A stretch of 64,000 nucleotides of DNA. Origin: Eledone cirrhosa (Eukaryota). Positions 1-64,000 of this stretch are shown here, in pieces. The stretch lies in contig OZ024762.1 in NCBI GenBank assembly GCA_964016885.1, forward strand, positions 10,416,001 through 10,480,000, in the 5' to 3' direction. Position numbers and translations under genes: made by a program. How positions within the stretch are numbered: position 1 is the first letter of the stretch; each line of letters opens with the position of its first letter. The notes beneath the pieces are model-generated. The model saw nothing but the letters and a program-made list of their open reading frames with translations, ran no database searches and had not been told where the DNA came from.

Positions 1-201
1 GCATGGAACAAACTACCTGCATCAGTTGTTAGCTGTCGAGACACTGCATCCTTTAAGGCCTCCATGCTTCCCAAGATCCGCCAACACTACAGCTAACACA
101 TACACACATGTACTTCCCTGACATTTGTGTATTATTCTATGTACTATATTGACGAGTTGTAGTGCACCTGAGCACTTTACACAATAATTTCATTATTATT
201 A
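1..201 (+). mobile_element. 3' end of the same CR1 LINE in the preceding duplication unit
   Basis: Matches 52270-52470. Confidence 0.9.
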
Positions 202-1579
202 TAATGTCTTCTACATACAAAAAATAGATGCCTTGATAAAATATCCAGAGTTTTATGTAAGTATCCTCGGGAAAAGTAGTAGAGAAGAGTGTTTTAACTT
301 TGCCTTGTGTGTATGTAGATGCTGCATATATACGATACTTCGAAGTAAGTGTGTTTATGTATAGAGAGAGGGTCTGTATTCTATATACTACAGTTTCTTA
401 TATAGCTCCGGATACTGTGTATAATGAGGAGATATACCTTTCTTCTAAGTAAGTATATACAGAGAAGGTGTAATAGAGATACGATTATAATATAAATATA
501 TAGTTGATATGATGTGTGCAAGAGAGAATGCTGAGTTGGAGTAAAGGTGGTGATGCCGAGGTAACTCGACGTAGAAATTACGATGCTATAAGGTATAGAG
601 AGGAAAGTAGCATGTATGTTTAGTTAGAAGAGGTAGCTGCGTGTATATATTATTTGTTTTGTTTTGTTTCTCGGAAGGAGGTTTAGTTCTGTGAAGAGTG
701 TTTAGACTAAATTTAAAAGACATGGCAACTAAAACACTACAAGAATGTATTTATATTGAAGAATTAAATGTATGTATATTTCCAAGATAGTGAAATGTAT
801 TTTTGTGTCTCAATAATATTCGTGAGTGTGAATAAAACTTTACAAACCTCTTTACACGACCGTAAAATCCAAACCGGTATCGTTAATAGTCCCAGAGTAA
901 GTAGAATGATGTTACCGCTTCAATACACTGAAAAGAAATGACAACAAAGTAAGAAGAGTTCCACAAACCGGAAGTAGTTCAATGTAAACAAAGGGCAAAT
1001 AATTCAAATTAAGGGGAGATAACTCTCGTCAAATTGTTTGGCAAAAACTCATGCGAGTGGGAGAGCAGGCCAGCATAAAGCCAGCCTGCTGTGGTCCCGG
1101 CCGACCCCCGCAACGATTCGAACTTCAGACACGATCGAGTGGTCATGCCATACCGAAGTACGACAGCGAAGCCAGAAGCGCTACGTGCAGCGCCACGCAC
1201 AAGCCGCAATTCTACAGAGTCAAATAGGCATACTTATAGCTAACATTTTCTTTCTTTTTTAAAAAAAAAAAGAAACGGAAAGAAAGCGAGATAACACGAC
1301 ATATTCCGAGTGTTATCTCGCTTTCTTTCCGTTTCTCTCTATATATAAATATAACGGGATATATAGCAATTAAGGAACTACTAGTATTTTGTACATATAT
1401 AACGGGATATACACGAATAGAAGCCAGGGAATATGTAGAAAGGTGTTGACTTATATAGGGAGTCAATAGTTTAACCGTTTTCGCCAACTACAAATTCTAC
1501 GTAAATAAGATTCGGATTTTTACCCATTTCTCAGACATAAGATAGGGAGGAGGGTCACCTTATATTCGAGTATTTTGTA

Positions 1580-1775
1580 CATATATTCTTGTTAGACTAG
1601 ACTGGCATCATCATGTGTTGAGCCGACCAGGTGCTACTGCGTTGAACGAGAGTAAGGCTGTGGGCTGATGCGTCACTCCGTTGGAAACGTGGTGGTCCCA
1701 TCTGATGTTTTAGATGGTCCTCAGGGCTCTGCTATCGAAGCTGTCAATCGTCTTTGTGAGGAGCCACGTTTCTAC
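1580..1775 (-). mobile_element. Decayed RTE-like LINE fragment (homologous copy at ~45000-45150, +)
   Basis: Translates ETWLLTKTIDSFDSRALRTI*NIRWDHHVSN; the second copy reads LLYGAETWPLTK. Confidence 0.6.
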
Positions 1776-4700
1776 AATTAATATGTAGTTAAATATACTT
1801 CAAGATGGTAACATAGCCTTAGACAGATCTATATATGTAATAGTTAGTGTCGATTTGAGTAATCTTAAGACCATGATTCCAATCATCAATATATGTATTG
1901 ATGAAACCTAAATATAGTCTGTTCTAGGCTTCTTACCAGTTTCTTTGGAATTAAGTGTCTGAGAGTATAGGACGCTGAGTGTACTGGAGAAATGTGAAAT
2001 GGTTTTAAAGACTTACATACAGAACTTCCAAGCTGTGAGAGTTACATGTATGTATGGACCCGTAACTCCTGAGGGAGGCAACGCATTGACCTACAGTGTT
2101 TCTAGGGCTCTTTTAAAAACCTGGCAGAGCCCAGGTCTGAATACAGCGGATTTCTTCTAGAGAAGTATAGAGGAAGAATCAACCCCGAATGGATGAAATG
2201 GGATTTGAATTCAGACAGCTGAAATGAAGGCATTCTATCTGTTACATTTATATATACATACTTTCTTTGTCTAATAAACAAAACTAAATCTTCTCTAAAC
2301 ACACACATAAAGTTACATTTATATAAACGTTCTTCTGTACAAAAACGAGGGTCAACTGAAAAGCTCATCGGCTGACTATGAAGGAGTGAAATCTTGCATG
2401 CATTAATTTCAACCCTCCTTACTAATAACTGCATTGTTTCTTTCCATTTGGTCAGTCAGCCCTCTTACATAGATACTTCTGATTCTCTTTTTTACTAAGA
2501 AACATAATTAAACCTTCTCTACACAGGAAAACACTACTGCCATCTTCAAAGGAATGTAAATAAACTTCCTTATCTAGCGACGAACATGTGAAATAAACCA
2601 AACTTTTGCTTTTTCATTTCTTCTAAGAAACAAGACAGCTAACTCCAATAAGTGTGTATACAAAAAAAATGTCTACACACTTCAGGAAAAGAAAAATTTG
2701 TATAAATATATATTTAGCACCCATCCACCATCTGAGTGAATCTCTTGGTCAGTGCCCAAGTCTCAGACCCGTACAGCAACACAGATGAATCTTCAAGTCT
2801 TTACGAAGGTCCGATCTCAAACAGTGACAGGCTTTGCTCCAATGCTGAGGATGGCTCTGAACATTAATCAGTATACACTGAGGATGAAGAGCTCTGAGCT
2901 GTACAGGAGCCTCTCGAAAGTAACACAGAGGAGATTGAGGTTAGCTGGACATGCTCACTGATATTCAGAGTTGATACTGCACTCAGTGGTCCTGTGGGAG
3001 CCCCTCCGCGGACAGAGGGAATTTTACCCACCCTAGATATATACATACAAAAGATGAATTTCCATGTTGAGATATCTTGATTCAAGAAATGTATTATTGA
3101 ATATATGTATCTTTTCCCGAAGTGTGAATACATTTTATTGGCGGATTCTATATATATATATATACAAACAAAAGAGTAAACCTTTCAGCAACCAATATAC
3201 CTTATGAAAAATTTCAGCAAGTGGCCTTGGAGTGAAAGGACTGGAGATCAGGAACTTCGAGTCTGGTTGTATCCCTAGGCTGCAACAGGAAGGAGAAAAA
3301 CATTATCAAAAATACCAGCAACATTATCCTCACCCTTGGCAGGACTAAAATGTCATACCCAACATAAACATCCAAATCAAATAGGTTGTTTGGATCCTCA
3401 TATATATTTATATAACCAAATTTAATATAGAAATAGTCTACAGGACTAGAACTGTTTTCCTTCGAATGAAACAGTTCTAGACCTGTAGAAGCCATTTCTA
3501 TATTAAATGTTGTTGTATACACTCTACTAATGTATTGAGAACCTTACTACGGTTACCCCCCGATTGAACCCAGGACTCATATATATGGTAGGTATGTGTG
3601 TAACTATAGTTACAGCCAAAATCTCTTTTTGTGAGGATATGAGCTAGACTAACTAAAATAAGTCAGTTTTACTTACAAAGTTCCCCAACCCTGGTTTCTG
3701 GACATCAGAAAACAACATTAACCATTCCAATACATTAGAAGAATGACAATTCCATCATCAGGATAAGAAGTCTTTGGAATAACAGGAGTTGAATACATAC
3801 CATGTCGTTGCCGACTGCATGGTGTCCAACAGGTTGTGATACTGAATTACTATATGAATATATCCCACTCAATGTATGAGGACAACACAACAGGTTTATA
3901 TTAATGGTAAAAATAGCAACCAAAATCAGCTCAGTATAGATGCCCTTGCTTTGGATGACTTCGGCACATAAAGTCACCATAATATTGAAGTTTTGGAGTG
4001 ATAATATTCCACTCTTCCTCATTTGGTCATTCCATGAGAATATCTTGGTCAATCAACCCTCATACATATATAAACTTAATCTTTCTTCTGCTTTACTTTT
4101 TTACTGAGAAACAAAACTAAACTTTCACTACACAGGAAGATACTACTCCCATCTTTGAAGGAGAGTAAATAAACTGTCTGGTCTAAAGACGAAAAAAATG
4201 TGAAATAAAAGAATTAAATAAACCAAACTTTTGCTTTTTCATTTCTTCTAAAGGACATGACAGCCTCCTAGTGCTGGTGGTCTACACAATAAAAACATCC
4301 AGTGAATGCTGTAAAGTGGTGGGTGTTCGGAAGGACAAGCAATTGTAGAAAACTTGCCAAACAAGGGGTTAGGGAGATCTTTCAGTTTGTGTCAAGAGAC
4401 ATGACAACTTCTCTGCACTCAAAATGACCATATGTAAGCGAGATACAGAACCCTTGGCTTGTCTGGGAGGTCAGTAGCCCTTCTTCAGTATTGAGTTGGT
4501 GTATGTAGACCTCTGGAAGGTCAGTAGCCCTTCTTCAGTACTGAGTTGGTCTATGTAGAACCCTTGGCCTGTGTGGGAGGTCAGTACTGACTTGGTTTAT
4601 GTAGATATGTCTAACCTTTACTAGCAGGTGTTAAATGATATATATAAAAAAGAGGTTTAATGGATCCTTCAGTTGTGCCTCAGTACAGCAACCTCCCTAG

Positions 4701-6060
4701 TGTTGGTGATCTATACGATAAACGCACCCAGTACAGGCTGTAAAATGGTCAGTGATATGAGGGGTAACCAGCAGTAGAAAGCTTGCCAAAGAAAGGGCTG
4801 GGAGGACTCTTCAGTTGTGTCAAAGACACGACAAGCTCTCCTGTACACTCAGTAGAATGTGAAAGTGTACGTAAGTGAGATACAGATCAGTAGCCCCACT
4901 TTAGTACTGACTTGGTCTATGTATACCTGTCCAACGCTTGCTATCACAAAACAATGATGATAAAGATATATATATATACCGCCAGAGCTGTCTTACTCTA
5001 TTTTACCTTTTCTAAGTCATTCTTCTTTGTCTGTAAGTTGGACTGCAGTACATATTGTTCTCTTCTATTTCTCTCATTTCACTGTATTAGATTTTCTATA
5101 AAATGTATTTCTAACGCCCGCAGCTAATTTTGAGACACAAAAATACATTTTTCTATATACAGGAATAAATCTACATACACACACAAAGCTAGATTTATAT
5201 ATATATATATAAACCTTCTTTACTATATGCATTCTCCTAAGGATAAAAAAAAAAACCTTCTAGACACACACTTATCTCTATATATACATGTTTGAAGAGG
5301 TATGTAATGTTTTATTTGCCGTGTCCTAAATTCATTGCCAAACAAACACTGGCAGATATTGAGAAGGAAAAAAAAAACATTTTACTATATTCTATATACA
5401 AGAAGAATTTTGTAGACGTACATATATATAAAGCTACATTTATATATAGACATTCTTTACTGTATACACCCTTTCTTTAAGAACGAAACCCCCTATATAT
5501 ACATACATCTTCTAAGAAACAAATCTTCTCTCTACATATACTAATATTTATATATACATGTTTATTTTCCTTCTTGTACTTTTTCATTCACTAGACATAC
5601 TTTCTTTTGAGATAAATGAAAAAAAGCAAACCTCTCTATACACACATAGAGCTACATTTTATTATCCTATCTATATCATCATTTTTAAGTCGGGTTGGTT
5701 TGTCATCTGTGAATCTCAGCAATTTGAGATCACCACCACCAGGTCTACCTGGCATTTCTTTACCAACTCAAACCTAGTTATGTAACTGTGTGCTTAGAGG
5801 TTTAGCATTTCTTTCTCTAGACAGTATTGATGTTATGTTAGAGCTGTGTAATCTTGCATGTATTAATTTCAATTGTTTTTTTATATTGATTGATATCTAC
5901 TTTGTTTCTTTCCAGAGGATGTTGAAGAAGTAAACCCGATTTGGTCATTCCGTCCATCTTTCGTTTTATGTAACACTTTCTTTCTGTGGGGTGCCCCTTT
6001 CATTTTAGGTAGCACTTACTTTCTGTCGGGGTGCTTTTTTCTGGTTGCCTTCACTACAGT

Positions 6061-6255
6061 TTAACCCTTTAGCATTCTCACACCTCGTTCTGTTCAAACT
6101 GGCTGCTTATACAAGCATTAAGGTATTGTTCTCAAAATATATAATAACATCATCAAAATCTCGTAGATTCGATATTATGCGAGATAAAGCCTTTACCACA
6201 AAAATACTGCAAACAAAATAGTAAATATAGAGAAATGTAAATGCTAAAGAGTTAA
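6061..6255 (+). mobile_element. piggyBac-type MITE; family also at 10793-11038, 25555-25782, 30269-30495 (inverted), 35745-35938 and in the duplicate
   Basis: TTAA-CCCTTTAGCATT...AATGCTAAAG(G/A)G-TTAA termini with shared internal sequence. Confidence 0.75.
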
Positions 6256-8391
6256 AGAACCCATGTGTACCCACTATATATACATGGAGGTCAAAAGAAG
6301 ATGACAAACAAACTCAACTTAAACATGATGTTATAGATAGGATAATAAAATGTAGCTCTATGTATGTGCATAGAAAGAAGGTTTGCTTCTTTTTTTTTTT
6401 TTATCTCAAAAGAAATTATGTGTCTAGTGATTGAAGGAAAATAAAATGTTTTGGTATCTCCGCTTGTATATATATAAATATTGGTATATATAGAGTTTTG
6501 TTTCTTAGTAAAGAATGTCTATATATAAATATAGCTTTATATATATATATGTACGTCTACAAAATTCTTCTTGTGTATAGAATATAGTAAAATGTTGGTA
6601 TTTATTTTTCAATAATATCTGCCAGTGTTTGGCAATGAATTTAAGACACGGCAAATAAAACATTACATACCTCTTCAAACATGTGTATATATAGAGATAA
6701 GTGTGTGTCTAGAAGGAGTTTTTTTAATCATTAGGAGAATACATATAGTAAAGAAGGTTTATATATATATATAAATCTAGCTTTGTATGTGTATGTAAAT
6801 TTATTCTTCCGTATAGAAAAACGTATTTTTGTGTCTCAAAAGTATCGGGGAGGTGCTAGAAATAAATTTTATAGAAAGCCTAATATATGGCAAATAAAAC
6901 ATTATATACTTCTTTACACGAACAGAATATCCATCACGATTTTGTCAAGGTACCGGTGTAAATCGAATGATGTCACTAGTTCAGTTGAATCAAGTAGAAT
7001 GACAACATAAAAAAGAGAGACTTTTGAGGCTGTCCGTGGAAACGGTTTATGCGGAATAAGTTCCGACTACAGAAACAAAAAGGGGGCTGCGAGGCAAAAT
7101 TAAGGTGATAGGGCCCTTCTTAATATGTAAAGAGGTAGGGATACATTCTATACGATGTGCACAGGGATAATAAAAGAGGTTGTGAACTGCACCCACAGTT
7201 GACAAGAAGGGGTTTCTTTACGTACTAAAGGACGCTCCACTGTTGACAAGAAAGGGTTTCTTTACGCATATACATAGATACATGCAGGGGCTTCGTTTGC
7301 CTTTAAAATGTGAGGGGGACAAACCAACAGTTTGATAAACAATGTATTGTTTATCTATATTCACTTAGTGAGACAAATGCATATAAAAATGTTCTACAGT
7401 TCTCATTAAAATTATTGATGAGTTGATCTTTTTTAATTTTTAGTAAATGGATGTAAATATCGAACGAAAAAAATTCAATACCGATTGTAACTTAGGGGTC
7501 TACCTAAATAAACATGTAAAAATAGTGAGATTTTCTTTGTTTTTTAATTAGGAAAAAGTAGTGGGGAAAAAAGATAGTTCGACCTCGTTCTTGAAAAAGT
7601 GGGGGAGGGGGCTTGCCCTCTGGTACCCCCCAGAAATAAGGCCCTTGGATACATGTATATGGTTATATATAAGGTTACTATGGGTGAGAGGCCGGAGAAT
7701 GTCTGTGAGTGGCTTAAAATTAATTAGCCAGGGTTCTTTAAAATAAAGAAGCGTAAGCACTGAAAAGAAAAAAAAGCGGCGACATCGTAATTATGACGCC
7801 GGTGTAGCTATTACGTGCGACCCATTGTTTACCTTAACCCCTTCTCACCATCACGGTAATTTGATGTTCAGGTTACAGGGAGATGTGGGATGGAATTAAC
7901 TGTTTTATTAATTTACTTATATCAAACACCAAACACATTACCGAGGAACAAATTAAAAAACTTGGCTTACTTAAAAAAAAAAAAATGTACCCTAACATCT
8001 TCCATGATGCAACCGTGCAGGTAAATAACTTGACGATTTAGCGACATCAGTTCCTTCAAATTTTCTACGGGGAAATCTCAAGAACGATAACTCCGTCTTT
8101 ACTTAATCGCTAAAATGGGTGCAAAAATTATCCCTCGCAACACATGTTATGGCGAAAAAAACAATATTAAAAGTATTTTGTTCGGGTTTTTAAGGGTGGA
8201 AATTTCATTACAAATGCAAGTAATAATAATTGTTTCTACTTTAAACACAAGGCCAGCAATTAATCCAGTACATTACTGGTACTTTATTTTATCGACCCCG
8301 TAAGGATGATTTAAAAATACATTGTATAACATACGTACAACTTCGTACAGCATGCGCTGTAATCTTTTCTAGCAGATACTTCGTCTTAATC

Positions 8392-8672
8392 TCATTCATT
8401 CTCTGCCTCCTTTACTGTGTTTGTGATCAGAACTATGTCATCAGCAAATTCCGCATCCGATATCTTTTTAGCCTTAACTTTCCTACTCTGAGCTAGGGCT
8501 ACAGTAAAGCCAGAGTCCTGGTGTTTCTCCAGTACAAGGCGCGTACAATGTCCACTGCGATGATAAAAAGGTAGCAAGCCAATGCATCTCCATCAGGCAT
8601 TTCAGCCAGTATCTCAAAGAACTCTGTCATCCTGTCAAGTATAATAACTTGGACTCTGTTGTTGGTGTAGAT
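8392..8672 (-). mobile_element. Decayed LINE RT fragment (also at 60658-60938)
   Basis: ISDAEFADDIVLI motif. Confidence 0.7.
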
Positions 8673-9559
8673 CAGTTATATATATATGTGTGTGTGTGAG
8701 ATCCTTGGTACAGTTAGGTATATTTGAAAAAAGGAAAAGAATGACTTCACTTGTAGTGTTAAACAATTTTTTTGATTTAATTTTATAATATATGTATATA
8801 TATATATATATATAGTGTTATATTTGGGGAGGGTCATATTGTTATAATATTGCCAGAAAAATATAGTAAAACACACTCACTGTTTAGTTTGGGTTGGTGT
8901 TCGCTTCAGTATATTCCTATAATTAATTCAGCTGGTAATTAATGTTTACCATTAATTGACCAACAGTTAAAACTATAAGTATAGTTTCAGCCAGCTGAAT
9001 TAATTCTCAACATGCTGGTTTCATGATTTACCTGTGATCAACATTGGTGGTTACCTCAGTCTGGATGAAATCCACATCTCCATTGCATTTAGAGCTGGTG
9101 CCAATGTCTGTGGCAGGTACCTTAACTATTTTCTTTCAGTTTGTGGTGTTCAAGACGTTTGGGGAAATGGCCATTGACAATGAAGCTCTTATCACTGTTG
9201 GCAAAACTCTTTACTGGTGTACCAGGTAATGCCCACGGGGGTGTTTGGTTATTTCAGCATCATAGCCTCGCCATCATCTACATCAATGCGTGTGCTGGTT
9301 TGACTAAAACATTATTAGAGAAAACTACAGCCTCTCTTGTTGTAGAGTCTGATTGAGTGTACAGGTCTTCTAACCACTCTTTTTCTGTTGTTTTTTTTAA
9401 CTACTGTATCTCATCATCATCGATTAACGTCTATCTTCCACACTAGCATGGGTTTGTCCCATTTAGAGGAAAGTTAGGTCGAGTGACCGTGTCTCGCTCA
9501 TATAGGAGAGTTTCTGGTCTGGTTTTCTACAGCTGGATGCCCTTCCTAACGCCAACCAC

Positions 9560-10078
9560 ATTTACAGTGTGGGCTGGGTGTTCTTTACAGTGTGGACTGG
9601 GTGTTCTTTACAGTGTGGACTGGGTGTTCTTTACACTGGACTGGGTGTTCTTTACAGTGTGGACTGGGTGTTCTTTACAGTGTGGACTGGGTGTTCTTTA
9701 CACTGTGGACTGGGTGTTCTTTACAGTGTGGACTGGGTGTTCTTTACAGTGTGGACTGGGTGTTCTTTACACTATGGACTGGGTGTTCTTTACAGTGTGG
9801 ACTGGGTGTTCTTTACAGTGTGGACTGGGTGTTCTTTACACTATGGACTGGGTGTTCTTTACACTGTGGACTGGGTGTTCTTTACACTGGTCTGGGTGTT
9901 CTTTACACTATGGACTGGGTGTTCTTTACACTGTGGACTGGGTGTTCTTTACACTGGACTGGGTGTTCTTTACACTATGGACTGGGTGTTCTTTACAGTG
10001 TGGACTGGGTGTTCTTTACAGTGTGGACTGGGTGTTCTTTACACTATGGACTGGGTGTTCTTTACACTGTGGACTGGG
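9560..10078 (+). repeat. 23-bp minisatellite ACAGTGTGGACTGGGTGTTCTTT expanded within a SINE-like repeat (copy at 61826-62342)
   Basis: ~22 tandem units with some 20-bp variants. Confidence 0.9.
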
Positions 10079-10229
10079 CACCTAAATTACGAGAGCTATT
10101 ATTGCTGAAAATTTATTCAAGAAATGACAGAAAGAAAGGAAATAATTTTGCAAGAATTTTATTGTAGAAACGCTTCGTGAAGAAAACCAAAAAAACTGAG
10201 AAAAGCTGGAAAGATTTAATGATGTGTCG

Positions 10230-18545
<8,316 letters not shown>

Positions 18546-18636
18546 TTTTAGAATGATTTTTATCTTCTCTGAGATGGTTTCTTCAGCTATTTGGCAACAA
18601 GAATGATTTAGAAGTGACAAAGATTCATATTTATAG
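18546..18636 (-). promoter_or_regulatory. Gene B TATA box and 5'UTR
   Basis: CTATAAATATGAA on the minus strand at 18636-18624, followed by a UTR sharing ttctaa, ttcttgttg and gaaacca motifs with gene A. Confidence 0.7.
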
Positions 18637-19302
18637 GAGAACACAGTTGAATTGATGAATTAATTTTAATTTATTCATAGAAATCCATCTCATATGAAAC
18701 GTTCTTTTGAAAGACCCACATATAATGAAGGTAACATATGTTATAATCTACATTGTTTCAATGGAGAGGTTTTATGTAGAGTTTTTCTTAAATTAATTGG
18801 ATGATATTGTTGATTATTTGAATTAAACACATTGTTTTAAAAAATAGATTTTATTTGGAAAAATAACATCTGGTATAGTAATTACTTTCTAATCAATTTT
18901 AAATAAATACCCAGCGATTGAACCCTCTCAAAAGTAAATATCTTCTTTTAAATTTTATGAAATACTTAAGTTTGCCTATCATATCATGGGTAATTTGATT
19001 GGGGGAGAGGGGTTTTTATGGGTAATATCAAGGTATACAGGTAGATTATCATTTAAAATGTTTCCATCTTTGATGCTGCTTCCACAAAATAGTGAAATAA
19101 TAAATAATAATTTAAAGATTATTATAATTAAATAGGAACAGAATGTCTACCGTCCCTTCAATCTATCTTATTTCTCATTCTTTCTTCTGATGAAGGACTA
19201 GCATCTAAAACTTCACGACCCTATTCCTACTATTTCAAGTGTTAACCTAATATATTCCTTCCATATACTGTACCGATTCTGTTGTTATTTCTGTTTACCT
19301 TT

Positions 19303-19336
<34 letters not shown>

Positions 19337-19359
19337 TATATATACATTATTTATATAAA

Positions 19360-19690
19360 GACCCCTTCAGTCAAAATGATCATGGGATTTGTACCTAGAA
19401 AGTTTCCTTTCTGAGGCACAAGCCAGGTAAGGTTGTTTGTGGAAGACCAGCAGTCGCCCATGTATACCAGTCTCTCCTCTCCACACCACTGATGATGTCC
19501 AAGGGAAAGACAATGGCAGATACAGCTTGGCATCAGTGACATCGCAACTCATTTCTACAGCTGAGTGAACTGGAGCAATGTGAAATAAAGTGTCTTGTTC
19601 AAGGACACAACACAACACAACACCTGGTCCAAGAATTGAACTCACAACCTCATGTTTGCAAGCCCAATGTTCCAACTACTAAGCCATGTA
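19360..19690 (-). mobile_element. Second tRNA-derived SINE family; also 17150-17290 (-), 37455-37790 (+), 11690-11910 (+)
   Basis: B-box GAGTTCAATTC followed by the core GTGTCCTTGAACAAGACACTTTATTTCAC. Confidence 0.6.
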
Positions 19691-20859
19691 CCATAGAACT
19701 GCTGGACTTTCAAACTTAGCAGTCCTTCTAGCACTGATGGAGACCATCGCTGAATATTAATATCAATGTAGTTTTTTATATTGATATTGCCTGGGCATCC
19801 ACTGATGAGTTATAAGGGCCTACTTGTGTGGATATCTATGGATTATATGCAAGCTTCTACATAACTTGGACATTATTTTCCCACCTTGTAGAAATCTTAT
19901 AACTAAACGATCGTATGGAAAGAAAGAGAGATTTATTTAATTATGTCTCATATAAAATAATACAGCCAACTATCCACGAAATACAATATAGTTAGCACCC
20001 GAAATGTATAATTGGGATTATACTCAGGTATATCCTAATGTTTGTTGAGTGAGATGAAGTTGGTCAGAGTATCGCTAAAAGCTTTCTTTGTTAATGTAGT
20101 AAGTATATGTGTATATATGTATATACATTTAGGTTTGTTGGTTCACCACTGGATAGAACTGGTCATTCCATATAGTCAACCTTGATGTAATATTAGGGAG
20201 AGCACTCGATGTAATGCAACTCACCCGTCTTTCATTTGTGTTGTTGGTGGTGTGAGTACGGAGTTAATTATTATAAAATAACAGGAGGCTGAACTTTCAA
20301 TAATTGGGTTCAGTATGAATCCGGTGACATCATCAGGTATTCCGAAATTTATCCAACAAAGGAATATAATAATAGACACAATCCAAGGGGCTGAAAAGCA
20401 GAGAGAAATGCCCAAGATGAGAAGGTGGCCAAAATTAGCAGTTGCTATTCCGGGTGGCCGCCCTCAAGTCATATATATATATATATATATATTATAATTG
20501 AATATAAAAGAAAAAGAAACACGGATATATACATATATGTGTTCAAATCGTAATGGACCAGATTCGCTAAGGTGAAAAGAATACTAACTATGGACAATAG
20601 GGTTTGCCAGACTCAATTTAAGAATAAATTTATTTTCTTGATTTATTCTTAAATTGAGTCTGACAAACCCTATAGTCTATAGTTAGTATTCTTTTCACCT
20701 TAGCGAATCTGGTCCCTTACGATTTGAACACATATATGTATATATCTGTGTTTCTTTTTCTTTTATATTCAATTATAATATACGGCTCGGAAAAATCTCT
20801 TTCCTAGGGCTATTTTGTTGTAAGAGACTATTTTGAGTTTCTAACTCAATATATACCTT

Positions 20860-20909
<50 letters not shown>

Positions 20910-21320
20910 AGGTTCAGGACCCCGACGGCAGAGCTCAAGCCGTTTCAACGGTTATATATATATCAAATTAAAATAAGGGAGTTAAAGACTCACATTAATC
21001 CCCTACCATTTAATGAGCTCAAAGGATAGACCCAAGCTCTTTATATGACAGTATATAGAGAAAAGTACACAAAGAGGTGTGTGTGCTCAATTATAGGGGA
21101 TATAATACCACCAGAGTGAAAATCATATAATCTACCAACAGAATGGAAAATACACAAGAATTAAAAGGATACATTAAAATGTACAGACCATTGTTTATAA
21201 CTATATCTCCTGGACATGCTGGAAGCAGAGATGTCAACATGAATGGACCTGTTATTCTAAAGACATTTTTTTTCAATTCCATCCCGCCTGTTCTCTCAAT
21301 CTATCTTATTTCTCATTCTT

Positions 21321-21356
21321 TCTTCTGATGAAGGACTAGCGTCTGAAACGTTAAGA
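21321..21356 (+). ncRNA. Minimal type I hammerhead ribozyme in a Penelope-type repeat
   Basis: TCTT CTGATGA AGGAC-TAGC-GTCT GAAA CGTTA AGA: intact core, stem II, palindromic AACGTT stem III, UUA cleavage triplet. Confidence 0.7.
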
Positions 21357-21722
21357 CCCTCTTCCTGCTACATCAAGCGTTAACCTAATATATACATTCC
21401 ATATGCTGTACTGATTGTGTTGTTATTTCTGTTTACCTTTTACATACATATATATATATATATTATCTGGTAGTATTCATGGAAAAGCTTATCAGGCTAA
21501 ATATTTTATATTCCTATATGTTGTCAGTTCAAATGTATTGTCTTTGCTATCATCTCACCCAATGTGATTTACAATAAATACCAGTGATATCCTAGATAAA
21601 CCTATTAATTAATACCCCGACCTACAATATGCAGTTTTGTACCAATCTAAAAACAAAAAGAAAATCAGAATCATAGGAGGAGATTATTCTTATTATGTTT
21701 AGTTAAGTTACCCTTGGTTGAG

Positions 21723-22912
21723 CAGACTTACTACCAAAGATATCTCACTTATACCATCAGACTTACTACCAAAGATATCTCACTTATACCGTCAGGCTTA
21801 CTACCAAAGATATCTCACTTATACCGTCAGACTTACTACCAAAGATATCTCACTTATACTGTCAGACTTACTACCAAAGATATCTCACTTATACCATCAG
21901 ACTTACTACCAAAGATATCTCACTTATACCATCAGACTTACTACCAAAATATCTCACTTATACCGTCAGGCTTACTACCAAAGATATCTCACTTATACCA
22001 TCAGACTTACTACCAAAGATATCTCACTTATACCGTCAGGCTTACTACCAAAGATATCTCACTTATACCATCAGACTTACTACCAAAGATATCTCACTTA
22101 TACCGTCAGGCTTACTACCAAAGATATCTCACTTATACCGTCAGACTTACTACCAAAGATATCTCACTTATACCGCCAGGCTTACTACCAAAGATATCTC
22201 ACTTATACCATCAGACTTACTACCAAAGATATTTCACTTATACCGTCAGGCTTACTACCAAAGATATCTCACTTATACCATCAGACTTACTACCAAAGAT
22301 ATCTCACTTATACCATCAGACTTACTACCAAAGACATCTCACTTATACCATCAGACTTACTACCAAAGATATCTCACTTATACCGTCAGGCTTACTACCA
22401 AAGATATCTCACTTATACCGTCAGACTTACTACCAAAGATATCTCACTTATACCGTCAGGCTTACTACCAAAGATATCTCACTTATACCATCAGACTTAC
22501 TACCAAAGATATCTCACTTATACCGTCAGGCTTACTACCAAAGATATCTCACTTATACCATCAGACTTACTACCAAAGATATCTCACTTATACCATCAGA
22601 CTTACTACCAAAGACATCTCACTTATACCATCAGACTTACTACCAAAGACATCTCACTTATACCATCAGACTTACTACCAAAGATATCTCACTTATACCA
22701 TCAGACTTACTACCAAAGATATCTCACTTATACCGTCAGGCTTACTACCAAAGACATCTCACTTATACCGTCAGACTTACTACCAAAGATATCTCACTTA
22801 TACCGTCAGGCTTACTACCAAAGATATCTCACTTATACCGTCAGGCTTACTACCAAAGATATCTCACTTATACCATCAGACTTACTACCAAAGACATCTC
22901 ACTTATACCATC
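21723..22912 (+). repeat. 35-bp minisatellite CAGACTTACTACCAAAGATATCTCACTTATACCAT (~34 units)
   Basis: Contiguous head-to-tail repeats with no spacers. Confidence 0.95.
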
Positions 22913-24104
22913 CAACATATTCACATATCTAGGACTATAATATGTCCTTCCTTTGTGAGATAGTAAGATTTTGATTGCAGGAGGTTAGGAGGCTATTTAT
23001 AGCAGGTCATGTAACAACATAGAGGCTTCCAAAGTTTCTTCTCTCCGGATTTGTTTTACATAGAGAAACAGAATGGCGGGCCTATATTTTGAAGACAGTG
23101 AAGATAAAACTCTTATAAGAACCCATTCAGCATGGTCCCCAGAAGAAACTTTCATGTTGCTTCTGGGTCCCCACAATTTTCATCAGTTCTCTAGTAGATC
23201 GGCCACTGGAGAAACACATCTAATTTCTCACCATTTCGATAAAATAAAGTACCAGTAATGCACTGGATAATTGCTGGCCTTGTGCCGAAAGTAGAAACAA
23301 TTATTAAATCGCCAAGGTTAACTTTGCCTTTCATCCTTACAGGGTTGATAAAATAAAGTACCAGTAATGCACTGGGATAATTGCTGGCCTTGTGCCAAAA
23401 GTAGAAACCATTATTAAATCATGGCAGGGTGGTGGATTGGCAGGATCGGTGGAGTATCAGACAACATGTTTTGTGGCATAGAATTACATCCCTTTACACT
23501 CTGAGTTCAAATCACACCGAGGTTAGCTTTGCCCTTCATCTTTACAGAGTCGATAAAATAAAGTACCAGTAACTTTCTGGGGTAGAGTTAATCAACTTTC
23601 CACTATCCCCCAAATTGTTGGCCTTGAGCCTAAATCAGAAACCATTATTAAATCATGACTATATTATTATTGCTGGCAGTTATATGGTGGATGAGATTGA
23701 GAGGACTGAGGACAGATACCTTTCTCTCCGGACAACAACTCATTCCCTTCTTTAGGTACCACTTTAGAAGGAGAATCAGAGAGGAGAGAGAGGCACTGCA
23801 CCCCAGAAATTTACTGAAAGGTGTGTGAATGTAGCAAAAATGGCCCAAGTGATTGGGCCTTCTTTGTATATAAACCTGTAGGTTGAAGAAGAGAGCAAAA
23901 GGAAGAAAGGAGCACTTGCACAACACGCTCCTAAAGTTGAGGGTTGTTCTATCTACGAGGTATTAAACAACCCATTTGTGGCGCCTCCCCCCTATTGGGG
24001 ATTTTGATTGTTATATTTGTTTGTTTCATATTTTTACACGATTGTATGTAAAATCCCCGGCATGTGTCCTTGTTTTGTCCCCTTTTCTTGTGCGCCCTTG
24101 TGGC

Positions 24105-24285
24105 TAATAAAGAAATATATATTATTATTGCTGGTGACCTTAATGGTCATGTTGGACAACATTGTGATGGCTATGATGGAGTCCATGAAGGTTATGGATT
24201 TGGTACTAGAAATGAGGAAGGCTTCAGGGTACTGGAATTCTGTGATGCAAATGACTTGACTATCTGTAACACAAACTTTAAAAAA
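24105..24285 (+). mobile_element. RTE LINE endonuclease fragment
   Basis: IIAGDLNGHVG...GYGFGTRNEEGFRVLEFCDANDLTICNTNF. Confidence 0.8.
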
Positions 24286-24944
24286 TGTGACACTGTAAAG
24301 TGGTCGTGTAGGAGACACGATAAAAAGGTTCCCAGTCCACATTGTAAAGGTGGTTTGTGTTAGGAAGGGCATCCAGCCATAGAAAACCTGCCAGAGACGC
24401 TGCCGTACAAGCGGGACATGGTCTCCTGACCATTCCTGCATAAAATGGAACAAAACTGTCTAACCCATGCTAGCGTGGAAGATGGACGTTCAACGATGAT
24501 GATGATGATGATGACTCTGAGACAAGTTTTTTAGAGTTTAGGATCACACCGCCCTTAACCAGAAATTGAAACCGTTATACAAGATTGTTAGCTTGTTTGA
24601 AGGCTTACATTTGTACTTTTAGTAAATAAAAAAAGTTAATTTATTTCAGAATCATTAATTACATTTCAGTAATTTCAATGTTAATTTAAAAAAAAAATGA
24701 AACAAAGAAACAAACACATTGTTACTTTGAATTATAAGCAAATAAATAACTTACCTCCACACCACCCCACACCAGATCAGACCAGGCACAGATGTATAAT
24801 ACAAAATTATATCATTAAAAATTCTTAGCTGAAAAAATTTGAATGGAAATAAAAGTAGGTTTAATAATTAAGGTATAGAAAATTAAAGGTGACATATGTC
24901 ACTGTCAATCAATAATTTCATGAATGTCCATCAGGTATTTGTAA

Positions 24945-25040
24945 CTATAAATATGAAGGTAGACCACATTCTAAGTATTACATTTCTTGTTGAACATACA
25001 GGTGAATCGTTGTGAAACCACACTGAAATAATCTTTCAAG
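24945..25040 (+). promoter_or_regulatory. Gene A TATA box and 5'UTR
   Basis: CTATAAATATGAA ~95 nt upstream of the ATG; the same 13-mer occurs upstream of gene B. Confidence 0.7.
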
Positions 25041-25080
25041 ATGTTCAAGTATATAATTCTTATCTCTCTTTTTGTTGTAG
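25041..25080 (+). CDS. Gene A exon 1 (signal peptide [14 protein letters not shown])
   Basis: ATG at 25041, 40 nt, donor G|gtaagt; same length and phase as gene B exon 1. Confidence 0.85.
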
Positions 25081-26810
25081 GTAAGTCTAAATTTCAATAA
25101 TATTCTCTTTTGTTACTGTTAAAGGTATTTTCCATTTGGTTTCCTTGTAACTGCCATCTCAGTTTGTGTACATCTCCAAGACAAGTGTGAAATACAACCT
25201 TTACTGTTGCTTTAGTTTTCCAGACACTGCTAAAATATTTAATACATATGTTTCAAATGATGGTGTCGTAGGGGCACCATAGTAGCGTTCATGCCTTGGG
25301 AAGTTCAAACCTAGCAAAGCCAATCCTCATTCAAGGTTTGCCATCATTTAACACAATTAGTTTTCACCAACTTAACAAGAAGAACTGAGTAGATAAAAAG
25401 TCAGGAGTGGATAGTTCTAGAAGGCTTCAACCAACCAGTCAAAATTCTCATCTGTATTTAAATGTAATTTGTTTTTGGCAGAATTGGTAGAACAGATATG
25501 TTTCAAATGATGGTGTCATAGGGGCACCATAGTAGTGTAGATGTCTTGGGGAGTTTAACCCTTTAATGTTCAAACTGGCGAAAATCGGCCAGAATTCTCT
25601 ACCTCTGTCTGTTGAAACTGGCTGTAACTGGTCGCTCAAACTGATATTAAGGTATTGTTCTCAAAATAAATACTTTCAAAATCTCATAGATTCGATATTA
25701 TGTGAGATAATTATGTGAGGTAAAGCCTTTACCATGAAAATATAATAGCATATATAGAGTAATGTGAATGCTAAATGGTTAAACCTAGCAGAGCCCATCC
25801 TCTCTCCAGGTTTGAACACAGCTGATTTTTTCCAGAGAAGAAAGAAGGACAAAAAGAGGAAAACAGGGCCATGCTAGATCTTTTATCAGCTCTTTTCACT
25901 GGCTAAGAGTGGTGGATTGGCAGTAATGGATAGAGCATCGATCAACAGCCTTTAAGGCATAGAGTTACGCCCCTTTACGATATGATTTCAAATCCCGCCG
26001 AGGATAGCTTTGCCTTTCATCCTTACAAGGTCGATAAAATAAAGTACCAGTAATACAGTGGGGTTGATTTAATCGACTTTCCCCTCCACCAAAACTGTTG
26101 ACCTTTTGCAAAAAAAGTAGAAATAATTATTTAGAGATCACATTGTGGTGGCTTGCTTTGTGGCATTTAGTTACTTCCCTTACGATCTGAGTTCAAATCC
26201 CTCCAAGGATAGCTTTGCCTTTCATCCTTATGGGGTGAATAAAATATATCACCAGTAATGCACTGGGGTCGATTTAATCGACTTTCCCCTCCACCAAAAT
26301 TGTTACCCTTGTGCCTAAATCAGAAACCAATATTTCAGTGTCTAAATTATTGTTTTTCAGGTATAAATGGAGGCTGTACTTACCAGAAGAGAATGGGTTG
26401 TGTGATGGACAGGCTGGCAGAGACAGAAATTACAGCTAATAAATCACAAATATGCAGGTAAAGTTTTCAGTGAATTTTTTTTGTCTTGGTTTTGGTTGTC
26501 CCCCACCCAGGAAGAATGAAAAACCGTGAATATTGGATGTGGTCCATAAAAATGCTTATAAATGTCAAATGTCTCATTCATTGATACCCTACTGAGAGAT
26601 GCCAACATTGATAACATCGATGAACTGAAAAATGCCATGCTCCACCGGGACCATTGGAGAAAGATGAATCTGCGACTTTTCTTTCTGTTCTTCATTGTCT
26701 TGTCCTTTCTTTGCTAATTTTCTTAAGTTTATATATATATACACACACACACATATATATATATACACACACACACACATATATATATATATACACACAC
26801 ATATATATAT

Positions 26811-26869
<59 letters not shown>

Positions 26870-27274
26870 AAGATAATAATAAATGGAAACTATATTTATA
26901 AAACCATATTTATTTCATTATATATATTTCAAGGGTGACCAAGCAAATCTTGGTGCGCTTTCATCAGATAAAATACAAAAATTTGTTTCATAAATAATGA
27001 CAGACCTATGAAGATCACACCTTAATGGTCCGAAGATTCGCTGCACTATCCAAATATAAAACAAATTTTGTATTTTATTTTATTTGATGAAAGCGCACCA
27101 AGATTTGCTTGGTCACCCTTGAAATATATATAATGAAATAAATATGGTTTTATAAATATAGTTTCCATTTATTATTATCTTGGAATATTTACTCCAGTAA
27201 CTTGTTGAGTGCTCTATATCAGTTATAAACATTTATGTTTGTCTAAATTTCAACAAATTAAATACAACTCCTAC

Positions 27275-27325
<51 letters not shown>

Positions 27326-28167
27326 TATGTATATATATGTGTGTGTATATATATATACATACACACATGTATATATATATGTATATATGTGTGTCTATCA
27401 TCATCATCATCATCATCATCGTTTAACGTCCGTGTTCCACGCTTGCATGGGTTTGGACGGGGGTTTTCCCACTTGAGGCAAGAGTGATTGTCTTGCTCGC
27501 ATAGGACTGTCTGGCAGGTTTTCTACAGTTGGATGCCCTTCCTAACACCAACCACATTTACAGTGTGGGTCTGGGAGGTTTTTACCGTGTTGCCTACACG
27601 GCCACATTACAGCGTGGACTGTGTGTCTTTTTGTCGTGACACCTACACGATCTCATTTGTTTCGGCCTGGATGGTGTGGCACCAACATAACTTTACATAG
27701 AAGGGGGCGGTGTGGATGGGGTGGGGGTGGTGGGACGGGGGTGTATTTTGTTAGAGATGCCTACTGACTGTAGTAGGTTTTACTTTGTATTTAGGTAAGG
27801 CAGGTCTTCTCTATTACTGAGTACCGCCAAAGGTCTCGGTCCAGTGACATTGTCTTGGTGAGGTGTAAGTGTGTGAGGTCGGAGTTTATCAGCTCGTCCC
27901 AGGTTTTTCTGGGTCTGCCTATTCCGTGGCTACCGTCTATCTTTATTGCCCTGCACTTTGTTATACAGCTATCGTCCTTCATGCGCATCACGTGACCATA
28001 CCAACGTAGCCTTCTCTCTAGTAAACAACATCTGATCCCTCTTATTTCTATATATATATATCTAAACAAACACACACATATATATGTATACATACACACA
28101 CATATATATATATCCACATGCACACATGTATATACACACACACACACACATATATATATATACACAC

Positions 28168-28245
<78 letters not shown>

Positions 28246-31200
28246 CGTTTCTGAATTTGTTTAGCAAGATTCTTTATCTGAAATCGTGTGTTGAAACCGA
28301 TATTGTTATACTTTGGGAGGGTCATGTTGCCAATAAGAAACACATGCACCAGTTGCTTTCACTTCAATTTATTATTATAATAAATTTATAAATTTATAAA
28401 TTTCTGGTTGGTTGGTTGGTTCCACAACCAGATAGTTGTTTATATATTGTCATAGTTCTTTCGTCACACACTCTGTGACCTCTTCAGATGTACTGAAGGA
28501 CAATGTAGAGACAAAAATATAGTGTACATAGGTGAGACAGCTCGTAGTGTAGGGGAACGGATAAATGAACACTGGCGAGACCTTCAAGATAGTAAAGAAT
28601 CATCTGTACTCTACCAACATGCTAAAATAGAACACAAGGGTAAATTAGAGAACATAGAAATAAAAATAGAATCTACACACAGAAAAGACGCAATGTTTAG
28701 ACAAATTACAGAGGCAATAAACATAAAAGAATTACAACCAAAATTAAATAGAAAATATGAGTGGAACAGCAACATCACAACTTACAATTAAGGACAAAAT
28801 GAAAACACACACACACATAGAACAAACAACCAACCAGTAACATGTAAATAAACAAATAAATAAATGAACATAAACACACACAGACACCCGGATGTCTATA
28901 TATATATATATCATTCTGTCTGTATATATATATATATATATATCAATCTGTCTATATATATATATCATTCTGTCTATATATATATATATATCATTCTGTC
29001 TATACATATATATATATATCATTCTGTCTGTATATATATATCATTGTCTATATATATATATATATCATTCTGTCTATATATATATATATCATTCTGTCTG
29101 TATATATATATATATATATATCAATCTGTCTATATATATATCATTCTGTCTCTATATATATATATCATTCTGTCTATATATATATCATTCTGTCTATATA
29201 TATATATCATTCTGTCTATATATATATCATTGTCTATATATATATATCATTCTGTCTATATATATATCATTCTGTCTATATATATATCATTCTGTCTATA
29301 TATATATATCATTCTGTCTATATATATATCATTCTGTCTATATATATATATCATTCTGTCTATATATATATCATTGTCTATATATATATATCATTCTGTC
29401 TATATATATATCATTGTCTATATATATATATCATTCTGTCTATATATATATCATTCTGTCTATATATATATATCATTCTGTCTATATATATATCATTGTC
29501 TATATATATATATCATTCTGTCTATATATATATATCATTCTGTCTATATATATATCATTCTGTCTATATATATATATCATTCTATCTATATATTATTACT
29601 ACAAACTATTCAATGTTAGTCAGTTAGGTATTTTTGTGCCATAAAATTGAATGGAGTTGTCTCACTTACATATTGAATGTATTAAATAATTCTCCAGTCT
29701 GTGGCATTTGAGACGTTTGGTGGAGTTGGGCCACTGACAGCGAAGTTCTTGTCGTTGCTGGTGGCTCCCCTTACTGAGGTGTCAGGTGATGGCTGTGAGG
29801 GTACTTGGCTGTCTCAGTGTCTTACCCTCGCCATCCCCTGGCCTTACTGAGGTGTCAGGTGTTGCCTATGAGGGTATCTGGCTGTTTTAACACCTTACCC
29901 TTGCCATCACCCGGCCTTACTGAGGTGTCAGGTGATGGCCGTGAGGGTACTTGGCTGTTTCAGCACCTTACCCTCGCCATCATCCATGGCAATGCTGTGA
30001 GTGTAGTGGCTTGCTTCAAATTGTTTAGTTAACCCCTGTGATATGATGTGTCACTGATGGTCACACTTGGTGGTCAATTGATGGTCATTTTTGTTTTTGC
30101 TTCCGCCTCCTTTTTTCCTTTCTTTTTTTTCTCTCTTTTATGCATTTATATTTGTGTTTATCAACTACATTATATTTGTAATGTTCTTCTGAATGAATTG
30201 TGAGCAATTTATAATCTTATTTACACATTTGTAATGTTATTTATACAACTGTGAATAAAATACTATGTTTAACCTTTTAGCATTCACATTACTCTATATA
30301 TACTATTGCATTTTCGTGGTAAACACTTTACCTCACATAATATCTCACATAATATCGAATCTATGAGATTTTGATATTATTTATTTTGAGAACAATACCA
30401 TTACATCAGTATGAGTGGCTGGTTATGGCCAGTTTGAACAGAAAGAGGTGTGAGAATTCTGGCCGGATATGGCCGGTTCAAATGCTACAGGGTTAGAAAA
30501 CAAAACAATTCTTAAAATATAAGAAGACTAGAGCTGGACACGGTATTAACTGCTGTATTTATGCATCTTCTTTATATTTCCTCTTTATTTATTCTTATAT
30601 TAAAATTACAATTATATTGAAAATCAAACTGATCATGAAAATATTAGTTTACTCCAAAGACCCTTCAGAGGAACCCGTAGTATCAGAGCTGTGATCTCTC
30701 AATTCAGAGAAGTAACGGCTCTACCTGAAGTGACTCTCTGGTCTCCAAGCTACAAATCTGTCCAGCGATTCTTTCCTTGAGACATTCTAACCGCATGGCC
30801 ATGATATCATAGCTGTGATCTCTCAATTCGGAGAAATAGCAGCTCTACCTGGAGTGACTGTCTGATCTCTGAGTTACGCACTTTATCGATTCAATTTTCA
30901 AAATTTTAATTGCCATCATCTAAACACAAATGATCGCTTAAACAATTATATCATTGCTTTTCTTTACAGCGACATGAGCCGCATTGCAGCTTGTGAAAAT
31001 AAGTTAGGATGCCAAGGTGATAGCGGCCTCTTCTCTAACATTTGTAGTAAGTACAACTTTTGCTCTATTCCTCAGTAAGGCAGCGGGGATGGGGGGCGGT
31101 GCTCACTGAAATGAAAGTGGTGTTCAAATAAAGTTAGATGTAAAATTACTATTTCACCCCTTTTAATTCTAATAATCATATATATAAAATGCTGAAAGAA

Positions 31201-31759
31201 GTAATAGACAATTATTAAGTATATAAATAAATAAATAAATAAAAGCCATTGTTAATTAATAAATAAATTAACTAATACCTTAACACTTCACACAAAGTAA
31301 AATATTTTGTTTTAAACATTTTCTAACCCAGAGAAAATAGAAAAAATAAAAGGAAAAAAATAAAAAATCTTTTTTCTGCCTAATAATCGTCTTTTTCTCC
31401 CTATTTTCATATATATATATACACATATATAGAAATAGTAACACAACAGTTAGTTCACCATACCGAGAACAGTTGTTTCACCTTAGCGGACTTTCAGAAG
31501 GTGAAACAATTGTTCTCGGTATGGTGAACTAAATGTTGTGTTACTATTTTTACCAAATATATATATATATATATGTACATATATATATATATATATATAT
31601 ATGTACATATATATATATATATATGTACATATATATATATATATATATGTACATATATATATATATATGTACACATATATATATATATATATATGTACAT
31701 ATATATATATATATGTACATATATATATATATATATGTACATATATATATATATATATA

Positions 31760-31795
<36 letters not shown>

Positions 31796-31899
31796 TATAT
31801 ATATATATATATGTACATATATATATATATATATGTACACATATATATATATATATATATGTACATATATATATATATATGTACATATATATATATATA

Positions 31900-31932
<33 letters not shown>

Positions 31933-32097
31933 GTACATATATATATATATATGTACACATATATATATATATATATATGTACATATATATATATATATAT
32001 ATGTACATATATATATATATATATATGTACATATATATATATATATATATGTACATATATATATATATATATATGTACATATATATATATATATATA

Positions 32098-32143
<46 letters not shown>

Positions 32144-32164
32144 TATATATATATATATATGTAC

Positions 32165-32195
<31 letters not shown>

Positions 32196-35100
32196 CATGC
32201 AGAAGGAAGGGGCTGGCAAAATGCTATAATGAGGTGTGTTGTCTCCTTTTCGGGTTTACCGGCTACATAGCCTATTCATATATTTTTATCTCTATTTCAA
32301 CAGCTGATAGTAACTGTAGCCCTAGGAAAGCAGCTAATTGTATGGAAAAGCTTATGGCTGCTATGGAGGTTTTAATGGGTTCTATAAATAGGTAAGTATA
32401 TATTTATAAGAATCTCACCATTTCAGAAAAGAACTGATTAAATATCAAAGTAACACATTGAGTAGGGGATATTCATCTGCTATTTCTTCCTTCTTATATT
32501 ATATTCACACAATAGCCCTTCGTCATGTGGTAATATTCTGTCCACCAGGGCCACAGGCTGGCCAGCGCGTGAGCCCTCATTTGTTAATAATAGTCTTGCT
32601 CTGGGTCTACCCCTTTGGTCTCCTGTTGGTTGATTTTACCCATGAAATCTGTCCAGTGATTCTTTCCTGAGACATTCTAACCACATGTCTGTTGTATTGG
32701 AGTTGTGATCTCTCAATTCAGAGATTCTTTCCTGAGACATTCTAACCACATGTCCATAGTATCAGAGCTGTGATCTCTCGATTCAAAGATTCTCTACTAA
32801 GACATTCCAACCACATGCCCATAGTATTGGAGCTGTGATCTCTGAACCCAGAGGTTCTTTCCTGAGACATTCTAACCACATGCCCATAGTATTGGAGCTG
32901 TGATCTCTGAACCCAGAGGTTCTTTCCTGAGACATTCTAACCACATGCCCATAGTATTGGAGCTGTGATCTCTGAACCCAGAGGTTCTTTCCTGAGACAT
33001 TCTAACCACATGCCCATAGTATTGGAGCTGTGATCTCTCAACCCAGAGGTTCTTTCCTGAGACGTTATAACCACATGCCCATAGTATTGGAGCTGTGATC
33101 TCTGAACCCAGAGATTCTTTCCTGAGACATTCTAAACACATGCCCATAGTATCAGAGCTGTGATCTCTCAATTCAGAGATTCTTTCCTGAGATATTCTAA
33201 CCACATGTCTGTAGTATCAGAGCTGTGATCTCTCAAATCAAAGATTCTTTCCTGAGATATTCTAACCACATGTTCATAGTATCAGAGCTGTGATCTCTTG
33301 ATTCAAAGATTCTTTCCTAAGACATTCTAATCACATTACTATATTATCATTGTTGTAATCTCTCAATTCAGAGATTCTTTCCTGAGATATTCTAAGCACA
33401 TTCCCATAGTGTTGGAGCTGTGATCTCTGAACACAGAGATACTTTCCTGGGACATTATAAGCACATGCCCCCCATAGTATCAGAGCTGTGATCTCTCAAC
33501 CCAGAGGTTCTTTCCTGAGACATTATAACCACATGCCCATAGTATTGGAGCTGTGATCTCTCAACCCAGAGGTTCTTTCCTGGGACATTATAACCACATG
33601 CCCATAGTATTGGAGCTGTGATCTCTCAACCCAGAGATTCTTTCCTGAGACATTATAACCAGATGCCAATATTACTGGAGCTGTGATGGCCCTAGCTGGA
33701 ACAATTCCTTGACCTCAGCTACACACTCTGTTGAGTAACATTACTTCAAGACCCTTCTTCTTTGCCCACTTATTCCTTGGAGGGCCGTGGGAGGACAGAG
33801 TCCTAAAGCACTCCTTCCAGCGGGTCCAGTCAGAAGCCACTATTTCCAACTGATCCCCAAGCATGACCAACCAAGCTCATGGATGTTATCCAACCATCTT
33901 GCTCAGGGTGGGTCTACTCCTGGGTCTCCTGTCGGTTGCTTTTGCCACAATTTAAGAAAAAATTTAAAATATATATTTCTGATCTTTTACAGTCAAATAG
34001 ACGCCGCGGTAGGCTGCTTCACACCTACCAAATGTCTTGATGTGGAAGATATGCCAACATCAGATAAAAATATCTGTAGTAAGTCTTCTTCTTTATATTA
34101 ATCAATGTTGGGTGTCGGACAACATGCTTTGTGGCATATAGTTAGGACCCTTTACGTTCTGAGTTCAAATCCCGCTGAGGGTAGCTTTGCCATTCATCTT
34201 TATGGGTTTGATAAAATAAAGTACCAGTAATGCACTGGGGTTGATTTAATTGACTTTGCCTTCCCCTTCCATTGCTGGCCTTGTGCCTAAAGTACAAACC
34301 ATTATTGTTATTATTATTGCTCAAAATTTGTCAACATTACAACACTAACTCGGTGGAATGGCAGTATCGGTAGAGAGTCAGACGCCATGCTTTGCAGCAC
34401 AGAGTTACGGCCCTTTATGATCCGAGTTCAAATCCCGCCGAGGTTAACTTTGCCTTTCATCCTTACGGGGTCGATAAAATAAAGTACCAGTAATACACTG
34501 GGGTAATTGCTGGCCTTAAGCCAAAAGTGGAGACAATAATAACACTAACTCACGATATATATTTTAATGTTAACCTTAGGAATAGGCCATGACATAAACA
34601 TATTTGAAACAGCCTGTAATACCAGGGGCAATGGAAACATTTCTAGATTAAGGGCTGAGGGGGGGGGGGGGGGGGGGGGGCAAATTTGGTAAATTTAGTT
34701 GTAGTGATTCGTTTAGCTCTTTTCACTCTAAAATGGTGAGAAAATGCAATTTGAGTCCAAGCAGTTTTCAATAATTTTAAAATGACTAGCAGAAAACCAC
34801 CCCTAAATATAATATAATTATTAGTGTGGTTCCACTTGCCCTAAATATAATATAATTATTAAGAGGCTCCACTGGCCCTAAATATAATATAATTATTGGG
34901 AAGTTCCACCACCCCTAAATATAATATAATTATTGGGAAGTTCCACCACCCCTAAATATTATATAATTATTGGGAGTTCCACCACCCCTAAATATAATAT
35001 AATTATTGGGAGTTCCACCACCCCTAAATATAATATAATTATTGGGAAGTTCCACCACCCCTAAATATTATATAATTATTGGGAGTTCAACCACCCCTAA

Positions 35101-35997
35101 ATATAATATAATTATTGGGAAGTTCCACCACCCCTAAATATAATATAATTATTGGGAAGTTCCACCACCCCTAAATATTATATAATTATTGGGAGTTCCA
35201 CCACCCCTAAATATAATATAATTATTGGGAGTTCCACCCCCCCTAAATATAATATAATTATTGGGAAGTTCCACCACCCCTAAATATTATATAATTATTG
35301 GGAGTTCCACTTGCCCTAAATATAATATAATTATTGGGGAGTTCCACCACCCCTAAATATTATATAATTATTGGGAAGTTCCACCACCCCTAAATATTAT
35401 ATAATTATTGGGAGTTCAACCACCCCTAAATATAATATAATTATTGGGACGTTCCACCACCCCTAAATATAATATAATTATTGGGAAGTTCCACCACCCC
35501 TAAATATAATATAATTATTGGGAGTTCCACCACCCCTAAATATAATATAATTATTGGCAGGGTTCCACTAGCCCTAAATATAAACTATAATATCAATATG
35601 CACACTACACATGCCACCGAAGGGTGGTTTTTCTGCTAGTGTAATATAATTATTGAGAGGTTACACCACTCCTAAATATGATAAAATTATTGGGGTCTTC
35701 CACTGCCGTTAAACCTTGGGAACAGGCCATGATATCAAATATCTTTAAACCCTTCAGCATTTAAACTGGCCATATCCGACTGCAGCAAGCCACTTATACT
35801 GATGTTATGGTATTGTTCTGAAAATAAATATCAAAATCTCATAGATTCGATATTATGTGAGATAAATATATAAGATAAATCCTTTACCGTGAAAATATAA
35901 TAGTAAATATAGAGTAATGTAAATGCTAATGGGTTAAACAGCCTCTATTATTAATGCTATCTTCTTTATTTCAGTTCCTTTGAATTCAACCGTGTAA
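25041..35997 (+). CDS. Gene A: spliced secreted cysteine-rich protein, 136 aa (exons 25041-25080, 26361-26457, 30970-31046, 32304-32391, 33993-34078, 35975-35997)
   Basis: Six GT-AG exons join in frame (phases 1,2,1,2,1) to [136 protein letters not shown]. Hydrophobic signal peptide, upstream TATA box, AATAAA at 36079, and cysteine pattern shared with gene B. Confidence 0.85.
26361..26457 (+). CDS. Gene A exon 2 ([14 protein letters not shown]...KSQIC)
   Basis: tgtttttcag acceptor, AG|gtaaag donor, open frame with C-x7-C-x17-C. Confidence 0.85.
27795..28045 (-). mobile_element. RTE LINE 3' ORF2 fragment
   Basis: [12 protein letters not shown]...GRPRKTWDE...DRDLWR. Confidence 0.8.
28495..28870 (+). 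mobile_element. Penelope-like element GIY-YIG endonuclease fragment
   Basis: [16 protein letters not shown]...[19 protein letters not shown]. Confidence 0.8.
28890..29590 (+). repeat. Compound satellite CATTCTGTC(TA)n
   Basis: Direct reading. Confidence 0.9.
30970..31046 (+). CDS. Gene A exon 3 ([15 protein letters not shown]...NIC)
   Basis: tttctttacag acceptor, A|gtaagt donor, phase 2 to 1. Confidence 0.85.
31558..32196. repeat. Compound microsatellite GTAC(AT)n
   Basis: Direct reading. Confidence 0.9.
32304..32391 (+). CDS. Gene A exon 4 ([13 protein letters not shown]...GSIN)
   Basis: tctatttcaacag acceptor, AG|gtaagt donor, phase 1 to 2. Confidence 0.85.
32660..33690 (+). repeat. 65-bp minisatellite (~16 units) in gene A intron 4
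   Basis: CCTGAGACATTCTAACCACA recurs at 32666, 32731, 32796, 32861 and so on. Confidence 0.9.
33993..34078 (+). CDS. Gene A exon 5 ([15 protein letters not shown]...KNIC)
   Basis: tcttttacag acceptor, A|gtaagt donor, phase 2 to 1. Confidence 0.85.
34796..35582 (+). repeat. 36-37-bp minisatellite ACCACCCCTAAATATAATATAATTATTGGGAAGTTCC (~21 units)
   Basis: Tandem units in gene A intron 5. Confidence 0.9.
35975..35997 (+). CDS. Gene A terminal coding exon (IPLNSTV*)
   Basis: cttctttatttcag acceptor, TAA stop, AATAAA at 36079-36084. Confidence 0.65.
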
Positions 35998-36279
35998 AGA
36001 AACTGCTACAATTGAACATTTTGACTTCCCAATGACTCTTAATATTCTTACCACTGAGAAACGCTTCACCTTTTTCTAAATAAACCAAAAGACTTTCTTG
36101 CAAATTATTCAGTTGTTTTGAGTTTTATATTTTATTTTTATATATATTCCTACATTGTTCTGTGTCATTATATATATGTGTGTGTGTATATATACATATA
36201 TATATGTGTATATATATATATATATGTGTGTATATATATATATGTATAAATATATGTATATATATACATATATATATAT

Positions 36280-36480
36280 AGGATTTCGCTTCAAGCATAG
36301 CTACGGCTTCCTAAATGTTCTTGTAAACATACCGTGTTTCTTTAGAAATTTTTGTTATGTTTTTGTCGGTGTTTTTGCATTTCACTAGGCGTTTCTTAAA
36401 TGAGGAAACGTTAGTATTGAGGTGTTCTTTTATTCTTATGTGGAGTGGTCTGGTGGTGCTACCTACGTAGAAGTTGCTGC
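36280..36480 (-). mobile_element. Penelope-like GIY-YIG fragment
   Basis: [17 protein letters not shown] motif. Confidence 0.7.
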
Positions 36481-36570
36481 ATATATATGTATATATATAT
36501 ATATATATATATACATATATATCTATGTATATATATATGTATATATATATATGCATATATATGTATGTGT

Positions 36571-36602
<32 letters not shown>

Positions 36603-36651
36603 GCATATATATGTATGTGTATATATATGTATATATATATATATGTATATT

Positions 36652-36712
<61 letters not shown>

Positions 36713-38614
36713 CTATATATCTATATATATCATCATCGTTTAACGTCTATCTTCCACACTAGCATGGGTTAGATGGGTTTGTCCTATTTAGAGGCAAGCT
36801 GGGTTGGGTGACCGTGACTCACTCATATAGGGCTGTTTTCTACGGCTGGATACCCTTCCTAACGCCAACCACATTTGCAGTGTGGACTGGCTGTTTTTTA
36901 CCATGTCACCTACACAACCTCTTTACAGTGTGGACTGGGTGCTTTTTGCCATGTCTCCTACACGACCTCTTTACAGTGTGGACTGGGTGCTTTTGTCCAT
37001 GTCTCCTACACGTCCTCTTTACAGTGTGGACTGGGTGCTTTTTGCAATGTCTCCTACATGACCACTTTCCCATTGAAAATATCTCTATGTTAATTCAGAA
37101 AAAATGGTAAATCTGATGTAAATGGAATTAAAAATAAGAGATTGATGCAAACAAAAATGTTGAAACCAGGTTATGTGGCAATGACCTCCTAGAGGGGTAT
37201 TGTGGAATTAAGTATTGCCTGGTACTTGTGTCAAGTAACAATGATCCGGGGAGGGGCTATGAACGACAGCTGTAATAACATCAACAACAAATATCCAACA
37301 GTAGTGACAGCTTTCCCACCACCACCAAATAAATAGACAGATAGATAAATATTAAATAGATGAGTCCATTCGTTATGTCAATTATAGTACAGATAATATT
37401 GGAAATAGTGTAATAATAATAATAAAATATATATATATATATATATTTATGCAATCAAAAGGTTGTGAGTGCAATTCTCAGACCGAGTGATGTGTTGTTT
37501 CCTTGAGCAAGACACTTTATTTCACGTTGCTCCAGTTTACTCAGCTGTAGAAATGAGATGATAGGGCTGGGATCCCTATCATTCCACTGTAAAGTGGTCG
37601 TGGGGGTGCCACGGCAAAAAAAAGGCACCCAGCCCACACCGTAAAGTGGTCGTGGAGGTGCCACAGAAAAAAAAGGACCCAGCACTCACTGTAAATGAGG
37701 TTGGTGTTAGGAAGGGCATCCAGCTGTAGAAATCATGCCAGAATCGGTTCCCGTCCCAGCCTTGCAAGCAGGGAAAAGCGGACGTAAAATAATGATGATG
37801 ATGATGATGATATATAAACAAAATTAGCTCAAATATCGAATCTTGAAATGTGAGTGTATTAGAATTTGTAGTACAATGGAAAAGCTTGGCGTAAGGAAGC
37901 TGTTAAAACAGCAAAATATTGTTGATGTAGCGTTGGGTAAAACATTACCTCGAGGGACAGAGATCAGCGACTCGATTCAAGTTGAATTGAAGAAATGATA
38001 GGAAGGAAGAAATAGAATGGATGAGAATAGGTGACAAATATTAAAATATGTTCATCAGATCTCAGCCACTGCAGTTTACACACATACATGTTCCCCACCA
38101 AGGCACAAGTCTGGTCAAGGTGTGTTTGTGGAAGACCAACAGTCACCCATGTATACCAGTCTCCTCTCTCCATGCCACCAATGTTGTCCAAAGGAAAGGC
38201 AATGGCTGATACAACTTGGAACCAGTGATGCCACAACTCATATATACACTCTATATATACATCATGTAAAGTATATATAGACTATGTACATTATCATCAT
38301 CATCGTTTAACGTCCATCTTCCACGCTAGCATTGGTTGAACGGTTTTGTCCCGCTTGAGGCGAGATTGGTCGGGAGACCGTGTCTCGCTCATACAGAACT
38401 GTCTCTGGCAAGTTTCCTAAGGCTGGAAGTACTTCCTAACATCAACCATATTTACAGTGTGGACTGGGAGCCTTTTTACTGTGTCTCCTACACATTATAT
38501 ATACACTATGTACATTATATATACACTATGTACAGTATATATATACTATGTACTGTATATATACACGATGTACAGTATATATACACTATGTACAGTATAT
38601 ATATACTATGTACA

Positions 38615-39810
38615 TAATACTTAGCTTTTGTTGACCTAGAGAAAGCCTTTGATAGTGTACCCCAATCTGTCATCTGGTGATCCCTAAGGAAACTAGGTGT
38701 TGAGGAATGGCTTGTGAGGACAGTGCAAGCTTTGTACAGAGGTGCTGTCTGTAAAGTGAGGGTAGGAATGGAGTTTAGTGAGGAATTCCAGATACAAGGA
38801 AGAGTCCATCAGAGTTCGGTCCTCAGCCCGCTCTTGTTCATTCTAGTCCTCCAAGCCATAACAGAGGAGTTTAAGACTAGCTGCCCATGGGAACTTCTCT
38901 ATACTGACAATCTGGTTTTTATAGCAGAATCAGTAGAGGAGCTAGAGAATAAATTCTGGCTATGGAAACAGCAGTTGGACTTAAGAGGACTGAGAGTGAA
39001 CCTAGCTAAAACAAAAGTGTTGATAAGTAGAAAAAAGGACAAAACTCTGATGGCCATGTTCGATATGCAGAAAAGGAATTGGCATACATTCTATAAAATG
39101 TACACAATGCAGATCTTGGGTACACACGAGATGTAGTGGGATAGCAGGCAAACTACCAGGTAGGGAAAACTACGTATGCAGTAGATGTACAGGGAAATTT
39201 GACAGTAGAAGTCGCATTGATAGACACATTTTTCAAATGCAAGTAGGTTCTATAAAAGTGGTTGATAGCTTCAGTACCTAGGTGATCAGATTAGTATGGG
39301 AGAGGGGGGGGGGGGGTGTTCCGAGGCCATAGTATCTAGAATAAGGACAGGCTGGAAGAAGTTTAGGGAGCTGCTTCCTCTGGTGACAAAGAAGGGTTTC
39401 TCCCTGCATACAAAAGGTTGGTTGTTTGATGCCTGTGTGAGATGCACAATGTTGCATGGTAGTGAGACATGGGCAGCAACTGCAGAGGATATGCGAAGGC
39501 TGAAGAGAAATGAAGCAAGCATGCTCCATTGGATGTGCAATGTCAATGTGAGTGAAAGACCAAGTATGGACGAGTTGAGAGTGAAACTCTATAAGAAGGA
39601 TAAACTGCAGTGTGCGGGAGAAAAGACTGCGTTGGTATGGCCATGCGATGCGTATGCAGGATTACCGCAGGGTGAAGAAGTGCCAAGTAATCCCAGTGGG
39701 AGGAATATGCAGTAGAGGAAGACCAAGGAAGATATGGGCAGAGGTAGTGAGAGCTGACCTCAGATCGTTGAAGCTCAGAGGAGATGATGAAGGAGAGATG
39801 CTGCGCTGAA
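38615..39810 (+). mobile_element. Decayed RTE-clade LINE reverse transcriptase
   Basis: AFVDLEKAFDSVP, VHQSSVLSPLLF, ELLYTDNL, MLHGSETW, RLRWYGH, GRPRKIW; frameshifts and stops. Confidence 0.85.
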
Positions 39811-41149
39811 GAGGATCTGTCCCACCCTTATAAGCAGGGAAAGGTGGATGTATAATGATGATGATATATATATATATGTCCCACCCTTGCAAGCAGGGAA
39901 AAGCAGACGTAAAATGAAAATGATGATATATATATAGATAGATAGATAAATATGTATATATATATATATATATTTATACTTATACGTCATGGTGGCTACA
40001 GGTGCCAATAGGAAGAAACCGGACAATCCTCTGATATTTGTTTATCTTCCTTTCCTTCGTGGGCCGCGGTACCCGGGTTTGTGGCCGAAGCGACCAAGTT
40101 GAAATCGGCCACTGGTGGTTGATATCACCAGGTTAGGAAACCCTGGTTTAGTCGCTCCAGTTATTACTTCGTTAGACATAGTCCGTAATTGAAATTAAAG
40201 CCTAAAGGTGTACTAAAGCCACAAACGTTTTTCTATCTATGAATTATTAGTGGTGTAAACAGATGAATTAAAGTCAAAGTTAACAAATATATCACCAAGA
40301 AGAATATCTAAGGATTTCCAAAGTGTAAAGTCAGCTCAAGCCTGGAGACTTATCAAGCAGGTGCCTGTCCCAGTTCCTGTAGCGTAAAGGGACTGAGAGT
40401 ACATGACTTCCCCCTGGACATGATGTCAGTCGATCGCAGGGTTAACCCCCCACCTATGTGAAATGAAGTTTTTGCTCAAGTAAAACAACTAACAACACAG
40501 TTCAGGAATCGAATACACATATGATCGTAAGACCACGGGCCTCCACTATCGAAGGATCTACCCTTCATTAAAGAATACATTAGACTTATGCTTACGTCGC
40601 CGACATAATTATGGTTGGTCGGAAAGGACATTACTGAAAATAAAGAATGAACAACTAAAGGAAGACAACAGAAACGGTCCCTCCTATCTGAAATATTAAG
40701 GAAGGAATCTACACAGGAGGGCCCATCTTCCTACCAAAAGAATTATTTTAACAAGCCTACATCCTACTGAGCCCAAGAAAGGGGCCTCATAACTAGAACA
40801 GGCCTCATTTGTCCTAAATACGGAGCTGACTTTACATATAATTATATATATGCAATAAAAGCAAAATCTTTAACTTAATTATATATATGCATATGTATAT
40901 ATATATAGTATGTGTGTGTGTATGAAGATGTATGACCCCTAGCAAGCCAAACTACAGTTACTCCCCAACATGGAGAGCAAATTAAAACATTACCTGTTAG
41001 AGACGAACGTGAAATGATTTGTGAGTGAACTACCGGTGTAACAGTAATTATGTTACCGGTGTAACTATTTCTGTTTACCTTATTTTTAAATCACACTCCT
41101 ATATTAGTTTAGTGACCTTTCAATTCAAATAAATTCTTGATGATGAGTG

Positions 41150-41545
41150 AACTCGCATCGGAGTAGCCCAACGCCTTGGCCTCCGCGTGTGTGAGCCACA
41201 TAAATGCTCTCAACGACATAATGAGAAGAAGCCTGGACGCAGCTGACTTTCCATCTCAACAGGAGCCAGCAGGCCTAGGCCGCGGAGATGGCAAGCACCC
41301 CGAGGGAATCACCCTCTTCCCATTCGAAGGAGGTAGATCCACAAACCCCGGCATCGCTGCCCGTCTCGCAGATAAACAAATTCCGGTGTTTGTCCTGGCG
41401 CTTCTTCTACGCACCAGCCGCCGTCGAGACCCCAGGCCTACTTGGACCCATTACAGCTGAGCTCCTCCGCAACATCGGAGTGTCTGTGGCCCGTCTGAGG
41501 ATGGAGTCCCACAAGGTTGGATGCCTGTTGCAGCAGGTGTCACTG
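41150..41545 (+). mobile_element. Fragment of an RLE-type (CRE/NeSL-like) non-LTR retrotransposon C-terminus
   Basis: HINALNDIMRRSL...EPAGLGRGDGKHPEGITLFPF resembles the RH..LND..R.L...EP.GL.R.DGKRPDG restriction-like endonuclease region. Confidence 0.65.
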
Positions 41546-41766
41546 CCCTTACATATATATACGTAAATGTTCCCTTGACTGCTATTTCTAGCATATATTA
41601 ATAGACACTTTAGAAACAGAAGCTAAAAATCTGGAAACAACAGTGTGTGTCTGTATATATATACACAGAGAGAAAGAGAGAGATATAGAGAGAGCAGCCA
41701 AAGACACACACTCATACACATAGGTGTATGTCTGCATGTATGTATATATATGTGTGTCTGTGCGTC

Positions 41767-41803
<37 letters not shown>

Positions 41804-41818
41804 TATTTATATTTATAT

Positions 41819-43003
41819 CAGTGATCCCCAACCTTTAATTAAACAAACCTGCTATGTAGCGATGATCAAATTAAACACCAAAATGTAAACAAACAGCCCA
41901 TAGGTGCTGCCGGATACACGATAACATGTGTAGACGAAGTAAAACTTTTATTACTGTAATATAAAGTAGAAACCCCTTATTTAAACAAAGCTGCGATGCA
42001 GCGATGATCAAAACAAACCTCAAAATGTCAACAAACTTCTCGTAGGTCCTGTCAGATACACGATAACATGTGTATCTGGAAGTTTGGTCGTATTATATCA
42101 CTTTCAAATTGACCCCTATTATATTCAAATTATCCCCTGTGGGGCGTGCACCCCACGTTGAGAATCCCTCATAAATAAATATATGTGAGTGTGTTGCTAT
42201 GACTGCTATTTCTAGCAGGTTTACTGCAGTCCTGTAGACGCACAACAAAAACCGGAAGTGGCAGCCATTAAAAAACTTTGGCTTAAAATCAGGCAAAAGT
42301 TTTTTAACAATTTGCCAAGAAAGATAACTCTTGTCTTACTTAATCGCAAAAATCGAGGCAAAAATTTTGCGGGTGTGCAGTTTGTTTGGTGTATTTGACT
42401 GCTATTTCTAGCATGTATAGACACTTTAGAAATAGCAGCGAAACACGGGAAACATCAGAAAGAAGGACACACACATTTTTGTCTCGATTTTTGCGATTAA
42501 GTAAGACAAGAGTTATCTTTCTTGGCAAAAACACCTTGGTTTGTTTACATTAAATTTTCTATTGTTTAAAAACTTTTGCCTGATTTTAAGTCAAAGTTTT
42601 TTAATGGCTGCCACTTCCTGTTTTTGGTGTGCGTCTACAGGACTGCAGAAAACCTGCTAGAAATAGCAGCCATAGCAACACACTCACATATATTTATTCA
42701 TGAGGGATTCTCAACGTGGGGTGCACGCCCCACAGGGGATAATTTGAAAGTGATATAATACGACCCAACTCCCTGTTACACTTCGTCTACAGATGTTATC
42801 GTGTATCTGGCAGCACCTGCGAGAAGTTTGTTGACATTTTGATCATCGCTGCATCGCAGCTTTGTTTAAATAAAGGGTTTCTACTTTATATTACAGTAAT
42901 AACACTTTTACAAGACTCGGATTGTTTTTATATTAAAGGGGGTACATAAACATATTTTAAATGTCGAGGTGGGGCATGGTGCAGAGAAGGTTTTAAACCA
43001 CTG
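41819..43003. mobile_element. Non-autonomous hAT-type (Charlie-like) element with large internal palindrome
   Basis: TIRs CAGTGATCCCCAACCTT / AAGGTTTTAAACCACTG, near-matching 8-bp flanks atttatat/atatatat; inverted arms ~41930-42310 and ~42560-42910. Confidence 0.65.
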
Positions 43004-46000
43004 ATATATATTTATTTATGCCCTTCTTTCTGTTGTTTTTTAAACTCTGAACTCAGCACCTTTCTGTTGTTCTCCGGGATTCTAGCAAAGTATAATAATA
43101 TATATACATATATATATATATATCTGGTAGTCAACCTCAGACTCGAAAAAGCCGCCGCTAGTCGTGATCGTTGGGGTTATAATTAGACTAAAGTGCTTCC
43201 ACATTGCACCATTAGCTGGTTGTGATCATTGGAGAATTTCTTTCTGCGCTGAAAGAGCCTAGGACTAAAAGATATAAATATATATAGATGTCGAAACGGC
43301 AGTAGCACAGCCGTTGGGGTCCTGAATATTTTCACATCTATATATGCGTGTGTTTTCTGCGACATTTATAATTACATAAGCAAGCATATTTGAATAACAA
43401 AATTTGAGGTTTAAATACTTTATTTTTTACCAATAACATAGAGAAAGGCATGAACAACACCACATGTTAATTACTTTAATATTGAAAGTAGGCTTATAAA
43501 TATTAAAAAAGCAGATTTTTGTATCTTTCATGGTGGTCTGGTGGGTGATACCAGAGATGGTGGTAGTCCTGGTTTCGATTTCAATCCTAGTCATGGGTTA
43601 CATATAAGATTTCAATTTTTTTGACTGGGGTGAAGTGTCTGTCGGTAGAGATCTCAACTCTCACCATACGAAATATATTCAGAAAGAGATATTTCTCCAC
43701 GCCCTCAGTTATCTCGTCTTCATACCGTTTCTATATATATATTTTTTTAATAAATAAAGTTCTAACTATAAGTACGACTAATTTACTCAGTAGAGTTGCG
43801 CTCTGTGCATGGCGCTGCACGTAACGTTTCGCGCTTCGCTGTCGTACTTCGGTATGGCATAATCATTCTATGTGTCTGAAGATCGAATCGTTGCGGCGGC
43901 AGCCCCGCTCTATGCTGGCCGGCGTCCCCGCCTCGCATTGAATTTTTACTAAAAAATTCGCCGTTTGAATTACTTGCCCCTGATTGGAACTCTTCTCGTT
44001 TGTTGTCATTCTTCTTTATTGAATTAAACTGTTAACATCGTTTGGATTTACTCGTGTAATTTGATAGAATCAGTCTGGATATTATACTAATGGTGAGAGG
44101 TATGTAATGTTTTATTTACCGTATATACACTCACAGACATACATTATTCTATATGCCTTTCATCCTTATGGGGTCGATAAAATAAAGTACCAGTAATGCA
44201 CTGGATAATTGCTGGCCTTGTGCCAAAAGTAGAAACAATTATTCTATATACAGAAAGATTCTAGAGACGTACATATTGTTTTATTTAAACCTAAATACAC
44301 ACACAAAACTAGATTTATATATTTATAAATGTTCTTTAGCTGAGGTAAAATACCCTCTAATTTACCTATACGAACGCTTTATTTGCCATGTATATTTTAA
44401 TTCATTGCTAAACACTCGAAAATACAGTCTTAGATATATATTAACATTCTTTAGTGATTGCATTCACCTCTATAATCCATACACTGGAAGAAACGTTTCC
44501 TATCTAGATCAATATACACATATAAAGCTACATTTATATATACACCTTCATTCTTCTAAAGAGGTATGTAATGTTTTAGTTGTCCCTTAAATTCATCGAT
44601 AAACACGTAGTTATTCCTGAGACACAAGAATATATTCCACTATCCTTCATATACAGGAGGAATGTTAGAGACGTATATGTATAATATAACCGTCTTTTTA
44701 CTAAGAATAATAACTAAAACCCCTTCATACTCAGGAAAACTAAACATTATATCTACATACACCGCCTTCTGTCTTATTCATAGTGGTACATTGTTAGAAG
44801 TAACTAACTAAGCCTTCTCTCGAAACTATCATTGCATATTTTAAAATCCACTTCTTCATATACTATATTTAGGTTTAATCAATACATATATTGATGATTG
44901 GAATCATGGTCTTAAGATTACCCAAATCGATACTAACTATTACAAATACAGATCTCTCTAAGGCTATGTTACCTACATATTAATTGTTCTGAAAAGATGC
45001 ATCAGTCTTCTCCTCTATGGAGCAGAAACGTGGCCCCTCACAAAGACGATTGACAGCAGTGCCCTGAGGACCATCACAGCCTTAGTCTCGTTCAACGCAG
45101 TAGCACCTGGTCGGCTCTACTCATGATGATGCCGGTCTAGTCTAACAAGAATAGATGTACAAAATACTCGAATATAAGGAAAATGTTATAAATAAGTATG
45201 CCTATTTGACTCTGTAGAATTGCGGTTTGTGCGTGGCGCTGCACGTAGCGTTTCTGGCTTCGCTGTCGTACTTAGGTATGGCATGACCACTCGATCGTGT
45301 CTGAAGTTCGAATCGTTGCGGGAGTCGGCCGGGTCCACAGCAGGCTGGCCTACTCTCCCCCACGCATGAGTTTTTGCCAAACAATTTGACGAGAGTTATC
45401 TCCCCTTAATTTGAATTATTTGCCCTTTGTTTACATTGAACTACTTCCGGTTTGTGGAACTCTTCTTACTTTGTTGTCATTTCTTTTCAGTGCATTGAAG
45501 TGGTAACATTCTACTTACTTGGATTTTACGTTCGTGTAAAGAGGTATGTAAAGTTTTATTTGCCGTATATACACACACATTGTTGAGACACAAAAGTAAG
45601 TTGCCATGTCTTTTAAAGAAACAAAACTAAATATATACACGCAGCTACCTCTTCTAACTAAACATACATGTTACCCTCCTCTATTATGAAACAAAACTAA
45701 CCATGATCTGTATATATACACACCTCTTCTAACATGTTACAACTAAATCTTCTCTCGATACTATATACATACTTGTAAGGAAATATAACCAAGCTTCCTC
45801 TCTATACACATTTTATCTTCTGTATATAAACCTTATACCTGAATACACACACAGATATTCTATATACAAGAAGACACTTTTTCACGTAAATACACAAACA
45901 CTTCAGGCATATTTATGTATTTGCCGTAAATTTATTCTAAACCATGTAGAGGAAGAATCCTGGGGACATACGTACACATGAAGCTATATTCATATATAAA

Positions 46001-47004
46001 CGGTCTCCCTTCTATCATAACAGATACTTATGAGGCGCAATATACAAACTTGTTCATACTGGAATAATAGACATGAAACTAAACCTTCTCTAGACATGAA
46101 TATAGAAGCTAAACCATACAGTTATATTTTATATCTAACGAAGCATGGTAGCTCCATTACTCTGCCGTAAGACTCCTTACTACTACTTCTAGCATCCTCA
46201 CCTACTTGATAGCTACATCATCCATATATAAACGTTCTTCACTAGATACAAAACTAAACCTTTATATATACACAACTAACCTATTTTATATTCCTAAGGA
46301 ACAGCACCAGACCTGGAGACTACTACAACCCTATCTCCAGAAAGAAAGGTAAATAAATTGTGAAATAAAAGAATAAACCAGTATTTTCCTTTGTTGCCTT
46401 ATTATTTACTCCCTGTATATATACACACACACTAGACACCTCTTACACTGTAGGAAGACAAAAACCTTCTGTCACTGTATACTAGATTCATATTATATAA
46501 ATTATTTCCTAGATACACACCTATTAGAAACAAGCCATCTCTATATACAGGTAAATAGCATCAATGTAGACATGTCTGTATATAAGAAACTGTATTCTAT
46601 AGAATATATCTAAACCCACATTGTGTGTGTCTCTTTAAATTATACACGTGTATGTAGAAAGCTGGAAGTGAACATCATACATATATAAGATAAGAGGTTT
46701 TGATCTGTACATACATATCAATACATCCTCGCTAGATACTACACATACGTCTCTTAGGAAACTACTACTATTGTTCTTTTAGTTGTGTATAAGCATCTCA
46801 TAGTAGAACGTGTACATGCTTCCTAAGAAGCAAGAGAGCTAACTGTTCTCCTCTAGACAGGCATACTCACCATATATAAAGCATATCTTCATTGTAAATT
46901 TAGAAGTTACACTACACAGATATAAAGACAACAACCTACATACATATTAATACCCTTATATCTCTAGACTACTGTATTATATAAATATAGCTAAGGAATT
47001 AAAG

Positions 47005-48078
47005 ATGTATGTATGTGTATACATATGTATGTATATATACGTATGTATGTACACATACATACGTATATATACAGACATACGTATGTATGTATATATACAT
47101 ACATATGTAGATATACATACGTATATATATATATATACTTACGTATGTATGTATACATACATATATATGCATACGTATGTATGGATACATGCACACATAT
47201 GTATGTATACATACATATGTATGCATGTATCCATACATACGTATGCATATATACATACGTATGTATGTATATATACATACGTATGTATAAATATATACAT
47301 ACATATGTATGTATACATACATATGTAGACATATACATACATTCGTATGTATGTATACATAGACGTATGTATATATAGATACATGCATATGTATACATAC
47401 GTACGTATGTATATATACATGTATATATACTTACGTATGTATGTGTATATATGCATACGTATGTATATATACAGACATATGTATGTATATATACATGTAT
47501 GTATGTATATATACATACATATATGTATGTATACATACGTATGTGTATGTATACATACGTATGTATGTATATATATGTCTATATACATACGTATGTATGT
47601 ATATATACATGTATGCATACATGTGTATGTATACATACATATGTATATATACATACACATGTATATATACATACGTATGTATATACATACGTATATATAT
47701 ACATACGTAGGTATGTATATATACACGTCTGTATGTATGTATACATACATACGTATATGTACACATACATACATATGTATATATACATACATACGTATGT
47801 AGACATATACATACGTACGTATATATACATACGTACGTATGTATACATATATATATACATACGTATGTATATATATATGTATGTATACATGTATGTATAC
47901 ATACGTATGTGTATATACATATGTATATATACGTATGTATGTATATATACATATGTATGTATGTATATATATACATATGTATGTATGTATATATATACAT
48001 ATGCATGTATATATATATACATATGTATGTATATACACATGTATGTATATACTTACTTGTATATATACATACGTATAT

Positions 48079-48117
<39 letters not shown>

Positions 48118-48147
48118 TATGTATGTATATATATAAACATACATATA
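47005..48147. repeat. Degenerate TACA/TATG/TACG microsatellite field
   Basis: Direct reading; source of the long Y/I/V/C/H pseudo-ORFs. Confidence 0.9.
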
Positions 48148-49526
48148 GCTAAGGAGTTGAACTTTTTTCTCTAGATAGAGATAAGTATGTGTATTCTATA
48201 GGATACTATTACCTTAAAACCACCTGTATATATACACTTACTTCTATAGAATCCATACATATTAACACCCTTCTATCTCTAGGCATATGTATACAGACAG
48301 AAAGAAAGAAATGGCCTCACTATAATACTGCATTATATACACTACTTTCATGAAAGATGTTTCAAACTGAATTCATACTTCTATTCCTATATACATACTG
48401 GGAGAGATATAGAATACAAATTTATTCTATATACAGAAGGAAATAAACTTACGTATATATACACATTATAAATGTTTATAATATGAAACTTCTTTATTAA
48501 TACCTCTATCCCTATATACTTACTGGTAAGTATGAGAGAGATATAGAATATCCACATAACCCTGTATATATAGATATTATAACCTCTTACAGGAGATATA
48601 GAATACCTATATACACAGAAAGAAATAAACTTGCTAGGATTACTGTATTATATATATATACATACAGTTTCCATTCTCAAAGAAACTTTTCTATAGCACC
48701 ACACTTACTTCTTTCAGTAAGAAGGATGTTTCTTACTGGGATTCTATAGTGTACATACACATTAATTAATCTATTCTATATATACACTTCTTTCAAGAAG
48801 GATGTTTCTCACTAATTACATAATAATTGAATTCTCTCGCATGTTAATACCTTTTTATCTCTAGGCATGTGTTTAACAATCCACTAGTTATATATACACA
48901 GCTGTTAATTCCTATATATTTAATATGAATGGAAGTTAAACGATCTACATGTAAGATACTACCTGTGTATATATATAAGAAACAAAAATGTGAAATAAAG
49001 ATCAATAAATAAACTACATTTTGTTGTTGGAGTTATTTTATTTCTTGAGACGACTGTGTGTATTTACACACCAAGTTGAGCTAGCGGAGATCTTCAACAT
49101 ACCTGGAAAGAAGCAGAGGGTATTAATAAAAACAATCCAGATTACACAGCTCTAACACCAATACTTTTCTAGAGGCAGAAATTAAACCTCTTTATCATGA
49201 ACAGTTTAGTTTCTTAGGAGAGTGGGTATAGGGATGTGAAATACAGTTTCTTATATGCCTCTAGATAAGGTATTACTGTATATATGGGTTTTTTTAATTA
49301 TAGAGAAGGATAGTAAATATAAGCCTTCTAGATGTTACAGAGGAGGCTCTACATACAAAAAGTAGATTCTTTGCTGTGTACACACAATATCTAGTAGTAA
49401 GTTTCTATATATATATAGAAGTGTATTATATACACACATGTGTACAATATTTATATAACAAGGCAGTGTATTCTATAAAAAACTGTATGTATGGGGAGTT
49501 TTTTTCCTCTATTGAGAAGGATAGTG

Positions 49527-52470
49527 CTGTGCTCCCGCAAAGGGTGCTCTACGCCTTGGCCGACCAGGCCCGAAACCCAGGTTAATTAGACTGTCGTTTT
49601 CAAACTCAACTGAGGCACGTTCATACCTTGTAGCCTCTGATAAAGCTAGGCGTGAAAGTCGGATTGCTTTCCGAACACGCCCTGGTCTTCCACCTGATGT
49701 CCGCCCAAAGTTGCGTGCTGCAGCTTCCCTAAACCGCAGCTCGGCAGAACATGAAAGCTTCAGCCTACGAGATGTTGGGCAGATATGGAAGTTTGTTAAG
49801 GCTGGCGAATCATGGAAAAGAGACACCAGCTGGTCTGAAAACACGTTCGGTCAAATCTGTCGGCAATTCCTTGTGCTGATTTGAACCAATCACAGCAGGA
49901 AGTTTTTTTCTGCGATATACGTATGACCATGTCAACACTGCTACTTGGAGTCGTTTACCGTCCCCCAAATTACCATCAGGACACTCAACTTTGTGATATC
50001 CTCAGAGCTGCTGCCAGGAAGACAGCCACTTATGTTTTCATTGCAGGTGACTTCAATCAGCCTGAGATTGACTGGGAAACCTTTCGTTGGCCGCCAAGTG
50101 CAAATGACTTCCTTGAGCTGGTGCTGGACTCGAGTTGGTCCCAGGTGGTCACCTCCCCAACGAGAGGTGACAACACTTTGGACCTACTCTTCACCACTAC
50201 TCCTGAAACGGCCATTAGTGTTACTGCTGAGGAACCTTTAGGTGACTCTGATCATGCTATGATCATTGCCAATCTATCCCTCATGGGCAGTGACAAGAAC
50301 CACAACCATCTCCAAAGTGCTCACTTTGACTGGAATAAAGCAGACTGGAACTGTTACTGCACCGAGTTGCAATGGCCAAACTGGCTTGAGTTCTACGACT
50401 CTGGAGATGTCAACACTGTACTCCAGAACATCCTGAGCAGCATCGGTGCCACGTAAGCGGAAAAAACATCCCAAAAGCGCAATTTGGGAGACTGCAGCAG
50501 TCTGTCTTGCCAGAAAAGAACGGCGCAATGCTGAACGTGAGTACAAACTTCACAAATCAGACATTAATAGGAAGAGGCGAAATAGATCGTCCAACCACCT
50601 CAAACAGGTGACAAAAAAGGCAGTGCTTCAATTTGAGCAGCGCATAGCAACCAGCCCTGACAGTAAGGTGTTCTGGAAGTATGTTCACTTAAAGCAGAGG
50701 CCTCACTCTCCAGTTGGTCCTCTTCGCAATCCCCACACAAGCCATGCGCAGAGCTCATTGCTGAATGCTATTCAGGCATTTTCACTATTGAAGACCAGAG
50801 TGTACCATCTCCACCACCTATGACACCGGACTCTATTACAACCATGGAATTTACACCTGCAATGCTGCGACGTCACCTAAAAAATCAACGCAACCATGCC
50901 TCTCCTGGTCTTGATGGTGTTACGTACCTGCTTCTTAAACGTGGTGGGTACTTCCTTCTACACCAGTTATCATGCTTCTTCCAATTCTGTCTGAACAACG
51001 GTGCTACTCCAGAACAGTGGAAAACTGCCAGTGTCATTCCTCTGTTCAAAAAGGGTGACCGCACATCACCTGTAAACTATCGTCCAGTCAGTCTTACTAG
51101 TTGCATCGCCAAACTGATGGAATCCTGTGTCAGAGAAACACTTTGGAACTTCTGGAGCTCTCACAGTCTTATCCGGCCCTTGCAATTTGGATTTATCCCC
51201 AACTCCAGCTGCTGTGATCAACTTATAGAGTTTCTTGAGGACATCACCCGGATCACTGATGGCGGCTCATGGGTGGATGTTGTTTACCTTGACTTTGCGA
51301 AGGCCTTCAATTCTGTGCCACACAAAAGGCTTATGGCAAAACTCTTTGCAATGGGTGTGAAGGATGATCTTTTTAACTGGTTGAAGTCCTTCATTCTCAG
51401 TCGAAGAGAGGTAGTCACGGTTCTGGGACAGCATTCCTCACCATATGAGATGTCATCTGGTGTACCACAGGGATCTGTTCTTGGCCCCCTTTTGTTTGTG
51501 GCATATATTAATGACATAGATGCCAACTTAAGGAATGCCACAGTACTAAAGTACGCAGACGACATCAAGCTGTACCTTGAGATAAAAAGGACAGATCCTG
51601 AACACTATAGATCTTGCTTGCAGTCTGACCTGGACACAATACAACAATGGATCTCAGACTGGCAACTCAAGCTAGCTGTGGACAAGTGCACCACCATACA
51701 TTTTGGGAGTAAAAACCCAGCGTCCACATACTCCCTCCACAGCACTCATATCAAGAAGTCTTCCTGTGAACGTGACCTGGGCATTACGGTCAGCAGCGAT
51801 TTGCGTTGGACGAGGCACGTCTCTAAAGTTGTCAAGAGGGCCGAGGGTGTCTTAGCATCACTCAGCAAGACCTTTGTCAGCCGCTCTCCAGATATCTATT
51901 TAAGGCTGTATACAGGCTATGGTGCGACCACACTTAGAATTTGCATCACCAGTCTGGAACCCCTATCTTGCTCAGGACATTGACCGCCTGGAAACTGTTC
52001 AGAGACGTGCAACCAAGCGAATACCCTCCATCAGGCATCTACCATACTCTGAGCGCCTTGCTTCCCTGGGCATGGATTCATTGAAGCTCCAACGTCTGGC
52101 AACTGACTTGGTAAACCCCCACAAAATTGTTAACCATGTTGCCAACAACAACCCTGAGTACCTTTTTGATTTCCATGTGTCTAACACACGTGGACATGCC
52201 CACAAAGTAAGAAAACAGCACAGTTCCCATGACTTTCGGAAACATTTTTTCACGCTCAGAGTTGCTGAAGCATGGAACAAACTACCTGCATCAGTTGTTA
52301 GCTGTCGAGACACTGCATCCTTTAAGGCCTCCATGCTTCCCAAGATCCGCCAACACTACAGCTAACACATACACACATGTACTTCCCTGACATTTGTGTA
52401 TTATTCTATGTACTATATTGACGAGTTGTAGTGCACCTGAGCACTTTACACAATAATTTCATTATTATTA
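49527..52470 (+). mobile_element. CR1-clade LINE: ORF1 C-terminal fragment plus frameshifted ORF2 (APE endonuclease and reverse transcriptase), (TTA)n tail
   Basis: RLGRPGPKPRLIRLSF (ORF1-like); GVVYRPP, IAGDFN, PTRGDNTLDLLF, GDSDH (APE); YLDFAKAF, GVPQGSVLGP, YADD (RT); VRPHLEFASPVW, TRGH...FFTLRV at the C-terminus. Split across ORFs 49881, 50446, 50820, 51919. Confidence 0.92.
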
Positions 52471-55400
52471 TAATGTCTTCTACATACAAAAAATAGATGC
52501 CTTGATAAAATATCCAGAGTTTTATGTAAGTATCCTCGGGAAAAGTAGTAGAGAAGAGTGTTTTAACTTTGCCTTGTGTGTATGTAGATGCTGCATATAT
52601 ACGATACTTCGAAGTAAGTGTGTTTATGTATAGAGAGAGGGTCTGTATTCTATATACTACAGTTTCTTATATAGCTCCGGATACTGTGTATAATGAGGAG
52701 ATATACCTTTCTTCTAAGTAAGTATATACAGAGAAGGTGTAATAGAGATACGATTATAATATAAATATATAGTTGATATGATGTGTGCAAGAGAGAATGC
52801 TGAGTTGGAGTAAAGGTGGTGATGCCGAGGTAACTCGACGTAGAAATTACGATGCTATAAGGTATAGAGAGGAAAGTAGCATGTATGTTTAGTTAGAAGA
52901 GGTAGCTGCGTGTATATATTATTTGTTTTGTTTTGTTTCTCGGAAGGAGGTTTAGTTCTGTGAAGAGTGTTTAGACTAAATTTAAAAGACATGGCAACTA
53001 AAACACTACAAGAATGTATTTATATTGAAGAATTAAATGTATGTATATTTCCAAGATAGTGAAATGTATTTTTGTGTCTCAATAATATTCGTGAGTGTGA
53101 ATAAAACTTTACAAACCTCTTTACACGACCGTAAAATCCAAACCGGTATCGTTAATGGTCCCAGAGTAAGTAGAATGATGTTACCGCTTCAATACACTGA
53201 AAAGAAATGACAACAAAGTAAGAAGAGTTCCACAAACCGGAAGTAGTTCAATGTAAACAAAGGGCAAATAATTCAAATTAAGGGGAGATAACTCTCGTCA
53301 AATTGTTTGGCAAAAACTCATGCGAGAGCAGGCCAGCATAAAGCCAGCCTGCTGTGGTCCCGGCCGACCCCCGCAACGATTCGAACTTCAGACACGATCG
53401 AGTGGTCATGCCATACCGAAGTACGACAGCGAAGCCAGAAGCGCTACGTGCAGCGCCACGCACAAGCCGCAATTCTACAGAGTCAAATAGGCATACTTAT
53501 AGCTAACATTTTCTTTCTTTTTTAAAAAAAAAAAGAAACGGAAAGAAAGCGAGATAACACGACATATTCCGAGTGTTATCTCGCTTTCTTTCCGTTTCTC
53601 TCTATATATAAATATAACGGGATATATAGCAATTAAGGAACTACTAGTATTTTGTACATATATAACGGGATATACACGAATAGAAGCCAGGGAATATGTA
53701 GAAAGGTGTTGACTTATATAGGGAGTCAATAGTTTAACCGTTTTCGCCAACTACAAATTCTACGTAAATAAGATTCGGATTTTTACCCATTTCTCAGACA
53801 TAAGATAGGGAGGAGGGTCACCTTATATTCGAGTATTTTGTACATATATTCTTGTTAGACTAGACTGGCATCATCATGTGTTGAGCCGACCAGGTGCTAC
53901 TGCGTTGAACGAGAGTAAGGCTGTGGGCTGATGCGTCACTCCGTTGGAAACGTGGTGGTCCCATCTGATGTTTTAGATGGTCCTCAGGGCTCTGCTATCG
54001 AAGCTGTCAATCGTCTTTGTGAGGAGCCACGTTTCTACAATTAATATGTAGTTAAATATACTTCAAGATGGTAACATAGCCTTAGACAGATCTATATATG
54101 TAATAGTTAGTGTCGATTTGAGTAATCTTAAGACCATGATTCCAATCATCAATATATGTATTGATGAAACCTAAATATAGTCTGTTCTAGGCTTCTTACC
54201 AGTTTCTTTGGAATTAAGTGTCTGAGAGTATAGGACGCTGAGTGTACTGGAGAAATGTGAAATGGTTTTAAAGACTTACATACAGAACTTCCAAGCTGTG
54301 AGAGTTACATGTATGTATGGACCCGTAACTCCTGAGGGAGGCAACGCATTGACCTACAGTGTTTCTAGGGCTCTTTTAAAAACCTGGCAGAGCCCAGGTC
54401 TGAATACAGCGGATTTCTTCTAGAGAAGTATAGAGGAAGAATCAACCCCGAATGGATGAAATGGGATTTGAATTCAGACAGCTGAAATGAAGGCATTCTA
54501 TCTGTTACATTTATATATACATACTTTCTTTGTCTAATAAACAAAACTAAATCTTCTCTAAACACACACATAAAGTTACATTTATATAAACGTTCTTCTG
54601 TACAAAAACGAGGGTCAACTGAAAAGCTCATCGGCTGACTATGAAGGAGTGAAATCTTGCATGCATTAATTTCAACCCTCCTTACTAATAACTGCATTGT
54701 TTCTTTCCATTTGGTCAGTCAGCCCTCTTACATAGATACTTCTGATTCTCTTTTTTACTAAGAAACATAATTAAACCTTCTCTACACAGGAAAACACTAC
54801 TGCCATCTTCAAAGGAATGTAAATAAACTTCCTTATCTAGCGACGAACATGTGAAATAAACCAAACTTTTGCTTTTTCATTTCTTCTAAGAAACAAGACA
54901 GCTAACTCCAATAAGTGTGTATACAAAAAAAATGTCTACACACTTCAGGAAAAGAAAAATTTGTATAAATATATATTTAGCACCCATCCACCATCTGAGT
55001 GAATCTCTTGGTCAGTGCCCAAGTCTCAGACCCGTACAGCAACACAGATGAATCTTCAAGTCTTTACGAAGGTCCGATCTCAAACAGTGACAGGCTTTGC
55101 TCCAATGCTGAGGATGGCTCTGAACATTAATCAGTATACACTGAGGATGAAGAGCTCTGAGCTGTACAGGAGCCTCTCGAAAGTAACACAGAGGAGATTG
55201 AGGTTAGCTGGACATGCTCACTGATATTCAGAGTTGATACTGCACTCAGTGGTCCTGTGGGAGCCCCTCCGCGGACAGAGGGAATTTTACCCACCCTAGA
55301 TATATACATACAAAAGATGAATTTCCATGTTGAGATATCTTGATTCAAGAAATGTATTATTGAATATATGTATCTTTTCCCGAAGTGTGAATACATTTTA

Positions 55401-58400
55401 TTGGCGGATTCTATATATATATATATATATACAAACAAAAGAGTAAACCTTTCAGCAACCAATATACCTTATGAAAAATTTCAGCAAGTGGCCTTGGAGT
55501 GAAAGGACTGGAGATCAGGAACTTCGAGTCTGGTTGTATCCCTAGGCTGCAACAGGAAGGAGAAAAACATTATCAAAAATACCAGCAACATTATCCTCAC
55601 CCTTGGCAGGACTAAAATGTCATACCCAACATAAACATCCAAATCAAATAGGTTGTTTGGATCCTCATATATATTTATATAACCAAATTTAATATAGAAA
55701 TAGTCTACAGGACTAGAACTGTTTTCCTTCGAATGAAACAGTTCTAGACCTGTAGAAGCCATTTCTATATTAAATGTTGTTGTATACACTCTACTAATGT
55801 ATTGAGAACCTTACTACGGTTACCCCCCGATTGAACCCAGGACTCATATATATGGTAGGTATGTGTGTAACTATAGTTACAGCCAAAATCTCTTTTTGTG
55901 AGGATATGAGCTAGACTAACTAAAATAAGTCAGTTTTACTTACAAAGTTCCCCAACCCTGGTTTCTGGACATCAGAAAACAACATTAACCATTCCAATAC
56001 ATTAGAAGAATGACAATTCCATCATCAGGATAAGAAGTCTTTGGAATAACAGGAGTTGAATACATACCATGTCGTTGCCGACTGCATGGTGTCCAACAGG
56101 TTGTGATACTGAATTACTATATGAATATATCCCACTCAATGTATGAGGACAACACAACAGGTTTATATTAATGGTAAAAATAGCAACCAAAATCAGCTCA
56201 GTATAGATGCCCTTGCTTTGGATGACTTCGGCACATAAAGTCACCATAATATTGAAGTTTTGGAGTGATAATATTCCACTCTTCCTCATTTGGTCATTCC
56301 ATGAGAATATCTTGGTCAATCAACCCTCATACATATATAAACTTAATCTTTCTTCTGCTTTACTTTTTTACTGAGAAACAAAACTAAACTTTCACTACAC
56401 AGGAAGATACTACTCCCATCTTTGAAGGAGAGTAAATAAACTGTCTGGTCTAAAGACGAAAAAAATGTGAAATAAAAGAATTAAATAAACCAAACTTTTG
56501 CTTTTTCATTTCTTCTAAAGGACATGACAGCCTCCTAGTGCTGGTGGTCTACACAATAAAAACATCCAGTGAATGCTGTAAAGTGGTGGGTGTTCGGAAG
56601 GACAAGCAATTGTAGAAAACTTGCCAAACAAGGGGTTAGGGAGATCTTTCAGTTTGTGTCAAGAGACATGACAACTTCTCTGCACTCAAAATGACCATAT
56701 GTAAGCGAGATACAGAACCCTTGGCTTGTCTGGGAGGTCAGTAGCCCTTCTTCAGTATTGAGTTGGTGTATGTAGACCTCTGGAAGGTCAGTAGCCCTTC
56801 TTCAGTACTGAGTTGGTCTATGTAGAACCCTTGGCCTGTGTGGGAGGTCAGTACTGACTTGGTTTATGTAGATATGTCTAACCTTTACTAGCAGGTGTTA
56901 AATGATATATATAAAAAAGAGGTTTAATGGATCCTTCAGTTGTGCCTCAGTACAGCAACCTCCCTAGTGTTGGTGATCTATACGATAAACGCACCCAGTA
57001 CAGGCTGTAAAATGGTCAGTGATATGAGGGGTAACCAGCAGTAGAAAGCTTGCCAAAGAAAGGGCTGGGAGGACTCTTCAGTTGTGTCAAAGACACGACA
57101 AGCTCTCCTGTACACTCAGTAGAATGTGAAAGTGTACGTAAGTGAGATACAGATCAGTAGCCCCACTTTAGTACTGACTTGGTCTATGTATACCTGTCCA
57201 ACGCTTGCTATCACAAAACAATGATGATAAAGATATATATATATACCGCCAGAGCTGTCTTACTCTATTTTACCTTTTCTAAGTCATTCTTCTTTGTCTG
57301 TAAGTTGGACTGCAGTACATATTGTTCTCTTCTATTTCTCTCATTTCACTGTATTAGATTTTCTATAAAATGTATTTCTAACGCCCGCAGCTAATTTTGA
57401 GACACAAAAATACATTTTTCTATATACAGGAATAAATCTACATACACACACAAAGCTAGATTTATATATATATATATAAACCTTCTTTACTATATGCATT
57501 CTCCTAAGGATAAAAAAAAAACCTTCTAGACACACACTTATCTCTATATATACATGTTTGAAGAGGTATGTAATGTTTTATTTGCCGTGTCCTAAATTCA
57601 TTGCCAAACAAACACTGGCAGATATTGAGAAGGAAAAAAAAAACATTTTACTATATTCTATATACAAGAAGAATTTTGTAGACGTACATATATATAAAGC
57701 TACATTTATATATAGACATTCTTTACTGTATACACCCTTTCTTTAAGAACGAAACCCCCTATATATACATACATCTTCTAAGAAACAAATCTTCTCTCTA
57801 CATATACTAATATTTATATATACATGTTTATTTTCCTTCTTGTACTTTTTCATTCACTAGACATACTTTCTTTTGAGATAAATGAAAAAAAGCAAACCTC
57901 TCTATACACACATAGAGCTACATTTTATTATCCTATCTATATCATCATTTTTAAGTCGGGTTGGTTTGTCATCTGTGAATCTCAGCAATTTGAGATCACC
58001 ACCACCAGGTCTACCTGGCATTTCTTTACCAACTCAAGCCTAGTTATGTAACTGTGTGCTTAGAGGTTTAGCATTTCTTTCTCTAGACAGTATTGATGTT
58101 ATGTTAGAGCTGTGTAATCTTGCATGTATTAATTTCAATTGTTTTTTTATATTGATTGATATCTACTTTGTTTCTTTCCAGAGGATGTTGAAGAAGTAAA
58201 CCCGATTTGGTCATTCCGTCCATCTTTCGTTTTATGTAACACTTTCTTTCTGTGGGGTGCCCCTTTCATTTTAGGTAGCACTTACTTTCTGTCGGGGTGC
58301 TTTTTTCTGGTTGCCTTCACTACAGTTTAACCCTTTAGCATTCTCACACCTCGTTCTGTTCAAACTGGCTGCTTATACAAGCATTAAGGTATTGTTCTCA

Positions 58401-61400
58401 AAATATATAATAACATCATCAAAATCTCGTAGATTCGATATTATGCGAGATAAAGCCTTTACCACAAAAATACTGCAAACAAAATAGTAAATATAGAGAA
58501 ATGTAAATGCTAAAGAGTTAAAGAACCCATGTGTACCCACTATATATACATGGAGGTCAAAAGAAGATGACAAACAAACTCAACTTAAACATGATGTTAT
58601 AGATAGGATAATAAAATGTAGCTCTATGTATGTGCATAGAAAGAAGGTTTGCTTCTTTTTTTTTTTTTATCTCAAAAGAAATTATGTGTCTAGTGATTGA
58701 AGGAAAATAAAATGTTTTGGTATCTCCGCTTGTATATATATAAATATTGGTATATATAGAGTTTTGTTTCTTAGTAAAGAATGTCTATATATAAATATAG
58801 CTTTATATATATATATGTACGTCTACAAAATTCTTCTTGTGTATAGAATATAGTAAAATGTTGGTATTTATTTTTCAATAATATCTGCCAGTGTTTGGCA
58901 ATGAATTTAAGACACGGCAAATAAAACATTACATACCTCTTCAAACATGTGTATATATAGAGATAAGTGTGTGTCTAGAAGGAGTTTTTTTAATCATTAG
59001 GAGAATACATATAGTAAAGAAGGTTTATATATATATATAAATCTAGCTTTGTATGTGTATGTAAATTTATTCTTCCGTATAGAAAAACGTATTTTTGTGT
59101 CTCAAAAGTATCGGGGAGGTGCTAGAAATAAATTTTATAGAAAGCCTAATATATGGCAAATAAAACATTATATACTTCTTTACACGAACAGAATATCCAT
59201 CACGATTTTGTCAAGGTACCGGTGTAAATCGAATGATGTCACTAGTTCAGTTGAATCAAGTAGAATGACAACATAAAAAAGAGAGACTTTTGAGGCTGTC
59301 CGTGGAAACGGTTTATGCGGAATAAGTTCCGACTACAGAAACAAAAAGGGGGCTGCGAGGCAAAATTAAGGTGATAGGGCCCTTCTTAATATGTAAAGAG
59401 GTAGGGATACATTCTATACGATGTGCACAGGGATAATAAAAGAGGTTGTGAACTGCACCCACAGTTGACAAGAAGGGGTTTCTTTACGTACTAAAGGACG
59501 CTCCACTGTTGACAAGAAAGGGTTTCTTTACGCATATACATAGATACATGCAGGGGCTTCGTTTGCCTTTAAAATGTGAGGGGGACAAACCAACAGTTTG
59601 ATAAACAATGTATTGTTTATCTATATTCACTTAGTGAGACAAATGCATATAAAAATGTTCTACAGTTCTCATTAAAATTATTGATGAGTTGATCTTTTTT
59701 AATTTTTAGTAAATGGATGTAAATATCGAACGAAAAAAATTCAATACCGATTGTAACTTAGGGGTCTACCTAAATAAACATGTAAAAATAGTGAGATTTT
59801 CTTTGTTTTTTAATTAGGAAAAAGTAGTGGGGAAAAAAGATAGTTCGACCTCGTTCTTGAAAAAGTGGGGGAGGGGGCTTGCCCTCTGGTACCCCCCAGA
59901 AATAAGGCCCTTGGATACATGTATATGGTTATATATAAGGTTACTATGGGTGAGAGGCCGGAGAATGTCTGTGAGTGGCTTAAAATTAATTAGCCAGGGT
60001 TCTTTAAAATAAAGAAGCGTAAGCACTGAAAAGAAAAAAAAGCGGCGACATCGTAATTATGACGCCGGTGTAGCTATTACGTGCGACCCATTGTTTACCT
60101 TAACCCCTTCTCACCATCACGGTAATTTGATGTTCAGGTTACAGGGAGATGTGGGATGGAATTAACTGTTTTATTAATTTACTTATATCAAACACCAAAC
60201 ACATTACCGAGGAACAAATTAAAAAACTTGGCTTCCTGAAAAAAAAAAAAATGTACCCTAACATCTTCCATGATGCAACAGTGCAGGTAAATAACTTGAC
60301 GATTTAGCGACATCAGTTCCTTCAAATTTTCTACGGGGAAATCTCAAGAACGATAACTCCGTCTTTACTTAATCGCTAAAATGGGTGCAAAAATTATCCC
60401 TCGCAACACATGTTATGGCGAAAAAAACAATATTAAAAGTATTTTGTTCGGGTTTTTAAGGGTGGAAATTTCATTACAAATGCAAGTAATAATAATTGTT
60501 TCTACTTTAAACACAAGGCCAGCAATTAATCCAGTACATTACTGGTACTTTATTTTATCGACCCCGTAAGGATGATTTAAAAATACATTGTATAACATAC
60601 GTACAACTTCGTACAGCATGCGCTGTAATCTTTTCTAGCAGATACTTCGTCTTAATCTCATTCATTCTCTGCCTCCTTTACTGTGTTTGTGATCAGAACT
60701 ATGTCATCAGCAAATTCCGCATCCGATATCTTTTTAGCCTTAACTTTCCTACTCTGAGCTAGGGCTACAGTAAAGCCAGAGTCCTGGTGTTTCTCCAGTA
60801 CAAGGCGCGTACAATGTCCACTGCGATGATAAAAAGGTAGCAAGCCAATGCATCTCCATCAGGCATTTCAGCCAGTATCTCAAAGAACTCTGTCATCCTG
60901 TCAAGTATAATGACTTGGACTCTGTTGTTGGTGTAGATCAGTTATATATATATGTGTGTGTGTGAGATCCTTGGTACAGTTAGGTATATTTGAAAAAAGG
61001 AAAAGAATGACTTCACTTGTAGTGTTAAACAATTTTTTTGATTTAATTTTATAATATATGTATATATATATATATATATAGTGTTATATTTGGGGAGGGT
61101 CATATTGTTATAATATTGCCAGAAAAATATAGTAAAACACACTCACTGTTTAGTTTGGGTTGGTGTTCGCTTCAGTATATTCCTATAATTAATTCAGCTG
61201 GTAATTAATGTTTACCATTAATTGACCAACAGTTAAAACTATAAGTATAGTTTCAGCCAGCTGAATTAATTCTCAACATGCTGGTTTCATGATTTACCTG
61301 TGATCAACATTGGTGGTTACCTCAGTCTGGATGAAATCCACATCTCCATTGCATTTAGAGCTGGTGCCAATGTCTGTGGCAGGTACCTTAACTATTTTCT

Positions 61401-64000
61401 TTCAGTTTGTGGTGTTCAAGACGTTTGGGGAAATGGCCATTGACAATGAAGCTCTTATCACTGTTGGCAAAACTCTTTACTGGTGTACCAGGTAATGCCC
61501 ACGGGGGTGTTTGGTTATTTCAGCATCATAGCCTCGCCATCATCTACATCAATGCGTGTGCTGGTTTGACTAAAACATTATTAGAGAAAACTACAGCCTC
61601 TCTTGTTGTAGAGTCTGATTGAGTGTACAGGTCTTCTAACCACTCTTTTTCTGTTGTTTTTTTTAACTACTGTATCTCATCATCATCGATTAACGTCTAT
61701 CTTCCACACTAGCATGGGTTTGTCCCATTTAGAGGAAAGTTAGGTCGAGTGACCGTGTCTCGCTCATATAGGAGAGTTTCTGGTCTGGTTTTCTACAGCT
61801 GGATGCCCTTCCTAACGCCAACCACATTTACAGTGTGGGCTGGGTGTTCTTTACAGTGTGGACTGGGTGTTCTTTACAGTGTGGACTGGGTGTTCTTTAC
61901 ACTGGACTGGGTGTTCTTTACAGTGTGGACTGGGTGTTCTTTACACTGTGGACTGGGTGTTCTTTACAGTGTGGACTGGGTGTTCTTTACAGTGTGGACT
62001 GGGTGTTCTTTACACTATGGACTGGGTGTTCTTTACAGTGTGGACTGGGTGTTCTTTACAGTGTGGACTGGGTGTTCTTTACACTATGGACTGGGTGTTC
62101 TTTACACTGTGGACTGGGTGTTCTTTACACTGGTCTGGGTGTTCTTTACACTATGGACTGGGTGTTCTTTACACTGTGGACTGGGTGTTCTTTACACTGG
62201 ACTGGGTGTTCTTTACACTATGGACTGGGTGTTCTTTACACTGTGGACTGGGTGTTCTTTACACTGGACTGGGTGTTCTTTACAGTGTGGACTGGGTGTT
62301 CTTTACACTATGGACTGGGTGTTCTTTACACTGTGGACTGGGCACCTAAATTACGAGAGCTATTATTGCTGAAAATTTATTCAAGAAATGACAGAAAGAA
62401 AGGAAATAATTTTGCAAGAATTTTATTGTAGAAACGCTTCGTGAAGAAAACCAAAAAAACTGAGAAAAGCTGGAAAGATTTAATGATGTGTCGTTAGTTC
62501 ATGTTTCTTTTTTCCTGAGAGACTTTTTTGGTTAATTTAGGAACTCTAAACAAAAGGAAAACGAAAATCAATTCTCAAACTTCAATAACATGTAATACGT
62601 ATGTTCATAGTTGTTGTTGCTACTGTTGTTATTAATACTACTACTATTACAGTAATGGTAATGGACATATGATCAAACATACTCCAACTATGATACCAGT
62701 TGTTTTTACGACATAATGTAGGATACATTGTGTTTGAAAAACACACAATGATCATAGATGGCTCCCTCTTTGATCATAGGTCTGCTGGATCAAGTCTCAC
62801 CTGGGGCTAAACAACAACAAACTGGACAATTGAGTGATAACATGACCTACTAACTTGATACAGGACACACCAAGTTCCATAGATACTGGAAGACTCCCAC
62901 AATGCACATACAGGAAGCAGTATATGAAGTGTACAGTATTTAACCTATGAGTATACATGTTATATCTGGAGTAATGGACACTTTGTCATGTATTTAACTA
63001 CTATGTACCGTTTGTGCGCTCCAGTTTGGTCTGAACTATCACCACCACAACAACCATTAACCCTTTGGCATTTAAACCGGCCATATCTGGCCAGAATTCT
63101 CTTCAAATCTGCCATACTTTGCTGTTCATATTTATGTTAAGGTATTGTTCTCAAAATAAATAATATCAAAATCTCATAAATTCGATATGTGAGATATTAT
63201 GTGAGGTAAAGCCTTTACCATGAAAATATAGAGTAATGTAAATGTTATGTGAGGTAAAGCCTTTACTGTGAAAATAGAGTAATGTAAATGCTAATGGGTT
63301 AAAGGACCTCTAACAACAACAACTTCAGGAGAAAATAAGATGAGATATAAAATATAAAAATATTACTGACTACGCAGAATTCAGAGGGTAATTGACTGAC
63401 ACTCTTTTGACATTGGGCAGTATTGAGACATGTTTTAAAGTCATTCAAAGCACTGAAAATAAATACATACAGAAATAAATTAGATGACATAAAATTGTTA
63501 ACAGTTTGGAAATAATTATTGATTTTTTTAATTGAGGATCAATGCCAGAAAATTTGAAGGAAAGGCAGAGTTGATTAAATCAATACCAGTACGTGACTGG
63601 TACTTTTTTCGACTCCAGAAGGATGAAAAGCAACAATAATTATTGATAAAACCACACTAAATATCAATTCTAATAGTAAACCATTATTTTAGGGTCAGAC
63701 AAGGCTGGTGGATTGGCAGTATCGGTAGAGGGTTGGACACCATGCTTTGCAGGAAAGACTTACGGCCCTTTATGGTCTGAGTTCAAAACCTGCTGAGGTT
63801 AACTTTGCCTTTCATCCTTACAGGGTCGATAAAATAAAGTAGCAGTAATGTACTGGGATAATTGCTGGCCTTGTGCCAAAAATAGAAACAATTATTTTTT
63901 CTTTCAGTTTTATATATTTATGCCAAGTTAAATCCTACCTAAGTGAAGGGGTGTGACAGAGTGATTAGAGAATTGGATTCACAATTGTGAGGTTATGAGT
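52270..64000 (+). repeat. Second copy of a ~52.27-kb tandem segmental duplication (matches 1-~11736)
   Basis: Near-identical direct repeat at offset 52269-52264; the ORF track repeats; only scattered SNPs and indels. Confidence 0.95.
62494..63452 (-). CDS. 3' exons (63452-63371, 62514-62494) of a second copy of gene B in the duplicated unit; 5' exons lie beyond the window
   Basis: Sequence matches gene B exons 5-6 at offset +52264. Confidence 0.75.

Follow-up and report, generated by a model that had tools for sequence, protein, structure and literature searches.

A young 52.27-kb tandem duplication carrying a divergent gene pair, likely formed by unequal crossover between flanking repeats

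Duplication by NAHR leaves a hybrid repeat that switches from downstream-type to upstream-type sequence, with both parental repeats retained, and gene conversion can mimic such a breakpoint (PMC4425883, in the part of that report available). In the human FCGR2/3 cluster, according to the accessible portion of its description (PMC6786274), NAHR leads to the gain of blocks that hold several genes and measure tens of kb (82 kb there), with breakpoints in marker-free intervals; for false duplications, depth at the haploid level and a gap between the copies are among the hallmarks (PMC9516828, excerpted text). The locus analysed here lies in a window of 64,000 nucleotides (C23:10416001-10480000, in a genome of 3.0 Gb; positions below are relative to this window unless a contig is named). 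Like the NAHR duplications between low-copy repeats covered in the available part of PMC4425883, it keeps its flanking repeats and combines a hybrid marker pattern with raised depth over the intervening sequence; unlike the case described there, its mediating repeats are nested products of earlier duplication and deletion, and the join is known from assembly markers. Neighboring genes change copy number together and the breakpoint is hidden in a marker-free interval, as at FCGR2/3 in the accessible portion of PMC6786274, whereas the genes are unrelated to those and no chimeric gene is found at this join. As in the false heterotype duplications of PMC9516828, as far as the excerpt describes them, the copies are adjacent and near-identical, with allele-level divergence; unlike those, they are gap-free and their depth is several-fold above single copy, not half. 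We put the probability at roughly 0.8 that the locus is a real 52.27-kb tandem duplication, likely produced by one unequal crossover at 49378-49744 and likely existing in more than the two copies assembled. The mechanism itself is textbook and the event is of an ordinary kind.

Comparison of the window with itself (BLAST) showed 52270-64000 to be a second, head-to-tail copy of 1-11736 (99.65% identity over 11,744 columns, at an offset of 52,269), and the two stretches belong to longer unit copies:
1-11736, plus strand: unit copy 1, the part that recurs in the window; the copy begins upstream of the window at about -2700 and ends at about 49560
52270-64000, plus strand: matching part of unit copy 2; the copy spans about 49560 to about 101,600, beyond the window end

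Global alignment of the two stretches revealed six substitutions (888/53157, A>G; 5772; 7969; 7972; 8014; and 8646), a 6-bp indel at ~1055-1060, a (TA)n change of 4 bp at 3148 and a rearranged 23-bp VNTR at 9659-10000, all of which the first-pass annotation had reported, with agreement to within 1 base, together with a poly-A change of 1 bp at 5245 that was absent from its list. The central claim of that annotation, a very young tandem unit of ~52.27 kb that includes the whole pair of genes termed A and B, is likewise upheld by BLAST, alignment and depth, and exons 5-6 of gene B do lie inside the repeated part (11188-11103 and 10621-10533, minus strand).

We added 100 kb on each side of the window and painted the extended sequence against the unit, which gave the following order along the contig: gap-T0(part)-J-T1-S1-T2-S2-T3-J-T4(part)-unique. 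That is, the contig holds five full or partial copies of a repeat T (T0-T4) and two of a segment S, the representatives within the window being:
3106-31655, unstranded: segment S, which carries gene B plus exons 1-3 of gene A; present twice in the assembly, in near-identical form
31656-55369, unstranded: T2, flanking low-copy repeat (hybrid); T carries gene A exons 4-6

J consists of a 2.5-kb insertion, then ~150 bp of S, then a 28.4-kb deletion joint into a TA-rich repeat. The assembly is interrupted at -45784..-45585 and again at 143416..143615 (window-relative) but is continuous from one gap to the other, and the unit copies thus lack the intervening gap that is a hallmark of false duplication. 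At 189 kb the contig is short, and its first bases, at the gap, already belong to repeat T0. Only two full units are assembled, bordered by 26-kb deletion derivatives with orphan exons, which is not the array extending on both sides that had been envisaged from the window. In searches of the assembly that score best candidates only, each of four S probes recovered no more than two near-identical copies, compared to four for a T probe placed over A exon 5.

It had also been stated that no junction falls inside the window. A homologous, sequence-silent junction does map there, invisible without the flanking sequence:
49378-49744, unstranded: hidden crossover interval of 367 bp, without a difference among T0-T3, across which paralogous markers change from downstream-type to upstream-type
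49527-52468, plus strand: LINE, frameshifted, with endonuclease and reverse transcriptase (PF00078, PF14529)

In a five-way alignment of T, T2 matches T3 and T0 as far as 49377 but T1 from 49745 onward. At the informative sites where T1 and T3 differ, T2 equals T3 at 28 of 32 up to 49377 and equals T1 at all 58 from 49745 (Fisher p 2e-19 for the marker switch). The segment is bordered by T1 and T3, direct and highly similar repeats (0.25% different in the 5' part and 1.1% in the 3' part; the 5' part of T1 has ~2.4 kb of extra sequence missing from T2 and T3), both of these parents are kept alongside hybrid T2 with its downstream-to-upstream switch, and both ends of the near-identical block fall in the same homologous 367-bp interval. 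The exceptions, where T2 equals T1 in the 5' part, are sites 33881, 34053, 36043 and 36843 (4 of 32), so conversion or allelic variation occurred too. We propose that T3 paired misaligned with T1 and that a crossover joined them at 49378-49744, which would have given rise to hybrid T2. The interval includes the 5' end of the broken LINE and the join sits 13 kb beyond the end of gene A, where no chimeric gene was formed; mapped to 367 bp, it offers a direct target for a PCR or long-read test.

The genes that are copied with the unit are the following:
10533-18545, minus strand: gene B, predicted; 159 aa, 13 Cys; GT-AG sites, open spliced frame
18545-18506 (leader), 16664-16574, 13839-13757, 12407-12317, 11188-11103 and 10621-10533, minus strand: exons of gene B
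62797-63452, minus strand: gene B exons 5-6 in unit copy 2; coding sequence same as in copy 1
25041-35997, plus strand: gene A, predicted; 136 aa, 11 Cys; GT-AG sites, open spliced frame
25041-25080 (leader), 26361-26457, 30970-31046, 32304-32391, 33993-34078 and 35975-35997, plus strand: exons of gene A, with AATAAA at 36079

Exon scans gave six exons in each of these divergent genes, which start at a distance of 6.5 kb from each other in the interval between two flanking repeats, and whose proteins share 23% identity over 108 columns (pairwise E 9e-8). The predicted products are uncharacterised, cysteine-rich and likely secreted; from hydrophobicity only, secretion is predicted for the product of gene A and GPI anchoring for that of gene B, which has a GPI-signal-like hydrophobic C-terminus. 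Both unit copies keep the A and B frames open after splicing, that is, the extra copies are intact, and the sole coding difference between them is Met to Ile in A exon 5. The open frames at 2740-4052, at first candidates for exons of gene B, were set aside because they are broken or derived from repeats.

The first-pass annotation had further proposed that A and B are duplicated as a unit which preserves their stoichiometry, as expected for secreted products under selection for dosage. The joint duplication stands, since the unit holds the whole pair and the head-to-head genes already underwent one earlier joint duplication (A'/B' on C558); the preserved stoichiometry does not, as the 3' exons of A have been multiplied on their own. 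Selection for a larger amount of both secreted products at a constant ratio would be compatible with the crossover mechanism, and the open spliced frames with their single Met to Ile difference, the older A'/B' pair and the 3.5-5 copies per haploid genome that depth suggests (see below) are in its favor. However, the breakpoints are determined by the repeats, with the pair occupying only 10.5-36.1 kb of the unit; the orphan exons (A exons 4-6 in T1 and T4, exon 6 alone in T0) show that the array also yields unbalanced fragments; and a B-like gene C at +120.8 kb has no A-type exon beside it (exon scan). Any crossover between the flanking repeats copies both genes, and A and B are copied together because the pair sits between recombining repeats, so that selection is not needed. 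Hence, dosage selection is possible but unsupported, and on balance unlikely, and we favor an ordinary copy-number variant over proof of selection for dosage.

The A'/B' pair is related to A/B and lies on a separate small contig (C558, 75.5 kb), whose true place may be one of the gaps in this cluster. Per exon, A vs. A' showed pN of 0.37-0.41 and pS of 0.39-0.69 (overall dN/dS 0.53), and positive selection was rejected as unshown, pN being about equal to or below pS. Among known proteins, A and B may be closest to the small helical cysteine-rich proteins of the Neuritin/CPG15 or DUF19 type. They resemble these in the leader peptide, the spaced cysteines (C-x7-C ... C-x8-C-x5-C) and, in B, the hydrophobic tail, and differ from them in that their exons, scanned as queries of 25-44 aa, gave no Pfam match. 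More broadly, Pfam searches with single exons and two exon alignments returned chance-level matches only; a large protein search with exon-sized queries, weak and restricted to longer proteins, returned none at E<=10; the four HMMER hits among 1.84 billion representatives were rejected as repetitive and unrelated (sequences inspected for three of the four, Pfam run on all four); and exon queries gave no usable match in the ESM Atlas and 0 hits among PDB sequences. All family queries were exons of 25-44 aa and these null results are therefore no proof of novelty. Nothing on the locus or gene family was found in the literature covered, which excludes most subscription journals. The outcome is a set of exon models for five genes of a small cysteine-rich family that remained unplaced in searches at the exon level. 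A much more far-reaching reading, which we consider quite unlikely, would make A and B a co-transcribed pair, one secreted and one membrane-anchored, of an undescribed octopod cysteine-rich recognition family. The two would share homogenised leader exons and a promoter that works in both directions, and they would be undergoing expansion at present, at 7-10 copies per diploid genome, through crossovers recurring in a single hotspot that contains a LINE; individuals would differ in copy number, which would be subject to dosage selection.

Depth was taken from runs X1, X2 and X3 of one sample, which hold 74-76% of the sampled words; the sampled individual may differ from the assembled one. The run contigs merge near-identical copies, hence k-mer depth sums over copies, and the baseline was one single-copy SMC locus on C1 (another chromosome), with a mean depth over 8 listed pieces per run of 8.6, 8.8 and 13.5 in X1, X2 and X3, respectively. 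The last three S pieces, from listings of the longest pieces only (24 and 29 rows), had k-mer depths of 41.9-42.2, 40.4-43.4 and 45.9-52.6, that is, 4.88-4.92, 4.60-4.94 and 3.41-3.91 times the baseline, although contig depth is strictly no copy number. A ratio of 1 is expected for a false duplication and of 2 for two fixed copies. Depth also increased with assembled 31-mer multiplicity, counted in the retrieved loci only, with slopes of 8.0, 8.3 and 14.1 (r 0.99, 0.96 and 0.98). These slopes are near the baselines and depth therefore tracks copy number here. The regression intercepts equal 3.1, 3.0 and 1.5 unassembled copies for X1, X2 and X3, which suggests, with one sample, one baseline and runs that disagree (3.0 vs. 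1.5 missing copies), 1.5-3 further copies per haploid genome unassembled and 3.5-5 in total. The most probable place for the missing copies is the gap at the T0 start of the contig, where they would have collapsed, and the assembly likely under-counts this locus. A RAD run, X7, had hardly any specific coverage of the S stretch compared and was uninformative. One other run, X4, is RNA-like, with a spliced contig; among the data sets listed, none of RNA covered 23000-26700, which says nothing for or against expression. Alternatively, there might be exactly two real copies, with library bias behind the excess depth, given the unrecorded library type, the disagreement among runs and a baseline taken from another chromosome. 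Such bias would have to leave the slope per assembled copy equal to the baseline in all three runs and the intercept still positive, and would have to coincide with a contig that begins mid-array at a gap; we strongly doubt it. If copy number is variable and tied to expression, the locus would offer a manageable system for following a gene amplification still in progress in a cephalopod-like genome.

It could also be argued that an older two-copy tandem was homogenised by long gene conversion and that the marker switch is the end of a conversion tract, not a crossover. Conversion-like patches do exist: leader exons are 93-97% identical among the paralogues vs. 53-74% for the mature exons, a likeness that suggests conversion of 5' ends, and T3 has three of the four exceptional sites in common with T4. 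Nonetheless, a 52-kb tract with both ends in one homologous 367-bp interval would be needed, whereas one crossover explains both ends, making homogenisation very improbable compared to the unequal crossover that we favor. The flanks of the leader exons are also near-identical (18506-18545 and 25041-25080 in the window; C558:41432-41471 and C558:46209-46248), and a piece of the B leader region, 99% identical, is found at 10.00 Mb on C23 (near 10,001,460-10,001,590).

With tandem repeats excluded, 26 of the 42,769 sites compared (0.061%) distinguish the two units, that is, 1/5,620 in the T 3' part, 13/23,933 in S and 12/13,216 in the T 5' part. Three run-to-run variants in ~6 kb of single-copy pieces, among the pieces listed, suggest as a crude estimate that allele differences are of similar size. 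Dating by divergence was rejected: unit divergence is near the allele level, so the event is not datable and only "very young" can be said. Consistent with copies that differ at about the level of alleles, the exchange would have taken place between homologous chromosomes, and a crossover between homologues would make copies this different from birth. The same allele-like divergence, together with a short contig that begins within a repeat, is what two alleles of one locus falsely assembled in tandem would give, but this explanation is largely refuted by depth and extremely improbable, since the half-depth coverage that the first-pass annotation had named as its sign is absent (summed depth over S, predicted at ~1x single copy, is 3.4-4.9x in three runs of one sample, as contig depth), a haplotype switch within a 367-bp interval bordered by mismatches would be needed, and no gap lies between the copies.

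Finally, most of the spacer between the gene pairs is a dispersed repeat that hosts the LINE:
43642-59302, unstranded: dispersed repeat of ~15.7 kb, apparently non-coding, with internal inverted arms

The LINE site is empty in some of the dispersed copies of this host element, namely those on C22 and at 10.02 Mb. The arms are inverted and GC-rich (45176-45598 vs. 53067-53558), and copies of the element (71-100% identity), often arranged as inverted pairs, occur mainly on C22, C23 and C25, with relatives at C23:9.37 and 9.41 Mb, C23:10.02 Mb, C22:12.3 and 13.5 Mb, and on C25. Rfam gave 0 matches within the window. The broken frame at 3735-4052 (minus strand), which has a Pfam match at chance level only, is in our view reminiscent of a Harbinger-type transposase fragment. 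The unit also contains a GIY-YIG (Penelope-like) fragment at 28456-28791 and a reverse-transcriptase remnant at 38618-39842, the start of which coincides with the end of the T4 copy. Two minisatellites, one of 93 bp at 12750-13474 in a gene B intron and one of 65 bp at 32653-33687 in a gene A intron, have an inverted core in common.

Follow-up and report, generated by a model that had tools for sequence, protein, structure and literature searches.

The window analysed here, a stretch of 64,000 nucleotides, carries two genes, A on the forward and B on the reverse strand, which lie head-to-head with 6.5 kb between their ATG codons. Each encodes a signal peptide followed by two modules, each specified by a pair of exons, with six cysteines in module 1 and five in module 2. 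Both genes are transcribed and spliced and are co-expressed in a single run (X4). Since each chain has one leftover cysteine, A and B are likely joined into a two-chain molecule, and we see an even chance that this co-transcribed pair yields a secreted, disulfide-linked heterodimer, with a variable surface that probably binds to a partner from outside. Three further genes belong to the family: A2 and B2, which are likewise head-to-head (contig C558, ATGs 4.7 kb apart), and B3. This is an expressed family with a clear structural prediction, namely one spare cysteine per chain and an A-B dimer.

Gene A (all features on the forward strand) is preceded by a TATA-like box (24946..24953). Its promoter and that of B, whose box lies at 18628..18635 on the reverse strand, are homologous; motif and spacing are common to A, B, A2 and B2. 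The coding part of A exon 1 (25041..25080) is the signal peptide, with a hydropathy peak of 3.24, and ends in phase 1. Exon 2 (26361..26457) carries Cys1-Cys3 of module 1 and an NKS sequon, with a helix at 7-21 in the half-model, and exon 3 (30970..31046) carries Cys4-Cys6. Module 2 begins with exon 4 (32304..32391), which encodes Cys1 and Cys2 and has an Asn where Cys3 would be, and ends with exon 5 (33993..34078), which encodes Cys4-Cys6, including the last, likely unpaired, cysteine. AG acceptors are present at exons 2-5 and GT donors at exons 1-5. The last coding exon (35975..35997), a seven-residue tail plus stop with no GPI-type hydrophobic tail, was not sighted in transcripts but placed by its acceptor, by a polyA signal and by being conserved in A2. 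The product has 136 amino acids and 11 cysteines, spaced 7,17,8,5,10 in module 1 and 7,24,5,13 in module 2, with 4 residues between the two.

Gene B (reverse strand) has the same parts. The coding part of exon 1 (18506..18545) is the signal peptide; exon 2 (16574..16664) carries Cys1-Cys3 of module 1 and an NTS sequon, and exon 3 (13757..13839) Cys4-Cys6. Module 2 comprises exon 4 (12317..12407), with Cys1, Cys2 and a Val where Cys3 would be, and exon 5 (11107..11188), with Cys4-Cys6. The last coding exon (10273..10281) adds two residues and the stop. Spacing is 7,14,8,5,12 in module 1 and 7,24,5,11 in module 2, with 5 residues between them.

X4, the one run that provides the expression evidence, is taken as RNA because its contigs are spliced. 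In gene B these join exon 4 to exon 5 and exon 5 to exon 6 at GT..AG ends, so that exon 5 is spliced on both sides and the second joint links 10281 to 11107, while the A exon 3-4 and 4-5 junctions appear as loose ends, the 3' end of exon 3 being joined to exon 4. Spliced exons of A and B occur together in one contig of 887 nt at a depth of 1692, compared with 4-14 for intron contigs; that this is a single record carrying both genes we infer from matching length and depth and from complementary coordinates. A genomic A-B fusion as its source was rejected, since the ATGs of A and B are separated by 6.5 kb and those of A2 and B2 by 4.7 kb. A GPI tail produced by read-through of B exon 5 was ruled out by the observed spliced joint to 10281.

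All five genes encode 11 mature cysteines and lack the identical one. The gap between Cys2 and Cys4 of module 2 is exactly 24 residues in 5/5 genes and, in both modules of every gene, a phase-2 intron falls in the codon directly after the Cys3 position. Because the exon 4-5 junction is spliced in A and B, Cys3 is truly absent from module 2 and no hidden exon supplies it. The sequence-only reading had proposed an internal duplication into two modules, a loss of Cys3 before the A/B split and a spare cysteine, all of which are borne out: apart from the cysteines, too, each of the ten modules resembles those of other types (z 2.1-3.6 compared with shuffles), Cys3 is missing throughout with a constant gap, and the odd cysteine count means that in each chain one cysteine or more cannot pair internally. 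The description of the modules as bounded by phase-1 introns applies to module 1 and to A-type module 2 but fails for B-type module 2, which ends in phase 0 in B and B2 and has an altered donor in B3. Similarly, a sequon precedes Cys3 in A and B but is not a family trait, since A2 has it directly behind Cys3 and it is missing from B2 and B3; a conserved sequon was therefore rejected. The last cysteine of the protein is 3-7 residues from the stop in all five genes and there is no second hydrophobic segment. An aromatic residue stands before the last cysteine in four of five module-2 copies and in 0/5 module-1 copies, a pattern that fits a possible repacking after loss of a 3-6 bond. A CaaX-like end, present in B only, was rejected.

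In the heterodimer that we favour, A and B would each consist of two predicted three-helix disulfide modules behind a signal peptide, the last cysteine would be the free one in each chain, as it would under the putative 1-5/2-4/3-6 connectivity, and the spare cysteine of A would partner that of B. Duplication of the pair as a pair, the homologous TATA promoters, the shared X4 contig and the 11 cysteines in 5/5 genes all argue for it. Against A-B pairing stands B3, for which no head-to-head A-type gene was found, and the odd cysteine could just as well be capped, form homodimers or bond to a third protein. Rather unlikely, in our view, is that the spare cysteine serves homodimers, polymers or anchoring to mucus or an egg coat, A and B being co-regulated non-partners with structural or antimicrobial roles resembling those of cuttlefish egg cases. 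An odd cysteine count is silent on the partner and B3 does stand without an A. In Sepia, SepECP1/2, likewise a cephalopod secreted cysteine-rich pair, share a signal peptide, differ in their mature part and form disulfide networks, with heterodimers proposed, according to the accessible part of PMC4500399; the same text describes much larger proteins with 50-55 cysteines, a different cysteine motif and other motifs. Moreover, one spare cysteine per chain permits dimers, not networks, and the head-to-head pair has been retained in both the C23 unit and C558.

By analogy, the best reading is that the A/B pair may work like the pairs of mouse ABP and cat Fel d 1, on a different scaffold. Each A/B chain has two internal modules and 11 cysteines, unlike a secretoglobin chain; the cysteine frame differs, and A/B gave no Pfam or PDB sequence match. 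Shared with these secretoglobins, as far as the available text describes them, are small secreted chains and fast-evolving 5'-5' gene pairs. Mouse Abpa/Abpbg genes form 5'-5' pairs that were duplicated as pairs, in recent bursts, and encode disulfide-bridged heterodimers (PMC2291036, in the part consulted); A/B and A2/B2 likewise represent a 5'-5' pair duplicated as a unit, whereas their heterodimer is putative. That part of PMC2291036 also discounts gene conversion for ABP, whereas A/B flanks look younger than the exons. The A-B heterodimer would probably recognise its outside partner through its variable surface, and could be a gland secretion for chemical signalling, reproduction or prey. 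Should it turn out to serve an octopus-type animal as a pheromone, in gamete recognition or as a venom protein, it would be convergent with the mammalian ABP/Fel d 1 pairs while using a new scaffold; for now A/B counts as a secreted family that is restricted to its lineage and generally of a familiar type.

No homologs of the family were found, all of the searches being weak. Of 13 candidates from a search with A and B exons, 0 reached an E value of 10 or better. Simulated copies with 70% identity receive 40-60 bits from this query but the real paralogs no more than 5, so that it excludes close relatives only. Exons of A2, B2 and B3 gave 1567 candidates, 0 of which scored, and a word-based search with A exon 5 gave zero. 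A profile of ten second-half exons run against 1.84 billion proteins matched two, both unrelated repeat proteins; this blank is uninformative because left-out genes score at most 25 bits (3/5) or go unreported (2/5), where about 36 are needed. Pfam searches with exon peptides gave sub-cut-off matches only (E 0.064-0.073), PDB sequence searches at E up to 10 gave one chance match and 0, and the ESM Atlas gave scores of 0.76 and nothing usable. DUF19 (PF01579) matched no exon peptide and nothing in the genome, where the controls were silent too. The family is apparently undescribed: literature look-ups held no description of it, and its motif is absent from the supplements of PMC7693380 and PMC10138644, although its novelty might be affected by sequence files and by subscription literature about cephalopod glands. 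The sole motif match in the literature, in the accessible text of PMC6508894, was to byssus proteins of mussels, whose signal begins similarly.

The module looks three-helical. Hydrophobic periodicity peaks at 95-105 degrees in three segments (p 0.019, 0.005 and 0.03) and half-models of 31 residues are helical at low confidence (pLDDT 67.5 and 53.1), and both support the helical character put forward in the sequence-only reading. The kinship with RGM-N that it also suggested receives no support from the sequence, the genome's own RGM-N scoring no better than shuffles. It strikes us as conceivable but doubtful that the modules descend, by compaction and fast evolution, from the RGM-N/neuritin three-helix fold and, once released from the membrane, took on a new use as soluble ligand or decoy. 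RGM-N (PF06535; PDB 4uhy, 4uhz) and neuritin (PF15056) resemble the modules in having six cysteines, a C-x8-C core, found in RGMA and in the genome's RGM, and helices, which are predicted here; a phase-1 intron also precedes the RGM-N domain. Neuritin has a single domain and a GPI signal, whereas the A/B proteins have two modules and no hydrophobic tail. According to the available part of PMC7354924, RGM-N folds into a three-helix bundle that contains three disulfides, and three amphipathic helices are predicted here. The same part describes an RGD/RGN-type loop with Gly and Leu after Cys5 of RGM, involved in BMP/GDF binding; A-type module 1 is loop-like in having Gly two residues past Cys5, but this occurs in 2/10 modules, and together with Leu at +4 in 1/10. 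Spacing is 4,22,8,7,21 in the RGMA alignment and 4,21,8,7,21 in the genome's own RGM-N against 7,14-17,8,5,10-13 in the modules, so that four of five spacings differ and only the 8 agrees. Beyond the cysteines no sequence similarity shows: the module profile against the genome's RGM-N gave p 0.43 (150/498 shuffles as high; hhalign probability 0.1), though the same test detects module-to-module homology. RGM-N occupies one exon here, whereas the modules have an internal phase-2 intron and a tandem duplication. The RGM_N profile matched 0/20 exon peptides, a weak test with such short peptides, and NRN1 matched none of them, exon-wise search again being weak, and nothing in the genome. The A/B proteins also lack the C-terminal RGM domains, a GPI tail and a conserved RGD-type loop. 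Were the fold RGM/neuritin-like after all, it would mean that this scaffold was recruited as a soluble hypervariable ligand.

Sister genes differ mainly in their mature exons. Signal exons are 95-97% identical (39/40 between A and A2, 39/40 between B and B2, 38/40 between B and B3), and mature exons about 60%, synonymous sites included (212/346, 201/342 and 208/339 nt). Colinear non-coding DNA is about 88% identical where alignable (3112/3537 and 984/1137), a value overstated by the choice of segments from BLAST hits, and past 50 nt many flanks drop to about 55-65%. Only the mature exons diverge at synonymous sites; their variants look old and shielded from homogenisation, and the overall pattern would be that of molecules recognising changing partners. 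Selection for different binding specificities of the A-B heterodimer might maintain the divergent variants even as promoters and flanks remain similar. Simple dN/dS above 1 was rejected; since all ten pairs lie below 1 (0.34-0.97), simple positive selection is not shown, and gene conversion and synonymous saturation confound dN/dS (PMC12737323, in the part available).

Such divergence would also suit venom-gland proteins that evolve like conotoxins, with a conserved signal, a fixed cysteine frame and variable loops directed at prey receptors, a possibility that we rate as low and that is compatible with a heterodimer. Conotoxins show the same contrast between signal and mature exons (accessible parts of PMC10561478 and PMC3862624). 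Helical disulfide-linked dimeric mollusc toxins exist: con-ikot-ikot and the saposin-like macro-conotoxins are cysteine-rich and helical, as is predicted for A/B, and have a divergent mature region behind a conserved signal, their 5' UTR being conserved too, while con-ikot-ikot has inter-chain disulfides, which are putative in A/B (PMC10437998, in the part consulted). In the same source, macro-conotoxins have at least 10 cysteines in one saposin-like domain and form homodimers, whereas A/B have modules of 6 and 5, and con-ikot-ikot superfamily introns are all phase 1, whereas A/B phases run 1,2,1,2. No profile match was obtained among solved structures at E up to 10, the one chance match aside, and the signal motifs are absent from the supplement of an O. 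vulgaris salivary-gland study.

An improbable variant of the favoured reading takes C558 as the other haplotype of the locus. A/B and A2/B2, 38% and 31% identical in amino acids and with recombined flanks, would then be ancient balanced alleles of a two-gene unit for a disulfide-linked heterodimer, and the unit would be a self/non-self or mate-recognition locus in a cephalopod that uses a double helical module not described before. C558 is unplaced, scaffold gaps flank the C23 array and synonymous divergence occurs only in mature exons, all of which are compatible with alleles. The 2:1 DNA depth of B over B2 would suit alleles, where one haplotype had two B copies and the second a single B2, just as well as paralogs. 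The window itself ends in a second copy of the 52.3-kb tandem unit (52270..64000, no strand assigned), which is 99.65% identical to 1-11736 and has B exon 5 at 63452-63371.

Genes A (plus strand) and B (minus strand) belong to an apparently undescribed, expressed family of secreted proteins that come in pairs, keep a spare Cys and show divergence confined to exons. Exon-level searches found no homologs of the family, although in calibration they also missed relatives that had diverged as far as the paralogs within this genome. The pair lies in AT-rich sequence with long (TA)n tracts on contig C23 (window 10,416,001-10,480,000) of the 3.0-Gb Eledone cirrhosa genome (1796 contigs), with 6.5 kb from the B ATG to the A ATG. 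Gene A includes a 40-nt signal exon, four exons carrying Cys and a short last exon, and its 136 aa product has 11 Cys (spacing 7,17,8,5,10 in module 1, 4 between modules and 7,24,5,13 in module 2). The corresponding B spacings are 7,14,8,5,12, then 5, then 7,24,5,11, with one extra Cys inside the signal peptide.

A spliced contig from X4, a run read as RNA, joins B 11188-12317 and 10281-11107 with GT..AG ends at both, and has a depth of 1692 compared to 4-14 for intron contigs. An X4 contig also places A exon 4 between the 3' end of exon 3 and the 5' start of exon 5. These joints around exon 4 demonstrate that module 2 lacks the third Cys (Cys3) in both transcripts. The X4 record matching A and B is 887 nt long with a depth of 1692.1 both times, and the contig coordinates are complementary: 117-204 (A) and 684-857 (B). 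It maps to window 32304-32391 and 11107-12408, with A antisense apparently joined to B sense, and exon lengths explain all but the ~50 nt between the ATGs. This contig is likely to be one chimera, generated in the library or assembly, of two abundant transcripts. It has no space for additional large exons in A or B, and shows that both are co-expressed in one sample.

The internal two-module duplication proposed in the sequence-only reading is real. In both modules of all five distinct genes (A, B, a second head-to-head pair A2/B2 on unplaced contig C558, and B3, a further B-type gene on C23), a phase 2 intron lies in the codon following the Cys3 position, and 10/10 modules outscore shuffles against modules of other types with cysteines excluded (z 2.1-3.6, p up to 0.019). 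The phase 1 module boundaries require correction for B-type module 2, which ends in phase 0. The absence of Cys3 from module 2 of A and B, in agreement with the X4 junctions, extends to the whole set: each gene has 11 mature Cys and lacks the same one, its position being occupied by Asn, Val, Arg, Leu or Gln, and the module 2 Cys2-Cys4 gap is exactly 24 in all five. The sequon preceding Cys3 is present in A and B but is not a wider trait, since it follows Cys3 in A2 and is absent from B2 and B3. Positions 15 and 17 hold small residues in all five genes, which would fit signal cleavage after residue 17. The stop codon occurs 3-7 residues past the last Cys in every gene and none of the five has a hydrophobic C-terminal tail, B3 in both cases resting on an inferred last donor. 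In B3 exon 5 (L028:422-510) the usual donor is altered; one four bases further on would yield a short normal tail. Synonymous differences affect 2/11, 3/11 and 2/11 Cys codons compared to 16/31, 9/23 and 15/33 codons of other identical residues, but these numbers are small and codon degeneracy differs between the classes.

The modules had also been likened to neuritin and to the RGM N-terminal domain (RGM-N). The disulfides of RGM-N pair 1-5/2-4/3-6. It has three helices and three disulfides, and an RGD-type loop which binds GDF5, as described in PMC7354924. The genome's own RGM on contig C5 (L058:1204-1758, minus strand; 35.5 bits), whose identity is borne out by hits to 4uhy and 4uhz, carries this domain in one exon with Cys spacing 4,21,8,7,21. 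Compared to the 10 modules, its RGM-N behaves like shuffles (p 0.43; 150/498 shuffles reach an equal score; hhalign probability 0.1) and the loop Gly occurs in only 2/10. The modules depart from the RGM family in spacing, loop, architecture and anchor; kinship has no sequence support and a common fold is less likely than not. For neuritin, the comparison is limited to Pfam searches, which gave no match. The helical character fared better: when hydrophobicity is averaged over the 10 modules, each of the three segments between cysteines shows a peak at 95-105 degrees (p 0.019, 0.005, 0.03) and AlphaFold half-modules are helical (helices 7-21 and 27-30, pLDDT 67.5; helices 3-12 and 25-28 in the second, pLDDT 53.1), although these low-pLDDT models, covering half-modules only, fit three helices per module weakly. 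The residue preceding Cys6 is aromatic in 4/5 module 2 but 0/5 module 1 copies and the Ile/Leu ahead of the Cys3 position is retained, lending modest support to the idea that Cys6 of module 2 has lost its partner.

The pattern of divergence is a new observation. Identical mature residues number 44/115 (A/A2), 35/114 (B/B2), 45/114 (B/B3) and 19/110 (A vs B), and mature exons of sister genes are 59-61% identical, while signal exons match at 39/40 (A/A2), 39/40 (B/B2) and 38/40 (B/B3). Colinear non-coding segments are identical at 3112/3537 and 984/1137 positions, an upper estimate since they were picked from BLAST hits. In anchored flanks, the last 150 nt upstream of exon 5 are identical at 130/147 (B/B3) and 114/131 (B/B2), compared to 54/82 and 49/82 for exon 5 itself, but this check was mixed, many other flanks dropping to 55-65% past 50 nt. 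Differences affect 6/11, 6/10 and 6/10 of the four-fold sites. Values of dN/dS are 0.34-0.97 across all 10 pairs, so the pattern is not one of simple dN/dS above 1. From these comparisons, the mature exons seem to predate parts of the DNA around them, which would follow if conversion or recombination had homogenised the flanks while distinct exon variants were retained. Alternatively, the exons may have undergone accelerated change of the type described for conotoxins in PMC10561478, rather than being old variants.

The A/B pair lies within a 52.3-kb tandem unit whose copies are 99.65% identical over 11.7 kb. Across 780 kb of C23 and all of C558 we found two full and two partial A copies and two full B copies, together with the divergent B3 and an orphan B exon 1. 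Genome-wide promoter, 3'-end and exon queries found no members beyond these two contigs, and the counts are lower bounds. The partial A copies (G000:C23:10393842-10397460 and 10526617-10530162) retain exons 4-6 only, module 2 without a signal exon, the latter differing by single bases in exons 4 and 5. The orphan exon (L036; G000:C23:10001464-10001589) includes part of the promoter and is 99% identical; no further exons for it were found in 9.97-10.75 Mb of C23. Scaffold gaps flank the C23 array at 10,370,216 and 10,559,416, and no long colinear match of C558 to this region was seen outside the gene pair. Among the DNA runs X1-X3, all from one sample, the depth is 37-47 for B contigs and 18-26 for a variant assigned to B2, a 2:1 ratio which, without a single-copy reference, is compatible with paralogs as well as with a second haplotype. 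We consider it improbable that A2/B2 are alleles of A/B, since B3 on C23 shows that true paralogs exist.

The odd number of mature Cys in 5/5 genes leaves at least one per chain without an internal partner, as had been proposed, and this must stay free, carry a cap or form a bond outside its own chain. Its conservation, though most other residues have been replaced, suggests that it probably has a partner. There is an even chance that this is the other chain of the pair, since A and B lie head-to-head behind matching promoters, are co-expressed and have been duplicated together. Mouse Abpa/Abpbg genes likewise have a 5'-5' layout and were duplicated as pairs, and produce disulfide-bridged heterodimers (PMC2291036); an A-B heterodimer is by comparison a prediction. 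Homodimers, or anchoring to matrix, via the spare Cys would fit as well, and B3, which has no A partner, counts against A-B pairing. If A and B were joined by the spare Cys of each chain, the product would be a soluble molecule in which two chains of 12.0-12.5 kDa each, totalling about 24 kDa, provide four helical modules, the frame being fixed and the surface variable.

LINE-type reverse transcriptase and endonuclease frames (window 50667-51983 and 49839-50456) recur in every copy of the amplified unit. A frame in A intron 2 (window 28456-28791) presumably resembles the GIY-YIG endonuclease of a Penelope-like element, and an exon with what we take to be an ETS-domain-like frame (G000:C23:10176217, minus strand) precedes the cluster by about 200 kb on its upstream side. 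Minisatellites occur at window 21723-22912 (35 bases), 32650-33690 (about 65) and 34800-35590 (about 38), and the C558 pair carries a shorter array of the 35-mer at the matching place.
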